From: a virus
Strand: one strand, 5' to 3'
Virus record (IMG/VR): IMGVR_UViG_3300027788_000004
Span: 32,001-96,000 of that record
Length of the DNA: 64,000 nucleotides
The position numbers were made by a program, and so were the translations under genes. The notes under the pieces are model-generated. The model was given only the letters and a program-made list of their open reading frames with translations. It had not been told where the DNA came from and ran no database searches. This document shows positions 1 through 64,000 of the stretch, piece by piece (within the stretch, counting starts at the first letter, position 1; each line of letters opens with the position of its first letter).

Positions 1-1
1 T

Positions 2-841
2 GCTGGTACAGTTGCTGGAGAATTTATTTGGTCTGGGGATACAGTTACCGGTACACCACAAACAGTTTCTACCGCATCGATTGCTAACTGGAATAATGGA
101 ATATATGTACACGTAGATCATCCATCAATATCAGCTTGGGGAGATGTTACCGCTACACCTATTATAGGCCCTCAAGGAATTGGAGCTGCCGGTCCAACAG
201 GTGTTAGAAACTCAGGATTTGCTCCATTAATTTCTACCGATATTACTAGTGGTAGTCAAAAACAAGCAGCTTATTGGTACTATCCTCTAACAGCAACTCT
301 ACCAACTGCGGAGTCAGGTCACGTAAGTAAAATGTCTTTTGAGGTATATGACCAGTATTTATTAGGTCCTAATTCATGTGGATCATATTTATTCGTTTCT
401 CCTAGAAATAACACTGGTGCAATTAATGTAGATGGTGCAAATCAATTATCTACCAGTACATTAAATTTCGGAACAAAATACGCCGATAATATACCATTGA
501 TTTTCCAATACAGAATGACCGATTATTTTGGTGCAACTTCAAGTGGTTTAGGTAATGTTGGTGGAGATATTAGTGGAACAACTAATCAATTAGAATATAC
601 GAAAAGAATTGGCCTTGATATTTATTCAAACATCGACGAGAGATTCTCGTTTGATATTGAAATAACCGCTCGATACAGATCAGCATCATTACAGTTCGAA
701 GAGGTACCTACTACTAGCCTATCAGCGGTAGTTGATGATTTAACTAGAACGGTGAGAATTCTAAATCCTCAAGTTTCTGGTATTCGTCAAGAAAATGCAG
801 ACGGTTCACGAGGTAGTAACTTGTTAGGATCTATACAATAA
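2..841 (+). CDS. C-terminal part of a large virion structural protein (5'-truncated by the window)
   Basis: The frame is open from position 2 (AGTVAGEFIWSG...) into the called 332..841 ORF. Composition is G/T/S/N-rich and neighbours are structural genes. Confidence 0.7.
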   Translation, partial: AGTVAGEFIWSGDTVTGTPQTVSTASIANWNNGIYVHVDHPSISAWGDVTATPIIGPQGIGAAGPTGVRNSGFAPLISTDITSGSQKQAAYWYYPLTATLPTAESGHVSKMSFEVYDQYLLGPNSCGSYLFVSPRNNTGAINVDGANQLSTSTLNFGTKYADNIPLIFQYRMTDYFGATSSGLGNVGGDISGTTNQLEYTKRIGLDIYSNIDERFSFDIEITARYRSASLQFEEVPTTSLSAVVDDLTRTVRILNPQVSGIRQENADGSRGSNLLGSIQ

Positions 842-855
842 TGGATAAATAAATT

Positions 856-3800
856 ATGACGAAAGAAATACTCCAAAAATCATCATTCGGTCTTTTAAGA
901 ACCAATCCTAAATTATCATCTAATGTAAAAATTTTAGTAGATAGCGAAGATTCTGTGTTTTTAGAATCCTTTAGCGCAAATGATGAATTATCAAAATCTA
1001 AATATAAACGATTTACCGTTTCTTCTAAGGGAGATTATTATTTCGATTTGTATAGATTCTATAACCAACGAGTTCCAACTCAATTAACGGATATATTCGA
1101 GGTTGCAACTAAAGATAGAAGCATATCTATTAAGAATGAATTTGGTTTGCAATATGATGATTTTTATCAGTATGGCGCACAACCAAAAAATTCTAAATTA
1201 TATACTGAGGAATTTTCTTTATTTGCACCTATGTGGATAGAGCCTTCTAACATACCAGATTATTTTGTTATATTTAGAACAGAAGATCCAGTATCAGTAA
1301 ATACAAAAAACTTAACAGATCAAGCAGATCCTACTACAATAAATTTAGTTTCAAATCCTAAATATCTTACAGATAATATATTAGAAAAGAGTCAGATTGT
1401 TACATCGTATGATTTAACATCAAGATCTAATATAGGAAGATATATTAGAAATCATGCAGGATCTGTCTTATTTCCAGAATCTGCATTATTGATGAGTTAC
1501 GACCATAATAGATATGCAGAATATAATGGAATTGGCATTGGTGCACCAGGTTTTACGAGCAAATCTAGATCTTTATTTCATGATACTTGGCCAAGAGACA
1601 AAACGATTATAGAATACGAAAGTATAGTAACCAATGGTTTTTCTGAGCTTGGCGTTGTTTCTGCAAATATCCTTAATTTAGAATTTCTATTTGATGATAA
1701 ACTAAAATCTACTAAATATGAATTTTATAGATATTTTGGTTTATTTGTTAATGCAGCAGAATATAATAAATTTTATATAGATGGAAGTTCCTTGTTTAGT
1801 GATAGATTTATTCAAAGTAACCAGATTCCTATACCTACACAAAATGATATAGGATATAATACAAACGTAAACGATCAAATACAAACTAACACAGATGGTA
1901 TAGTATTATATGCAGAACAACCTCCAATATCTGCAGTTGGTGCTTCATTTTTCCTTAACGAAATTGTTAAAGATATGCCTAGAATAGGATATGTTAAAGA
2001 TGTAGCGAATAAATTTCATAAGATTAAAAATAATTCAGCGTTTAATTATGGTACATTAAGGTTAGATGATACTTCAATAAATTGGAAAGATTTTGCAGGA
2101 TATTCTACTCCGGATAATTATATAGATGCCGAGTTTAATCTAAATGTAAAAGGACGACCGAGTTGTGTAATAGATTTTCAAAGTGTTCCTCTTAACGATG
2201 ATGAATTTCGATTATTATTCACAGATACTACTGAGGTTGGTGTAAACTTAAATATATTAGATGCATTTACGATTACCGCGTCTAATACATTACCAGCAAC
2301 CACATCCGTATCTAATTTATATAGTAGTCTAGGATCTACTGCAAATATAGCAGAAGCTTTTGCAAATTGTGTGAATACCAGACACGAGTATTATCCTGAT
2401 TTTGTTTCAATACGAGCTGTAAGTATAGGCTCTCGGGTATGTATATTTTCTAGTATCCCAAGCGCATCATGGAATAAAATTAAAATTTCTTCATATTCAA
2501 GTGCTGTGATAGAATCTCAAATTGCTATAAAATTTATAACAGGATCAACTGGATATAATCAAACAACATATCAAAGTAGTCCGCAACCTTATACACAAGT
2601 ATTTGGGTTTATTGCTCATGGTAATTTTGTTGGAGGTAATGATAACCCTAAGGCAAAGGTAAAAATATCTGCAGACGATACATCATTAGTAAATAATTCT
2701 AATTATGTTACGACTGATACTGGAAATTCTATCGTTAATACTATAGTTCCTTATATGGATGAGCCTTTATTAAATGTTCGTGGTGAAATAATAGGATTCA
2801 ATGATTTTGATAAGTATTATACAGTTAATATATTAGATACATCTAACGACATTATTTTAACATCTTCTAAACAATTACCTATACTTTCTTTAGGATCTAA
2901 TGAATGTGGATTATTTTCAATATATCAATTTAAGGATTTTGATTATGATTTCTATTCTACTCAATATATGAAAACTGCAGATGCTGATCGAGAAAAACTA
3001 GATGCTTGGTATTTAGGTGCTACTGGGCCCGGTGGATACACATCATCATTTTCTATAGGTGCTACTGGAGTTTCTGGAGCTACATTTTGGATCAATCCTA
3101 TAATAGGACCATCATCTTCTTTTGCAGAAAATGGAGGATACTTTGGTCTTATGGGTATACCTGATATTTTTACAGATACGGATAGTGTTATTACTAATGA
3201 ATATGATCGATTAAAAGAAAATTTTGTTAAACAATTAGTGTTACCTTCTAGAGTTTCTCCTTTTATTAGTAAATGGGTATATGATGATGATAGCTTAGAT
3301 GTTCGACAAAATCCATATAGATTAAATTCTTCATCTGCATTTAGATATCCTAACTTCGGACCTTCATTCAGAGAATTTAGTTCTAACGCAAAGTTTTATA
3401 CACACGAATGGTTATATTTACAAAAGTATCCACCATACATGACATTCAACGAGAAAATTAACTCGTTTTCTTATTTTAACGAGCCGATAAACGTCGGCAC
3501 AACATACACAACAGGTACAGGATCAACCGCATTTGGATTAGCAACAGTAGATGGACCAACTGGAGTAGATTTAGATTATTTTAGAGAATACTTTACTAGA
3601 GAAACTATTGGAGGAACTTCAGTATCTACTCAAACTAAATATAGCACTTTTGCATATGGACAAGAGAATAGATTTTCGGAAACATTATTTAGAGGTGTAA
3701 AGGCTGTAGTTAAGCCTAAAGTTGATTATAGCGATGTAAACTATAATATAAGAGAACTTAAATTCCAGAAGAGTACTAAATATAATGACTATAAATTTGC

Positions 3801-5715
3801 TGCGATACTTTCAATTAGTGAGACAGGATTACTTTACAAAGTCATAGAAAATGAGAAATATAAAACGATTACGTTATTAGTTCAAGCAGGTTTAATGGAT
3901 AATTTATTTACTAAGCTTGGAATTGCACCATCTGGGTCTACTGCCCCATCTGATCATTTTATAGATAGAACTTTATTATACACGTTGAAGGATAAATTAG
4001 TTCCGTTAAATGGTACTCCATTGCCTGGTGCTACTGGATATCAACCAGATAATTTTGATCTAAGTGGAGCTATAAGTCATTGGGAATTAAACCCGAACGG
4101 TAGCTTTCGAGTATTAGGAACTCAAAATGCGGTAAATTTATCTTATGTTAATTTTGTATTAGAAATGCAAACTAATTCTGATGGTAGTTATAATGATCTA
4201 TATATTGATGTTAATCAATTAATACCTGGTAAGACGTGGGTATTCGGTGGTATTTCTAATGTTTCCCAAAACTCATTTGATTGCCAAACTATTGTAGAAT
4301 ATAATACACCATACGTTCCACCAGGTACTCCATCAGCGTTTCAACCACCGTTTTCTAATGCTTTCTACCTATCAGGTCCTGCTGGAAATCCTGTCGTATT
4401 TGGTCCTGGTGGTATATGGGATTCACAACCAGTATACTTTGGAGGTGGTTTTTCTGGATATGAAGGAATTATTAAAGATTTAGCTTTTGCACAACTAGCT
4501 AGCGAATTTAATAAAGGAAATCCTGATATAGATTATATTACATATAAAACGGATGGTACTGTAGTTAAAAACGATAAAGTTTTAGAATTATCATTACCAT
4601 TTGAAAGCTATAAGGCTAATTATATACAACCTGGTGAAGATACCGATATACCACAAGAATTAACATTTTTAACTAGCTCCGAAGTTGTTGGATATCAAAT
4701 AGATGCTATGGAAAGAGCTGAGTTAAACATTTTATCTAGATACAATGGAAGATATCAACCTAAATTTACAGATGTGTTTTATTACAAAGATTATTATGGG
4801 TCAAAGGATGGTGTCAGAGGAACTAGGTACTATGGGTTTCCAAAATATCATAATTTAGAATTTAATTTAGATGAACCTAATTTTGGTAAAATATCAGGTT
4901 TGTTTTATAACAAAGTGAATCCTGAAAATCCAGAAGGTATATTAAAATTGAGTACAGAGAGTAGTAATCCTAGTCTATATCCAAAGATTGATGAAGTAGC
5001 CATAAACAAAAGAAACTTATATTCCTTTATGAGTAATTGGGATATTGATTATTATATACAAAATATAGATCGAAATTTAACGCAATCAGTACCTGGTTAT
5101 AAAGGATCAATTGAGAATAAAGCATTCTTTGGATCTAAGATTATGAATATACCAGATACAATAACATTAAATAATTTTGATATTGTAGAATTGAGCGATA
5201 TCGCTGGTGGATTAGTTAATGCAAGCAATGAGCCAGAGAGTGTGGTGCAACAAATTATGGAAACTTCTCAACCTAGAATGATTGGTTCTTCAGCTGAGCC
5301 AATACCTAAATCATTGTTAATTTTAGATGTTTTTGTTACGAAATCTCTAACTAAATTTTTGAGATCAGATGGTTTCGATACAGAGTTTAACGCATATATA
5401 AACCCATCATTTAGTTTTGGTGAAGCTGGTTTAGACGATGATATTAATGCATATATAAATAATAACATATATTCTAGGTATAAAGTTAAAAAAATTATAT
5501 TCTATGAGAATCAATTTGCAAATAACGTAAATGAATTGCCTATAGTAGAGTTAGATCTTACAAATTTAGAATTATTAACAAAAGGTTATGCGATTAACGA
5601 GAATGTTAGTATCAAATTCAAATCTCAATCTCCATTAGATTTTAGATTGATATATAATATACCAAAACTAAATAATTACTCAATATCATTTATTGTTGAG
5701 TTAGAGAAAAAATAA
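856..5715 (+). CDS. Very large virion structural protein (baseplate/tail-associated), 1619 aa
   Basis: Long ORF with beta-rich/aromatic composition and GATG/GPTG motifs. Late-type GATAAATA lies at 844. No enzyme motifs seen. Confidence 0.6.
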   Translation: MTKEILQKSSFGLLRTNPKLSSNVKILVDSEDSVFLESFSANDELSKSKYKRFTVSSKGDYYFDLYRFYNQRVPTQLTDIFEVATKDRSISIKNEFGLQYDDFYQYGAQPKNSKLYTEEFSLFAPMWIEPSNIPDYFVIFRTEDPVSVNTKNLTDQADPTTINLVSNPKYLTDNILEKSQIVTSYDLTSRSNIGRYIRNHAGSVLFPESALLMSYDHNRYAEYNGIGIGAPGFTSKSRSLFHDTWPRDKTIIEYESIVTNGFSELGVVSANILNLEFLFDDKLKSTKYEFYRYFGLFVNAAEYNKFYIDGSSLFSDRFIQSNQIPIPTQNDIGYNTNVNDQIQTNTDGIVLYAEQPPISAVGASFFLNEIVKDMPRIGYVKDVANKFHKIKNNSAFNYGTLRLDDTSINWKDFAGYSTPDNYIDAEFNLNVKGRPSCVIDFQSVPLNDDEFRLLFTDTTEVGVNLNILDAFTITASNTLPATTSVSNLYSSLGSTANIAEAFANCVNTRHEYYPDFVSIRAVSIGSRVCIFSSIPSASWNKIKISSYSSAVIESQIAIKFITGSTGYNQTTYQSSPQPYTQVFGFIAHGNFVGGNDNPKAKVKISADDTSLVNNSNYVTTDTGNSIVNTIVPYMDEPLLNVRGEIIGFNDFDKYYTVNILDTSNDIILTSSKQLPILSLGSNECGLFSIYQFKDFDYDFYSTQYMKTADADREKLDAWYLGATGPGGYTSSFSIGATGVSGATFWINPIIGPSSSFAENGGYFGLMGIPDIFTDTDSVITNEYDRLKENFVKQLVLPSRVSPFISKWVYDDDSLDVRQNPYRLNSSSAFRYPNFGPSFREFSSNAKFYTHEWLYLQKYPPYMTFNEKINSFSYFNEPINVGTTYTTGTGSTAFGLATVDGPTGVDLDYFREYFTRETIGGTSVSTQTKYSTFAYGQENRFSETLFRGVKAVVKPKVDYSDVNYNIRELKFQKSTKYNDYKFAAILSISETGLLYKVIENEKYKTITLLVQAGLMDNLFTKLGIAPSGSTAPSDHFIDRTLLYTLKDKLVPLNGTPLPGATGYQPDNFDLSGAISHWELNPNGSFRVLGTQNAVNLSYVNFVLEMQTNSDGSYNDLYIDVNQLIPGKTWVFGGISNVSQNSFDCQTIVEYNTPYVPPGTPSAFQPPFSNAFYLSGPAGNPVVFGPGGIWDSQPVYFGGGFSGYEGIIKDLAFAQLASEFNKGNPDIDYITYKTDGTVVKNDKVLELSLPFESYKANYIQPGEDTDIPQELTFLTSSEVVGYQIDAMERAELNILSRYNGRYQPKFTDVFYYKDYYGSKDGVRGTRYYGFPKYHNLEFNLDEPNFGKISGLFYNKVNPENPEGILKLSTESSNPSLYPKIDEVAINKRNLYSFMSNWDIDYYIQNIDRNLTQSVPGYKGSIENKAFFGSKIMNIPDTITLNNFDIVELSDIAGGLVNASNEPESVVQQIMETSQPRMIGSSAEPIPKSLLILDVFVTKSLTKFLRSDGFDTEFNAYINPSFSFGEAGLDDDINAYINNNIYSRYKVKKIIFYENQFANNVNELPIVELDLTNLELLTKGYAINENVSIKFKSQSPLDFRLIYNIPKLNNYSISFIVELEKK

Positions 5716-5724
5716 AAGTAAACG

Positions 5725-8700
5725 ATGTCAATAGTTATTAAAGAAATAATTTTAAGCGACTCAGTAAATCAGTTTATGGAAAAGGTTAATTTTAACTTTG
5801 ACCAACTGATGCTTGCTGGTGGTGGACCTCCTGGACCTATTGGACCATTTGGACCTATTGGACCTGCTGGTCCAGAAGGAGATCCTGGTAATAAATGGTA
5901 TGTAGGTTGTACCGGAACAACAACATCAATTGGCGTGACTCTGCCATTCGGTGGAGATCTATTTCTTTATAAAGGTGGTGCTGGTCAAGGATGTAATCCT
6001 GGATCAACATATCCATTAGGTCAAGTATACGATTGGAATACCATTGCTAATGAATTTCAAGATACTGGATTAAATCTATTAGGTCCTACTGGACCTACTG
6101 GAGCTACTGGCGAAAATATAGGTTGGACTATATTCCGTGGAGCAACGACAGGAACGAGATGGCAACCACAAACATTAGCCAATCAAACAGGATCTGATTC
6201 TGATTATGTATTTCTTACTGGTGATACTACTTCTCCAACTACATCCGATGGATTTTCTAAAGATACTCTTTATTTAGGAGGTCATTTAACTGGAATTGCA
6301 TCTGCAGCAGCTTGGCCTTTGGATAGACAACCTAAATTAATAGTAAACCCACGAACAAATAGTGAAATACAAGCAGGAACTTATTGGAATCAAAATGCAA
6401 GTATCGGAGGAAAGGGTGGTGGTGGAATCGTTTTAGGATGGGAATCTACAGTTTCTGGTACACCACCAGCTGCACAATCTAGTTTCTCTAATATGTTTGT
6501 AGATTCATTACGAAATTTACATATATCTAACTTTACTGATTGGATATCTGCTAATATAGCTGGAACTGGTGTACCGACCGCCGGTATAAATATAGAAAGT
6601 GTTTATAATGTAAAATTATTTGGTGCAGGTTATACACATACAAATTCTATTGGTATAATAGAAGCTGGACAAAATCTTGATTTTATTACTGGTGGACAAA
6701 CGGCAGCAAACGATAGGTCAGGTATTTTATTAAGTACATCTCCGATAGAATTTGGTAGAGTTCGTATAGAACAAGGTGCTGGTGGACAATTTACTGTTGG
6801 TGGCGGTGGTGGTGGAAACTATCATGGAACATTAGGTTTATTACCAGAAGTATCGTTCTTTAATAATAAAGGTACTCAAATAGATGATATGTATCGAATT
6901 GTTATTACTCCTGGATCAACCTTTGGTGCAGGGCCTTCCACTCAGGCTGCTGGAGGAATTACCGGTCAGGATGTGCCATTTATAGGAGTTGGGAATGTAT
7001 CTAACGGTGGAACTCAATATATAGGATTTGGTTCTAAATTATCTGGAACATCACAATTTACAGATATGAATGTAACCGATAAGAAAGTTATGATTGGTGA
7101 TGTTGGACAAGTTGCTAATGATTGGGATCCGACCTTTACCGCATTACCTGCATATTCTTTAGATGCCGTTGGTAGATTACGAATGAGAACTGGAACTATG
7201 GTTGGATCAACTGGCTCTGTTATGGTTAGTATGGACAATCAAGGTACTGGAGATTGGGTTGATCCTAATAGTATTGGTTCCTGGAGAGTTGATCCTTTAT
7301 GTAATAATGAAACTCGTATTAGTTTAGTTACTGCAAGGAATTTTGCAACAATAGCTCATTCAGAAACCGGTTCGTTATCTGCAAAGAATTATTCTAGAAT
7401 GGATATTACATCATATAACGGACATAATCAGGCACCTGGAGCAAGTGCAGATTTATTTTTTGGATCATATGCTGGTGGTGGTCCGGTTTCAACGGATAAC
7501 TCATTTTCTATTAGAAATGATTATAGGGATGCTAACACTCAAGGTGAATTATCCTTTATGACTCATCAAAACTTAAACCCATGTCCTACCTCAGCTGAGT
7601 TAATAAATGTAGATGCACAATCAGCAACATCACAAAGAATTGGAGGTATAACTGAATATGGTCAATTACAATTGGTGAATAACAACTTTAGTACTTCAAT
7701 CCCTTCTAGTTGGAAATATAATAATAGAATTTTAATAGAACCTCTAACTACATGGCAAACTGGTGGTACTACTATATCACCGGATATTATGTTATTAGGA
7801 TCTTCTGCTGCAGCCATCGTAGCGAATGTCGGTCCTAGAATTAAAATAGTACAAGAAGACGACGTTGCTACAGGAAACCCAAATTCAGGTAATATAAATA
7901 CTACTAACTTAACTGTTGTTAGAGGATATGATGGTGTAATTCAGAAAGGAACAATGGATATCAGATTTCAAGGAGTTGGTAAAGCGGATACAACTGCTGG
8001 AGTTGCCGTATCTGGATTTAGTGGAATACCTGATGCTGAAGGTGGAGCTGCCGTGAAAATGATACCTGATACGATCGGATTGAAATCGGTTGACTCGCAA
8101 ACTCAAACAGAGGTTGCTGGAAGAACTAATGATTATTACGAGATAACTTCTAAAGAATTTTTCCTTGATTCCGCTAGACTGAATTATTTTTCTACCGATA
8201 CTACAGGAAGAGAATTAGCATCTAGAAATCTTACTTACACCCAATGGGGTGCTAGTAACGATCAATGGAGTTCATCAAATGGTTTTTGTGGAATAAATGA
8301 ATTTCAATTTAATGGTTCTAATTCAGCTGTTCTCCCTGCTACTAGACTACCAGCAAGATCTAAAGTTAATCTAACTACTGCAAACTCATCTGGTGATGGA
8401 GCTCCTTATAGAAACCAACAAAATCCAAACGTAACCAATGGATCTAGTACAGGATATTGGAGTAATTGGATATCTCCATCTTCTTCTATTAGACTTACAC
8501 CAGAAAATCCAGATAGGCCTTGGATGCCTTTTGGTGCACCGAGTGATTCTTCACAAAATGGTAGAATGCATGTAGATTTTAATATCGACATAGGATGGTG
8601 GTTAAGTAATAATCAAGACCAGTCAAGAAGTGGAAATGGAGTAGATTATCGTACAGTATATGCAGCATACTCAGGCGTTGGAACTGTTGGAAATCAAGAT

Positions 8701-10071
8701 AATGTTCCATCTATTGGTACTGGTGGAAATAACGATAGTTATAAGTTTATGAAAGCTGTAAAACTTCAATCATTTAGAATAACTTTGAAAACTGATCAGT
8801 ATTCTGGTTTATCAGAGACTCTTGCCTTTAATAAGCCTACAAGAAGAGGTAATATGACTTATGGAACAACAGGAACTGGAGCAAGTGCATATGCATACAC
8901 TACGGATTGGTATCCAGGAGTATCTAAACCAATGCAAGGACTTGTAGCTACTGAATCACAGCAAAAAGGAGGTAATAGAAATATGTTTACCCAATCATCA
9001 AGTGCAAATAGTAATGTATATTATCAGAATTTTCATCCGTGGAGTACATATGGTACTAATCAAGAAATTCCTTTAACCATGATAGACGCTGAAAATGTAT
9101 CGATGACAACGGCACAACAATTAGGAATGCGGCCGTTCTTGGATTCTGCTTCTAATCCAACTGCAAATTGGTCCACATCGTTAGATGCGTTGATTCCATC
9201 AGTTGCCTTTTCAGGTGGATTGAATTCATTTGGAGTATATCAACAATATAATCATGATTCGGCCGGTCATTATCAAGTTGGAAATTGGATGTGGAGAGTT
9301 TGTGCCGGTTATGCTGATAATGAGGCAAATACATTCGAGAATAGGTCATACATAGAATTTATATATATGCCACCTAATCCTTGGGCATATACTTCAGGAC
9401 AGGCAAATGTGACAGTTACTGGATTTGACGGAAATGGAGGACTTAGTGGGAGTGGTTACGCTTATACAAGCTCGATGGGAATGCCTATTAAATTTGTTTC
9501 TCAGGCTAACGTTAAAAAATTAAATTCATCAGCTTATTATTGGAAAAATGCTGGATTAGCTGCGTTACCAAGAAATAATACATTTTATAAGAGTACCGGA
9601 ATTTCATTTAGTGGACAGGCTTATGTTAGTTTACAACATAGAAAAAACGATGGTGCTCCAATAGTTGTAGATGATAATTCTAAAGTTGGAGGCTGCTTTA
9701 TAATAGGAACACATGTATTAATGGCAGATAATTCTTGGAAATCTATAGAGACTATCAAAATTGGTGATCTTATAAAAACTAAAGATGGAACAAACGTTCC
9801 GGTATTAGATTCATTTATCTATAATGTTAATGATGAAATAACAATGTATACAAAAGATAATTTAACAGTAACCGATAGTCATCCGTTATATGTCGATGGA
9901 AAATGGCAAACTGCTGATGAATTAAATTGGGAAAATGAATTAATGTACGTAGATAATTTATATTACTTACAAACTGAAGATAACTATATAGTAGAAGGAA
10001 TTGTAGCTACTGGTGTTCTTGATAATACACATAAAGGTACAAGTATAAGTAAATTGGTATTAACTGATTAA
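5725..10071 (+). CDS. Tail fibre/spike-like protein with short collagen-like segments and a C-terminal Hint domain
   Basis: N-terminal 'EKVNFNFDQL' fibre-type start, GPP/GPI/GPT triplets and a G/S/T/N-rich body. The C-terminal Hint has GG|CFIIGTHVLMAD (block A), TVTDSHP (block B) and YYLQTEDNYIVEGIV (block F). Confidence 0.75.
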   Translation: MSIVIKEIILSDSVNQFMEKVNFNFDQLMLAGGGPPGPIGPFGPIGPAGPEGDPGNKWYVGCTGTTTSIGVTLPFGGDLFLYKGGAGQGCNPGSTYPLGQVYDWNTIANEFQDTGLNLLGPTGPTGATGENIGWTIFRGATTGTRWQPQTLANQTGSDSDYVFLTGDTTSPTTSDGFSKDTLYLGGHLTGIASAAAWPLDRQPKLIVNPRTNSEIQAGTYWNQNASIGGKGGGGIVLGWESTVSGTPPAAQSSFSNMFVDSLRNLHISNFTDWISANIAGTGVPTAGINIESVYNVKLFGAGYTHTNSIGIIEAGQNLDFITGGQTAANDRSGILLSTSPIEFGRVRIEQGAGGQFTVGGGGGGNYHGTLGLLPEVSFFNNKGTQIDDMYRIVITPGSTFGAGPSTQAAGGITGQDVPFIGVGNVSNGGTQYIGFGSKLSGTSQFTDMNVTDKKVMIGDVGQVANDWDPTFTALPAYSLDAVGRLRMRTGTMVGSTGSVMVSMDNQGTGDWVDPNSIGSWRVDPLCNNETRISLVTARNFATIAHSETGSLSAKNYSRMDITSYNGHNQAPGASADLFFGSYAGGGPVSTDNSFSIRNDYRDANTQGELSFMTHQNLNPCPTSAELINVDAQSATSQRIGGITEYGQLQLVNNNFSTSIPSSWKYNNRILIEPLTTWQTGGTTISPDIMLLGSSAAAIVANVGPRIKIVQEDDVATGNPNSGNINTTNLTVVRGYDGVIQKGTMDIRFQGVGKADTTAGVAVSGFSGIPDAEGGAAVKMIPDTIGLKSVDSQTQTEVAGRTNDYYEITSKEFFLDSARLNYFSTDTTGRELASRNLTYTQWGASNDQWSSSNGFCGINEFQFNGSNSAVLPATRLPARSKVNLTTANSSGDGAPYRNQQNPNVTNGSSTGYWSNWISPSSSIRLTPENPDRPWMPFGAPSDSSQNGRMHVDFNIDIGWWLSNNQDQSRSGNGVDYRTVYAAYSGVGTVGNQDNVPSIGTGGNNDSYKFMKAVKLQSFRITLKTDQYSGLSETLAFNKPTRRGNMTYGTTGTGASAYAYTTDWYPGVSKPMQGLVATESQQKGGNRNMFTQSSSANSNVYYQNFHPWSTYGTNQEIPLTMIDAENVSMTTAQQLGMRPFLDSASNPTANWSTSLDALIPSVAFSGGLNSFGVYQQYNHDSAGHYQVGNWMWRVCAGYADNEANTFENRSYIEFIYMPPNPWAYTSGQANVTVTGFDGNGGLSGSGYAYTSSMGMPIKFVSQANVKKLNSSAYYWKNAGLAALPRNNTFYKSTGISFSGQAYVSLQHRKNDGAPIVVDDNSKVGGCFIIGTHVLMADNSWKSIETIKIGDLIKTKDGTNVPVLDSFIYNVNDEITMYTKDNLTVTDSHPLYVDGKWQTADELNWENELMYVDNLYYLQTEDNYIVEGIVATGVLDNTHKGTSISKLVLTD

Positions 10072-10079
10072 AACAAAAG

Positions 10080-10310
10080 ATGAATAAAAAAGAAAAACAA
10101 ATAGTAAAGGAAATAATGAATAGATATTCTAAGGTTCATTATGATATGGAGTTATTAGAAAAATCTTTGGATAAATTACATAAAGAAAAGGATGATCTAT
10201 TAAAGGAACTTAAACAAATTAGAAAAAACGAATCGTTAGTAATCGATACACTAAAAGAAAAATATGGTGAAGATGCTGAATTAGATTTGAAAACATTAGA
10301 ATTGATATGA
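10080..10310 (+). CDS. Small coiled-coil protein
   Basis: 76-aa ORF with a heptad pattern, tightly packed in the operon. Confidence 0.6.
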   Translation: MNKKEKQIVKEIMNRYSKVHYDMELLEKSLDKLHKEKDDLLKELKQIRKNESLVIDTLKEKYGEDAELDLKTLELI

Positions 10311-10612
10311 ATACATTAAACAAAATTTGGAAATGGGTTGCTGGTAGTATTACCGCATTAGCTGCTTTATTTGTTATATTCAAAAGCTTGCAAGATCCTA
10401 GCAAAAAGGAATTTAACACAAAGAAAAAGAAAGTTGAAAAGGATATTGATAAAGTAAAAAAGAAAAGGGCAGTCACGCAAAAAGAAAAGACTGTGACTAA
10501 AGGTAAAATTAAAGAATCTAAAAAGAAGATTAAAGCTACTGAATCTAATGTAATTGATACATCAAAAGCTAGTGATACTCTTAAGGATTTTAAGAAAAAG
10601 TACAAAAAATGA
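10307..10612 (+). CDS. Membrane-anchored Lys-rich coiled-coil protein (possible i-spanin-like lysis protein)
   Basis: N-terminal TM helix (WKWVAGSITALAALFVIF) followed by a basic coiled coil. It has ATGA overlaps with both neighbours. Confidence 0.45.
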   Translation: MNTLNKIWKWVAGSITALAALFVIFKSLQDPSKKEFNTKKKKVEKDIDKVKKKRAVTQKEKTVTKGKIKESKKKIKATESNVIDTSKASDTLKDFKKKYKK

Positions 10613-10992
10613 GAAATTTTATATTAGTATTACTATTAGGGCTTTCAATTAATGTCTTCTCGCAAACCGAGAGTGATTCAGTTTTAATACCTAGAACAGA
10701 ATTAGTTAAAGTATTCAATGCTATAGATACTTTGACTACACAAGACAGTATTAAAACATTGTTAATCAGTGAGTTAAAATTTCAAATAAAAAATTATGAA
10801 TTGTTATCTAATCAAGATAGTACGCTATTAATGTACAATTCAAGACAAATTAACCTATTAAACCAGGAAATAAATTTATATGATGATAGATTAAAACAAG
10901 TTGATAAATGGTATAAAAAACCATGGGTTGGCTTTATAATTGGAGTTGCAACTATATCAACATCATCATGGATAGTAAGTAATATAAAATAG
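10609..10992 (+). CDS. Exported coiled-coil protein with a C-terminal hydrophobic helix (possible spanin-like partner)
   Basis: Signal peptide MRNFILVLLLGLSINVFSQ, a coiled coil, and C-terminal WYKKPWVGFIIGVATI. Confidence 0.45.
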   Translation: MRNFILVLLLGLSINVFSQTESDSVLIPRTELVKVFNAIDTLTTQDSIKTLLISELKFQIKNYELLSNQDSTLLMYNSRQINLLNQEINLYDDRLKQVDKWYKKPWVGFIIGVATISTSSWIVSNIK

Positions 10993-11003
10993 AATAAAAC
11001 AAA

Positions 11004-13181
11004 ATGGCTAACACATCTAGATACGTATCACTTTCAGATTCTGTTTTATTAGAATATGAATATAGAGATCAATCAGGAACTTCAAACATCTTTACAACAA
11101 CGGCAGCTCCGTTTTATAAGATGCAAGATGCTCACGGAGCAACATCGAATCTTATATTTAATGATGATAATTCTACTGCAATAACAGGAAACGTAAGAAC
11201 CAGGATGGCAGCATCCACAGATACAACAACCGCAAGTTATGGATATTTAGACTTGAACGGGTTAGTTGCATTAAATGATTACGATCCTCAATTAACAGAT
11301 ACCGTTAATTTACCTATAACGTTTTCTCCGGTTATTGGTGTTAAATACGATGTAGTACGATTACATTTAGTACAGGGATTTAATTTTGAAAATAATGAAG
11401 GATTTTATTTTAGAATAAATACTCGAACCGGTTTAGATCCTGTAACAGGAAGAACAGATGTAAATTATCTAAACTTAGCTTATAGAAAATCTGATTCTTA
11501 TGCACAGATTAATTCAAATCCATTTTTATTAAACGGAAAGTATTACGCGTCTTATATAGAAGTTAAAGTACCTTCATTATATAATATGATTGATGATTAT
11601 ATTCAGGCTGCAGCTGGTGGTGCTGTTACTACTAACTTACCGATTTCTAAATTTACTAATGGAATTGGTCCTGATACAAGATCTTTAATAGAAACTAATT
11701 TTGGATGGATTGCAAAAAATTCAGTAATAAATGGACAAGATTATTTTCAAACGTGGGAATTAAAACGAGTAGATTTACCTACGTTAGATCAATATGCTGA
11801 TGTATCTGCGGTATGTGTAGGTTCAACATCCGGAGATTTTTTAGAATTATATGCTGCATGGCAAGGTACTATTATAGATAATTTTATATTACAACTAAAT
11901 AATCTGCCAGGTAATGATTATATTATATTACACCAATTAGATGTTTATGAATATGTTTGGAACGGTGGAGCTGCAGCAACATGGATAAAAACTGATAATA
12001 TAGAATTTGTTCAAGATAGTAATTATCAAGATCCTATTTTATATAGGCCGATTATTCAAAATCAATCTGCTTCATCTTATAGAGTTGATTACACAGTTAG
12101 ACTATATAACAGAGAAGATTCTACATCAATTCTAAAAAAGACATCTGCTCAATTTAATGATGGATTAAAATACGGAAAGAATCTTCAAAAAATACAATTA
12201 GGTATTAATCCTATACAGCCAAAGGTATATAATAAACTATTTGATAAAAATGTAGTGATGAATGCGGTTGGTAGTACGAGTTCTGTAGAATCTTCTACGA
12301 AATATGCAAAATACCTTACATCGTTTTTGAATACAAATCAAATTTTATTAACTTCTCAAAATGCATATTTACAACGAAATCCAACGACTGGCGTAGTAGA
12401 AGTTAAGAGTGTAGGTAATAGTGCAACAGAAACAGTATTTGCACAAGGGTTAGGAAAGATACAAATGACCTCCGCTGATACTTATTTTAAGTTCGTTATT
12501 TATGAAGGTGATCCTACACAAGCTATTTCATTTTTAGATTTAACAGGTTTAGGAAAGTTATATCTTAACTTTTATACTAATAATGGATCGGTAAATAAAT
12601 TCTTAAATTACATGTCACCAGAAATTTCCATGGCTAGCGGAGAGGTATTATTTAAGGTTCCTTCAAAAGATTGTCAGAGAATATCACAATACAATGATAC
12701 AACATTTACAGTATCTTCTGTTAACGACGAAAACGAAACTCAGTTATATACAGGTTCCTTTGTTAAGGTTGGTAATACCGTAACTTCGTTTATGGATAGA
12801 AAAATTGAAAATCAACAAGAATCTATAAGCGAATATGCTGAACAAGTAACTAATTTAGAACAATACAATTCTATAATAGTTGAAGAAAATAATAGATACT
12901 CTTCGTTAAATACAGTTCAAAATGTTCTTATACAAGATTTGCAAGCTATCTTAGGACAAACAGTAAAAGAAGCAAATAGTATTTTAGAAATCGATGCAGT
13001 ATCGCAAGAAGTAAAATTGCAAATGATATCTAAGATTGCAGAAGCGCAAATATTGATTGCTAGAGTTGCAGCAATTGCAGATGTACAAGTAGTGGATGGA
13101 AGTACCCCATCACAAAGTGTAGATCCAACGGCAGATCAAGCAAATATAGCAGATTCTGCAAATTCACCTTTTACATCTTAA
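11004..13181 (+). CDS. Putative virion structural protein, 725 aa
   Basis: Long ORF in the structural block with a beta-rich body and C-terminal coiled coil. Confidence 0.55.
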   Translation: MANTSRYVSLSDSVLLEYEYRDQSGTSNIFTTTAAPFYKMQDAHGATSNLIFNDDNSTAITGNVRTRMAASTDTTTASYGYLDLNGLVALNDYDPQLTDTVNLPITFSPVIGVKYDVVRLHLVQGFNFENNEGFYFRINTRTGLDPVTGRTDVNYLNLAYRKSDSYAQINSNPFLLNGKYYASYIEVKVPSLYNMIDDYIQAAAGGAVTTNLPISKFTNGIGPDTRSLIETNFGWIAKNSVINGQDYFQTWELKRVDLPTLDQYADVSAVCVGSTSGDFLELYAAWQGTIIDNFILQLNNLPGNDYIILHQLDVYEYVWNGGAAATWIKTDNIEFVQDSNYQDPILYRPIIQNQSASSYRVDYTVRLYNREDSTSILKKTSAQFNDGLKYGKNLQKIQLGINPIQPKVYNKLFDKNVVMNAVGSTSSVESSTKYAKYLTSFLNTNQILLTSQNAYLQRNPTTGVVEVKSVGNSATETVFAQGLGKIQMTSADTYFKFVIYEGDPTQAISFLDLTGLGKLYLNFYTNNGSVNKFLNYMSPEISMASGEVLFKVPSKDCQRISQYNDTTFTVSSVNDENETQLYTGSFVKVGNTVTSFMDRKIENQQESISEYAEQVTNLEQYNSIIVEENNRYSSLNTVQNVLIQDLQAILGQTVKEANSILEIDAVSQEVKLQMISKIAEAQILIARVAAIADVQVVDGSTPSQSVDPTADQANIADSANSPFTS

Positions 13182-13213
13182 TAAATAAACTAATAATATA
13201 AAATTACACGGAT

Positions 13214-13882
13214 ATGTTTCTAAATGCAAGATCAGATTTATTTAAGATAGAATTTCCTAGAAATTTTATTCCTAAAAGTATACGAGAAAAGTACGCACCA
13301 TATATTTTTAATATGCCTACAATGATTAATGATGTTACTGATTTAATCAATTATACTATACAGTCGGTTACAATTCCTACTATGAATTTTACCCCGGTTG
13401 AACAGATTATACCAGATAAAAAGAATCCATTACAATCAGAAGATTTATCTAAGAACTCGTTAGGTAACTCAATTACTAGATCAGCAAGAACTCGTAGGTG
13501 GAGATCATCTCAAAATTATCAAGAGGTATTTACAAAAGAATTTACAATCACATTTCAATTGATTGATGGACATGTTAATTATTGGATAATGCTAGATACT
13601 CTTTTATACTATTATGATTTCAAAACTAAAGATAGATTTACTGAATCTGTTCCGGTTAGGATATTAGATAGTGAAGGTAACGTTATGTATACTGCGTTAT
13701 TCATTGATACTCTTTTTACTGGTCTAACAGAATATCAATTATCATACTCAGATCTATCACAGGAATTTAAGACCTTTGATGCAACATTTCAATACAATAC
13801 ACTTAAATTAGAAATGTTACCTACTAAAAGTATAGATGAAAGTAAATTTACATCTGGCGGTGCTACGTTTACTATGACCTAG
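13214..13882 (+). CDS. gp3: Tail tube terminator / tail completion protein (T4 gp3-like, tube fold)
   Basis: TIQSVTIP...EFTITFQLID...NYWIM...LTEYQLSYS...TFDATFQY follows the gp3/gp19-family pattern. Confidence 0.6.
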   Translation: MFLNARSDLFKIEFPRNFIPKSIREKYAPYIFNMPTMINDVTDLINYTIQSVTIPTMNFTPVEQIIPDKKNPLQSEDLSKNSLGNSITRSARTRRWRSSQNYQEVFTKEFTITFQLIDGHVNYWIMLDTLLYYYDFKTKDRFTESVPVRILDSEGNVMYTALFIDTLFTGLTEYQLSYSDLSQEFKTFDATFQYNTLKLEMLPTKSIDESKFTSGGATFTMT

Positions 13883-13929
13883 AAATCAAATATATATAAA
13901 TATAATAACTGAAGAAAAACATTAAAGGA

Positions 13930-14277
13930 ATGAACACTTTTGAAGAATACTTAAATAATAAAAAACCAGAAGATTTAACTAAACTATTAGCTGAATCTAT
14001 GGACTATACTCTCACTGAGGGTGAGGAGGCTCAAATAGATGATGCCGTAGCTATTTTTTTAGCAGAAGGAAACACTATTAACGAGTTTGAAGAAGAAATG
14101 ACTAATGAAGGTATGTTTGGCGCTCTTTTAGGAGGACTTACCGGAGCTGCATTAGGAAAATCTTTAGGTCGTATGGTTGCAAAGGTATTAGGAGTTCAAA
14201 AGGGAATTCTTTACGATTTATTAACATCGAGATTAGTTGGAGCTGCATTAGGTGCAACTATAGGAAAGAAATTTTAA
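13930..14277 (+). CDS. Putative internal head protein: acidic propeptide plus glycine-zipper peptide
   Basis: Starts MNTFEEYLN (capsid-targeting-like) and has LAE|S and TNE|G sites before GALLGGLTGAALG...GAALGATIG. Late motif at 13889. Confidence 0.55.
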   Translation: MNTFEEYLNNKKPEDLTKLLAESMDYTLTEGEEAQIDDAVAIFLAEGNTINEFEEEMTNEGMFGALLGGLTGAALGKSLGRMVAKVLGVQKGILYDLLTSRLVGAALGATIGKKF

Positions 14278-14295
14278 TCTCATAAAATAATATAC

Positions 14296-14919
14296 ATGAA
14301 TTTTATTGCAATAGACTTTTCAATAACATCTACAGCAGTTTGTATTTCTACTCCAGAAAAAATACATTGGTTTAATTTTGCATCTAATTTAGATCTAAAT
14401 AAAAAAGCTTTTAGGGTACATAAAGATTTAGAAGATTTAGGTTTGAATATGATAGGATATGAAAGAAATAAACCTAAAGATTTAACTTACACTCAAGAAC
14501 AATCGTTCAAAATTAACAATGCAAATCATCTATCGTTAAAAATAATAAATGCTATAGGACCTTATATAGATGAAGATACTATATTTGGGATTGAAGGATT
14601 TAGTTATGGATCTAAGGGTAATTCCTTTATAGATCTTATTACATATAATACGTTTCTTAAGTCTAAGATATTAAGAGTTTCTAATAATGATTTGCTTGTA
14701 CTTGCTCCAAAAACTATTAAAAAATCTTTTACCGGTAATGGTAATTCAGGAAAACCTTTAATGGTTCAATCTTTTGCAGATTCTAAATCGGTTGAACTTC
14801 GTAATGATCTTTTTCATGAATACGTGAAACGTGCAGATTATGGAGATAACATCCCTAAACCAATTGACGATCTAGTCGATGCTTTTGCAATAATGGAATA
14901 CTTAAAAGACTGTAACTGA
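14296..14919 (+). CDS. ruvC: RuvC-like Holliday junction resolvase
   Basis: IAIDFSITSTAV, IEGFSYGS, PKTIKK..TGNGN..K and DDLVDAFAI supply the RNase H-fold acidic residues. Confidence 0.75.
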   Translation: MNFIAIDFSITSTAVCISTPEKIHWFNFASNLDLNKKAFRVHKDLEDLGLNMIGYERNKPKDLTYTQEQSFKINNANHLSLKIINAIGPYIDEDTIFGIEGFSYGSKGNSFIDLITYNTFLKSKILRVSNNDLLVLAPKTIKKSFTGNGNSGKPLMVQSFADSKSVELRNDLFHEYVKRADYGDNIPKPIDDLVDAFAIMEYLKDCN

Positions 14920-14956
14920 TTTAACTATATTACTTTTAACTTTATTACTTATAATA

Positions 14957-14985
14957 ATTATATGTAAAGGAGAGTAAGCAGTTTC
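14957..14985 (-). promoter_or_regulatory. Antisense copy of the GAAAC-N16-CATATAAT promoter
   Basis: The reverse complement reads GAAAC tgcttactctccttta CATATAAT, a perfect match with a 16-nt spacer. Confidence 0.65.
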
Positions 14986-15019
14986 AACAATGCTCATAAA
15001 AAGAAAAATAATTTTATTT

Positions 15020-15048
15020 GAAACTTTAGATAGATTACCACATATAAT
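15020..15048 (+). promoter_or_regulatory. Middle-type promoter GAAAC-N16-CATATAAT upstream of gp32
   Basis: GAAAC tttagatagattacca CATATAAT. Confidence 0.75.
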
Positions 15049-15118
15049 AAATAACGGTTATTACAAAACGTAATAGTCTATAAATAAAGTGTTTAATTAA
15101 AATATAAAGTGTAAAATT

Positions 15119-16033
15119 ATGAGTGAATTTGATTTATTTAATTTGTCTTTAGAAGATTTTCAAACTAAAGATGAAGTAACAGAAACAAAAGGACCAGGCT
15201 TATATAAAGCTAATCCAACCGAAGGAAAAGATAACGTTTATCGAAGTGTTATCAGATTCCTACCAAACCACACAGATCCAAAAAATTCTATCGTTAAGAA
15301 GTTTTCTTATTGGTTAGAAGATTCTCAAGGTAACGCAGGTTACTTCGATTGTCCAACTACCATAGGAGAAAAATCTATTATTGGTGATACTTATTGGAAA
15401 CTTGCGAAATCTCAATCAGCTTTCGATCAAAAACAAGCAGAAAAAATTAGAAGAAAGGAATACTACTTCTCAATTATTCAAATTGTTAAAGATCCACAAA
15501 GACCTGAATTAGACGGTACTCTTCAAGTGTTTAGATTCCCTAAAACTCTTAAGAAATTTATCGACGGACAAACTTCTCCTTCAATTGAAGATATTGAATT
15601 ATCTGGTGCAGAACCATGTAATGTATATGATTTATTTGAAGGTAAAGATTTCTCTTTGAAGGTAACTCTTAAAGGTGGATATTGGAATTATGACGAGTGT
15701 AAATTCTTAGCGAAATCAACTGTTCAAGTTGGTGGAGTGCCAATGGAAAATAACGCTGAATGTAAAAAACAAATTATGGAAATGTTAAGTTCATCTCCTG
15801 ATTTAACTATTTACAAATATAGAGCTTGGAACGATGACCAACGAAATAAACTTCATGGAATTCTACAAGATATTTCAGGAAATCCTGGAGAATCTTACAG
15901 AAAACTTACTCCAGAAGAGAGTGGTAAAACTGAAAACAAAGCTCCAACTAATACACCAGCTGCTAAAGCTACCAGTGCATCAAAACCGGAAGGCGAAGAT
16001 GATATGGAAGCTTGGTTAAATGGTGTTGGATAA
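15119..16033 (+). CDS. gp32: Single-stranded DNA-binding protein (T4 gp32-like)
   Basis: VIRFLP, CPTTIGEK, IVKDP..PE..G, GKDF.LK, WNYDECKF and an acidic C-terminal tail. Confidence 0.9.
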   Translation: MSEFDLFNLSLEDFQTKDEVTETKGPGLYKANPTEGKDNVYRSVIRFLPNHTDPKNSIVKKFSYWLEDSQGNAGYFDCPTTIGEKSIIGDTYWKLAKSQSAFDQKQAEKIRRKEYYFSIIQIVKDPQRPELDGTLQVFRFPKTLKKFIDGQTSPSIEDIELSGAEPCNVYDLFEGKDFSLKVTLKGGYWNYDECKFLAKSTVQVGGVPMENNAECKKQIMEMLSSSPDLTIYKYRAWNDDQRNKLHGILQDISGNPGESYRKLTPEESGKTENKAPTNTPAAKATSASKPEGEDDMEAWLNGVG

Positions 16034-16042
16034 TAATTACTA

Positions 16043-16080
16043 TGGCCTCTATTCTTAATTGAATAGGGGCTATTAGTTTA
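16043..16080 (+). terminator. Intrinsic terminator after gp32
   Basis: Hairpin TGGCCTCTATTC-ttaatt-GAATAGGGGCTA followed by a T-rich tract. Confidence 0.65.
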
Positions 16081-16088
16081 TTTAATTT

Positions 16089-17150
16089 ATGGAGACAAAG
16101 ACTATAATATCACAAGAGATTAAAAATAATCTCATTCAAAAACTTTCTAACGTATTATCATCAGAATTTAACGGAGAGAAAGCTAGAATTAAAGTAGGAT
16201 ATGATAGACTTAATTTTGCATGTCCGTATTGTGGAGATTCTGCAGAAAATTATAGAAAGAAACGAGGTAATGTTTATTGGAAATCGTTAATGTTTCATTG
16301 TTATAATTGTAGCAAGCACACAAACGTTTTACAATTATTAAAGGATTACGAAAATGGTTTAACTAATCATAGCGAAGTTGGAACTGTATTAGATTTTATA
16401 GCAGAAAATAAAGTAGTTGTACAATCAACAGAATACTTAGAAATAGGAGTATTTCAAAATTTACAAAAACTATCTATAGATCGAAAAGAATTTATAAAAG
16501 AATTAAAATTAACAATTCCTTCAAAAAATTCGATTGGCTATAAATTTATAAAGTCTAGATTTTTATTACAGAGAATTAATCATTTTGCATGGAGCGATAA
16601 AGATAATCAATTATATGTTTTTAATTTAACAAACGAAGATAAAATAATTGGATATCAAATAAGAAACTTTACTAAAGGGCGAACTAAATATGTGAGTTAT
16701 ACAATCGAAAAAATGTATAATGAAATGAAAAGAGAATTTAATATAAGTGAAGGCGTTGAGAAAATGAACACCCTATCGTTGTATTATAATATAATGAAGG
16801 TTGATTTATCAAGAACCTTTACTATTTTTGAAGGCCCTACTGATGCATTATTATTTCCTAATAATTCAATAGCATTGAGTGGAATAAACAAAAATTCAGA
16901 TATGTTTGATGATATGATAACTGCAAGATATTTCTTTGATAATGATTCTATTGGTAGAAAAACAATGGAACAAAAATTAAAACGAAAGAAATCTGTGTTT
17001 ATGTGGAAAAAATTCTTAAAGGAAAATAAAATAGAAAATTGCAAAGATTTTAATGATTTGATTAGGTTTTGTTATTTCCATAAAAATAGTGCTTATAAAA
17101 ATTTAGATAAATACTTTACAACAAGTCCATATGACCTCATTAACATTTAA
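16089..17150 (+). CDS. gp61: DNA primase (T4 gp61-like)
   Basis: Zn finger CPYCGDS...FHCYNC and Toprim motifs FEGPTDA and FFDND..G. Confidence 0.88.
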   Translation: METKTIISQEIKNNLIQKLSNVLSSEFNGEKARIKVGYDRLNFACPYCGDSAENYRKKRGNVYWKSLMFHCYNCSKHTNVLQLLKDYENGLTNHSEVGTVLDFIAENKVVVQSTEYLEIGVFQNLQKLSIDRKEFIKELKLTIPSKNSIGYKFIKSRFLLQRINHFAWSDKDNQLYVFNLTNEDKIIGYQIRNFTKGRTKYVSYTIEKMYNEMKREFNISEGVEKMNTLSLYYNIMKVDLSRTFTIFEGPTDALLFPNNSIALSGINKNSDMFDDMITARYFFDNDSIGRKTMEQKLKRKKSVFMWKKFLKENKIENCKDFNDLIRFCYFHKNSAYKNLDKYFTTSPYDLINI

Positions 17151-17364
17151 GAAATTCCAAGAATTTGTGAACGAAGAACTAGATCAATTTTATGAAGAGG
17201 CTGAGATAAGCCAAAAAAATTACAAAATACCAGTAGACTTAAAAAAGAAAGACTATTCGTATAGTGGTTCTATGTTGCATGTTGAAAAGGCTAAAAAACC
17301 AGATACAATTACAAAAATTAAAAAAACTTGGGTAAAACCAGGAACAACTAAAAACTTATTTTAA
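17131..17364 (+). CDS. Hypothetical protein
   Basis: 77-aa ORF between primase and uvsY, ending KNLF. Confidence 0.55.
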   Translation: MTSLTFKKFQEFVNEELDQFYEEAEISQKNYKIPVDLKKKDYSYSGSMLHVEKAKKPDTITKIKKTWVKPGTTKNLF

Positions 17365-17804
17365 TGGCGGATCTAAGCGAAGAAAAATTAGAAAAGATAG
17401 AAAAATTATTAGAGAGTGAAAGATCTGAATGGTCTAAAAAAATTCAAGATCTAATTAAAGATATTAAAGATGCTCATAAACTAGCATTAGCTCAAACATA
17501 TATGTTATCTTATCGACATATGATCGTTGATAAAACAATGGAATTTAATATAATGTTAGGTAAAAAGCGTGCTGGAGATTCTAATTATTCTAAAATGAGA
17601 TATCAATACTATAAAACAAATCATGATGTTAGATTAGAACATAGAGAAATTTTAGAATATATCAAATCTGATATGTCATTAAGAAATAGAGAAACAAATT
17701 TAATAGAAAACCAAATTGCGTATTATAGACAGTGTAACGAGACTTTAGATAAAATGGGATTTGCAATAAAAAATAGAGTTACCTTAGCAACGAATGATAT
17801 TTGA
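17364..17804 (+). CDS. uvsY: Recombination mediator UvsY-like
   Basis: Helical protein of about 146 aa with C-terminal DKMGFAIKN, adjacent to uvsW as in T4-like phages. Confidence 0.65.
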   Translation: MADLSEEKLEKIEKLLESERSEWSKKIQDLIKDIKDAHKLALAQTYMLSYRHMIVDKTMEFNIMLGKKRAGDSNYSKMRYQYYKTNHDVRLEHREILEYIKSDMSLRNRETNLIENQIAYYRQCNETLDKMGFAIKNRVTLATNDI

Positions 17805-19308
17805 TTTAACACATAACGGAAGAATTTTAACTTTACGAGATGCAACTGAAATAGAAATTGATCAGTTAAGAATCTCGTTAACAAGACGTATAGACAATTG
17901 GAGATGGGATCCTAGAGTCAAGAAAGGCTGGTGGGATGGTAGAATATCTTATTTCAAAAATGAAATGTATGTTCCAGCTGGTTTATGGAGCTTAATACGA
18001 GATACTTGTAAAGAATATAATTTTGATTTACATATAAATAATCTGAATCAAAAATTTGATAGATCGACAAAACAGGAAGATTTTACTCAATGGGTTAAGG
18101 AAACCTTCAAAAATCATGAATTAACGCCGAGACCATATCAAATAGAAACAGCATATAATATAATAAAGAATAAATCATGTTTGGCAGAACTAGCTACTTC
18201 TGCAGGAAAATCACTTATACTTTATATAATTATAGGATGGCTCATAGAGAAAAAGAAAACTGGAAAAATACTAATGATTGTTCCTAACGTTAGTTTAGTT
18301 GTTCAGGCAACTGAAGATTTTTACGAATATAATCGAGGATCTTTAGATTTAGATTTACAGATACAACAAATTTTCTCAGGATCTAAAGTACGAAAGGGTG
18401 CTAATATAGTTATCGGAACCTATCAATCTTTAGTTAAAAAGAAAAAGGAGTATTTCGATGATTATACAACAGTTATGGTTGATGAAACTCATAAAGCTAA
18501 AGCTGCTTCAATTAAAACAATTTTAGAAAAATGCCAAATGGCTGATCGAGTTTTTGGAGTTAGTGGAACTATTCCGAAGGCTGATAGTTTAGATAGACTT
18601 ACATTAATGGCATATACCGGACCTCTTATTCAAAAGGTTGGAGCAGCAGAATTAATCAAAGGAGGGTATATTTCTCCAGTAGAAGTTAAAGTAATTGAAA
18701 TGAATTATGCACCAGATAGTGTTAGAGAATCATTCAAATTTTTAACAAAAACGGAAGAGGATAGAAAACGTCTTTTGAATTTAGAGCAAAATTACGCTAT
18801 GAATGATAAGACTCGATTAAATTTTATAACAGATACTTTATTAAAAGTTAAGAAAAATCAATTAGTATTATTTTATAGAGTTGATTATGGAAATAGTTTA
18901 CATAACGAATTACGAAATAAGTCCACTAGACGGATTTTTTATATTGATGGAGGCACTGATAAAGATCTTAGAGAAGAATATAAAAGACAAATGGAAGATG
19001 GTGAGGGGAAGATCTTAGTGGCTTCTTTCGGTACATTCTCTACCGGAATAAATATCAAAAATTTACATACTGTTAGTCTTACAGAATCTTTCAAATCAGA
19101 TGTTATTATTCGTCAATCTATAGGAAGAGGATTAAGAAAACATGATACAAAAGACAAGCTAATTATTTTAGATTTTGTTGATGATTATAGGTTTGAAAGT
19201 TTTACTAATTATTTATATAGACATTCTAAAAAACGTAGAGAAATTTACGATGAACAAAAATTTCCTTATGAAATTAAAAGTTTAGATTTGTCAAAGATAT
19301 ATAATTAA
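17794..19308 (+). CDS. uvsW: SF2 DNA helicase UvsW
   Basis: WDGRI, PRPYQ, LATSAGKS, VDETH, GVSGT, FGTFSTGINIKNLH and QSIGRGLR. Confidence 0.95.
   Translation: MIFDLTHNGRILTLRDATEIEIDQLRISLTRRIDNWRWDPRVKKGWWDGRISYFKNEMYVPAGLWSLIRDTCKEYNFDLHINNLNQKFDRSTKQEDFTQWVKETFKNHELTPRPYQIETAYNIIKNKSCLAELATSAGKSLILYIIIGWLIEKKKTGKILMIVPNVSLVVQATEDFYEYNRGSLDLDLQIQQIFSGSKVRKGANIVIGTYQSLVKKKKEYFDDYTTVMVDETHKAKAASIKTILEKCQMADRVFGVSGTIPKADSLDRLTLMAYTGPLIQKVGAAELIKGGYISPVEVKVIEMNYAPDSVRESFKFLTKTEEDRKRLLNLEQNYAMNDKTRLNFITDTLLKVKKNQLVLFYRVDYGNSLHNELRNKSTRRIFYIDGGTDKDLREEYKRQMEDGEGKILVASFGTFSTGINIKNLHTVSLTESFKSDVIIRQSIGRGLRKHDTKDKLIILDFVDDYRFESFTNYLYRHSKKRREIYDEQKFPYEIKSLDLSKIYN
19296..19304 (+). promoter_or_regulatory. 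Late promoter motif GATATATAA
   Basis: One of about 16 RATATATA copies upstream of structural genes; it marks the switch from replication to late genes. Confidence 0.55.
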
Positions 19309-19329
19309 AAGAAAAAATAGAAAATCCAA

Positions 19330-19866
19330 ATGGGAAAGACTACAGGAAAACTAAAGTATGATTTAGCTTTAACTACGACTACAGTATATGACGCATCATC
19401 CATATATGTTAATAAAACAGCTGAACTGTCAATTGACGGTAATGCAAACCTACAATACAAAACCATAGGCGCTACTTATGCAGATAATACTGGACTATGG
19501 CCAACAGATGCGAATCTATTCCCAGGACCTGCTATTACACAAGGAAAGGCTTATTTATACGTTAGAAATTTAGGACCTTCTAATGCAGCTACTCTTAGAG
19601 TTTCTACATCAACATTACAAGATAATACCGATGTATTACCAACTCCAGCCGGTGATGGAATTCCTGATAATTATGACCCTAATCAATTTGCAGATATCGC
19701 TATTAATGAATTTGCTTTTTTACCTGTATGTGTTGGTGCAAGTACAGTTAACATACATATGAAATCAGGTTATGTTGTTGGTCCAACTTGGGCAGGGGCT
19801 ACATATAATGAAATAGAAATAGGTTATTTCAGAAATATGCCAAATATCGATGGACCTAAATACTAA
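19330..19866 (+). CDS. Putative virion surface protein
   Basis: Late motif upstream, beta-rich composition, GAT/GPT motifs. Confidence 0.5.
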   Translation: MGKTTGKLKYDLALTTTTVYDASSIYVNKTAELSIDGNANLQYKTIGATYADNTGLWPTDANLFPGPAITQGKAYLYVRNLGPSNAATLRVSTSTLQDNTDVLPTPAGDGIPDNYDPNQFADIAINEFAFLPVCVGASTVNIHMKSGYVVGPTWAGATYNEIEIGYFRNMPNIDGPKY

Positions 19867-19913
19867 TCAAATATATAACTTAAAATATAACTTAAAACAA
19901 AAATTATAAAACA

Positions 19914-21044
19914 ATGGCACTATCAAAATTTTCATCCTTCAAAAAGGAAAGATCGACGATTAAAGAATCTCGATTAAAAGAAGCCAAAGTAAAAAAGTTC
20001 AATAAGCTTTTCTCAGAAAAACTTAAAGATCTTAAAGTTGCTTCGGTTGCTGATCTTTCGGAAGATCAAATGGATTCATTTTTAGAATCGTTAAAAAAAG
20101 AAAAGGTAGTAAATGAAGATCGAGCTCGAGAAATTGAAGCCGATGTAATTGCTGCAGGAAAACCACAAGAACTTGGTTCTGCTGATTCTGAATCTGAATC
20201 GGAAAGATCTAAAAAATATAACACAGTACCTAAATCGTCAGAAGAATTAGCAGAAGATCATGTTGAAGGACATGATGAAGAAGTTGATGAAGCTAAAAAA
20301 GCAGTAAAGGAAGATGAGGAAGATGACGGAGTTGAGACTAAGGATAAAGGCGAAGAAGAAGAAGATAAAGGCGGTGAAGAAGAAGATAAAGGCGATGTAA
20401 AGGTTGATTCGGAAGATGATGCTGAAAAGGCTGATCATTATAAAGGAGCGGTTAAATCTGATGATGCTGAAATCGAAACAGATAAGAAAGAAATCAAAGC
20501 TCTTAAAAAAGATGCTGATTTTGACAAAAAGGAAGAAGAGGAAGAAGAGGAATTAGAAGAATCAGTAGTTAACGAAAAATTAGCAAAAGGATTAAAGCCT
20601 CTATTAACTATAGGTTTAACTATTACTAAGAAGACTGGTGAGGAAGCATTATTAAAACTTTCTGATGACTTTGACGCTTTAGGCGATGAAGATGCTGATA
20701 ATATAGGAAGCCACTTAAATATGGCTATTGAATTAATGCAAGATGGTTATCCTGGAGATGCTACTAAAAAATTAAAGCAATTCAATAAAGCTTGCAAGGA
20801 TGTTCTTGCTGGAAAAAAAGTTGGTTCAGCTTTTGAATCAGTTACTGAATCTTCTATCTTAGAAGCAAAGGAAATTAAATCTGATGCTGAATTTGATAAA
20901 TATGCAGATGAGATGTTAAAAAAAGCGCATCCAGACGATTTTGACGAAAAGATCGCAAAGAAAGTTAAGGATGGTCTTAAAAAGAAATACGGAGATGATT
21001 ATGGAGCTGCAGTTGGAGCTTTATCTTCAGGGTTCGGAGGATAA
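19914..21044 (+). CDS. Acidic internal head / prohead core polyprotein
   Basis: MALSKFSSF start, many [ILV]xE sites (IKES, FLES, VVNED, LEES, VVNEK, VTES, ILEA) and D/E/K-rich linkers. Confidence 0.6.
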   Translation: MALSKFSSFKKERSTIKESRLKEAKVKKFNKLFSEKLKDLKVASVADLSEDQMDSFLESLKKEKVVNEDRAREIEADVIAAGKPQELGSADSESESERSKKYNTVPKSSEELAEDHVEGHDEEVDEAKKAVKEDEEDDGVETKDKGEEEEDKGGEEEDKGDVKVDSEDDAEKADHYKGAVKSDDAEIETDKKEIKALKKDADFDKKEEEEEEELEESVVNEKLAKGLKPLLTIGLTITKKTGEEALLKLSDDFDALGDEDADNIGSHLNMAIELMQDGYPGDATKKLKQFNKACKDVLAGKKVGSAFESVTESSILEAKEIKSDAEFDKYADEMLKKAHPDDFDEKIAKKVKDGLKKKYGDDYGAAVGALSSGFGG

Positions 21045-21083
21045 ACTAAACTAAACAGATAATAAATATAATCACGCGTAGAT

Positions 21084-22280
21084 ATGAAAAACAATTACAT
21101 GAATTTTGAAGTATTCAATGAATACCAATCAATTATAGAAAAACGAAAAAACGAATTTGATTCTTACGAGCCAATTAACGAAGCTTTTGATTCTTCTATA
21201 CTTAGACAACTATCTAGTCAAGAAAGTGGTAGTAGATGGACAAACAAATTTGCTAAAGACTTCTTCAAATTTTCTAACATTAAACTAGATAAAATTACTA
21301 ACGAAGATTTTATTCAGATTAGCCCAGCTGAATGGTGGTCTCAAGGATATTCAAAGAACAATCAAGCTATTGGATTCTTTGTAGATGATAATCCTGAATT
21401 ATTCAAATCTTGGGATACAAGATTACAGCAAAGAATGGATAATGAAGGTAAGAAATTAAAATTAAATAAAATTCTTAAGAATGCACAAGGTGTTGGACTT
21501 GTATTAACAATCATGAGAGGTAAGGTTGGTATGTGGTACGGATTCGAACAAGATGCTGGAACTAGTGGTTATCGTAGATATAAAAAATCACCAGATCAAC
21601 GATATGGTGTTCTTGCCGATCAATGGAGAACTGATTCTTCATATCGTTATGAAGGTGTTCCTTCACCAGATGCAAAAATAACTAGAAAGAATCTTGAATT
21701 AGTTGCAACTAAAGTATATGTTCTTGATATGAGTGCATTAGAATCTAAATATAGTAATTCAGAACTACAAACTGCAAGAGCCGAAGCTAAATCAGGAGCT
21801 GCAGCATTTACTACACCAGAACAAGTTAAAAAGGATAATCAAAGAAGATACGAACAAGCACTACAAGATAAAACAACACCAGATCAATTATGGAAAGATA
21901 TCAGTGGTGCATTAACTAAGTATATGAATTGGTTTCAAACTAAGCTTACCGATATTACTCCAAAAAATGCTAAAGATCTTAATACAAAAGTAAAATTTGG
22001 AGGTTGGGGACAAGAGAGTTTAATTAGACCAATCAATCAAATGCTTAGAACTATTGAAGATATGTCTAGAGAATATGACTATGCAATGAGAGATATGGAA
22101 GCTGCAGAAAAATACGCTGAAAAGATTAAGGATTCTGATGATGATCAGAAAAAACTTCAATACGAAGCAGAAGTAAGTTATTATTCAAAATCAATGGATC
22201 GATATAACACAAAGGCAATGGGTTATAGAAAAGAAATTACTCAATATGTTGCTGATGTTGATGCAATCGTAAAAGGATAA
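21084..22280 (+). CDS. Putative internal head protein
   Basis: MKNNYMNFEVFNE...PINE|A leader, followed by a folded region and a helical C-terminus. Confidence 0.55.
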   Translation: MKNNYMNFEVFNEYQSIIEKRKNEFDSYEPINEAFDSSILRQLSSQESGSRWTNKFAKDFFKFSNIKLDKITNEDFIQISPAEWWSQGYSKNNQAIGFFVDDNPELFKSWDTRLQQRMDNEGKKLKLNKILKNAQGVGLVLTIMRGKVGMWYGFEQDAGTSGYRRYKKSPDQRYGVLADQWRTDSSYRYEGVPSPDAKITRKNLELVATKVYVLDMSALESKYSNSELQTARAEAKSGAAAFTTPEQVKKDNQRRYEQALQDKTTPDQLWKDISGALTKYMNWFQTKLTDITPKNAKDLNTKVKFGGWGQESLIRPINQMLRTIEDMSREYDYAMRDMEAAEKYAEKIKDSDDDQKKLQYEAEVSYYSKSMDRYNTKAMGYRKEITQYVADVDAIVKG

Positions 22281-22294
22281 AATAATACAATATA

Positions 22295-23584
22295 ATGGGT
22301 TTTTATAACTACTCGCAATTTGTTTCAGAAAGTGCTATCAATCAATTTTTATTTGAGGGTGGTTCTTTTGGACATATGGCTCATCCATACGATGATGTTA
22401 ATTTAACATTCAGCGAAATCAAAGATTTAATTTCAGATGCACTTCAAGGAGGCTTAAATAAAGAGGTTGTTACAACTGAAAAATTAGATGGCCAAGCAAT
22501 CGCAGTATCATGGAAAGATGGTAGATTGATTGCATCTAGAAACAAAGGCGATCGAAAGAACTTTGGTGCTGCAGGTTTAACTATACAAGATGTAATAACT
22601 AAATTTGAAGGTCGTGGAGATCTAGCAGATGCCTTTACTTTTGCAATGCAAGATCTAGAATCTGCAATATCTAAGATTAACCCAAAGGAACGAGAGAAAA
22701 TTTTCGGAGAGGGAAAGCGTTTTATGCATTTAGAATTGATTTATCCAAAAACATCGAATGTAATAAATTATGATACACCTAAATTGATATTCCATAATAC
22801 AACAGAATATGATGAAGCTGGTAACGCAGTAGGTGAAGATAAGTCAAATGCATCTACGTTAACAAAACTTATTAAGGATGTTAATGCAGACGTTCAAAAG
22901 AATTTTCAAATAGATCCTCCAAAGGCTGTTGAATTTTCTAAGAATATAAATTATGAATCGGATCGAGCTAGTTTTTATACAGAATTATCAAAAATTCAAA
23001 AATCTACAGGTCTTAAAGATAATCAATCGATAAAAGATTATATTAGAAAACAATACGCCGAAACAATCGAAGGTATGGCTTCTAAGTATGGTTATGATTT
23101 AGCACCTAATATATTAGAAGGTTTAATAAATAGATTCGCATTTCAAGATAAAAGTTTTAGAATTCCTGATATTAAAAAGGCAATAACTAATAAAGATTTT
23201 TTGAAATGGACATTAGATTTTGCTAAAGAAAAAAACGTAGCAAATTATTACAAACAAATTATTTCACCATTTGAAAATCTTTTCTTGAGATTAGGTGTGA
23301 GAGTTATACAATTAGCTACTGGATTCTTAGCATTGAATCCTGATAAAGTAGTTAAAGATATTAAAACTGAATTAGAATCTGGAATTAAAAATCTTAGATC
23401 TTCCGGAAGTGAAGCTGCAAAAGCTAAATTAGAGGCTCAATTAAAAAAATTACAAGCTATTGGAGGATTTGATGCAGTATTACCTTCAGAAGGAATAGTA
23501 TTTCAACATAAAGGAAAGACTTATAAACTTACTGGAGCATTCGCCCCGGTTAATCAGATTCTTGGAATTCTTAGATACGGCTAA
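22295..23584 (+). CDS. RNA/DNA-ligase-superfamily nucleotidyltransferase-like protein with capsid-targeting leader
   Basis: TEKLDG (motif I), EGIVF (motif IV) and YKLTG (motif V), plus N-terminal GHMAHP. Leader [13 protein letters not shown]...LFE|GG. Confidence 0.6.
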
Positions 23585-23595
23585 TATATAATTAT

Positions 23596-24612
23596 ATGAA
23601 ATGGATAGGCCAACACATAGTAGATTTAATTACTAGACTTCGTTCCGATGTATATCTTGACGATATAAAGCATACAAATAACCCTACTAAAGTTTTAACG
23701 TTAAATGATAATAATAAGATAACGTTTAGAACACCACATGAAATAGATTCTATTAATAGCATTGGTGCAACTGGTCTTACTGGTAATACTGGTTTAACTG
23801 GATCTACTGGAATGACTGGCTTAACAGGTCTTACTGGCATGACTGGTATCCAAGGAGCTATTGGTAAAACTGGATCTACTGGTCTTACTGGTATCCAAGG
23901 AGCTATTGGTAAAACTGGATCTACTGGTCTTACTGGTATCCAAGGAGCTATTGGTAAAACTGGAATGACAGGTCTTACTGGTTTATCTGGAATGAGCGGC
24001 CAAACAGGATTAACAGGATTAACTGGATTAACTGGAATGAGTGGATCTACTGGATCTACTGGAATACAAGGACCTGCTGGACCTGCCGGCCAAGATAAAC
24101 CAGCCCAAGTAGAATTAGTTAATAATTCGTTTACTATACCAGCAATGAATAAAGATTTACATTATATCGGAGAAGGTGCGGTATCTAGAGTTTATAAAGG
24201 TTGGTCTGGGAGTTCATGGGATAGTACATGGGATTTATCTACCCTTGCTTTACTTCAAACATCATGTACTACTTCTAGAGTTTATAATATCATTAAAGGT
24301 CAAACAACATTCTCAATATGTGGAACCGGATATACAGGAGTAAGAGGTTCAAAAATAAGAATAACAGTTTCTTTTGGAGATTGTTCTTTAGCTGGAGCAA
24401 GAAACTGGCCAAGTTGGACAACGTTAGGGTCTATTGAAGGAACTGCAAATGATAATGGTTCTATTTGCTTTAATGGTACTTTCGTAACACCTACGATTCC
24501 TGCAGTGAAAATCACATGTAATCAAAAATTTATAGTATCATTTACTAGCTTTGATGGTGAAGATCGAATATCAGGACAATTTTCTTATAGAATTCTACAA
24601 TCAATACCTTAA
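23596..24612 (+). CDS. Collagen-like virion fibre protein (Gly-X-Thr repeats plus C-terminal beta domain)
   Basis: More than 30 consecutive G-X-Y triplets dominated by [12 protein letters not shown]. Late motif at 23583. Confidence 0.8.
23842..23964 (+). repeat. 45-bp tandem repeat (about 2.7 copies) in the collagen region
   Basis: ACTGGTATCCAAGGAGCTATTGGTAAAACTGGATCTACTGGTCTT starts at 23842, 23887 and 23932 (last copy partial). Confidence 0.9.
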
Positions 24613-24622
24613 TATATAAAAC

Positions 24623-24997
24623 ATGCAAACAGAAACTCGTTATATACAAGTAACATCAATACCAAATATTGATACAGAACTTATTACTCCTGCAATGTTA
24701 GATTTACCAAATTTCCTTTTAGAGAATATAAATTTAGTAAATTCGTTAACAGAAAAAGGTAATACGATAGATCTATATTCAATAGATAGAAGTCAGCGAA
24801 GTAACCCAGAATCACCTAAGTTTTATATTCTTAAAGAACTTAGGTTACCAGTTGGTGCTACTTTAGTTTTAAGCGAAACCGACTTTCCAGCATTCAATGA
24901 TAATTCTCGAATATGGTATCTTCATATAAATAGCGATTTAGAACCACAAGGAACTATAGATGCAGATATAACATTTACTATAAATGAATCTATTTGA
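24623..24997 (+). CDS. Hypothetical late protein (small beta domain)
   Basis: Late motif AATATATAA at 24611; follows the collagen gene. Confidence 0.55.
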   Translation: MQTETRYIQVTSIPNIDTELITPAMLDLPNFLLENINLVNSLTEKGNTIDLYSIDRSQRSNPESPKFYILKELRLPVGATLVLSETDFPAFNDNSRIWYLHINSDLEPQGTIDADITFTINESI

Positions 24998-25014
24998 TAT
25001 ATGTGTCATATAAT
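24986..25014 (+). promoter_or_regulatory. Middle-type promoter GAATC-N16-CATATAAT
   Basis: GAATC tatttgatatatgtgt CATATAAT directly before the glycosylase ATG at 25020. Confidence 0.55.
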
Positions 25015-25019
25015 TATAT

Positions 25020-25409
25020 ATGGCTATAATACAACAAGAGTTTCAACACGATCCATGGAAAATGCTGGTGGGTTGCATAATGCTTAATCAAACTAATAAT
25101 AAACAAGTTAGACGAGTAATTTATGATTTTTTCGAGACATATCCAAATCCGCAATCTATAACAGAAGATTCTATACCAGATATAACTGAGAGATTAAGAC
25201 CTCTAGGTTTCTATAATAGAAGAGCTAGATCTATTCTCAAGTTTAGTCAAGAATATATAAGTAAACAATTCAAACATATCTCTGAATTGTATGGTATTGG
25301 TAAATACGCATCAGATTCTTATGAAATCTTCATCAATGGTAATACAAATGTAGAACCTACTGATAAAATTCTTCTTAGGTATTTGAATGGAGAATTCACA
25401 GAGCAATGA
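25020..25409 (+). CDS. HhH-GPD DNA glycosylase, MBD4-like (T:G/U:G mismatch)
   Basis: HDPWKMLVGCIMLNQT, LRPLGFYNRRA, ELYGIGKYASDSYEIF and EPTD parallel the MBD4 catalytic domain. Confidence 0.85.
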   Translation: MAIIQQEFQHDPWKMLVGCIMLNQTNNKQVRRVIYDFFETYPNPQSITEDSIPDITERLRPLGFYNRRARSILKFSQEYISKQFKHISELYGIGKYASDSYEIFINGNTNVEPTDKILLRYLNGEFTEQ

Positions 25410-25444
25410 GATATATAAAGTATAATTAAAAAAACAAAACTAGA

Positions 25445-26074
25445 ATGAAACATATTAAAAGTTACGATGAATACCTTTTAGAATCTGATTCAGCTAAAGC
25501 TATCGAAGATAGAGTTAATAAAATCGGTGAAGTACAAGATAAAGCTGGCGATATTCAAAAGGATCTAGATGATAAAACTGGAGATCTGAGTAAAGCTGAA
25601 ATAAAATCTGCAACAACTACTGATGGTGGTCATGATGACAAATCTAAAGAAATGGATTCTATTAAAAAGGAATTATCTTCAGATAAACCAACAGAACCTG
25701 CAAGACAAGGTTACGATGATAGAGAAGATGAGTCTATTGGAGCTAGAGATGGTGCTGAAAAAGATAAGAAACAATCTGATAAAGATAGAAGAGATGATTC
25801 TTACGGTAAGTTTGGTAAAAGAGATAGTGAAGATAGAGATGGTCAACATATCGACAAAGCAAACGAATCTAATGAAGAATCAATCGATGAAATGCAAGAG
25901 AAACATGATAAATATGATTCTAGATTAACCTCTATGACACTCGGAAAAGTTCTAGATTTCTTAAAGCAAAAAGATCCAGCTGCATATAAAGATATGGAAA
26001 AATATCTAGAGACAAATTTTAAGGATATGACTACTACGGATGAAGATAATTTCTTTACCGGAATGACTTCTTAA
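25445..26074 (+). CDS. Charged internal head protein
   Basis: MKHIKSYDEYLLE|S leader resembles the T4 CTS MKTYQEFIAE. Late motif at 25410; ANES and IDE sites. Confidence 0.6.
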   Translation: MKHIKSYDEYLLESDSAKAIEDRVNKIGEVQDKAGDIQKDLDDKTGDLSKAEIKSATTTDGGHDDKSKEMDSIKKELSSDKPTEPARQGYDDREDESIGARDGAEKDKKQSDKDRRDDSYGKFGKRDSEDRDGQHIDKANESNEESIDEMQEKHDKYDSRLTSMTLGKVLDFLKQKDPAAYKDMEKYLETNFKDMTTTDEDNFFTGMTS

Positions 26075-26083
26075 AAAAATGAA

Positions 26084-27823
26084 ATGTCTAAATTATTAGA
26101 ATTAAAAGATTTATTTATACAGGAAGGCCGAGATCAAACTCTCGGTCTTTTTGATAAATTTGTAGTAATTAAAGAAAAACTTAATGGTACTGGTATATCT
26201 TTCATTAGAGAATCAGGTAAATTTAAGTTTTTCAAAACCGCTTCAGGTAAAAATCTTACCGAATTAGATAGAACAATTCATTCTATTTACGAAAACACAA
26301 TACATCATATACAATCATTACCTGAAGATATTAAAAAATCTTTAGATAATTATAGATTTAATTTAAGATATTTTCCTTCTAACTACGAGAATAGACCTAA
26401 GAACGGATTGATATTAGAGGATGTTAGAACTTTAGATAAAAATGGAAAGATATTAAAGTTTGTTGACGATCCAAAAGTATTAGATTATTTAGCTCATTTA
26501 TTAGAAATTGAACGATCTCCGGTGTGTTATCACGGTAGATTAAATAAGAAGCAAAAAAATATCATTGTTGAAGGGATAGATAAACCAGAAAAATTATATG
26601 AAAATATGAAAACATTGTTTGGTTATTTCAAAGATATGTCCGATGGATATACAATTAAGTTTTTAGATAAACTAAATGAAGATATATCATTAAAGGTGTT
26701 GAATCCAAAAAGTGATATAAAAATTAAAAGGAAATCTAGAACTCCATCTGATACGTATGCATTAGCATTACAAGATATATTAGAATTTGTACAAACTATT
26801 AATTTAGATAACTTTGCTATAAAAGGAGAAACTAAGGTACAAAGAGTCTTAAATTTATTATCTGACATATATTCTAAGTATATACAAAAGAACGGTAGCA
26901 AATATCAAGATATGACAGATTTAGATGGTCCTGATTTCGCAAAAAATATACCGGAATTCGATGTTAATCTTAAATTTGTTGTAAATAAAAATACAATAAA
27001 GTATTTAGAAAAATCTCAAATCAATCAAGAATTATTCAAATTGTTTTTAGGCACATTTACTAAAAAGAAAAAGAATACATCGGTTTTAATAGATGACAAT
27101 ATGCGATTTGAAATAAATAAATTAGTAGATATGATAAGTGATAGAGCAATAGAAACACCAGAAAATAAAGAAACAGTTCCTACATTTGAAGATTATTTTT
27201 ACAATAAATATCAAAAACGTGCTTTATTAGAATCAGATTACTTTTTGAAAGAAGCTATATTATTAGAAAATGTTTCTAAAGATTTAGTACATAAAGAACC
27301 AGGGAAAACACCGGTTAATATCATCGTTGGTAGATTTCAACCACCGACATTAGGACATATTAAATTACTTAGAAAATTAAATGCAGAAAACAGCCTACCT
27401 TGTGTAATAGTACAAGTTAGATCTAAATCTAAGGGTAATCTTAAATTTGACGAAAGCTTAATTACAAAAATTTGGATGGATATCATTAAACAGTATTCAT
27501 TTATAGTATCAGTTGAAGAAGCTCAAACTGGTTTTTTAGTACCAGTTCTCGATGCGTTGCGTTCTAAATATGAACCAGTTTTATGGGGTACAGGAACAGA
27601 TCGTTATAAAGATTATGTAAGAATGATAAAAAACTATGGACCTGAATGCAATGTTTTAGATGATTTTAGACCGTTCGAAGTTAAACGAGATAGTAAAAAT
27701 ATAAGTGCTACTCAAGTTAGAGATGCAATTGAGGCTGATGATGAAAAATTATTTAAGAAATTAACGCCAAAGGCTGAGCATAGATATTACAAACAATTAA
27801 GAACAGAATTGTTACAATCTTAA
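26084..27823 (+). CDS. Fusion of an RNA-ligase-like domain and a HIGH-family (cytidylyltransferase-like) nucleotidyltransferase
   Basis: N-terminal KEKLNGTG (motif I variant). C-terminal IVGRFQPPTLGH, GTDR and ISATQVR. Linker PTFEDYF...LLES...LLEN. Confidence 0.7.
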   Translation: MSKLLELKDLFIQEGRDQTLGLFDKFVVIKEKLNGTGISFIRESGKFKFFKTASGKNLTELDRTIHSIYENTIHHIQSLPEDIKKSLDNYRFNLRYFPSNYENRPKNGLILEDVRTLDKNGKILKFVDDPKVLDYLAHLLEIERSPVCYHGRLNKKQKNIIVEGIDKPEKLYENMKTLFGYFKDMSDGYTIKFLDKLNEDISLKVLNPKSDIKIKRKSRTPSDTYALALQDILEFVQTINLDNFAIKGETKVQRVLNLLSDIYSKYIQKNGSKYQDMTDLDGPDFAKNIPEFDVNLKFVVNKNTIKYLEKSQINQELFKLFLGTFTKKKKNTSVLIDDNMRFEINKLVDMISDRAIETPENKETVPTFEDYFYNKYQKRALLESDYFLKEAILLENVSKDLVHKEPGKTPVNIIVGRFQPPTLGHIKLLRKLNAENSLPCVIVQVRSKSKGNLKFDESLITKIWMDIIKQYSFIVSVEEAQTGFLVPVLDALRSKYEPVLWGTGTDRYKDYVRMIKNYGPECNVLDDFRPFEVKRDSKNISATQVRDAIEADDEKLFKKLTPKAEHRYYKQLRTELLQS

Positions 27824-27858
27824 AGATATATAGATTATAATTAAAAAAATTAAATAAA

Positions 27859-28473
27859 ATGTTAGAATCATTAAACGAAGGAAGACATCAAGTGAAGCGA
27901 AAATATGGCGAACATCCTAGAATTAGAATCAATGAAAAGGGTGCAAATGTAAGAGATACAATAATTAACTATGTAGGTAAAAATTATGTAAGAGAACAAG
28001 ATCTTAATAATTACTTAATTCGTTTAGAGGAAGATAGAGATGGACATTCTAAAATAAACAAAGTTAAATTTTTTAAGAGAAATCAAAAATTTTTTAGTAC
28101 TTTCGAAAAAAATGGAGAGAAATATATTAGTCTTTCTAAATATGGACAAAGAGTTTTAGAACTTATAAAACAAGATAAAAAAACTCCACCAGCATTAAAT
28201 GAATCTACATTAAGAAACATTCCATCGTTATCTGAATTTGTATCGGTTAACGAAGCTATTGATGTAGAGGAAGCGTCCTTTAATATGGATAAAATCTTTG
28301 GAGACGATCAAGAATCTATTGAGAAGTTTCAAGATATAGAAGATAATGGAGATTGGAAAGATATGGTAAATTATATAGAGGAATGGGGAGATGAGGATAG
28401 ATTATCTGATTATGGTATCACCTCTGATGCACATGTTAAGAAATTTGCTAAACATATAATGAGAAAGCGATAA
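27859..28473 (+). CDS. Internal head polyprotein (two modules)
   Basis: MLESLNE|G start and LNES / SLSEFVSVNE|A linker. The C-terminal module is duplicated in 42265..44001. Confidence 0.65.
   Translation: MLESLNEGRHQVKRKYGEHPRIRINEKGANVRDTIINYVGKNYVREQDLNNYLIRLEEDRDGHSKINKVKFFKRNQKFFSTFEKNGEKYISLSKYGQRVLELIKQDKKTPPALNESTLRNIPSLSEFVSVNEAIDVEEASFNMDKIFGDDQESIEKFQDIEDNGDWKDMVNYIEEWGDEDRLSDYGITSDAHVKKFAKHIMRKR
28285..28461 (+). repeat. Dispersed coding repeat, copy 1 (MDKIFGDDQESIEKFQDIEDNG... cassette)
   Basis: Near-identical to 42550..42726; differences in the first 22 codons are synonymous. Confidence 0.85.
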
Positions 28474-28487
28474 AAAAAATAACAATT

Positions 28488-29213
28488 ATGTCAACATTAG
28501 GTAAATCACAAAAGAATGAATTAGATGAAATGGATGCAGCTGCAACACCAGCATCCGTTAATGGAATGGGTGATATAAGTTTTCCTGGAAATCCTGGTTC
28601 TCAAGATTCTTTTGATACTCAAGAAACTGGTTCCGGTGATATACCTGCAACTAGCTCATTAACAGATAAAGATGATAAAAAGAAAAAGGCAAAAAAGATA
28701 TATGACTTTCTAAAATATAATGCCTTTGTAGAAGAATCAGTGGTAAATGAAGCACGAGATTCTGTTTACATAAAGCAATTAACTGATACATTTAAGAAAT
28801 TCAAATTATCTAGAAAATATGAAATAATGATGGATTCTAGTTATGGTGCCGGTGGTAAGATACCAGTAGTAAGACCTAAAGGTGGATTTGGAGATGGTGC
28901 GATGATAGACAATGGATTGCGTTTAGATGGAGATGGTAAGATTGTAATTAAGAGTTCTAAAAGCGGAATGCCTATACCAGGTGAAAGCGAATTTACGAAC
29001 ATAGATAACGCAATGGTAGCAGCAACCGAATATGTAGATACTATTGATGAAAATGTTCATAATTTAGGTGAAGAACTCGAAGATGCAAGAATGATGAGAG
29101 GTAGTGTTAATTCTCTTAACAAATGGGCCGAGCAAAAAATTAAAGAATCTCATCCTTCATATAATATAAAATCATTTGACGAATTTGAAAATAAAAATTC
29201 AGATATATCTTAA
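28488..29213 (+). CDS. Internal head polyprotein
   Basis: LDE, VEES, VVNEA, IDEN and IKES sites, plus internal FLKYNAF and IKSFDEF targeting-like motifs. Confidence 0.55.
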   Translation: MSTLGKSQKNELDEMDAAATPASVNGMGDISFPGNPGSQDSFDTQETGSGDIPATSSLTDKDDKKKKAKKIYDFLKYNAFVEESVVNEARDSVYIKQLTDTFKKFKLSRKYEIMMDSSYGAGGKIPVVRPKGGFGDGAMIDNGLRLDGDGKIVIKSSKSGMPIPGESEFTNIDNAMVAATEYVDTIDENVHNLGEELEDARMMRGSVNSLNKWAEQKIKESHPSYNIKSFDEFENKNSDIS

Positions 29214-29216
29214 GCT

Positions 29217-29245
29217 GAAACCAACCAACATCTTTTACATATAAT
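29217..29245 (+). promoter_or_regulatory. Middle-type promoter GAAAC-N16-CATATAAT upstream of dut
   Basis: GAAAC caaccaacatctttta CATATAAT. Confidence 0.75.
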
Positions 29246-29263
29246 AATTAAATTATATGTACA

Positions 29264-29707
29264 ATGAAATTCCTAAAAATTAAAGACGTAAAGACACCTA
29301 CTCGAGGTACTAGTCAATCAGCTGGTATAGATCTTTACATACCAAACGATTATCCTATAACAGAAGTTAAACCACAGGACTCTATTTTTATTCCATCCGG
29401 TCTTAAAATAAATGTTCCTACAAATAATGTTTTAATTGCAATGAATAAAAGCGGAATTGCACTTAAAAAGAATTTACAAGTTGGAGCCTGTGTAATCGAT
29501 GAAGATTATCAAGGAGAAATCCATATCCATTTAACAAACGTAGGAAATCAATCTACATTTATTGAAGGCGGTGATAAAATAATTCAATGTGTATTGTTAC
29601 CAGTTAATTATGATATTGTAGAATTAGCAGAATCAGAAGAGGATATGTGGAATGGCGAAAAAACTGAACGTGGTGATGGAGGATTCGGAAGTACTGGAGA
29701 AAAATAA
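29264..29707 (+). CDS. dut: Trimeric dUTPase
   Basis: SAGIDL, KSGIA, VIDEDYQGEI, GDKIIQ and RGDGGFGSTG motifs. Confidence 0.95.
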   Translation: MKFLKIKDVKTPTRGTSQSAGIDLYIPNDYPITEVKPQDSIFIPSGLKINVPTNNVLIAMNKSGIALKKNLQVGACVIDEDYQGEIHIHLTNVGNQSTFIEGGDKIIQCVLLPVNYDIVELAESEEDMWNGEKTERGDGGFGSTGEK

Positions 29708-29711
29708 ATAT

Positions 29712-29936
29712 ATGAAAAACACAATAAATAAAGGTGGACCTAAAATAGATATAAAAAACACAACTCCTGTTAAATGCAGCGAATGTGATTCTGAGTATTT
29801 TCAACAAGCTACACAATTTAGAAAGGCATCTAGATTACTTACTGGTGCTGCAAAAGATACTATGATTCCAATACCAACTATGCGGTGTGCAGATTGTGGA
29901 AATGTTAATGAAGAGTTTAAGATAGAAGAAATATGA
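29712..29936 (+). CDS. Small zinc-ribbon protein
   Basis: CSEC...CADC. The likely start is the ATG at 29712, just after the dut stop, rather than 29652. Confidence 0.7.
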   Translation: MKNTINKGGPKIDIKNTTPVKCSECDSEYFQQATQFRKASRLLTGAAKDTMIPIPTMRCADCGNVNEEFKIEEI

Positions 29937-31318
29937 TATTAGATATAGAAACACGCTTTAATGATTTACGAATCTCCTACTTTGATCATAACGGAGATGT
30001 TAAATTAAAGGATTATAAATTAGGAACACTTCAAAATTGGGCAGTCTGCTCAGAAACAGATCCACAAAAAGATGCTAGATATAGAAATTGGGATGGAAAA
30101 CCAGTTAAAAAAGTTCGTGCTAAATGGCTAAATAAATGGTCAATATACGAGTTTATAAACAACAGCCTAGACATCGAAGAATTATCTGCACTTAATTTTC
30201 CTAAAATTTATTCAATTGATATTGAGACTGAGGTTATCGATGGATTCCCAAACCCTGATATTTGTAGAGAAAGAATAACAACTATTGCAATTGCTACTCA
30301 AGATAAAAAGGTACTTGTTTTAGGATGGAAGCCTATTACAAAAGATCAAGAAAAGAAAATATACGATAATACTAAAAAACACTTAGAAAAATTTGGTGAT
30401 TGGGAATTTAAGTATAAATGTTTTGATGATGAATATAATATGTTATACACATTCATTAATAGATTCTTACCAAATATGGCATTCGTAACCGGTTGGAATT
30501 TTATAGGATTTGATTGGAAATACATTTATAATCGTTGCAAAAAACTTGGAATTGATTGTGCTCAAGCAAGCCCATCTAAAAAAGTTAATCGAGATAATAT
30601 ACCATTACATATCGGAATGATGGATTACTTGCAAATTTATAGACAATTTGATAGAACCGTCGCAGTTAAAGAAAATAATACATTAGATTTCGTTGCAAAC
30701 GCAGTATTAGGTGTAGGAAAGATTAAATATAACGGTTCATTACAAGAACTTTACGAGAATGATTACGATAAATATGTATTCTACAATGCGGTTGATGCTG
30801 CTGTGGTTACAGAAATCCATGAAAAAATTGCAACTATAAATGCGGTACTTTCCGTATCGGTTTTATGCAATATATCTATGTATAAATGTACTTCTGCAGT
30901 AAACATTACTGAAGCATTTTTATGGAAAAAGTATTATGAACGAGATATGGTAGTAGCCGATGAATTTATTAGACCTGGTGAAAAACGAGGTTATGAAGGA
31001 GCTTATGTAAAAGAACCGCAAACTGGATTCTTTAAGGGTGCTGCATGTTTTGATTTTGCTTCTCTATATCCATCGATAATGAGACAAATAAATATATCTC
31101 CTGAATCGTTCGTAAAGAAAGAATCTGATCCAGAAAAATTAGAAGAATATAGGAAAGATCCTACAAAAATAGTATCAGTTACAGGTGCAGTATACGATAA
31201 TAAACCAAGTGCTATGAAAGCAATTTTAACAGAATTGTACTCTAAAAGAAAAACACACAAGAAACGACACCTAGAATTAGAAATTGAAATACAAAAATTA
31301 AAAAAAATCAAAGAATAA
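29933..31318 (+). CDS. gp43: Family B DNA polymerase, N-terminal subunit (3'-5' exonuclease, motif A, first finger helix)
   Basis: IDIET, GWNF.GFD, YNAVD, YEGAYVKEP and DFASLYPSIM. It ends after LYSKRKTHK without motifs B or C. Confidence 0.9.
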   Translation: MILDIETRFNDLRISYFDHNGDVKLKDYKLGTLQNWAVCSETDPQKDARYRNWDGKPVKKVRAKWLNKWSIYEFINNSLDIEELSALNFPKIYSIDIETEVIDGFPNPDICRERITTIAIATQDKKVLVLGWKPITKDQEKKIYDNTKKHLEKFGDWEFKYKCFDDEYNMLYTFINRFLPNMAFVTGWNFIGFDWKYIYNRCKKLGIDCAQASPSKKVNRDNIPLHIGMMDYLQIYRQFDRTVAVKENNTLDFVANAVLGVGKIKYNGSLQELYENDYDKYVFYNAVDAAVVTEIHEKIATINAVLSVSVLCNISMYKCTSAVNITEAFLWKKYYERDMVVADEFIRPGEKRGYEGAYVKEPQTGFFKGAACFDFASLYPSIMRQINISPESFVKKESDPEKLEEYRKDPTKIVSVTGAVYDNKPSAMKAILTELYSKRKTHKKRHLELEIEIQKLKKIKE

Positions 31319-31319
31319 A

Positions 31320-33179
31320 ATGGAGATATCAAGCAGAATTTTATCCGACATAACGGTGTATATGAAATATGCAAAGTTTAATGAAGAAAAAAATAGAAGA
31401 GAGACCTGGGAAGAAATCGTTACCAGAAACAAAGCTATGCATATAAAACATTATCCTAAATTAAAGGATGAGATTGAAAATGTTTATAAGCTAGTATATG
31501 ATAAAAAAATACTTCCATCAATGAGGAGCTTACAATTTGGAGGTAAGCCTATTGAGATTTCTCCAAATAGAATTTATAACTGTGCGTATCTTCCTATAGA
31601 TCACATTGATTCTTTTAGTGAAACAATGTTTTTGTTATTAGGAGGTACTGGGGTTGGATATTCAGTACAGAAACACCATGTTAATCAATTACCTACAATT
31701 CAAAAACCATATCCAAAAAGAAAACGAAGATTCTTAATTGGAGATTCTATTGAAGGATGGGCGGATGCCGTTAAAGTTTTAATGAAGTCTTATATGAATG
31801 GTGGTGGTAGTCGAGTTGTTTTTGATTATTCAGATATTCGTGCTAAAGGTGAAAGACTTGTAACATCTGGCGGTAAAGCTCCAGGACCTCAACCACTTAA
31901 GGAATGTATATTAAAAGTAACTGGTATTTTAGAAGAAAAGGAAAATGGAGATTCATTATCAACCTTAGAAGTACATGATATTATATGTCATATAGCTGAT
32001 GCTGTTCTTGCTGGTGGTATTAGAAGAGCTGCTCTTATTAGTTTATTTAGCGCAGATGATAATGAAATGATTTCTTGTAAATCTGGAAATTGGTGGGAAT
32101 TAAACCCTCAACGAGGTAGATCTAATAACTCTGCTTGTTTAATGAGACATAAAATCACTAAAGAATTCTTTATGGAGTTATGGAAGAGAGTCGAATTATC
32201 AGGATCTGGTGAACCTGGCATTTATCTAAATAATGATAAAGATTGGGGAACAAATCCATGTTGTGAGATTGCGTTAAGACCATATCAATTCTGTAATTTA
32301 TGTGAAGTAAATGTATCTAATATAGAAGATCAAGATGATCTAAACGAAAGAGTAAAAGGCGCTGCATTTATAGGAACTCTTCAAGCAGGCTATACTGAAT
32401 TTCATTATCTAAGAGAAATATGGAGAGAAACTACCGAGAAAGATGCTTTAGTTGGTGTATCAATGACTGGAATTGGTAGTGGTAAAGTTTTAGGTTACGA
32501 TATGAAAAAGGCTGCAGACGTAGTTAAAAGAGAAAATTCTAGAGTTGCGAAACTAATTGGAGTAAATAAAGCAGCACGATCAACTACTGTTAAACCTGCA
32601 GGAACTACATCATTAGTTTTAGGTACATCATCTGGAATTCATGCATGGCATAATGATTATTATATTAGAAGATTACGAGTTGGTAAAAACGAATCTATGT
32701 ATCATCATCTTTTAACAAATCATCCTGAACTAATAGAAGACGATTATTTTAGACCACATGATACGGCAGTAATTAGTATACCACAAAAAGCTCCTGAAGG
32801 TTCAATTATGAGAACAGAATCTCCATTTCAACTTTTAGATAGAGTTAAACAAGTTGCAACAGAATGGGTTAGACCAGGACATAGAAAAGGTTCTAATACA
32901 CATAATGTTTCTGCAACGATATCATTAAGAGATAATGAATGGGATTTAGCCGGAGAATGGATGTGGGAGAATAGAAACCATTATAATGGACTTTCAGTAT
33001 TACCATACAATGGCGGAACCTATGTACAAGCACCTTTTGAAGATATCACAAAATCTAAATATAACGAAATGATGAAAACGTTATCAGAAGTTAATATAGA
33101 TCAAATAACAGAGGTTGATGATAACACTGCATTAAGTGAAGAATTAGCTTGTGCAGGTGGTGCATGTGAAATCACATAA
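31320..33179 (+). CDS. nrdJ: Class II (adenosylcobalamin-dependent) ribonucleotide reductase
   Basis: PSMRSL, YNCAY, GGTGVGYSV, GGIRRAA, TNPCCEI.L...CNL.E, TVKPAGT.S and C-terminal CAGGACEI. No small subunit nearby. Confidence 0.9.
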   Translation: MEISSRILSDITVYMKYAKFNEEKNRRETWEEIVTRNKAMHIKHYPKLKDEIENVYKLVYDKKILPSMRSLQFGGKPIEISPNRIYNCAYLPIDHIDSFSETMFLLLGGTGVGYSVQKHHVNQLPTIQKPYPKRKRRFLIGDSIEGWADAVKVLMKSYMNGGGSRVVFDYSDIRAKGERLVTSGGKAPGPQPLKECILKVTGILEEKENGDSLSTLEVHDIICHIADAVLAGGIRRAALISLFSADDNEMISCKSGNWWELNPQRGRSNNSACLMRHKITKEFFMELWKRVELSGSGEPGIYLNNDKDWGTNPCCEIALRPYQFCNLCEVNVSNIEDQDDLNERVKGAAFIGTLQAGYTEFHYLREIWRETTEKDALVGVSMTGIGSGKVLGYDMKKAADVVKRENSRVAKLIGVNKAARSTTVKPAGTTSLVLGTSSGIHAWHNDYYIRRLRVGKNESMYHHLLTNHPELIEDDYFRPHDTAVISIPQKAPEGSIMRTESPFQLLDRVKQVATEWVRPGHRKGSNTHNVSATISLRDNEWDLAGEWMWENRNHYNGLSVLPYNGGTYVQAPFEDITKSKYNEMMKTLSEVNIDQITEVDDNTALSEELACAGGACEIT

Positions 33180-33181
33180 TT

Positions 33182-33210
33182 GAAACCAATTAGCTATAAG
33201 TTCATATAAT
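33182..33210 (+). promoter_or_regulatory. Middle-type promoter GAAAC-N16-CATATAAT upstream of the clamp/polB-C/uvsX genes
   Basis: GAAAC caattagctataagtt CATATAAT. Confidence 0.75.
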
Positions 33211-33232
33211 AATAAAACAAATATATTATTAA

Positions 33233-33979
33233 ATGAATTTAGAAATCACAAAAATTTACCCAGCTCCACTTACAGCAATGGTTAAAAAGCTATTGTTAAT
33301 GGACAGTGCAATTTATCTTAATTTAACGGAAGATAGAATTTTTTCGAACTCATACTTACCTACAAAGGATGTGGCTAAGATAGTTACTGTCGATACTAAA
33401 GATATTATGGAATTTGAAAATTCTGATGATATTGGTACAAACATTAAAGTTTCGTTTTTCGCAGGACAGAAACTAATTGATTGTCTTAAGTATTTTGATA
33501 TTCATAATCTTACTGGTACATTACATTGTTACGAAGAAGGCGACGAAAAATTTGCAGAAAAATTAGTTATTAGAGACCATTCATTAGAAATAACATTGCA
33601 TTGTGCGGATGTTTCTTTAGGATTTACTACAATGTCCGATGCACAAGTAACGGCAGCATTCGGTAAAGATAACGAAGTTTATTCTTTCGGTCTTTCACAA
33701 GAAACTTTAATTAAATTAAATAACCTTATCACACTTGATAAAAATGAATTATTCAGAATTTATTCAGATGATCGAGGAATCCATGTTGCTGGTGATACAT
33801 ATGATATTGTAATCGATGATACACACACAGAAAAACACGAAGAAGTTACTTTATTCAAAAGCTTCTTTTCTAGAATTGCAAAGGAATCATATAACGTTTC
33901 AGTATGTCAAAATAAATTAGTTTTAGATTCGGAAGATTCTAACACAAATATCGCACTGAATTTAGCAATCAAAGCTTAA
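33233..33979 (+). CDS. gp45: Sliding clamp (gp45/PCNA-like)
   Basis: Acidic two-domain alpha/beta protein of 248 aa, translationally coupled to the polymerase subunit, with a clamp loader in the window. Assigned by size, pattern and context. Confidence 0.55.
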   Translation: MNLEITKIYPAPLTAMVKKLLLMDSAIYLNLTEDRIFSNSYLPTKDVAKIVTVDTKDIMEFENSDDIGTNIKVSFFAGQKLIDCLKYFDIHNLTGTLHCYEEGDEKFAEKLVIRDHSLEITLHCADVSLGFTTMSDAQVTAAFGKDNEVYSFGLSQETLIKLNNLITLDKNELFRIYSDDRGIHVAGDTYDIVIDDTHTEKHEEVTLFKSFFSRIAKESYNVSVCQNKLVLDSEDSNTNIALNLAIKA

Positions 33980-35112
33980 TGACTGAATTACAAACTAAAA
34001 TAATTGCACTAGAAAAGGAAAGTCTCCAAAACTATAATTTAGAACAAGCAATAAAGCTTTGTATTAACTCTATTTATGGTGCGTTTGCAAACGATTATTT
34101 TCATTTTAGAAGTACTGATATAGCAGAAACAGTTACGTTACAAGGTCAAGATGCTATTAAATATACAGAAAGGGCGGTTGAAAAGTATTTCAAAGAACAT
34201 TGGCATAAAGATAAAAAATTACACGAAGCTTTAGGTGTAACATGTGAAGTTACTCCGTTAACATCTCATGTATGGAAATATACAGATACGGATTCAGGAT
34301 ATATTATCTTTGAAGAAGTTATGGAATCTTGTCAATGGGAAGGTACGGTTACAGACTTTATTCTAAAAATGAATAAATTAAGGTTATCATCGTACATTCA
34401 GATGACCTTGCAAAAATACGCAGATTCTTATAATTCCGAAAACTTCTTAGATTTTGAATTAGAAACAATTGCAAATAACGCTATTTGGGTTGCAAAAAAG
34501 AAATATGTACAAAACATTGTTTGGAAAGATGGTAAAGAATATGAACCACTTTCTTACATATCTACAAAAGGTTTAGAAATTATACAATCATCTACTCCAG
34601 CATTTTGTAGAGATAAACTTACGGATCTAGTTAAGTTCTTATTTTCTAAAGATAAATTAGATAACGATGCAATTAGTGGACTAACTCAAGTACTTAAAGA
34701 TATTAAAACACAATTCAAACTAGCTGATATTGAACAAATATCTTCTAATCGTAGAATAGGTGATTATAATAAATTTATGATTAATGATACTAATGAATTT
34801 GAAATTGCTAAAGGATGTCCTATTCATGTTAGAGCTGGTGGTTACCATAATTACTTAGTAAATAATTCTAAACATAAAAATAATTATGATCTAACAAAAT
34901 CTAGCGACAAGATTCGATGGTACTATGCTAAAGATCAATTTTGCGATGTGTTCGGTTATTTACCTGGAGCATATCCATATCAACTCGCTCCTAAAATTGA
35001 TGTTGAGAGACAATTTGAAATGTTTATATTAGAACCATTAAACAGAATTATAATACCTTCAGGAATGCCAAGATTAAATAGAAGCTTAGCATATACACTA
35101 TCACTATTCTAA
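33979..35112 (+). CDS. gp43: Family B DNA polymerase, C-terminal subunit (motifs B and C, thumb)
   Basis: KLCINSIYG (motif B), TLQGQ, YTDTDS (motif C), KKKY, KGLE...SSTP and PIHVRA. Confidence 0.9.
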   Translation: MTELQTKIIALEKESLQNYNLEQAIKLCINSIYGAFANDYFHFRSTDIAETVTLQGQDAIKYTERAVEKYFKEHWHKDKKLHEALGVTCEVTPLTSHVWKYTDTDSGYIIFEEVMESCQWEGTVTDFILKMNKLRLSSYIQMTLQKYADSYNSENFLDFELETIANNAIWVAKKKYVQNIVWKDGKEYEPLSYISTKGLEIIQSSTPAFCRDKLTDLVKFLFSKDKLDNDAISGLTQVLKDIKTQFKLADIEQISSNRRIGDYNKFMINDTNEFEIAKGCPIHVRAGGYHNYLVNNSKHKNNYDLTKSSDKIRWYYAKDQFCDVFGYLPGAYPYQLAPKIDVERQFEMFILEPLNRIIIPSGMPRLNRSLAYTLSLF

Positions 35113-35126
35113 AATAAATTAAAATT

Positions 35127-35207
35127 ATGAAATACTGGATAACAACTACAACATTCGGAGATTACGAAATAATTTACGAAATTACAAACAATAAAAACAA
35201 AAATTAA
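35127..35207 (+). CDS. 26-aa small ORF (MKYWITTTTFGDYEIIYEITNNKNKN)
   Basis: Exactly fills the polB-C/uvsX gap and has an A-rich leader like the other genes. Confidence 0.45.
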   Translation: MKYWITTTTFGDYEIIYEITNNKNKN

Positions 35208-35209
35208 AT

Positions 35210-36412
35210 ATGGCAAAAGAATTTTCATTCGACGATTTGAACAAATCTCTATCTAAACATTCTCTTTATGGAGAAACTATGGATAGGAGTACATTCTCAA
35301 AAATAGATGAATTTATTGGTACAGGAAACTACTTATTAAATGCATGCCTTTCAGGTAGTGTATTTGGAGGAGTACCTAACAATAGATCCGTTTGTTTCGC
35401 TGGTCCTTCTGGAACAGGTAAAACATTCTTATTACTTAATGTAGTAAGACAAGCACAAGCTCAAGGATATCAAATTGTATTCTACGATTCAGAGACTGCA
35501 ATAGATATAGATCTAATAGAAAAATTTGGTATTGATCCTAAATTATTTAGATATGAACCTTGTAATACAATTCAAGAATTTAGAACATCTATAACTAATT
35601 TAGTTAAGATCTTAAGTGAACAAAAACGAAAAGGAGCGAAAGTTCCTAAAATTATGGTTTGCTTAGATTCCTTAGGTAATCTTGCTTCTCAAAAAGAAAT
35701 TGATGATGCAATGAGTGGTAGTGAAAAAGCCGATATGACAAGAGCAAAAACTATCAAATCATTGTTTAGAATTCTCGGAACTCAATTGGCAGAATGTAAA
35801 ATTCCATTTGTGTTTACTAACCATACCTACTCCGGTCAATCGTTTATCCCTATGGTTACTGCTGGTGGTGGTACTGGACCCGAATACTTCGCCTCTATTA
35901 TTCTCTTTTTGAGAAAGGCACAGTTAAAGGAGGGTCAAGAAAAGGCCGGTATTGTGGTGACAGCGACTCCAAATAAAAATAGATTTGCTAAACCTACTCC
36001 CGTTAAATTTGTTATACATTTTAGTAAAGGAATGAACCGATATATGGGTCTTCAAGATTACATATCCTGGGAGAATTGTGGAATTGCAAAAGGAAACATT
36101 ATTCAAGCTAAAGATATCGATAAACAAAAAATATCAGATAAAGAAAAGGATAAACTTAGGGAAACTATTTGGACATCGAAAAAGAATGGACTCGAACTTG
36201 CATTTATGGAAAAAGAAACTGCTAGAAAATATGTTGCTCGTCACCATGATGATACAATAGATATTCAACAATTGTTTTCTTCAACCGGATTTCCTATGGA
36301 GGTTTTAACAGAATTAGATAATACTATTATTCAACCTAGCTTTTCATACGGTACAAATGAAAATATAGCCGACGAATTAGAGGCTATCGTAGAAAGCTCA
36401 GAGGATGAATAA
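35210..36412 (+). CDS. uvsX: RecA-like recombinase UvsX
   Basis: AGPSGTGKT, YDSE, LDSLGNLAS.KE..DA, DMTRAK, NHTY and GGG.G. Confidence 0.95.
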   Translation: MAKEFSFDDLNKSLSKHSLYGETMDRSTFSKIDEFIGTGNYLLNACLSGSVFGGVPNNRSVCFAGPSGTGKTFLLLNVVRQAQAQGYQIVFYDSETAIDIDLIEKFGIDPKLFRYEPCNTIQEFRTSITNLVKILSEQKRKGAKVPKIMVCLDSLGNLASQKEIDDAMSGSEKADMTRAKTIKSLFRILGTQLAECKIPFVFTNHTYSGQSFIPMVTAGGGTGPEYFASIILFLRKAQLKEGQEKAGIVVTATPNKNRFAKPTPVKFVIHFSKGMNRYMGLQDYISWENCGIAKGNIIQAKDIDKQKISDKEKDKLRETIWTSKKNGLELAFMEKETARKYVARHHDDTIDIQQLFSSTGFPMEVLTELDNTIIQPSFSYGTNENIADELEAIVESSEDE

Positions 36413-36716
36413 AAATGATTTCAAAATTAAGTATGTAATAGGAACTTATAAAGATGATCCTGATTATCCATCTAAAGAAGATTTGTTTGCAATGGCAGAT
36501 ATGTGGTATCATATAGAAGGAGGCCATGCATTTATCCATAGTTATCGAGGTTTAGAAAACGCAGGAGAAACTATTTTTACAGAAGACTTAATTTCACACA
36601 AAGGATTACCTAAAGAAAAAACAAAACTTTTATTATCAGAATTATTAGACTCTGGTGATATATCGGTATTCAAGGAAACCAAACACACTAGATATCATAT
36701 AATAAACAAAAGATAA
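36405..36716 (+). CDS. Hypothetical protein (possible winged-helix C-terminus)
   Basis: 103-aa ORF overlapping the uvsX stop. Confidence 0.55.
   Translation: MNKNDFKIKYVIGTYKDDPDYPSKEDLFAMADMWYHIEGGHAFIHSYRGLENAGETIFTEDLISHKGLPKEKTKLLLSELLDSGDISVFKETKHTRYHIINKR
36675..36703 (+). promoter_or_regulatory. Middle-type promoter GAAAC-N16-CATATAAT upstream of the helicase
   Basis: GAAAC caaacacactagatat CATATAAT, embedded in the 3' end of 36405..36716. Confidence 0.7.
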
Positions 36717-36719
36717 TAT

Positions 36720-38021
36720 ATGTTAGATATTGTAGAATTTGAAAAGGTATTTTACCTTTACACATTAGAGAATCCCAAATACTTTAAGTCGATAAAACAA
36801 CAGTTTTTCGATAATGAAGAGCTTGGTTTAATGTATAAGGTATCTTCAGTTTTCTTTGAACGATTCAAAGAATCACCTTCCCAAGACCAAATAAAATTAT
36901 TAACTAGACAAAAACAATTTAAGGAAAGATTAACAGAATCGTTAGTAGATCTTGTATTTGATCAGAATATGAAATCATATGACGATGAATGGTTGATGGA
37001 AACTACAGAAGCTTGGATACTATGGAAGAACTTAGATAAAACAATTGTTGATACAATTGAATATGTAAAATCAGCTAAAGTTACACCACAGAATATAAAA
37101 GAGATTGTAAGTAAAACTAAAGGTCTTTTTGTTGAAAATAATTCTATTGTTTTTGATGAATCTTTAGGACTTAATTTCTTTGATCCAGAATCTCACAAAG
37201 TATCAAGTGAAAATAGAATAACATCAACACACAATTGGGTAGATGATCGAAGTTCTGGTGGATATTCAACCAAAACTTTAATTGTATATGCCGGTGAACA
37301 AAATATAGGAAAATCTATTTGGTTAGCTAATGATGCTGTTAAATATATTAAAGAAGGTATGGATGTTGCATTCATATCTGCAGAAATGGCTGAAGGTGAT
37401 GTGGTTCAAAGAATAGGTGCAAATATGTTAAATATCCCTATGTCTAAATATGAACAATTTGCAAAGAATCCTGAAAAACTTAAAAAGAAATTATCTGCGT
37501 TATCTGGTGCTATCATACCACCAGGAAATTTATATGTAAAGGAGTTTCCAACTTCTCAGGCAACCGTTGGAGATTTAGAAAGTTACTTACGAACATTGGA
37601 AGATTCCAAAGGTATTAAATTGAAAGTAATTATAGTTGATTACATCAATATACTAGCAAATCAACGAAATCCAAATACTGAAAATACATATATGAAGATT
37701 AAGCAAATTGCAGAAGATCTTCGAGCAATGGCACAAAGAAACGAATGGATAATAATCACAGGTACTCAAATTAACAGAAGTGGTTATGATTCATCAGAAA
37801 TTAACATGGGTAACATCGCTGAATCTGCAGGTTTATCTCACACTGCCGATATGATGTACGGTATTATACAAGATTCATCGATGCATTTAGAAAATGAATA
37901 CTGGTTAAAGATTCTAAAAATTAGAAAAGGATCAGGTAAAAATTCAAAATGTCGTTATCTAATAAATTATGATTATATGCGACTAGAAGAAACAGATGAG
38001 ATATTAAATTCACTATTATAA
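36720..38021 (+). CDS. gp41: Replicative DnaB-like helicase (T4 gp41-like)
   Basis: AGEQNIGKS, ISAEMAE, KEFPT, IVDYINI, IAEDLRAMA, TQINRSG and AESAGL. Confidence 0.92.
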   Translation: MLDIVEFEKVFYLYTLENPKYFKSIKQQFFDNEELGLMYKVSSVFFERFKESPSQDQIKLLTRQKQFKERLTESLVDLVFDQNMKSYDDEWLMETTEAWILWKNLDKTIVDTIEYVKSAKVTPQNIKEIVSKTKGLFVENNSIVFDESLGLNFFDPESHKVSSENRITSTHNWVDDRSSGGYSTKTLIVYAGEQNIGKSIWLANDAVKYIKEGMDVAFISAEMAEGDVVQRIGANMLNIPMSKYEQFAKNPEKLKKKLSALSGAIIPPGNLYVKEFPTSQATVGDLESYLRTLEDSKGIKLKVIIVDYINILANQRNPNTENTYMKIKQIAEDLRAMAQRNEWIIITGTQINRSGYDSSEINMGNIAESAGLSHTADMMYGIIQDSSMHLENEYWLKILKIRKGSGKNSKCRYLINYDYMRLEETDEILNSLL

Positions 38022-38031
38022 AACAAACATT

Positions 38032-38553
38032 ATGAGTATATTCGAAGACGAAGAAAATCCAGACATAGAGCCTGCAAAATCACAGACTCCTGATCCACTA
38101 GATCAAACAACTGATTTACAAAAAGATAAGATATTCAATAATAATTATGAATCAACTGATATTGACACAACTCCGATAAAATTCAAAGTATCTGATGATT
38201 ATCAAGGAGGAGCTTCTAATTTATCTTTTGAGGATAGATTAGAACAAGATATGGCGTTTGAGGTTATATCAGCGATTTTAGATAAAAGCAAATTCACTGC
38301 ATATAATAAACCAGATTCTGAAGGAAGTTTTAAGAAATTAAATAAACTACAGATCAACGAAGTATATTCATTCACTGCAATGCAATTACCAAATTTTTCT
38401 AGAATTAAAATGTTTTCGATATTACAAGAATACTTCGATGTAAATTCTAATAAGTTCTACGATTCTCTATCAAATACATTCAAAAAGGAATTAGTTGAAG
38501 AATTAAGAGCAGACGGATATTTAGAAGATAAATTAGGCGGACCTTTATTTTAG
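38032..38553 (+). CDS. Hypothetical acidic protein
   Basis: 173-aa ORF in the replication operon, ending GGPLF. Confidence 0.6.
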   Translation: MSIFEDEENPDIEPAKSQTPDPLDQTTDLQKDKIFNNNYESTDIDTTPIKFKVSDDYQGGASNLSFEDRLEQDMAFEVISAILDKSKFTAYNKPDSEGSFKKLNKLQINEVYSFTAMQLPNFSRIKMFSILQEYFDVNSNKFYDSLSNTFKKELVEELRADGYLEDKLGGPLF

Positions 38554-38555
38554 AT

Positions 38556-39632
38556 ATGACTGAAAATAAAAACGCAAAACGAGTTTGGATCATATCCGAT
38601 TCACATTTCGGAGCTAGAAATAATAGTGTAGAATGGTTAGAGCGAATGATATCGTATTTTGAAGATTTTTTCATTCCTACTGTTAAAGAACATTATAAAC
38701 CAGGAGATATACTTATTCATTGTGGAGATGTTTACGATAATAGACAATCGATTAATTTATTAGTATTACATAAAACGTTATCTCTTTTCGAAAGCTTTAC
38801 TAAGTTATTTGAAGATGGTGTTTATGTTATCGCAGGTAATCATGATATAATGAGAAAGAATTCTAATGATATTTGTTCTCTAGATAGTTTGAAATATATT
38901 CCTGGTGTAAATATACATAAAGAACCAATAACTCTAAAAACTAATTATGCAGATTGTTTATTAATGCCATGGAGAAAATCAGAGGCTGATGAATCTGTGG
39001 TAGTTAACGGCTCTAACGCAGATTATTTATTTTGCCACACTACAATAATGGGTGCTAAATTCGATAAGTATAGACATAGTGGTGCAGGTATTGATTCAAC
39101 TGAATGCAAACAGTTTAAGAAAGTTTATACTGGACATATTCATACATCACAAGATTATAAGAATATATGTTATGTAGGTAATCCTTACCAAATGACTCGA
39201 TCAGATACTAACAATATGAAAGGATTTAGATGCTTAGATTTAGAATCAGGAAAAGAACTATTTTTTGAAAATACATACTCACCAAAGTTCGTAAAAATAT
39301 ACGTAAATAAAGCATTAGAAAATACTACTGAGGATATAGTTAAAGTATCTAATAATAACTTTGTTGATGTGTATGTGCCTAATGATTATTTAATGAAATA
39401 TCAGGTAACTCCTTTAATAGACGAAATTAGTAAAGTATCAAAACGATTGGATGTTATTCCATTTGAATTAGACGAAGAATCTAATATGCAAGAATATGAT
39501 ATTGATTACGATAAAACTTTAGATACCTATAATTTATGTGAAAAATTTGTAGGTGGTATGAGTTTAGATGATGGAACAAAAAAGAAGGTGCTAAAAAAAC
39601 TTAAACAAGCTTATTTAGAAGCGTTAAAATAA
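38556..39632 (+). CDS. gp47: Mre11/SbcD-like nuclease (T4 gp47)
   Basis: SDSHFG, GDVYDNR, GNHD, GHIH and YVGNPYQ. Confidence 0.92.
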   Translation: MTENKNAKRVWIISDSHFGARNNSVEWLERMISYFEDFFIPTVKEHYKPGDILIHCGDVYDNRQSINLLVLHKTLSLFESFTKLFEDGVYVIAGNHDIMRKNSNDICSLDSLKYIPGVNIHKEPITLKTNYADCLLMPWRKSEADESVVVNGSNADYLFCHTTIMGAKFDKYRHSGAGIDSTECKQFKKVYTGHIHTSQDYKNICYVGNPYQMTRSDTNNMKGFRCLDLESGKELFFENTYSPKFVKIYVNKALENTTEDIVKVSNNNFVDVYVPNDYLMKYQVTPLIDEISKVSKRLDVIPFELDEESNMQEYDIDYDKTLDTYNLCEKFVGGMSLDDGTKKKVLKKLKQAYLEALK

Positions 39633-39633
39633 T

Positions 39634-41304
39634 ATGAGAATACAAAGTATAGAATGGAAAAATTTTAATGGCTATGGTAACATAGCACAACATATAGATT
39701 TTTCTAAAGATGGACAACTATATTTATTAGTTGGACAAAACGGAGCTGGTAAGAGTACAATTGCAGAAGTAATCACATACGGCTTATATGGTAAAGTTGA
39801 AGGTAAACGTTTAGGCGACTTAGCTAATAGAATAAACAAGGGTATGGAAGTTGTTATCAATGTAAAATGTAAAGGAAAAGACGTTACATTAAAACGTGGT
39901 ATTGGCCCAAATTATTTTGAAGCATTTATTGACGGAAAACAATATGATCAAGCTGGTAATAAAAATGTTCAAGAGTATTTAGAAACAGAATTATATGATA
40001 TACCATATCAAGTCTTTAAGAATATAATTATATTATCTGTTAATGATTTCAAATCGTTTTTAACAATGAACAGTCATGATAAACGAAATATCGTTGATAG
40101 ATTATTCGGATTCACAGTTATCAATCATATGCGAGAATCAATACGAGAAAATCGTAGAGAAGTTAAACAACACATAAGAACTTTATACGATGAGCTTAAT
40201 ATATTAGATGATACTGTTATTTCTATCAACGAAAAGATAGATTTATTAAAGAAGGAAAAGAAAGTAGATCAGAAAAAACTGATAAAAGAATATGAAGAAA
40301 AACTTACTCAGGTAAGATCAAAACATATAGAAACGTCAGAGAAATTGAAAAACCTCAATAATAAATATATCGAATTCGAAAACATCGTTCAAGAGAAGTC
40401 ACCGCTTGAATCAAATTTAGTCACTAATTTGAAAGATACTAAACGTCGCTTAGATTTGTTTGAAAAAGACTGTTGTCCTACATGTGGAGGCATTTTCGAT
40501 ATGGCTGGTGAACATGGCCATATTAAAGAAAATTTAATCAAAGGCGCTAAAGACGATAAAAAGATTCTATTAAGCGTTCGAGAAGAAATCAAATCAGCTA
40601 GAACGAATCTAAATAAATGTGATGGTTATGTTAGAACATGTAAAGATTCTATAACTAGATTAGAAACATTAATTGGTCAATATCAATTTGAGTTAGATGG
40701 TATAATATCTAAATCAGAAAAGAAAGACTTTCAATACTTAAAACAACTCATTTCAGAAAATACTACAACAACAAAATCTAAATCAAAGGAAAAATATAAA
40801 GAAGAAAATAACGATAAATTCCTAGAAGTAGTTGAAACGATATTAGGAGAAGATGGTGTAAAAAACTTAGCATTAAAAACTATACTGCCTCCATTAAACG
40901 CATCAATAGACTCTATGGTTAAACAAATGCACATACCACATAGAATTAGATTTGATGAAAAGTTTAATTGTAAAGTTACTGCACTTGGAGAGGAAATCAA
41001 CCCTAAAACAATGAGTACAGGTGAACGCAAAAAAACAGACTTTATTATTATCATTGCAATGATCAAATTGTTAAAGGTTAGATATCCAAGTATTAACCTT
41101 CTTTTCTTAGATGAAATTTTCTCATCAATCGATGGAGCTGGGATACATGAAATAATTGCAATTCTTAAAGAAACTATTAACGATACAAAATTAAATACAT
41201 GGGTAATTAATCATTCTGAATTACCAGTTAATTTATTTGATATCAAAGCAGAAGCCTATAAAGAAGGCGGATTCTCCAAATTATCTTTGGAGACGATATC
41301 TTAA
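39634..41304 (+). CDS. gp46: Rad50/SbcC-like ATPase (T4 gp46)
   Basis: GQNGAGKST, coiled coil with CPTC zinc hook, MSTGE signature, LFLDEIF and INH. Confidence 0.93.
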   Translation: MRIQSIEWKNFNGYGNIAQHIDFSKDGQLYLLVGQNGAGKSTIAEVITYGLYGKVEGKRLGDLANRINKGMEVVINVKCKGKDVTLKRGIGPNYFEAFIDGKQYDQAGNKNVQEYLETELYDIPYQVFKNIIILSVNDFKSFLTMNSHDKRNIVDRLFGFTVINHMRESIRENRREVKQHIRTLYDELNILDDTVISINEKIDLLKKEKKVDQKKLIKEYEEKLTQVRSKHIETSEKLKNLNNKYIEFENIVQEKSPLESNLVTNLKDTKRRLDLFEKDCCPTCGGIFDMAGEHGHIKENLIKGAKDDKKILLSVREEIKSARTNLNKCDGYVRTCKDSITRLETLIGQYQFELDGIISKSEKKDFQYLKQLISENTTTTKSKSKEKYKEENNDKFLEVVETILGEDGVKNLALKTILPPLNASIDSMVKQMHIPHRIRFDEKFNCKVTALGEEINPKTMSTGERKKTDFIIIIAMIKLLKVRYPSINLLFLDEIFSSIDGAGIHEIIAILKETINDTKLNTWVINHSELPVNLFDIKAEAYKEGGFSKLSLETIS

Positions 41305-41333
41305 TGGATATATAAAAAAACTACAAATTATAG

Positions 41334-42209
41334 ATGGCTCAATTATATGACTTAGAATTTAATAAAAACGATGTTGTCTTACGGAATATCTTAGTTGGTG
41401 TATTAGCTACATTAAACAACAGGATGTACTGGTATAATCAAATTTCTCAAACGGAAAAGAAGAAAATCAACGTACCTTTTTATTTTAGCACTACCGGTGA
41501 TGAACGATTCTTAATGGATTCTTTTATGAACGATGTTGCATACGAAGATCCGACATTACCGAGTGGTAAAGCTGAAGGACCTTATAATAAAATACCTAGA
41601 GGAATTATACAATTAGATGGAATCAATATAGACGCAGGTTCTATGACTAATAAATTTGTAAGAGCCTTTTATCAAAGAGTTCAAGCAGATGGAACATTAA
41701 AAACATTAAATTCTGAAGTATTTATGATACCATTAAAACTTCCATTTTCGTGTGAAATTTATGTGGATTCTAATTTAGATATATTTAAGGCTATTCAGAG
41801 AGTTATTGAAATTTTCTATAAACATCAGGTTTTTCAAGTAGATATAGACGGAACTAGAATACCAGCAATGGCAAGCTTACCAGAAGATTACGAAAAGGAA
41901 AGACCATTAGAATATACTTTTAGCGATAAAAAAACATGGAAAGTTTCGTTTGCTATAGAAGTAAACACATTTATGCCTATATTCAAAAATGAAGAAAATG
42001 GATTTACTGGTGCTGCTAATACAGAAATGGATGCATCTAATATAGTTCAAGCATGGAATTTGAGTACAAATGTAACAGGAAGTACACAGGGCATAAAAAA
42101 TACTCTTGCAACAAGTCCTTATATTGGAGAAGATGCTTGGCCAATCAATCCACCTGGTGGATCTAATCCACTTCATCCAACTGGTGGATCGCATTCTAAG
42201 AACCCTTAA
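41334..42209 (+). CDS. gp15: Tail sheath stabiliser / tail completion protein (T4 gp15-like)
   Basis: LRNILVG.L..LN, KINVPFYF, KIPR, Q.VIE.F and F.IEV pattern. Late motif at 41307. Confidence 0.6.
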   Translation: MAQLYDLEFNKNDVVLRNILVGVLATLNNRMYWYNQISQTEKKKINVPFYFSTTGDERFLMDSFMNDVAYEDPTLPSGKAEGPYNKIPRGIIQLDGINIDAGSMTNKFVRAFYQRVQADGTLKTLNSEVFMIPLKLPFSCEIYVDSNLDIFKAIQRVIEIFYKHQVFQVDIDGTRIPAMASLPEDYEKERPLEYTFSDKKTWKVSFAIEVNTFMPIFKNEENGFTGAANTEMDASNIVQAWNLSTNVTGSTQGIKNTLATSPYIGEDAWPINPPGGSNPLHPTGGSHSKNP

Positions 42210-42264
42210 TAAAATAGTATGCAAACAATAGATAAATATATAAACAAAATAAAACTACAGAAAA

Positions 42265-44001
42265 ATGGCTAAAATTAAAAGCTTTGATGAGTTTGTAAAC
42301 GAGAACTTGGTACTCCAAGGTAATTATAGATATTTCGGACCTGGTTCACTAGACCCGATAATTCAACAATTACTAGGTGAAGGTAAAAATGTATCAATTA
42401 TACGTTCATATTTAACATCAATAGGTGTTGATGCTCAGCGAATAAATAAAGCAATGGCAAAATTCGAAATGGAATTAGCTATCGGCGAAAAGAAAGTAAA
42501 TGAAAAATCAGTTAATGAAGGTCCTGATTATGATGAAGCAAAATATCAAATGGATAAAATCTTCGGAGATGATCAAGAATCTATTGAGAAGTTTCAAGAT
42601 ATCGAAGATAACGGAAACGTTAAAGATATGATCGAGTATATAAATGGATATGGAGATGAGGATAGATTAGCTGACTATGGCATAAAAACTAATGCTCATG
42701 TTAAAGGTTTTGCTAAACGTATAATGGAAAGCAAACCAGTTACTGAAGGTAAGGTTTGGACATTAGTATCTAGCGGAAATGGTTTCTATGGAGGAAGTGG
42801 AACGAGTAGAACTGAAACTACACATGACTTAAAACTTGCTATGAAATTTAAGAACATAAAACAAGCTACAAAGGTTTCTAAAGAACTTGCTAAGGAAGGT
42901 TTTCCTAATATGGTTCATGTAATGAATGAATCAGAAGTAAATGAAGGAATTGTTAAAAAAGACAAAGATAAAGAATCTGCGGCTAAAGGCGGTGCCGATG
43001 TTTATGTTGATGGAAACGATGTTGATTTTGTAGAAGCATTCCAATATAAAGAATGGAATAAAAAAGAAAAGGATTTAGATCCTACAAATGCTAATAAATA
43101 TAAAGCTGGTTCAAACGACATAGTTTTTGCTGTAAGCAATATAGATAATGGCGATATAACTTTTTATCCTGGTAATGCACTAGAAGTTGTAGAATCTAAA
43201 AAAGTAAAATCTACTTTTGAAGAAAATGCTACTAAACTTCTAAAGGATATAAACGAAGAAGAAGAGCCTAAAAAAGCTGCATTTGAAGAAGTTGCTGATA
43301 AATTCTTAAAAACTCTTAATGAAGATGATGATGAAAAGGTTGAAGAGAAATTAAATAAAAAAACTCTTCAAGTTGAAGCTGACGGAGAAGATATCGATGA
43401 TATGATCGACGATTTAGTTGATGGCGATGAAGATGAAACTCAAGGACCTGACGATGATGCACCTGATGATTCTCCAGAAGAAAAAATTAAAGATGGTGAA
43501 TCTCCAGCTGATGCAGTTGAAGGTGACGAAGATGATAATGCATCACCAAGCGATAAACTTCAAAATGCTGCTAAGGAATTAGCTAAAGATTCTAAAAAAT
43601 TAGAGAAGATTAAAAAACTTTTAGGAGAGGCTAACGAACTTATTGAAGCAGATACTATAGAATTGGATGACGACGGAGAAGAGGTTGAAGATGCTGAAAA
43701 TATGGAAGTTGCTGATAACGGTGATGAGGTTGAGGTGATGAAGATGAAAAAAGGACCTAAACTAACTAAAGAATCTGATGAATGGAGCGACGATGTAAAA
43801 ACTAAATGGACTCCACCTGCAGGATTATTTACAGAACCAGCTACTAAGATCGCAACCGTTTTAGCTGATGCAAGTAAAGATTTAGACCAAGCAATGTCGA
43901 GAATAGATTTCTATATAAACAGAGCTGGTAAATTACTTAAACCTAAGGATAAACAAAACTTAGAAGCAGTTAAACCTTTATTGAGAAAAAAGTTCGCTTA
44001 A
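42265..44001 (+). CDS. Multi-module internal head polyprotein with a C-terminal DUF3175-like domain
   Basis: MAKIKSFDEFVNE leader and VNE/IME/VTE/VVE/INE/LNE/LIE sites between modules. C-terminal AMSRIDFYINRAGKLL. Confidence 0.65.
   Translation: MAKIKSFDEFVNENLVLQGNYRYFGPGSLDPIIQQLLGEGKNVSIIRSYLTSIGVDAQRINKAMAKFEMELAIGEKKVNEKSVNEGPDYDEAKYQMDKIFGDDQESIEKFQDIEDNGNVKDMIEYINGYGDEDRLADYGIKTNAHVKGFAKRIMESKPVTEGKVWTLVSSGNGFYGGSGTSRTETTHDLKLAMKFKNIKQATKVSKELAKEGFPNMVHVMNESEVNEGIVKKDKDKESAAKGGADVYVDGNDVDFVEAFQYKEWNKKEKDLDPTNANKYKAGSNDIVFAVSNIDNGDITFYPGNALEVVESKKVKSTFEENATKLLKDINEEEEPKKAAFEEVADKFLKTLNEDDDEKVEEKLNKKTLQVEADGEDIDDMIDDLVDGDEDETQGPDDDAPDDSPEEKIKDGESPADAVEGDEDDNASPSDKLQNAAKELAKDSKKLEKIKKLLGEANELIEADTIELDDDGEEVEDAENMEVADNGDEVEVMKMKKGPKLTKESDEWSDDVKTKWTPPAGLFTEPATKIATVLADASKDLDQAMSRIDFYINRAGKLLKPKDKQNLEAVKPLLRKKFA
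42550..42726 (+). repeat. Dispersed coding repeat, copy 2
   Basis: Homologous to 28285..28461. Confidence 0.85.
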
Positions 44002-44056
44002 TCAAAATAGGGTTGAAGATATATAATAAATAATAATAAAAAAAACTATTCAAAAA

Positions 44057-45535
44057 ATGTCAAAAGCGATTAAAGATCTAGATTTGAGATCAAGACTAGA
44101 AAACCTTTACGGATCATTAAGTGATGCAAATGGTTCTTCTAAAGCTATTGTTGAAAAATATATAGGACAGATTGATCTTGCAAGTGATTACTTCATAATG
44201 AGAGATATTTGTTTTGAAATGAAACAATACGATTGGATTCCTAGTGTAGATGCATTTATTAATGAAACCGTTACTTATGTACGAGAAAATGCGGTCTCTA
44301 TTGGTGTTTCTAATACTTTAGAAAATCTAAGAAAAGATAAAAATCATCGTTCTTATATAGGAGCGATAAACACTCTAGAAGAATTAAAGGATTTAAGTGA
44401 ATCCGATCTTCAAAAGAGATTACCAAACAAAATGAGAACTCATGCATGGGTTCCAGGTATTAAAGAATTAGTTTCTGAAACAGAAGCTCTTTTAGGAAAC
44501 AACGATACCAGTGATAAACGATTTACTCACAAATCTCCAATTTCTCCTATCATGGAATGCGAACAAGGTAACACATTATTTTGTGTAGGAAATAGAGTTT
44601 ATTCAATGAATGAAGCTGAGGAATTAAGATTAGCTAGCAGAGATGAAGTTAGTGATAAATTCTTAAGTCTAGTTGGTTTATCAGAAAACTTTACTGCAAC
44701 AGAAAATGGATTACGTTTAACAACACATAATAAAATTGTAGACTTAATCATTTCTGAATCTGAAGGTGTGAAATCAATTTCAGTAGAATTAGACGGAGCT
44801 AAAATAAATGAAAATCATTTATCAGCGGCTTTAATGTCAAGTGGAAAATTTAGAACAGATGAATATAGTTCAATACGAGTTTTAGAACATGCAGTATCTG
44901 AATATAAAAACTTATATGAATTAGATTTTGTAGATACAATTACTTCTAATGTCTATGAAGGCGTTCAAGTAAATGTTATCAAAACCGATAATGGAGTTTA
45001 TATCAACAAGATAAATTCACACATGAACGAAAATACATTAATCAAACCAGATTCTACAAGAGATGCAATTAATTTAGTTTCTGAATTCGTTGATTATGAT
45101 ATTACTAATAGCGTACAAGATTTACTTGAGGCTGAGAAAACTGAAGATGAAGCTAAAGAGCAACAAGAAACTGATGTTTATGAAAGAATCGATCATATTA
45201 AAAATGAAATTTCTAAATTATCTTCTTTAGATATGGAAGATATGCAAGAAATTAAAGAAGCTAAAAAACTTCTTAACGATGCATTACTTAAAGAACAAGA
45301 TAGATTAAACACAATGTTCAAATCTAAAAACGTTGTAATGCACGAAGATTCTTCTGATGGTGATTATGTACCTGGTGAAATAAAAATTAAAGTTGATACT
45401 TTTGGTCCTGGAACTAAAGTACAGGTTTCTGCTGGACAATATGCTGAAAGAGGCGCTAAAGATTCTATAGCAATTATTTTACCAGATAATAAAATGGAAA
45501 ACATTCAAAAGAAATATCTTTCTGTTGAAATCTAA
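44057..45535 (+). CDS. Putative prohead core / inner-body protein
   Basis: Late motif at 44018. Acidic, with many xxE sites (LSES, IMEC, ISES, INEN, MNEN, LLEA) and a C-terminal coiled coil. Confidence 0.5.
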   Translation: MSKAIKDLDLRSRLENLYGSLSDANGSSKAIVEKYIGQIDLASDYFIMRDICFEMKQYDWIPSVDAFINETVTYVRENAVSIGVSNTLENLRKDKNHRSYIGAINTLEELKDLSESDLQKRLPNKMRTHAWVPGIKELVSETEALLGNNDTSDKRFTHKSPISPIMECEQGNTLFCVGNRVYSMNEAEELRLASRDEVSDKFLSLVGLSENFTATENGLRLTTHNKIVDLIISESEGVKSISVELDGAKINENHLSAALMSSGKFRTDEYSSIRVLEHAVSEYKNLYELDFVDTITSNVYEGVQVNVIKTDNGVYINKINSHMNENTLIKPDSTRDAINLVSEFVDYDITNSVQDLLEAEKTEDEAKEQQETDVYERIDHIKNEISKLSSLDMEDMQEIKEAKKLLNDALLKEQDRLNTMFKSKNVVMHEDSSDGDYVPGEIKIKVDTFGPGTKVQVSAGQYAERGAKDSIAIILPDNKMENIQKKYLSVEI

Positions 45536-45570
45536 GAATTGAATATAAATTTTAGATATAATATAAATAG

Positions 45571-45600
45571 AATCGAGGTCTCTGGCCTCGATTTTGTTGT
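45571..45600 (+). terminator. Intrinsic terminator
   Basis: AATCGAGGTC-tct-GGCCTCGATT followed by TTGTTGTTT. Confidence 0.75.
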
Positions 45601-45615
45601 TTCTGGCTAAGGAAT

Positions 45616-45650
45616 GAAACAATTCTTTTGGATCTGCATATAATATATAA
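45616..45650 (+). promoter_or_regulatory. Middle-type promoter overlapped by a late motif, upstream of gp55
   Basis: GAAAC aattcttttggatctg CATATAAT, continuing as AATATATAA (45642-45650). Confidence 0.7.
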
Positions 45651-45671
45651 CTAATAAAAACATCGGACCAC

Positions 45672-46031
45672 ATGGCAAAAGTATATTTAAGAAACAAAGA
45701 TTTATTAGCAGAAATAATCTTATCAAAAGAACAAGGCAAATTAACACCAGAAGGCGTTAGGATGTTAGTTTTATTATCGGAAAGAGCAATACGACGATTG
45801 CAATATAGAAACCCAGATGATCGAGATGATTGTTTAGCATTTGCACAGTTAGATCTATTTAAGTATTGGGATCGTTTCAAACCTGAAAAATCCACAAATG
45901 CATTTGCATATTTTACACAAATTGCAAAAAAAGGATATGCAAAAGGATGGAATAAATTATATCCAAAAAAATACTCAAATACCATTAGATTATCAGGATC
46001 CAGCGATGATGGTGGTATTTATTCTCTATAA
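45672..46031 (+). CDS. gp55: Late-transcription sigma factor (T4 gp55-like, minimal)
   Basis: YLRNKDLL...FKPEKSTNAFAYFTQI matches the gp55 family pattern (Y.NNK.L, F.P.K..NPFAYFTQI). Confidence 0.8.
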   Translation: MAKVYLRNKDLLAEIILSKEQGKLTPEGVRMLVLLSERAIRRLQYRNPDDRDDCLAFAQLDLFKYWDRFKPEKSTNAFAYFTQIAKKGYAKGWNKLYPKKYSNTIRLSGSSDDGGIYSL

Positions 46032-46036
46032 TCTGC

Positions 46037-46510
46037 TTGATGGATATTAAAAACAATAAACCTAAAAAGAACTCAGGATTTAGTCAAGGCTATTTTCCTT
46101 TGAATGAATGTAAAAAATATGTCGGTAAAGGACCTATTATTTATAGATCTTCATGGGAAAGAAAGTTTTGTATGTATTGTGAATCAAATCCATCCGTTAT
46201 GCATTGGTCATCGGAACCTTGTAAAATTGAGTATATAAATTCTTTAGATGGTAGAAAACATAATTACTTTCCTGATTATTATATGAAATTGGATAGCGGT
46301 AAAGAATATCTTATAGAAGTTAAGCCATCTGCTCAATTAAAAAAACCAACCCATCCTAAAAGAAAAACTACTAAAGCAGTTAAAAATTATAAGTATGCAT
46401 ATGAAATGTATGTAACAAATATGTGTAAAGCTTCTTACGCAGAAGAGTATTGTAGAAAACGAGGATGGCAATATAAGATAGTAACCGAAGCATTTTTCAA
46501 AACACTTTAA
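46037..46510 (+). CDS. gp4: Head completion nuclease (T4 gp4-like, TnsA/PD-(D/E)xK fold)
   Basis: IIYRSSWERKF, WSSE, H.YFPDY, IEVKP and VTE. Confidence 0.85.
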   Translation: MMDIKNNKPKKNSGFSQGYFPLNECKKYVGKGPIIYRSSWERKFCMYCESNPSVMHWSSEPCKIEYINSLDGRKHNYFPDYYMKLDSGKEYLIEVKPSAQLKKPTHPKRKTTKAVKNYKYAYEMYVTNMCKASYAEEYCRKRGWQYKIVTEAFFKTL

Positions 46511-46513
46511 GAT

Positions 46514-47200
46514 ATGGCAGATAATTACGTCGGAAGAGCTTTTGCAGAATTACCAGAACTAAGTGAAATCAACAGAGATTTCGAAGGGTATGTTAATAAT
46601 TGGGAAAAGAAATATGGTGGTGGTAAACAAGCTGAGCAATATGCATTAACGTGGTTTGAAGAGGCATTAGCTGATAAAGATGAAACTGCTGTAGAAGAAT
46701 TTTCAGATAGAGAATTAACATGGGGTAAAATGTTTCATTTCGAATATGATCCTGTTACTGCAGATCGATTAGCGTATTGGGACAAATCTCCTATGGTTAT
46801 TTCATTAGGACGTCACCCAAATGGAAACATATTAGGAATGAACATAAATTTCTTACCAAAGACCGTTAGATACTGGATGGTAGGTAAGGTGTTTCAGGTA
46901 TATGAAGGTATGATTATTGCTGCAGCTGCAGGAAAGAATTATAGAAGAGCAACTGCACAACAACAAGTACAAATCGATTATGAGACAATTAAAAGATGGT
47001 TGGGTAAATTTGGTTTAGACTTTTGTGTTAGACAATATCACATAAATAAAATGAGTAAATTAGCAGTAATTTGCTATGAAGATTGGGTTAGAGCCGTTAT
47101 GATAAATTGGAATGACTTTCATCCTATACAAGAAAATGAATTAAAACGTCTTTACGATGAATACTTACAAAAGGTTAGAAAACCAAAGAAAAAACGTTAA
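46514..47200 (+). CDS. gp2: DNA end protector protein (T4 gp2-like)
   Basis: GKMFHFEYDP, LAYWDKSP.VI and GMNINFLP..R, next to gp4. Confidence 0.75.
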   Translation: MADNYVGRAFAELPELSEINRDFEGYVNNWEKKYGGGKQAEQYALTWFEEALADKDETAVEEFSDRELTWGKMFHFEYDPVTADRLAYWDKSPMVISLGRHPNGNILGMNINFLPKTVRYWMVGKVFQVYEGMIIAAAAGKNYRRATAQQQVQIDYETIKRWLGKFGLDFCVRQYHINKMSKLAVICYEDWVRAVMINWNDFHPIQENELKRLYDEYLQKVRKPKKKR

Positions 47201-47230
47201 GATATATAAACTAATAAAAATAAAAATGAA

Positions 47231-48814
47231 ATGGCTGGATTTGTAGAAAGAGGCGATTCAAACGCAGGTAACCGATTTGTTGCTTCAGGTGCGTTAAAAC
47301 AATTAAGTTCGTTTGGAATGAAGTACGATGATATGGTACTTCGAAATTCTCAAGCGGTTGGTATAGTTGAAGATCAATTTGGTTGGACTTACGATCCAAG
47401 AGGGTTAGTTGGTGGAGATTATGATGATTATGCATTATTTGCTAACTTAGCATTATCTGATATAGCACTTAAAAAATCAATATCAGTATTTGATAAATCA
47501 TATCCTAAGAAACGAGAAGAACTTCGTAGATTTGCGGTACAAGATGAAATTGAAGAAATTCTAGATACTTTGTGTGATGAATGTATTGTATATGATGATA
47601 AAAACTATTTTGCAGATCCTTTATTATTTGATGATGATTTATTAGCAAACGATAAAGTAGATGAAATTAGAGGAGCTATTTCTATAAACTTCAAACGAAT
47701 TTATCAGTACTTTGGTTTTAATAATGATATCACAGCATGGTCATACTTTAGAAAATTTTTAGTTGATGGATATCTTGCGTTTGAGATTATATTTGATAAT
47801 GAACAAAGAAACATTATCGGTTTCAAAGAATTAGATCCAATTTCTTTAGAACCTGGAATTGATGATCAAGGAAAACGAGTATGGAAACAATTCAAAGATA
47901 TTCCAGCAAAAGCTAGAACCTTATATGATTCACAAATTATATACCTATCGTATGCAAACTTAAATTCGCCAACTAGAATTTCTTATGTTGAACGTCTTAT
48001 TAGATCTTTTAATCTTCTTAGAATTATGGAACATTCTAGAATTATATGGTCGGTGGTTAATTCATCATTCAAAACTAAATTTATTATACCTGTAGGTGGT
48101 AAGTCAAAAACAAGAGCAAAACAATCTCTTGGTGTTCTTATGCAAAACTATCGAGAACAAGTTGACTTTAACTTTGATTCTGGAGAATTAAAAACTAATG
48201 GACGTCCGATGATGCCATTTAATAAAGAATATTGGTTACCTGAAGGTGATGCTGGTTCTCCACAAATAGAAACAATTGGTGGAGATGGACCAGATTTATC
48301 AGATACAGATTCTCTAAATTACTTCAAAGAAAATTTACGTAGAGTATCTAAAATACCTATGAATAGATTCGATGTTGAAAATCCTCCATCATGGGAAATC
48401 AATGCAGAAGGAATGACTAGAGATGAAATCAAATTTGGTAGATTCATTAATAGACTTAGATCTGTATTTCAAGAAATCATAGTAAAACCACTATGGATTC
48501 AAATGACTTTAGATTATCCAGATCTTATGAATGATGATTCATTCAAAGCTCAAGTCGGTGTTAAATTTAATAAATATAACATCTTCGAGGAAATGAAGGA
48601 AATGGAATTATTGCAGAAACGAATTGACTTTGTAACTGCAATGAAAGATGGACTTGTCGATTACGATCCTAATGGAAATGAAATTAAATACTTCTCTTCC
48701 GAATGGTTAATTCGACGATTTATGGGACTTAACGAAGAAGAAATCAAGTCAAATGATCTTATGAAGAAAAAGGAACAAGATCATTTAGATCAGATGGCCG
48801 ACGAAGAAATGTAA
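47231..48814 (+). CDS. gp20: Portal protein (T4 gp20-like)
   Basis: FRKFLVDG, SYVERLIR.FN.LR.ME, EYWLP, LRRVSKIP.NRF and RDEIKF.RFINRLR. Confidence 0.92.
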   Translation: MAGFVERGDSNAGNRFVASGALKQLSSFGMKYDDMVLRNSQAVGIVEDQFGWTYDPRGLVGGDYDDYALFANLALSDIALKKSISVFDKSYPKKREELRRFAVQDEIEEILDTLCDECIVYDDKNYFADPLLFDDDLLANDKVDEIRGAISINFKRIYQYFGFNNDITAWSYFRKFLVDGYLAFEIIFDNEQRNIIGFKELDPISLEPGIDDQGKRVWKQFKDIPAKARTLYDSQIIYLSYANLNSPTRISYVERLIRSFNLLRIMEHSRIIWSVVNSSFKTKFIIPVGGKSKTRAKQSLGVLMQNYREQVDFNFDSGELKTNGRPMMPFNKEYWLPEGDAGSPQIETIGGDGPDLSDTDSLNYFKENLRRVSKIPMNRFDVENPPSWEINAEGMTRDEIKFGRFINRLRSVFQEIIVKPLWIQMTLDYPDLMNDDSFKAQVGVKFNKYNIFEEMKEMELLQKRIDFVTAMKDGLVDYDPNGNEIKYFSSEWLIRRFMGLNEEEIKSNDLMKKKEQDHLDQMADEEM

Positions 48815-48832
48815 TTTCAATAGAATCCCAAA

Positions 48833-48841
48833 GATATATAA
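48833..48841 (+). promoter_or_regulatory. Late promoter motif GATATATAA driving the protease/scaffold and capsid genes
   Basis: The same motif occurs at 47201, 44018, 41307, 27825, 25410 and 61793. Confidence 0.6.
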
Positions 48842-48875
48842 TTAAAATAATACAAAAATAAAATAATCTTTCAAA

Positions 48876-50633
48876 ATGAATGAAGCAAATTTATTAGTAC
48901 TGGAAAGATCTACCTGTGTACTAGAAGCAAACGGAACTGGTGACGACAAGTACGTTTTAGAAGGAACTTTTTCAGAGATCGGAAAGAAGAATAAGAATAA
49001 TCGTATTTACGATGAGAAAGAACTTATTCCTCATATCGACGAGTTACAGGAAAAAATCAAAAGCGGAAAGCTATTAGGGGAATTAGATCACCCGAAACAA
49101 TTTGACATATCGTTAAAGAACGTATCCCATGTTATAGAAGAAATCAAATACGATAAAGCTAATAAAAAAGTTACTGGAAAGATTCGATTATTAGATACTG
49201 ATGCTGGAAAGCAAGCTAAGGCTTTAGTTGATGGAGGTATCCCTATTCACATATCTAGCAGAGCTGCTGGTGTTGTAGAAAGCAACGGTCATGTAAAAAT
49301 TAAGAAACTATTTACTTATGATTTAGTTGCAGATCCTGGTTTTGAGAATGCAGAACTAAAACGTGTTAACGAATCATTTGGTTTTGATAATCACGGTGAT
49401 ATACAGATATATGAGTTGAATGGATATATAGAACAGAATAACAAAGAAATTCAAAAAGAATTAACTACCATGGAAAAAAACGATACATCTATAAATGAAT
49501 CAACTGGCAATTATGTTACAGTAGATGATTTTAACGAATACTCAAAAATTATTAAAGAAGAAATCGAAAAGGCTAAAGGCGAATTAATTGACTTATCCGA
49601 ATCTTCTAAAAATGATGATCTTGTAAAATACTCAGAGCAAATCGCGTCGAGAGTAAATAAAATATCTGAATATGTTGAAGGTGTTGCTGAAAACGTAGAT
49701 AATCTTATTTCACATAACGATTATATTATAGAGAACCTTTCTAAAGTTAAAGATTACGCAGAATATGTGGGATTAAAAACAGATCAAAATATAGAATACT
49801 CTAAACATATTGCTGAGAACGTTAATACAAGAACATCTTATCAAGATTATGTTAATGAACATGTTGATAAAGTAATAGATTACCAAAACTATATAGTTGA
49901 AGGTCTTGATGCTACAACAAATTATGCAGAATATCTAAAAGAAAATTTAGAAAAACTTGGTAATTATACAGATTATGTAGTTTCTTCATTAAACGAAACG
50001 AAAGTTGAAGATAATAAAGAAGAAACTAAAGAAACAATAAATGAATCAGAAACAGTTGAATCAACTAACGTTGAAGAACTAGTTACTGAAAACGAAACAT
50101 TCAAATCAGAATTAAACGAAAAAATTACAGCGTTGGTCGAATCAGCTAAGAAGCAAAAAGTTGAAGAAACATCTGTAAATACACATTTCTTACATTTCTT
50201 GAATGAAGATCGCAGATCTAACTATAAGGATTTAGACGATGAGGCTAAGGCGAAAGTCATTAGAGCTTATGAATCTACCGATTGGTTTGGATCTAACGAT
50301 GCTTCAGGAATATGGGAAAGTGTATTCGCCGAACCTATAAAAAAAATCGATTGGTTAGAAAGTAGACCTGAGAAATTCGATAGTCTTTGGGAGTCCTTAA
50401 ATGAGGATTCTAAAAATTCTATCAAAGCTCAAGCAACTATGAGAGATCTTGATACACAGTACAAGATCGATCACTTCTGGGCAACACGAGATTTAAGAGG
50501 TTCAAACCCATCTGAACAAATTGATGAATCTAAGAAAATGGTTAACGAAAGTGAATCATCTACTTATGAAACACAAGGTGTTTACATGGACTCTGTTACA
50601 GAGGGGCTTAAAAAACGCTTTAACAGAAGTTAA
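48876..50633 (+). CDS. gp21: Prohead protease (gp21-like) fused to a scaffold/core domain (gp22-like)
   Basis: N-terminal KNKNNRIY, LGELDHP, VSH.I, ISSRAAG and YDLVADPGF. The C-terminal ~400 aa are an acidic coiled coil with Y..Y periodicity and many [ILV]xE sites. Confidence 0.88.
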   Translation: MNEANLLVLERSTCVLEANGTGDDKYVLEGTFSEIGKKNKNNRIYDEKELIPHIDELQEKIKSGKLLGELDHPKQFDISLKNVSHVIEEIKYDKANKKVTGKIRLLDTDAGKQAKALVDGGIPIHISSRAAGVVESNGHVKIKKLFTYDLVADPGFENAELKRVNESFGFDNHGDIQIYELNGYIEQNNKEIQKELTTMEKNDTSINESTGNYVTVDDFNEYSKIIKEEIEKAKGELIDLSESSKNDDLVKYSEQIASRVNKISEYVEGVAENVDNLISHNDYIIENLSKVKDYAEYVGLKTDQNIEYSKHIAENVNTRTSYQDYVNEHVDKVIDYQNYIVEGLDATTNYAEYLKENLEKLGNYTDYVVSSLNETKVEDNKEETKETINESETVESTNVEELVTENETFKSELNEKITALVESAKKQKVEETSVNTHFLHFLNEDRRSNYKDLDDEAKAKVIRAYESTDWFGSNDASGIWESVFAEPIKKIDWLESRPEKFDSLWESLNEDSKNSIKAQATMRDLDTQYKIDHFWATRDLRGSNPSEQIDESKKMVNESESSTYETQGVYMDSVTEGLKKRFNRS

Positions 50634-50676
50634 AAACTTCAACAAACCAAACCCAATAAAAAATAATTAGACAATT

Positions 50677-52401
50677 ATGAATTTAATTAATGAATCTGAA
50701 ATTTTTTCTAAGTGGACTCCGATTATCGAGAGCACTACTGGAATTGAAGACAGATCTAAACTAGAATGGATGTCTAAGTATTGTCATAACCATGAGTTGT
50801 ACGAGAATAATTCGACTGCAACTGTAGGTTCTGTTAATGGTATGGGTGCCGTACGTTTCCCAGCTCCTCCTGGAGCTCAGACTGCGTTCGCTACTCAAAC
50901 TACTGGATCTGGTGATAAGCCTTACACTTTGCTTCCTCTTGCTATGCAAGTTGCTGCTCAGACTGTAGGTTTAGACCTTGTACCAGTTGTACCAATGAAT
51001 GGACCAATGGGAGTGCTTACTTATTTAGACTTCGTCTACGGCGGTGGTAAAGTACCACAAACCGGACAAACTGCTGCATTTAACGCTACAACAGCTGGAG
51101 ATGCACCAAACATGCCACTACTTATTAAAGTAGACTGGCCGACGGGAGCTTCTTCTTTTGGAAGTGTACCTAAAGGAACAGTTGGTGGACTTAATGCTGT
51201 AGGTAACGTTCCTGGTGGAACTGTTACTTTTGTAGGACAATCAAGAATTGACGGTTACCCAATCTTCAAAGTTGACTCTCTTACTGCAGGATTATCAATC
51301 GCTGACTTATTCGGAACTGCAACTGGTGTAACTTTCTCTGGAGGTATTGCAACTGCCGGTATCGGTAGTGTAGCAATTTCTGTAGGAAATGCAACATTAG
51401 TAAAAGCTCTTGAAGATCATGTTCAAGGATTCTCATCTAACGATTACACTGGTTCTACTGAGCCAATGTCAAGAGTACAAGGTGAGGGTACTGTAGATAA
51501 CGTAATGAATTTAAGTTTATTCAACAAATCTGTTGAAGCACAAACTTTCCAAGTTGCTGCTGCAGTAACTAGAGAGCAAGTACAAGACTTAAAACAATTC
51601 GGTATCGATGCTGTTGCTCAAGTTGAATCAGTTCTTATTAACGAATTGACTCAATCAATTAACAGAAACATCTTAGGAAGAGTAAGAAGATTAGGTTATT
51701 CTAATGCTCAAGGTATTTTTGCTTCACAAGGTGTACAATTCAACCTATGGGTTGGATCTATATTAGGTGCTACAACTTATTCGACTGTATATGGAACTTA
51801 CGGTGCTAGTGCAACTGCATTAGATACTGCTCAAGGTAACGGACTACAAGCGTTTGGTATTGGTGCATCTTCTAATCCTGTTATAAACAACTCTGAAACT
51901 AATTCTAACGCAGAGAACTTACATACTAGACAACGTAAAGTAATGTCTAAATGTTTAGCTGCTGCAAATATGATTGCGATCAGAGGTAGAAGAGGTCCTG
52001 CTACTTTCGTAGTAACTAACGGACAACTTGGTACTGCACTTCAAGATTGTGCTGGATTCGTTCCTGCACCATTGATGAATACACTAAACCAACAAACTGG
52101 CTCATTATACCCTATCGGTACTTTAGCTGGATTGGTTGTTTACGTAGATCCATTAATGTCATGGGGTGATACTCGAGTGACTGTAGGTAGAAAAGGTGAC
52201 GGAAACTCTCCAGGTATTGTATTTATGCCATACTTAATGGCTGAATCAGTACAAACTATTGCTGAAGGAACAATGGCGCCGAAAATCGCTGTGAAATCTA
52301 GATATGCATTAGTTGAGGCTGGATTCCATCCTGAAACTATGTACTTATCATTCGGTGTTGTTTATGGTGATAATATCTTAGCTGGTGGTGGTCTTGCGTA
52401 A
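50677..52401 (+). CDS. gp23: Major capsid protein (T4 gp23-like)
   Basis: KWTPIIE, VVPMNGPMG, EQVQDLK..GIDA, NELTQSINR.IL, RRGPATFVV, FMPY and KSRYAL. Confidence 0.93.
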   Translation: MNLINESEIFSKWTPIIESTTGIEDRSKLEWMSKYCHNHELYENNSTATVGSVNGMGAVRFPAPPGAQTAFATQTTGSGDKPYTLLPLAMQVAAQTVGLDLVPVVPMNGPMGVLTYLDFVYGGGKVPQTGQTAAFNATTAGDAPNMPLLIKVDWPTGASSFGSVPKGTVGGLNAVGNVPGGTVTFVGQSRIDGYPIFKVDSLTAGLSIADLFGTATGVTFSGGIATAGIGSVAISVGNATLVKALEDHVQGFSSNDYTGSTEPMSRVQGEGTVDNVMNLSLFNKSVEAQTFQVAAAVTREQVQDLKQFGIDAVAQVESVLINELTQSINRNILGRVRRLGYSNAQGIFASQGVQFNLWVGSILGATTYSTVYGTYGASATALDTAQGNGLQAFGIGASSNPVINNSETNSNAENLHTRQRKVMSKCLAAANMIAIRGRRGPATFVVTNGQLGTALQDCAGFVPAPLMNTLNQQTGSLYPIGTLAGLVVYVDPLMSWGDTRVTVGRKGDGNSPGIVFMPYLMAESVQTIAEGTMAPKIAVKSRYALVEAGFHPETMYLSFGVVYGDNILAGGGLA

Positions 52402-52448
52402 TTGAGCAATCAATAACGTAATACATCATTACACTAATTTACATTATG

Positions 52449-52482
52449 CAAAAGGTCTCCTTCGGGAGACCTTTTGTTTTTT
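52449..52482 (+). terminator. Strong intrinsic terminator after the capsid gene
   Basis: CAAAAGGTCTCC-TTCG-GGAGACCTTTTG followed by a T tract; C(UUCG)G tetraloop. Confidence 0.92.
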
Positions 52483-52522
52483 GTAACGAATATATAGTAA
52501 TATAAAACAAAAAAGACATTCA

Positions 52523-54907
52523 ATGAAAATTATTTCTAGAAATTCATTCAATCATATAAATGAAGCGGTTTTTGGTGTACGTTTATCAGGATATTCAAAA
52601 GAAGATTTTGAAAGACTTAATCATACCGAACTATCAGATGCACTTAAACAGATATTATTACTATCAGGCGGAGGATTCACGACCGAATCCATTTCATGTC
52701 TAAAACAATCTTTACTAAAACATAATTTATTAGAAGAATCAAGATTTGATAAAGTTATTTTTGATAAATCAGTCAATGAAGAAAACCTTAATGAGGATGA
52801 CCATTTAGCAATGATTGATGATCTTATTAAAGGTACTGCAGCAATTGGACTAGCTGGTGCTGTTGGTATGGGAGCATACATAAACTTTTTAGGTAAAAAG
52901 AAAAAGATCAAAAAGGCTTGGACTAATGTATATAAAGCAAAGGGAGATGAATCTGATATTGATTTAGAAACGTGGCAAGAGAAACAAGCGTTAAAAGCTG
53001 AATTAACTAAAGATGAAGTTACTGATAAGACAGGACAAGTTGAAACAACTATAACTAATAAGAAAGAAGAATTAACGAACGTTGATAAAACATGGGATGA
53101 AGATAAAAAGGAAGCTAAGCAAAAACTTGATGATACTAAGAAGTTATTATATGAATTAGATCCTAAAACATATAACGACCCAGAAGCAAAATCTTCAGTA
53201 AAACCAGCAAAGGAAAGTTTGAAAGAAGAAGAAACCGAAAAGGAAGATAAAAAGGATGATGGACCTGAAGGAGATTTACAAAAAGCACAAAACGCAGTTA
53301 AAGATGCAAGACCTGATGAAAAGGAAATAGAAAAGGAATTAATACCAATTGATAAACAAATTCAAGGAGGTATTGATAAAATGGCAGATTTCAAAGGAGA
53401 TAAGAAAGAAAAGGCTGCGGCTGGTAAAAAATGGGCAAAAGAAAAATCTAAATTACAAGATAATAAAGAAAAGATTAAAGATGGATCTTCTAATAAAAAA
53501 TTACAAGCTGCTAAAAAGGAGTTAGAAGGAATAAAAAAACAACTCGAATCTGAACAAAAGAGATTAGAAAAAAGAAAGGCAGATTACGCAGAATACGCTG
53601 ATGGATCTACTAAAGAAACGAAATCAAAATTAAAGGACGAGATAGATGATCTTCGAGGAGAAATTGATAAGATAAAGGAAAGAGGCCAACCAAAGGGAGA
53701 TGCTAGTGATGTTCAAAAAATAGATGATATCGGTAAGCAAAAGAAAGAGAACGTTAAGCAAGAAATTCAAGCTTTAGCAGATGAGGCTGATCGAGTAAGT
53801 GGAACTAAAGATGGAGGTAAGGAGGCTGCTGGTTTAGCTGGTAAAGCTCTTGGTATGAAATCAGGATTTACTAAAAAGGTAAAAGGTGAATTAGAAAAGG
53901 ATCTAATAAAACAGAAAAAGTCTAACATTGAAAAAATGGGAGATGATAAACGAGCAGAATCATTAGATATATTAGCTAAAGAAGCCGATAAAAAAGCTGC
54001 AGAAGGAGATAAAAAATTCCAAGACGAAAAGAAAAAGGTTGATGCATCTGATAAAGAAAAGCAAGAAGCTGAGGATAAGGTGGCTGCAAAATTAGCTAAA
54101 GATGCTGAGGATAAAAAAGCAAAGAATACGGAAAAGACCGCTGAGTTAAATAAAGAAATCGCTAATTTACAATCAGGCGATTCAAAGGGTAAGGAAGAAC
54201 AAATTGCTAATCTACAAACTCAGATTAATAAATTACAAACAGAACACCGTTCGGTTACAACAAAATTCAAAATTGCAATTTTAGAAGCTGAGCTTAGGAA
54301 AATAACGGAAGAAGATAAAGATGCAAAAAGTAGTAATGATAATACATTATTAAACAAAACGGTTATACTGAGTGATCTCTCAGGAACCGATATGAGTCAT
54401 CTAGATGGAGCTGAGGGAGTTGTTACTAAGTCTTTCAAAGAAGGCGAACGAGAACCTGAAGGAGATATGCCAAGAAGATCAGGAGATCCTGAATTATTCA
54501 AAATAGAATTAAAGGATCCTCAAGATCCTATGTATCCAGATGTTAACTTACCAGCAAAAAACATAAAAATTCTTGATAAAAAGGCTGATGATAGTGAAGA
54601 AGAAGAAACAAAAACCGAAGAAAGTTTTAGATCTAAATTTAATTCGGCAATGAACGAAGAGAATAATAAGATGAATCATCAAGCTGAACTCGAACAAAGT
54701 GCAGATAATAATAAAGAATTAGCAGAACTTAAAAAGTATAAGCAAAGATTATATGATTCTGGAGAATCTGCAGCGGTTAGTACTTGGGAATCGTTTGAAA
54801 AACGAGTTATAGGTAAAGATGGCACATGGGAGCTTGCACCTACACAATCATATGCAAAAGCTATAACACAACTAAAAGATCTTATAGGTAAATATAGTAT
54901 AAAATGA
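52523..54907 (+). CDS. Large K/E/D-rich coiled-coil protein with one hydrophobic segment (putative internal/ejected protein)
   Basis: MKIISRNSFNHINE|A leader, VNE/LNE sites, GTAAIGLAGAVGMGAYINFLG followed by KKKK, and a long coiled coil. Late motif at 52489. Confidence 0.55.
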   Translation: MKIISRNSFNHINEAVFGVRLSGYSKEDFERLNHTELSDALKQILLLSGGGFTTESISCLKQSLLKHNLLEESRFDKVIFDKSVNEENLNEDDHLAMIDDLIKGTAAIGLAGAVGMGAYINFLGKKKKIKKAWTNVYKAKGDESDIDLETWQEKQALKAELTKDEVTDKTGQVETTITNKKEELTNVDKTWDEDKKEAKQKLDDTKKLLYELDPKTYNDPEAKSSVKPAKESLKEEETEKEDKKDDGPEGDLQKAQNAVKDARPDEKEIEKELIPIDKQIQGGIDKMADFKGDKKEKAAAGKKWAKEKSKLQDNKEKIKDGSSNKKLQAAKKELEGIKKQLESEQKRLEKRKADYAEYADGSTKETKSKLKDEIDDLRGEIDKIKERGQPKGDASDVQKIDDIGKQKKENVKQEIQALADEADRVSGTKDGGKEAAGLAGKALGMKSGFTKKVKGELEKDLIKQKKSNIEKMGDDKRAESLDILAKEADKKAAEGDKKFQDEKKKVDASDKEKQEAEDKVAAKLAKDAEDKKAKNTEKTAELNKEIANLQSGDSKGKEEQIANLQTQINKLQTEHRSVTTKFKIAILEAELRKITEEDKDAKSSNDNTLLNKTVILSDLSGTDMSHLDGAEGVVTKSFKEGEREPEGDMPRRSGDPELFKIELKDPQDPMYPDVNLPAKNIKILDKKADDSEEEETKTEESFRSKFNSAMNEENNKMNHQAELEQSADNNKELAELKKYKQRLYDSGESAAVSTWESFEKRVIGKDGTWELAPTQSYAKAITQLKDLIGKYSIK

Positions 54908-55383
54908 AAATAACAAGAAGTAAGGCTGGTAAAAATCCAACTAGACATGGTATTGTTTTACGTGGACTTAAACCAACTTATAAAGAGGTATTAAAGAAAC
55001 ATGAATTTATAAAGGACCATTGTAAAGATGATAATTTTGTACATCTTTTATTTAGTCTTATTGATAGAGAAAATATACAAAAAAATAAAAGCAAATACTT
55101 TATAGATCCTACTGATGGAGAAGTTAAAGATAGAAAAATTCTTATAGATGAAATAAAAATAGTTCCTTGGAAATGTTCTTATTGTGAATGTAAAATAAAA
55201 TCTAAAATGGAAGATTTTTCTACAAAGAATTTTACATGTAAAAAATGCTATAAGGCATACGTTAAAGATGAGAAAAAAATAAGTCAATTAGTTTTAGAAA
55301 ATTCAGTAGAATTTGCTGAACTTTGTAAAAGATTAATAAATAGAGATAGAAAAACATTCCTTAAATATATACAAAATAAATGA
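54904..55383 (+). CDS. Basic zinc-binding protein
   Basis: CSYC...CKKC motif. Confidence 0.6.
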   Translation: MKITRSKAGKNPTRHGIVLRGLKPTYKEVLKKHEFIKDHCKDDNFVHLLFSLIDRENIQKNKSKYFIDPTDGEVKDRKILIDEIKIVPWKCSYCECKIKSKMEDFSTKNFTCKKCYKAYVKDEKKISQLVLENSVEFAELCKRLINRDRKTFLKYIQNK

Positions 55384-56846
55384 AACACTTCGAAAAATAC
55401 CAAATGATAACAGAAGCCTTATCATTGAATAAAGTTCAAGTAGTTATCTTGTCTAATTTAGACTCGAAATCTACAACAGTAGACTCTATAAAATCTGAAT
55501 GCAATAAGCGAGGAATTCCTTGTAATGCATTAGATGTTAAAACATCTCATATAAAAGAATACGTAAATAAGAGAAACGATATTAAGATAGGCGATGCTAA
55601 AACAAAACCATTCGCAATTAATAGATTAAACACTGTTGTAATAGCAAGAAGAGGAGTAGTATCTACAACATACACTCAAAAATTATTACAAGATTTAGAA
55701 AAGGCAAACTTCTTTTGTGTAAATGGCCTTGAACCTACAATGATTTGTGAAAATAAAAATACAACTAATACTATATTAGAAGCTGCTGGATTACCAACAC
55801 CAAAAAACACAATCATTAGCGATGTCGAAGGAGTTGATTTAGCGCTTAAAACTATTGGTGGAAAATTTCCAGTTATTGTAAAACTTCTTTCAGGATCTCA
55901 AGGTATAGGAGTTTCTCAGGTAGATTCTTACGAATCGTTGGTTTCTGTATTACAAACTTTATGGAAAGCTAGCGGAAAGAATGAAGTACTCTTACAAGAA
56001 AAGGTACCTGCAGATGGTGATGTTAGAATCCAAGTATTATCTAGGAAATTCTTTAGTCCCGATGATGAATCTTCTGAAATAGTTGCAGCGATGAAAAGAA
56101 CTTCAGCTAAAAAAGATTTTAGAACTAATTATTCTATTGGTGGAGGCGTTAAAAAGATTAAGTTAACTAAAGAAATGGAAGAAATATCTAAAGGTGCCGC
56201 TAAAGCAGTTGACTGTGCATGGTGTGCAGTAGATTTAATTATAGACAAAGAAACTAAAAAACCATATATATTAGAAGTTAACGCTTCACCAGGAACTAAA
56301 GGTATTACAGAAGCAACTGGTATTAATGTTGTTGGAGAAGTTATGGACTATGTATTAAATAAAGATAATTGGACTTATCCAACTATCAATTGTGGTTATA
56401 GAGAATGTTTAACATTACCTGGAGTTGGAGAATTGGTGGTAAAGATGGATACCGGTAATGGTGCTAAAGGGATGGCATTTCATGGAGATAAAATTGAAGA
56501 AGATGGTAAATATCTTAATTGGGAAATTGGAGATAATAAATTCAGAGATAAAATAGTTGGATATTCAGAGCCTATGGATACTCATGGTGAGACAATGAAA
56601 AGACCGATAATAGAAAGGGATTTAGTATTTGCTGGAAAACTAGTTCCTAAAGTTCCTATTTCAATTGTAGATAGAACGGCTAAAAGCACACCAGTATTAG
56701 CAAATAGAAAATTCATGGATAGACTAGGTATTGTTGTGAGTCCTTCTAAAGCCTTTAAGGCTACTCAATTCACTGGAGAATTTGATTGGTCTAAATCTCA
56801 AGGTGATAAACACGGCGGAATAAATTTTGACACCAAAGAGAAATAA
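55380..56846 (+). CDS. rimK: RimK-family ATP-grasp ligase fused to a RimK-associated (retropepsin-like) protease
   Basis: GLPTP.., FPVIVK...GSQGIGV, LLQE, DVRI, DFRTN...GG and LEVNASPG. C-terminal VKMDTG.GA and DR.....PVL.NR.FM. Confidence 0.85.
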   Translation: MKHFEKYQMITEALSLNKVQVVILSNLDSKSTTVDSIKSECNKRGIPCNALDVKTSHIKEYVNKRNDIKIGDAKTKPFAINRLNTVVIARRGVVSTTYTQKLLQDLEKANFFCVNGLEPTMICENKNTTNTILEAAGLPTPKNTIISDVEGVDLALKTIGGKFPVIVKLLSGSQGIGVSQVDSYESLVSVLQTLWKASGKNEVLLQEKVPADGDVRIQVLSRKFFSPDDESSEIVAAMKRTSAKKDFRTNYSIGGGVKKIKLTKEMEEISKGAAKAVDCAWCAVDLIIDKETKKPYILEVNASPGTKGITEATGINVVGEVMDYVLNKDNWTYPTINCGYRECLTLPGVGELVVKMDTGNGAKGMAFHGDKIEEDGKYLNWEIGDNKFRDKIVGYSEPMDTHGETMKRPIIERDLVFAGKLVPKVPISIVDRTAKSTPVLANRKFMDRLGIVVSPSKAFKATQFTGEFDWSKSQGDKHGGINFDTKEK

Positions 56847-56938
56847 ACCCAAAACAAAGATTATAACTAATCCTCTTATCGATCCAGATAAGTGGTCTAG
56901 GGATAAGCAAGGTAATCTTATACCTAAGAAGAAAATAG

Positions 56939-57017
56939 TTGTTAATAAGTTTTTGAAAAATAAGTGATCAAAAGTTTTTTTATTCCACTTATTTTTATTA
57001 TATTTATATTATAATAA
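56939..57017 (+). promoter_or_regulatory. Early-promoter cassette, copy 1 (about 78 bp)
   Basis: TTGTTAATAA-GAAAAATAAGTGATCAAAAGTTTTT-CCAC-ATTATATTTATATTATAATAA, repeated at 57496. Confidence 0.7.
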
Positions 57018-57041
57018 CAATAACACAATAAACAAAACACT

Positions 57042-57488
57042 ATGGCTAAAATCAAATCACTAATCACCGATGTAATAGTCGATGTTCATTGCATAACTTC
57101 ATACCCTAAACATATTGTAAATGCCGATCAATATCTTGATATTATCGATGCAATCTCAGAGTACAAAAAATCTAACGAATGGATTTCGGCAGAAAAACCT
57201 GATTATATGTATTATGAAGGAAGGAGATTCAATGATAATGAACGTATATGCGATGCTATACTAGGTAATATAAGACTCGGTATAAACAAATCTATATTTG
57301 ATGGAAATAAACATGCAGATATTTCCGATCCACTTAAACAACAAATTATGGAAGATTCCTTCTTAGTTTATCTTCAATACTTAATTTGTGCTAATGATCT
57401 TCAAAAACTTAACGAATGGATCAAATCCTCACTTCTTTATTCAGCAGGAAGCGATTACTGGTACAAATACGAAAAAGATTGGAATTAA
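57042..57488 (+). CDS. Hypothetical early protein
   Basis: 148-aa ORF after cassette copy 1. Confidence 0.65.
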   Translation: MAKIKSLITDVIVDVHCITSYPKHIVNADQYLDIIDAISEYKKSNEWISAEKPDYMYYEGRRFNDNERICDAILGNIRLGINKSIFDGNKHADISDPLKQQIMEDSFLVYLQYLICANDLQKLNEWIKSSLLYSAGSDYWYKYEKDWN

Positions 57489-57495
57489 CATTCAA

Positions 57496-57573
57496 TTGTT
57501 AATAACTTTTGAAAAATAAGTGATCAAAAGTTTTTATTTACCACCAAAAAGTATTATATTTATATTATAATAA
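57496..57573 (+). promoter_or_regulatory. Early-promoter cassette, copy 2
   Basis: Near-identical to 56939..57017. Confidence 0.7.
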
Positions 57574-57597
57574 TTAAAACAATAAAAAACAAATTTT

Positions 57598-57816
57598 ATG
57601 AATTCAGCTTATCAAAATCTTTTAACACTCATCGGAGGAATCTTCTCAATTTACATTGCATATTTAACAGCGCAAGGAATTTTACAAAATTACATATCTT
57701 TCCAAGATCCACTTAACGAAATGGCATTCTTTATGTGTGCTTTATTCATGGGAGTATCTTGTATTTACATAGGTATTCCACAAAGGCATTGGAATAAACT
57801 TAACCCATTCTCATAA
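57598..57816 (+). CDS. Small two-TM membrane protein (early)
   Basis: Two hydrophobic helices in 72 aa. Confidence 0.65.
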   Translation: MNSAYQNLLTLIGGIFSIYIAYLTAQGILQNYISFQDPLNEMAFFMCALFMGVSCIYIGIPQRHWNKLNPFS

Positions 57817-57842
57817 TAACAATAAAACAAAAACAACAAATC

Positions 57843-58166
57843 ATGAAAAAAACAATTTCAACAATCATCAATCTTTCTCACACTTCCTTCTTAGGAGGTT
57901 ATCTTCAATTTGGTATAAATTACAATCCCGATAATATGACATGCGGTGGAGGTACAAAATGCTCGAGATTTGCACTTGCACTAGGATTCATTACATTAGA
58001 GTTTTACGCAAACACAAAAACGTTTAAGCAATTATCATTCAAATTAAACGGAACTGATAAAGAAATTCAAATCGAGTTCGGATGGAAAAACATCATGTAT
58101 AATTACAGAAAAATGGAGCAAGGTAATTACAATCACAAATGTGAATTACTTTATTCTTGGAGCTAA
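57843..58166 (+). CDS. Hypothetical early protein
   Basis: 107-aa ORF with an A-rich leader. Confidence 0.6.
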   Translation: MKKTISTIINLSHTSFLGGYLQFGINYNPDNMTCGGGTKCSRFALALGFITLEFYANTKTFKQLSFKLNGTDKEIQIEFGWKNIMYNYRKMEQGNYNHKCELLYSWS

Positions 58167-58173
58167 TAACACT

Positions 58174-58202
58174 GAAACAATTGAAAAAGTTTAACATATA
58201 AT
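58174..58202 (+). promoter_or_regulatory. Middle-type promoter GAAAC-N16-CATATAAT
   Basis: GAAAC aattgaaaaagtttaa CATATAAT, upstream of a small ORF and the clamp loader. Confidence 0.75.
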
Positions 58203-58218
58203 AATTAAAGTAAATAAC

Positions 58219-58323
58219 ATGGACACAATAATAATAATAAGCGGAATTCTATGGTGCGTAATATGTGTATCCGCTGCAGTAGGAGCTATGATTTGCTACA
58301 TAGAAAATAAATACAAAAAATAA
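58219..58323 (+). CDS. 34-aa single-TM peptide (MDTIIIISGILWCVICVSAAVGAMICYIENKYKK)
   Basis: Not in the ORF track. It fills the gap between the promoter and gp44 and has a TM helix with a basic tail. Confidence 0.55.
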   Translation: MDTIIIISGILWCVICVSAAVGAMICYIENKYKK

Positions 58324-58325
58324 AT

Positions 58326-59279
58326 ATGACTCATTTAGAAACACTTTTATGGACCGAGCGATATCGGCCAAAAGAATTAAAGGACTTAATTGTTCCAGAA
58401 AGAATATACAAAAAATTAGATAAAGGAGTCTATCAAAACTTGCTCTTTTATGGTGGTCCTGGTAGTGGAAAAACTTCTTCTGCAAAAATACTTGCAAATG
58501 GCCATCCATATATGTACATTAATTGTTCTAGCGAAACTGGTGTAGATACGGTTAGAACTAAGATATCAGAGTTTTGTTCTACTCTATCTCTACTTGATGG
58601 CGAACGTAAATTAAAAGTAGTTATATTAGATGAGTTCGATGGAGTATCTGATGCATATATGAAAGCGCTTAGAGGAACTATCGAACAATTTCATATGAGT
58701 GCAAGATTCATAGCAACTTGTAATTATTTTAATAAGATTCCAGATAATATACAATCTAGATTTGAATGTATAAATTTTGACTTTACTGATGTTGAAGAAA
58801 CAGAAATTCTTAAAATGTATCTTAGGCGAATTTACGAAATCTGCAAACTAGAAGGAATGGAAATCGAAAAGGATGCTTTATTAGAATTAGTTAAAAGGAA
58901 GTTTCCAGATCTAAGAAATACAATTAATGTATTACAAGGATATCACGCTCAAGGAATAAGCAAAATATCATTAACCGATGTAACTACATTCCATGGAGTA
59001 TTTAAGGATTTGTTCGATATGATATTTTCTGAAATGGCATCATCTCATAAAAATTATCAGTATTTAGTAGGAACATATGGTCATAGAGTTGATGATGTAA
59101 TTAAATCATTAGGAAGTGATTTTGTAGAATATATTCAAACCGAACATCCTGCAAAAATTAAAAATTTAGGTGAAATATGTTATGAAGTAAACAAACATTC
59201 ATACGAATCTAGATTTGCAATTGATCCAGTAGTAACTATGTTATCATTGGTTTATAAATTACAACAGATCGTTAAATAG
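58326..59279 (+). CDS. gp44: Clamp loader large subunit (T4 gp44 / RFC-like AAA+)
   Basis: LWTERYRP, GGPGSGKTS, ILDEFD, ALRG.IE, SRF and FPDLR. Confidence 0.92.
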   Translation: MTHLETLLWTERYRPKELKDLIVPERIYKKLDKGVYQNLLFYGGPGSGKTSSAKILANGHPYMYINCSSETGVDTVRTKISEFCSTLSLLDGERKLKVVILDEFDGVSDAYMKALRGTIEQFHMSARFIATCNYFNKIPDNIQSRFECINFDFTDVEETEILKMYLRRIYEICKLEGMEIEKDALLELVKRKFPDLRNTINVLQGYHAQGISKISLTDVTTFHGVFKDLFDMIFSEMASSHKNYQYLVGTYGHRVDDVIKSLGSDFVEYIQTEHPAKIKNLGEICYEVNKHSYESRFAIDPVVTMLSLVYKLQQIVK

Positions 59280-59307
59280 AAACTTTTGCAAAACTTCGTC
59301 ATATAAA
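59279..59307 (+). promoter_or_regulatory. Middle-type promoter GAAAC-N16-CATATAAA upstream of RNase H
   Basis: GAAAC ttttgcaaaacttcgt CATATAAA. Confidence 0.7.
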
Positions 59308-59324
59308 ATTAAAATAACATTATA

Positions 59325-60521
59325 ATGAAAAGGTATACTTTAATAGTAGATGGTAATTATTTCTTACATAAGACATTCTTTATTTCTGGTAGAATTAAAG
59401 GAAATAAAGGTGCACTAAATTTTATCGATGATCCAGAAAAGGATGCAGATATTTTAATAAACAAATTAGCAACTGACTTTGCATACGAAGTTAGGCGATT
59501 TGCTCCAGTATTAGATGGAATTGTTTATTGCATAGATTCATCTTCATGGCGAAAGGATTTTTATCCAGAATCTAATGAATCTCCAAATGCGGTATCTAAG
59601 GAATATAAAGGCCAACGTAAACGAGATAACACTATAAATTGGAAAGCTATATATGATGTACATGATAAATTCGCAGCATCTCTTAAAAAATTAGGTTGTA
59701 CTATTTCTCGAGTTAGTGGAGCCGAAGCCGATGATCTTATATTCGCATGGTCAGCTTATCTTAATATGAACGAAAAAAATTCTTTAATCTTTTCTGGTGA
59801 TAACGATTTAATTCAATTAGTTTGTAATAACGAATCAAACGATACAAATACAGTATATTACAATAAATTTTCAAAGCGATTATATTCTCCATTAGGTTTT
59901 AGCGAATGGCTATCACAAACAACTACAGAAACTATCGATATATTTGATCAACCTTTAGATCTAACTAGTAATACTAAAATAGGTTTACAAGGTGTTTTAC
60001 GTGGTGTAGAAATTGCGGAAGTAGATACATTAGAATTTGTTTTCAAAAAGATTTTAACCGGCGATTCAGGTGATAATGTTTCTCCTTTACATCAATTCGT
60101 TAAAAAGTTAAAAACTGGAAAAACAAGAGTTTATGGAATAACCGATAAAAAAGCTACTATGATTCTAGAAAAATTCACAAGTAAAAATGGCGATCTAACA
60201 GAATCAACATTCTTTAATCAAAAAACAATTAACGAAATATGTCAAATAACTAGAGATACTTTAGGTATTCATAATAAAACTTTACCAGAACTAGTTGAAA
60301 AATACGAAGCTAATAGAAACTTAATGTATTTACATAACCGAGCTTTACCTGCTGCAATTATGGATGTTATGTTAAAATCTATCGAAGATGCAAAACATAC
60401 TACAATACATGCGATAGATCAAATAAATAAAACAAACATATCTACACCAATTTTGAATAACGAAAAAAACATAACTACCACTAACGAAGCTTCATTCTTT
60501 GGTGGAATAAAATTCGACTAA
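59325..60521 (+). CDS. rnh: 5'-3' exonuclease / T4 RNase H-like flap nuclease
   Basis: LIVDGN, SWRKDFYP, YKGQR, AEADDLI, SGDNDLIQL and LTGDSGDNV. Confidence 0.88.
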   Translation: MKRYTLIVDGNYFLHKTFFISGRIKGNKGALNFIDDPEKDADILINKLATDFAYEVRRFAPVLDGIVYCIDSSSWRKDFYPESNESPNAVSKEYKGQRKRDNTINWKAIYDVHDKFAASLKKLGCTISRVSGAEADDLIFAWSAYLNMNEKNSLIFSGDNDLIQLVCNNESNDTNTVYYNKFSKRLYSPLGFSEWLSQTTTETIDIFDQPLDLTSNTKIGLQGVLRGVEIAEVDTLEFVFKKILTGDSGDNVSPLHQFVKKLKTGKTRVYGITDKKATMILEKFTSKNGDLTESTFFNQKTINEICQITRDTLGIHNKTLPELVEKYEANRNLMYLHNRALPAAIMDVMLKSIEDAKHTTIHAIDQINKTNISTPILNNEKNITTTNEASFFGGIKFD

Positions 60522-60523
60522 TT

Positions 60524-60706
60524 ATGAGCACACCAGACTTCCACAAAACACCAATGGGTAAAAAATACTATGAGTATGATTTACCTCGTCTAATTGAATC
60601 TAATCAACAACTAGCCAAAGAATTAAAAAGACAGAATGATCTAAACGAAAAGATATCAAGGAAAAAGAAACCTGCTCAAGAACTTAAGAGAGGAAGGAAT
60701 CTATAA
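60524..60706 (+). CDS. Small hypothetical protein
   Basis: 60 aa, FHKTPMGKKYYE followed by a coiled coil. Confidence 0.6.
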   Translation: MSTPDFHKTPMGKKYYEYDLPRLIESNQQLAKELKRQNDLNEKISRKKKPAQELKRGRNL

Positions 60707-60725
60707 ACAATTTTTTTCATATAAT
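60697..60725 (+). promoter_or_regulatory. Middle-type promoter GAATC-N16-CATATAAT
   Basis: GAATC at 60697 and CATATAAT at 60718, 16-nt spacer. Confidence 0.6.
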
Positions 60726-60734
60726 AAATAAACT

Positions 60735-61157
60735 ATGCAACTATTCGATTTAGTTAGGGTTATGTTTACAAATCCTAAAAAGTATTCAGATATTAAAAAC
60801 TCAGATAAGGCTAAAAATCATTTTATGATTCAGCGCTTTATGTCTATAAATTATCCTGCACAAGCTCAACAATTAAATAGAAACGGTATTAATGGTGTAG
60901 GTGTTATTGATACTTGGCAATTTATTACATCAAGATTCAAACGTGTCCCTGGTTGGATATATACTAAAACAAAGAAAACTAAAAAACAACAGGCTAAGGA
61001 ATTTACATATTCTCCTGAATTAGTAGATTTGTATATAAGTAAAAACGAAACTTCTAAAAAGGATTTCGATATCTTAACCAAACTTTATCCTAGCGAAATG
61101 CAATCGTATTTCACGAAGCTAAGAAAACAATATGACACTTATGTTAGAAACGAATAA
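60735..61157 (+). CDS. gp62: Clamp loader small subunit (T4 gp62-like)
   Basis: LFD.V...FMIQRFMS......Q.LN...W...K pattern, suitable size, near gp44. Confidence 0.5.
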   Translation: MQLFDLVRVMFTNPKKYSDIKNSDKAKNHFMIQRFMSINYPAQAQQLNRNGINGVGVIDTWQFITSRFKRVPGWIYTKTKKTKKQQAKEFTYSPELVDLYISKNETSKKDFDILTKLYPSEMQSYFTKLRKQYDTYVRNE

Positions 61158-61794
61158 CCAATATCCTTTAGTTGTAGAAGTTACTATGTATCGCCATAAT
61201 TGGACAGATAATAAAATACTTAATGAAATCAAACGTAGTGCAAGGCTTAATAAGGTAGGTAGTTCTAATTCTCATTTTTTTGTTTCTACTAAAGATATTA
61301 AACAAATACTAAATAATAAATTTAGCGAAGATATAGAATATCAAGGAGGATTAACCCAAGAAAAGCTAGTTAAGAATATAACTTCTCCATTCTTCTTACA
61401 TAGTGTTGTGCATACATTTTCAAATTTACGATTTGTAAAATTTAATGTTTCTAATGATAAAGATTATACTAGAAAATCTGGTGATACAGTAACCTTTGAT
61501 TATAAAATTTTACATGCAAGAATAAATTTACCAGAATTAGTAGAATCTAAAACTGAACTTAAGCAATTTCAAAAGTTATTTAAGTTTATTAAATTTTGGA
61601 GTCCTAATAAATTTAATCCTGTTCCATATATTGAAGTGTCTTCTAGGGATCTAATATCTACTATAAATTATCATGAAGGTATGGGAGAAGATTTTGTAAA
61701 GACCTATGCAGATACTATAAACAAATTACTACAATACATAGATCTTAAATTAGAAAGCGATAATTCAGCGCTTCATATTATTTTACTAGATTGA
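61132..61794 (+). CDS. Hypothetical protein
   Basis: 220-aa ORF with no recognised motif. Confidence 0.6.
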   Translation: MTLMLETNNQYPLVVEVTMYRHNWTDNKILNEIKRSARLNKVGSSNSHFFVSTKDIKQILNNKFSEDIEYQGGLTQEKLVKNITSPFFLHSVVHTFSNLRFVKFNVSNDKDYTRKSGDTVTFDYKILHARINLPELVESKTELKQFQKLFKFIKFWSPNKFNPVPYIEVSSRDLISTINYHEGMGEDFVKTYADTINKLLQYIDLKLESDNSALHIILLD

Positions 61795-61821
61795 TATATA
61801 GTTAAAAATAACCTTTTAATT

Positions 61822-62097
61822 ATGTCAAACAATACGAAAACAGGATTTGTCCACAATATGTTAAGCAAAAATGGAAAAGTCTCTAGTAAGAGATTCTGTA
61901 CATTTACTTGTTTATTCTTTATGATGATTGGGTATATAGCTAATTTATTCTGGGGATTTGAAGTACAAGAACATTTGTTTAATTCTTTACAATGGATCGT
62001 TATGGCTGGACTAGGATTTACTGCATCAGAAAACTTTGCTCCAAACAATACTGAATCAGACAAAACAAAAGATGAATTCCCATCAGATAGTGTATAA
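61822..62097 (+). CDS. Two-TM membrane protein, holin candidate
   Basis: SSKR followed by two TM helices and a charged C-terminal tail. Late motif at 61793. Confidence 0.5.
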   Translation: MSNNTKTGFVHNMLSKNGKVSSKRFCTFTCLFFMMIGYIANLFWGFEVQEHLFNSLQWIVMAGLGFTASENFAPNNTESDKTKDEFPSDSV

Positions 62098-62133
62098 TTT
62101 TGTTTGAATATATAATAAAACAAACAACGTAAT

Positions 62134-64000
62134 ATGGCTACTGAAACCATTAAGATAGACTTTACTACGAACAACATTACATATAAAGATGGAGATTCTC
62201 TCATCATTACGTTTAATGGTGCATTTAATAAAGTCGATAAATTCTTATCTTATACAGAGACACAATCACCTAGTGTGTCATCTACTGATTATTTAATGAC
62301 TAACGTTCGATGGTCTAGTGATGATCAAGTATGGTCTGCTTGGCAGCAAATGCCGATCGATTCAGCAGGAAATAAAACATTACCATCTGCGTTAACTACA
62401 CCAGACTTTACTACAGGATCAAACATATCTTTACAATTTAAGTATATAAGAGTTCAACAAAACCCAGATCCATCTATATCAATAAATAGAACCTTAGATT
62501 CAATTGAGATAAGTTTATCTCCAAGTGCACCAGAAACACCATACAAAGCTCCATCAAGTCAAATATGTCCTACTGGAGATTATTTCAAAGGAATAAATGT
62601 TGATTGTGATGGTGGACTTTTTAGAGTTTATGATTTAATGGCTCCGGCAATAGATCTTAATAGAGAATTGGCTTTAGCAGTTAGCGAAATGTTTGGACAT
62701 CAAGTATGTTATTTCAAAACTACTGCAGATCAACGATCTAAAGACTTTATCTTAAAAGAATACTCGTTATATGACGTAACCGATGTAAAAAATGTTAGAA
62801 TTGTAGTACCTGATAATGTATTCCCTGATAATGCTATTCAGTTCACACCTTTTGACATGGATTTTGAAGCACCATTTGAAGTTCAGATTGTTAAAGAAGA
62901 TTTTGAAAAGGCCTTTGGTTATTGTGTAAGACCAGAAGAACGAGATTATCTTTTCTTTCCTTTAGAAAATAGATTATACGAAATACAATCGGCTTACTTA
63001 TTCAAAGACTTTATGAGAAGCGCAACATATTATAAAGTTGCATTATGGAAATGGCAAGATAAAGATAATGTAATGAGACCTGCTGGTAGTACTGCACAAA
63101 CACTTACCGATAGTCTTACTGAAAATTTCGATGATTTATTTAAGGAATCCAATGAATTAGAATTCAAACAAATAACAAAGCCTTTACAATATAATACTAT
63201 AAACATTGGTGATTGGGATTTTGTTAGATCAGAAATTGATGCAAAATTAGATATTAGAAAACATGATATCAATAATTATTTTACGATAGTTGCAAAATAT
63301 GCATATGACCTTAATACAGTAAACTATAACGATAATGCTATTGTGTATAAAACTCCAGTAAGTATCGGAGCTACCGAAGATAGAGTTTATATAACTTGGT
63401 TTAGGGCTAATAGAACTTCGTTTGTTAACCGAGATTTAGGTCCAACTTCTATAAATGAATATCCAACTGGTAGTACAATGCATGGACTAAAATATGATAC
63501 GATTTTAGATGGTTGGGTTGACGGAATACCTGGAACAACAGGACCGAATCCATCTAAAGGAGTTCAAATAAATTTACAGTATGGACCTACTTCTATAGGA
63601 TCTACTAGTACATATTCTACACAAGGTATTGAAGTAAAGGTTAATGATGATATATTTAGATTTAATACTAATTACCTAGAAGCATGGCCAGGAAATGTAT
63701 TTCCAGATTTATTAGTTGATGCAAAACAATATAACAAAACAGTATTAGAAGATTCTAGAAAATGGTATGCATTAGTACTTAATGTTTCTAATACACACGG
63801 AACTATAAATTGCAATGTATGGGAAATGGAATTTGATGCAACTAAACCAGCATACACACAACAAACTACGCAATTAAAATTAGTGTTTGGAGAAACTAAA
63901 ACGTTTAATAAACAAATAGTAGATTCAGGATCTTTTTATCAATTAAAGGGAGTACCGTTAGAGGTAACAAACCTTAGAATACTAACTGAACTAATAAACG
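62134..64000 (+). CDS. gp14: Neck / head-closure protein (T4 gp14-like core with extra domains), 3'-truncated by the window
   Basis: Not in the ORF track because it is open to the window end. MATETIKIDF...EMFGHQVCYF...RPEERDYLFFPLENRLYEI resembles gp14 EPKEGDLIYFPMDNSLFEI. Late motif at 62107. Confidence 0.65.
   Translation, partial: MATETIKIDFTTNNITYKDGDSLIITFNGAFNKVDKFLSYTETQSPSVSSTDYLMTNVRWSSDDQVWSAWQQMPIDSAGNKTLPSALTTPDFTTGSNISLQFKYIRVQQNPDPSISINRTLDSIEISLSPSAPETPYKAPSSQICPTGDYFKGINVDCDGGLFRVYDLMAPAIDLNRELALAVSEMFGHQVCYFKTTADQRSKDFILKEYSLYDVTDVKNVRIVVPDNVFPDNAIQFTPFDMDFEAPFEVQIVKEDFEKAFGYCVRPEERDYLFFPLENRLYEIQSAYLFKDFMRSATYYKVALWKWQDKDNVMRPAGSTAQTLTDSLTENFDDLFKESNELEFKQITKPLQYNTINIGDWDFVRSEIDAKLDIRKHDINNYFTIVAKYAYDLNTVNYNDNAIVYKTPVSIGATEDRVYITWFRANRTSFVNRDLGPTSINEYPTGSTMHGLKYDTILDGWVDGIPGTTGPNPSKGVQINLQYGPTSIGSTSTYSTQGIEVKVNDDIFRFNTNYLEAWPGNVFPDLLVDAKQYNKTVLEDSRKWYALVLNVSNTHGTINCNVWEMEFDATKPAYTQQTTQLKLVFGETKTFNKQIVDSGSFYQLKGVPLEVTNLRILTELIN

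What the first reader, a model, noticed from the sequence alone, without database searches (positions are those of the whole stretch)
13930..56846. Capsid-cargo system: about 12 late proteins with capsid-targeting leaders and protease-delimited modules
Seen: many otherwise unrelated late ORFs begin with the same type of peptide: MNTFEEYLN (13930), MALSKFSSF (19914), MKNNYMNFEVFNE (21084), [12 protein letters not shown] (22295), MKHIKSYDEYLLE (25445), MAKIKSFDEFVNE (42265), MKIISRNSFNHINE (52523) and MKHFEKYQMITE (55380). The motif also occurs internally: PTFEDYF in 26084, PSLSEFVSVNE in 27859, IKSFDEF in 28488. These ORFs are punctuated by [ILVM]-x-E|[SAGD] sites (VNE, INE, LNE, LLES), which are also dense in the gp21 scaffold and the gp23 N-terminus. 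Known: T4 internal proteins use the CTS MKTYQEFIAE, and gp21 cuts after [IL]-x-E. Inference: this phage has expanded the system into polyproteins whose domains are packaged, released by the prohead protease and injected. The cargo would include enzymes, giving a pre-loaded effector kit rather than a few small IPs.
Basis: partly seen in the sequence, partly recalled or inferred. Interest (0 to 1): 0.85.

Follow-up and report, generated by a model that had tools for sequence, protein, structure and literature searches.

The report
T4-type capsid-targeting leaders, expanded
An uncultured T4-like phage puts the same short N-terminal peptide that T4 uses to load internal proteins into its head on more than a tenth of its proteins, including enzymes, which suggests an unusually large packaged protein cargo that has not been tested experimentally.

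Summary
The core observation is real and stronger than reported. The window is part of a 132,786-bp T4-like phage contig. It has gp20 portal, an S77 prohead protease fused to a scaffold, gp23 capsid protein and gp55.

The strict motif [FYW]xx[FYW][VLIMF]xE lies in the first 20 residues of 11 of 129 ORFs. It occurs in 6 of 1024 internal windows (p=1.6e-7). In 80 related IMG/VR loci it heads 108 of 939 distinct ORFs.

A matrix trained only on the relatives gives T4 IPII and IPIII (MKTYQEFIAE) their best scores at the N-terminus. The four conserved leader positions match the T4 residues reported to control targeting (4, 7) and processing (8, 10).

Orthologues of the RimK-like ATP-grasp protein, and the families of ORFs 21084, 22295, 42265 and 52523, keep the leader.

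- Generic [ILVM]xE density is not raised in the cargo bodies (1.72 versus 1.59 per 100 aa).
- 26084 is not a member.
- 17131 was missed.
- Nine more bearers lie downstream of the window.
- The polyprotein idea holds only for the 42265 family, where variable cassettes are bounded by VNE|A.

New here: the scaffold is an array of 14-residue repeats carrying the same motif. Packaging, cleavage and injection are inferred, not shown.

The parts
13930..14277 (+). 115-aa protein with a variant leader, MNTFEEYLNN..LAE|S. The aromatic pair sits at residues 4 and 7. The first L-x-E is at residues 20-22. The C-terminus is glycine-zipper-like.
   Evidence: relaxed match. Late-like promoter 35 nt upstream. 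No orthologue evidence.
17131..17364 (+).
   Evidence: Matrix score 22.0 bits at residue 5. Top hit of the scaffold-repeat matrix, 19.0 bits.
19914..21044 (+). 376-aa, very acidic (net -39), low-complexity protein. The leader is weak: MALSKFSSFKKERSTIKE|S. It has internal VVNE sites.
   Evidence: Late-like promoter 44 nt upstream. Membership is uncertain.
21084..22280 (+). 398-aa basic protein with a two-part propeptide. An FxxF pair lies near the N-terminus. A family-conserved INE|AF site lies at residue 33.
   Evidence: All 37 of 37 homologues keep the aromatic pair and the [IL]NE|A site.
22295..23584 (+). 429-aa basic protein with a canonical leader, [13 protein letters not shown]. It belongs to a conserved viral family. 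DUF6267 is only a lead from the ESM Atlas.
   Evidence: Of the homologues read, 13 of 14 short forms have a leader. All 7 of 7 long forms carry an N-terminal cytidylyltransferase-like extension instead.
25445..26074 (+). 209-aa acidic protein with a canonical leader, MKHIKSYDEYLLE|S.
   Evidence: Matrix score 24.5 bits at residue 3. Late-like promoter.
27859..28473 (+). 204-aa protein with no aromatic N-terminal leader. Its C-terminal 76 residues are a cassette that starts at SVNE|A and is shared with 42265.
   Evidence: 70% identity over 76 aa, E=7e-33. [LIV]NE: 3 observed against 0.3 expected.
28488..29213 (+). 241-aa protein. Residues 7-51 copy the capsid protein's residues 36-80, including the L-x-E site. 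A leader-like string sits at the C-terminus but has no cleavable Glu.
42265..44001 (+). 578-aa protein with the best canonical leader, MAKIKSFDEFVNE|N. A conserved 65-aa head domain follows, then variable cassettes bounded by xVNE sites, an acidic tail and DUF3175.
   Evidence: Matrix score 32.6 bits..
45672..46031 (+). gp55-like late sigma factor.
   Evidence: phrog_234, E=3.8e-10.
47231..48814 (+). gp20-type portal protein.
   Evidence: PF07230, E=2.2e-70.
48876..50633 (+). Prohead protease (S77, residues about 26-137) fused to a scaffold. The scaffold is built of about nine 14-residue repeats carrying Y-x-x-Y-[VIL]-x-E (residues about 253-378). A conserved FLHFLNE|D lies at residue 438.
50677..52401 (+). 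gp23-type major capsid protein. Conserved INE|S (residues 4-6), IIE|S (16-18) and LYE|N (41-43) lie in its N-terminal propeptide region.
   Evidence: 53 distinct orthologues aligned. T4 comparison.
52523..54907 (+). 794-aa protein directly after the capsid gene, with a variant leader, MKIISRNSFNHINE|A. It has a double site SVNEENLNE|D at residues 83-92, a hydrophobic segment near residues 103-122, and a long K/E-rich region.
   Evidence: All 4 orthologues whose N-terminus aligns (of 5 hits) keep [FY]-x-x-[IL]-N-E.. Late-like promoter.
54904..55383 (+). 159-aa conserved partner gene upstream of the ATP-grasp gene. It has no leader.
   Evidence: 42 homologues in the related loci. No family above threshold.
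55380..56846 (+). 488-aa RimK-like ATP-grasp enzyme with a variant leader, MKHFEKYQMITE|A.
   Evidence: PF08443, E=2e-30. All 14 of the 18 homologues that were printed carry leader-like N-termini, some canonical such as MKIIKSYEDFLNE|A. The Mosig homologue starts MQVQPFKNYLEE|A.

Best explanation
The shared N-terminal peptide is a T4-type capsid-targeting propeptide.

**Proposed mechanism.**
- Two aromatic residues three positions apart would dock the protein onto the assembling scaffold core of the prohead.
- The aliphatic-x-Glu that follows is the site where the gp21-type prohead protease (ORF 48876) removes the peptide once the shell has closed.

**Extent.** At least 13 proteins carry the leader, and up to about 18 of 129. 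Six to nine are in the window and nine lie downstream of it.

**Two classes of bearer.**
1. Basic, folded, enzyme-like proteins: ORFs 21084 and 22295, the RimK-like ATP-grasp 55380, and G000 125329. By analogy with T4 IPs and Alt, these probably stay in the head and leave with the DNA.
2. Strongly acidic, low-complexity proteins with extra [LIV]NE sites: 19914, 25445, 42265, 52523. These probably act as auxiliary core proteins or as cleavable carriers.

**What is shown.** The motif, its position, its conservation across the clade, its match to the experimentally defined T4 sequence, the presence of the protease, and the repeat structure of the scaffold.

**What is inferred.** Binding to the scaffold, cleavage, retention in the head and injection.
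For: **Position-locked enrichment.**
- Genome: 11 of 129 ORFs against 6 of 1024 internal windows.
- Clade: 108 of 939 distinct ORFs against 208 of 12261 internal windows. The first aromatic residue is at residue 7 in 70 of the 108.

**An independent matrix ties the motif to T4.**
- It recovers the N-termini in this genome.
- It gives T4 IPII and IPIII their best scores at residue 0.
- Its top hit in T4 gp23 is the maturation site FGSFLTE|A.
- The T4 literature places targeting at CTS residues 4 and 7 and processing at residues 8 and 10, with gp21 cutting after L/I-x-E (PMC9026906, passages read).

**The protease is present.** PF03420 matches at E=6e-11. BLAST against T4 gp21 gives E=2e-10, and the GEL(D/N)HP and SSR blocks align.

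**The bodies are unrelated.** Only 1 pair among 20 candidates is similar. None of the 9 downstream bearers has a family above the curated threshold.

**Orthologues keep the leader while their sequence drifts**.

**Selection acts on the peptide.** Leader codons vary synonymously.

**Promoters.** A late-like motif, [AG]ATATATA[AG], precedes the portal and protease genes and 5 of the 17 leader genes scored.

**Controls.**
- 0 of 63 ORFs in a 50-kb stretch of the cultured pelagiphage Mosig.
- 0 of 38 ORFs around the capsid gene of LR756500.

**One experimental hint.** A 31%-identical RimK-like homologue in Yersinia phage YerA41 was detected in purified particles by LC-MS/MS.
Against: - There are no virion proteomics, N-terminal data or expression data for this phage or any close relative. 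The clade is uncultured.
- The YerA41 particle proteome also lists many replication enzymes, so its specificity is doubtful. Its homologue also lacks a clear leader.
- Many bearers are strongly acidic (net -15 to -49), unlike the basic T4 IPs. That fits retention beside DNA poorly.
- Only 5 of 17 leader genes have the late-like motif directly upstream. ORF 17131 lies among replication genes.
- Some assigned members are degenerate (13930, 19914). About 3.7 relaxed matches are expected by chance, and the gp32-like 15119 is probably one of them.
- The scaffold repeats prefer Tyr and Ala where the leaders prefer Phe and Asn. The reciprocal matrix gives mostly low scores.
Confidence: 0.8

Rival explanations
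1. The leader-bearing proteins are mostly auxiliary prohead core or scaffold proteins, like T4 gp67 and gp68. They would be chopped up and expelled before DNA packaging, so there is no injected effector kit.
For: - Four large bearers are very acidic and low-complexity: 19914, 25445, 42265 and 52523.
- ORF 42265 has 5 [LIV]NE sites against 0.7 expected.
- ORF 52523 sits directly after the capsid gene and is conserved there.
- The leader resembles the scaffold's own repeat.
- T4 core proteins are cleaved into fragments that leave the head (PMC9026906).
Against: - The enzyme-like bearers (21084, 22295, 55380, G000 125329) are basic, with pI 8.7-9.4.
- ORF 21084 has 1 internal [LIVM]xE against 4.5 expected. 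Per-protein site counts for the other three were not examined.
- Small leader-bearing ORFs occur in variable arrays, as in the T4 internal-protein loci.
- An ATP-grasp ligase has no obvious scaffold role.
Confidence: 0.35
2. The peptide is only a protease-removable propeptide that keeps the proteins inactive until cleavage. It has no role in capsid targeting.
For: Every canonical leader ends in a gp21-type site.
Against: - The two aromatic positions are as conserved as the cleavage positions.
- They match the residues that control targeting, not processing, in T4.
- In T4, gp21 becomes active only after prohead assembly is complete (PMC9958956), so substrates would have to be inside the prohead to be cut.
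Confidence: 0.08
3. The conservation is at the nucleotide level, for example a translation-initiation element or a recombination hotspot, and not at the peptide level.
For: The motif always lies directly after the start codon. Cassette junctions in the 42265 family coincide with VNE-coding sequence, which could favour recombination.
Against: - Codons for Phe, Asn, Glu and Val vary synonymously among leaders.
- The same peptide motif recurs internally in the scaffold repeats.
- It also matches the T4 peptide.
Confidence: 0.03

Closest known systems
Bacteriophage T4 capsid-targeting sequence of internal proteins IPII and IPIII (also IPI and Alt), removed by the gp21 prohead protease
   Same: - N-terminal peptide of 10-20 residues.
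- Aromatic residues three apart, followed by aliphatic-x-Glu.
- T4 IPII and IPIII score 11.3 and 17.6 bits on this clade's matrix.
- Otherwise unrelated, fast-evolving bearer proteins, often in arrays.
- T4-type head module with an S77 protease.
   Different: - More than 10% of the ORFs carry it here, against a handful in T4.
- Bearers reach 794 aa and include an ATP-grasp enzyme.
- P2 is almost always Asn, and P1' is usually Ser, Ala or Asn.
- Many bearers are acidic rather than basic.
- Protease and scaffold are one polypeptide, and the scaffold is a 14-residue repeat array carrying the same motif. T4 gp22 shows no such aromatic repeat.
- Nothing has been tested experimentally.
Head, inner-body and ejection proteins of the giant phages phiKZ, 201phi2-1 and SPN3US
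   Same: Many head-internal proteins, some of them enzymes, are processed by a gp21-related protease after x-x-Glu. Propeptides hold several redundant sites (PMC5694885, passages read).
   Different: Four SPN3US proteins have propeptides over 100 residues long, and the cleavage motif is S/A/G-x-E. Here the leaders are 12-33 residues with an aliphatic P3. The protease matches S77 better than S80 (E=6e-11 against 1.4e-5).
T4 gp22, gp67 and gp68 scaffold and core proteins
   Same: They are dense in [LI]xE sites. T4 gp22 has 16 in 269 aa, and ORF 48876 has 33 in 565 aa.
   Different: Here the scaffold is fused to the protease. It consists of regular 14-residue units, each ending in a site.

Membership tests
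T4-type capsid-targeting sequence / internal-protein system | A short targeting peptide at the extreme N-terminus of otherwise unrelated proteins | tested here: met
   Strict motif in 11 of 129 ORFs, starting at residues 6-9. Only 1 similar pair among the 20 candidate bodies.
T4-type capsid-targeting sequence / internal-protein system | Aromatic residues at the positions of T4 IPIII residues 4 and 7 (the targeting determinants) | tested here: met
   Matrix columns 4 and 7 are F/Y in 95 of 95 training leaders and F/Y/W in 95 of 95. T4 IPII and IPIII score best at residue 0. The role of residues 4 and 7 is taken from PMC9026906.
T4-type capsid-targeting sequence / internal-protein system | The peptide ends in the gp21 cleavage motif L/I-x-E | tested here: met
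   P3 is L, V or I in 94 of 95 training leaders, and P1 is E in 95 of 95. This is partly forced by the selection regex. Val is common here, whereas the T4 motif is given as L/I.
T4-type capsid-targeting sequence / internal-protein system | A gp21-type (S77) prohead protease and a T4-type head module in the same genome | tested here: met
   PF03420 at E=6e-11, PF07230 portal and PF07068 Gp23. BLAST against T4 gp21 gives E=2e-10.
T4-type capsid-targeting sequence / internal-protein system | Late expression together with head genes | tested here: inconclusive
   The late-like motif precedes the portal and protease genes and 5 of 17 leader genes. The promoter class is inferred, and there are no expression data.
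T4-type capsid-targeting sequence / internal-protein system | Proteins are present in proheads or virions, and the leader is removed by the protease | not testable with these tools
   The clade is uncultured. The only indirect hint is the YerA41 homologue found in particles.
T4-type capsid-targeting sequence / internal-protein system | Mature proteins are ejected into the host with the DNA | not testable with these tools
   No data.
phiKZ/SPN3US-type processed head proteins | Long propeptides (about 80-275 residues) and an S/A/G-x-E cleavage motif | tested here: not met
   Leaders are 12-33 residues with an aliphatic P3. The features of the comparison family come from PMC5694885.

The most novel reading that the evidence does not exclude
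In this uncultured T4-like clade the capsid-targeting peptide may be a free-standing copy of the scaffold's own 14-residue repeat unit.

- Cargo would be loaded by slotting into the scaffold's repeat array.
- The protease cut that dismantles each scaffold repeat would also release the cargo.
- On that basis the clade would have turned the T4 device into a general loading system. It would take more than 10% of the proteome, including an ATP-grasp ligase.
- It would also use carrier polyproteins (the 42265 family) whose interchangeable cassettes are bounded by VNE|A sites.
Probability: 0.3. Interest if true: 0.75.

Novelty: new variant of a known kind. Interest (0 to 1): 0.62.

Why it matters
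How T4 selects proteins for its head is still described as unresolved: the core structure is unknown and the targeting peptide's partner has not been identified (PMC9958956, passage read).

- **Deep conservation.** A distant clade keeps exactly the four functional positions of the T4 peptide. This shows the device is old and under selection.
- **A concrete partner to test.** The repeat-built scaffold that carries the same motif is a specific, testable candidate for the binding partner.
- **A ready list of candidates.** The leader marks packaged proteins directly in metagenomic phage genomes. Here that gives about 18 proteins, and 108 in the neighbouring contigs. Among them are likely counter-defence or host-takeover factors that homology searches cannot find.
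- **A possible tool.** The leader could also be a second, orthogonal packaging tag for phage-based delivery.

Tried and rejected
**Tests that led nowhere or went against a claim.**
- *Generic [LIVM]xE enrichment in cargo bodies:* tested and rejected.
- *ORF 26084 as a bearer:* rejected. It scores -1.3 bits and has no Glu. It has a cytidylyltransferase domain.
- *ORF 26084 as a leaderless paralogue of 22295:* rejected. The best BLAST E-value is 0.017 over 65 aa.
- *Function of 22295 from solved structures:* a profile search of PDB sequences found nothing below E=0.27. The ESM Atlas gave only a DUF6267 lead, carried by 21-24% of cluster members. No paper holds that term.
- *Retropepsin-like C-terminal domain in 55380:* only a sub-threshold PF05618 hit, 16.6 bits against a cut-off of 27.
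- *W54904 homologues in YerA41 or Mosig:* none found.
- *Reciprocal scaffold-repeat matrix:* leaders are enriched among its top hits, but scores are low apart from 17131. The training regex also fixes four positions, so this is suggestive only.
- *Scaffold-leader binding:* complex prediction with 48876 residues 240-460 and 42265 residues 1-85 returned no answer. This counts neither for nor against binding.
- *TATAAATA, the T4 late promoter as I recall it:* not enriched, 18 found against about 28 expected.

**Literature.** Full-text searches were 'capsid targeting sequence' (21 papers), 'capsid-targeting' (244, mostly HIV), a five-term search and a four-term search. None of the papers listed in these searches describes such leaders outside the T-even, P1 and phiKZ-like phages. 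Supplements were not available. Table S2 of the YerA41 paper could bear on the particle-association claim.


Full report
**Context.**
- The window is bases 32001-96000 of a single 132,786-bp contig. It has about 31% G+C and almost every ORF is on the + strand.
- It is a T4-like phage. Family searches found:
  - gp15 (41334), gp55 late sigma (45672), gp4 (46037) and gp2 (46514);
  - gp20 portal (47231), an S77 prohead protease fused to a long C-terminal region (48876) and gp23 capsid protein (50677);
  - a T4-type replication set: gp32-like SSB, primase, helicases, a split DNA polymerase, UvsX, gp46/47 and a clamp loader.
- The capsid protein is 53% identical to that of an uncultured 462-kb phage and 36% identical to Lak phages.
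- IMG/VR holds at least 590 relatives. I kept 80 loci, L001-L080.

**The observation.**
- The strict pattern [FYW]xx[FYW][VLIMF]xE falls within the first 20 residues of 11 of 129 ORFs. It falls in 6 of 1024 internal 35-residue windows (Fisher p=1.6e-7).
- A relaxed pattern (aromatic pair in the first 12 residues, then [LIVM]xE by residue 35) gives 20 of 129 against 29 of 1024 (p=4e-8). About 3.7 of the 20 are expected by chance. The gp32-like 15119 is probably one such false hit.
- I trained a 13-column matrix only on 95 distinct leaders from the related loci. Eleven of its top 13 hits in this genome sit at residues 2-5 of a protein.
- In the relatives, 108 of 939 distinct ORF products carry the strict motif at the N-terminus, against 208 of 12261 internal windows (p=2e-46).
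  - The first aromatic residue is at residue 7 in 70 of the 108.
  - P1' is Ser in 41, Ala in 26 and Asn in 13.
  - 37 of the 80 loci have at least one such ORF (the raw count before removing duplicates was 135 of 1206).
- Most internal hits lie in protease-scaffold homologues.
- Leader codons differ synonymously between genes, so selection acts on the peptide.
- Among 20 candidate bearers, only 27859 and 42265 resemble each other beyond the leader.

**What it is.**
- I fetched T4 from its public record. IPII and IPIII (MKTYQEFIAE...) get their best scores on the clade-trained matrix at the very N-terminus, 11.3 and 17.6 bits.
- IPI has the aromatic pair but a more distant cleavage site, like several variants here.
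- In T4 gp23 the top hit is the maturation site FGSFLTE|A.
- PMC9026906 (passages read) states three things:
  - the first 10 residues of IPIII suffice for packaging;
  - targeting depends mainly on residues 4 and 7, and processing on residues 8 and 10;
  - gp21 cuts after L/I-x-E.
- These are exactly the four conserved leader positions.
- The protease domain of 48876 aligns with T4 gp21 at 31% identity over 109 residues, E=2e-10. The GEL(D/N)HP and SSR blocks are conserved. That these blocks hold the catalytic His and Ser is my recollection, not a tool result.
- The capsid protein's N-terminus is homologous to T4's (SKWTPIIES against NKWKPLLEG). It has three [LIV]xE sites conserved across 53 distinct orthologues. 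One is L-x-E at residues 41-43, just before the mature region.

**Members in the window.**
- Variants backed by orthologues:
  - 55380. Relatives start MKIIKSYEDFLNE|A, MMNLKYFSDFVNE|A and similar. All 14 printed N-termini of its 18 homologues are leader-like.
  - 52523. All 4 orthologues whose N-terminus aligns (of 5 hits) keep [FY]-x-x-[IL]-N-E.
  - 21084. All 37 of 37 homologues keep an FxxF pair and a conserved [IL]NE|AF site near residue 33, giving a two-part propeptide like T4 IPI.
- Variants without orthologue evidence: 13930 and 19914.
- Downstream of the window, at G000 coordinates: 117934, 120088, 120534, 121363, 121852, 128172 and 128540 are canonical. 125329 and 127825 are variants. 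127825 starts MKTFKNF..VNE|A, much like T4 IPI.
- None of these nine has a Pfam or PHROG family above threshold.

**Cargo types.**
- 55380 is a RimK-like ATP-grasp (PF08443, E=2e-30). It is paired with a conserved 159-aa gene, 54904 (42 homologues).
- Its homologue in the cultured Pelagibacter phage Mosig starts MQVQPFKNYLEE|A.
- Its 31%-identical homologue in Yersinia phage YerA41 is annotated as structural. It appears to be the 'ribosomal protein modification protein' starred as particle-associated by LC-MS/MS in PMC7354516 (passages read). I inferred this correspondence from gene neighbourhood, because the two numbering schemes differ. That proteome also lists many replication enzymes, so this is weak support.
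- 22295 belongs to a large viral family, 962 hits.
  - Of the 21 members I read, 13 of 14 short forms have a leader.
  - All 7 long forms have an N-terminal cytidylyltransferase-like extension instead.
  - So the leader behaves as an exchangeable module.
- After the predicted cleavage, 21084, 22295, 55380, G000 125329 and 17131 are basic (pI 8.7-9.4).
- 19914, 25445, 42265 and 52523 are strongly acidic (net -15 to -49).

**The polyprotein claim.**
- [LIVM]xE density in the bodies of 17 bearers is 1.72 per 100 aa, against 1.59 in 107 other proteins, and equals the shuffled expectation. The general claim fails.
- The narrower [LIV]NE is raised: 11 observed against 4.2 expected, with 5 against 0.7 in 42265, and also in 27859 and 19914.
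- A 76-residue cassette is 70% identical between 27859 and 42265 and starts at SVNE in both.
- I aligned 42265 with three orthologues.
  - The leader plus head domain is conserved and ends at KVNE.
  - The middle cassettes differ between phages.
  - A roughly 70-residue insertion in L030 is bounded by EVNE|A and MVNE|A.
  - L004 skips the middle altogether.
- This one family therefore looks like a carrier with cleavable, exchangeable cassettes.

**The scaffold.**
- Residues about 253-378 of 48876 form about nine 14-residue repeats of the type Y-x-[EN]-Y-[VIL]-x-E-N-[LV]. FLHFLNE|D follows at residue 438.
- The 40 homologues printed, of 77 found in the loci, carry 1-10 copies of the motif. In several they stand at exact 14-residue spacing.
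- They have 4.9-6.4 [LIVM]xE per 100 aa.
- The repeat and the leader share aromatic-x-x-aromatic-aliphatic-x-Glu. The repeat prefers Tyr and Ala where the leader prefers Phe and Asn.
- A matrix built from 168 repeat units puts leaders in 7 of its top 15 hits outside the scaffold, mostly with low scores.
- T4 gp22 has many [LI]xE sites but no such aromatic repeat.
- The idea that a leader is a single scaffold unit is a hypothesis. The complex prediction gave no answer.

**Controls and limits.**
- A 50-kb stretch of Mosig has 0 of 63 annotated ORFs with a strict leader, and its separate scaffold has one motif copy.
- The capsid neighbourhood of LR756500 has 0 of 38.
- The expansion is therefore specific to a subclade.
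- A late-like motif, [AG]ATATATA[AG], lies 10-60 nt upstream of a start in 28 of its 39 occurrences. These include the portal, protease and gp15 genes, 44057, 19914, 27859 and five leader genes.
- Replication genes tend to have CATATAAT instead. Both promoter classes are inferred.

**Verdict.** The finding is real. It is a T4-type capsid-targeting and processing system, greatly expanded and architecturally modified in an uncultured clade. The 'effector kit' and 'polyprotein' readings are only partly supported and await experiments.

Noticed in passing
28488-29213 (+): Residues 7-51 of this 241-aa protein are 51-58% identical to residues 36-80 of the clade's capsid proteins. The match includes the L-x-E just before the mature N-terminus. 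It may be a capsid-lattice accessory protein that borrows the capsid protein's N-arm.
   Followed up: partly
29933-35112 (+): The DNA polymerase is split into an N-terminal ORF (29933, 461 aa) and a C-terminal ORF (33979, 377 aa). A ribonucleotide reductase gene (31320) and an unknown 248-aa ORF (33233) lie between them.
   Followed up: no
Whole contig, e.g. upstream of 29264, 33233, 36720, 59325, 60735: There are two upstream motif classes. CATATAAT lies before replication and nucleotide-metabolism genes. [AG]ATATATA[AG] lies before structural genes. The latter may be this clade's gp55-dependent late promoter. It differs from TATAAATA, the T4 late promoter as I recall it, which is not enriched here.
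   Followed up: partly
Upstream of 57042 and 57598; also G000 109535 and 131029: A near-identical AT-rich intergenic element (..gtattatatttatattataataa..) recurs before four genes. It may be a strong early promoter or a regulatory repeat.
   Followed up: no
54904-56846 (+): The gene pair of a 159-aa unknown and a RimK-like ATP-grasp is conserved next to the capsid gene across the clade. The ATP-grasp's C-terminal 159 residues give a sub-threshold hit to the PF05618 'Zn_protease' domain.
   Followed up: partly
22295-23584 (+) and homologues P0048-P0120: This conserved viral family has an invariant EGGxxGHMxHPxDD block and a TEKxDGQ block. It occurs either with a capsid-targeting leader or fused behind a cytidylyltransferase-like domain. 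The window's 26084 also ends in a cytidylyltransferase domain but is not a detectable paralogue.
   Followed up: partly
13930-14277, 19914-21044, 52523-54907: Three leader-bearing proteins contain Gly/Ala-rich hydrophobic segments. These are a glycine-zipper hit in 13930, GTAAIGLAGAVGMGAYINFLG in 52523 and GAAVGALSSGFGG at the end of 19914. They may be membrane-active ejection proteins.
   Followed up: no
5725-10071 (+) and G000 6-6686: Very large ORFs with collagen-like Gly-x-x repeats (GGPPGPIGPFGPI; MTGLTGLRGLTG...). They are presumably tail fibres.
   Followed up: no
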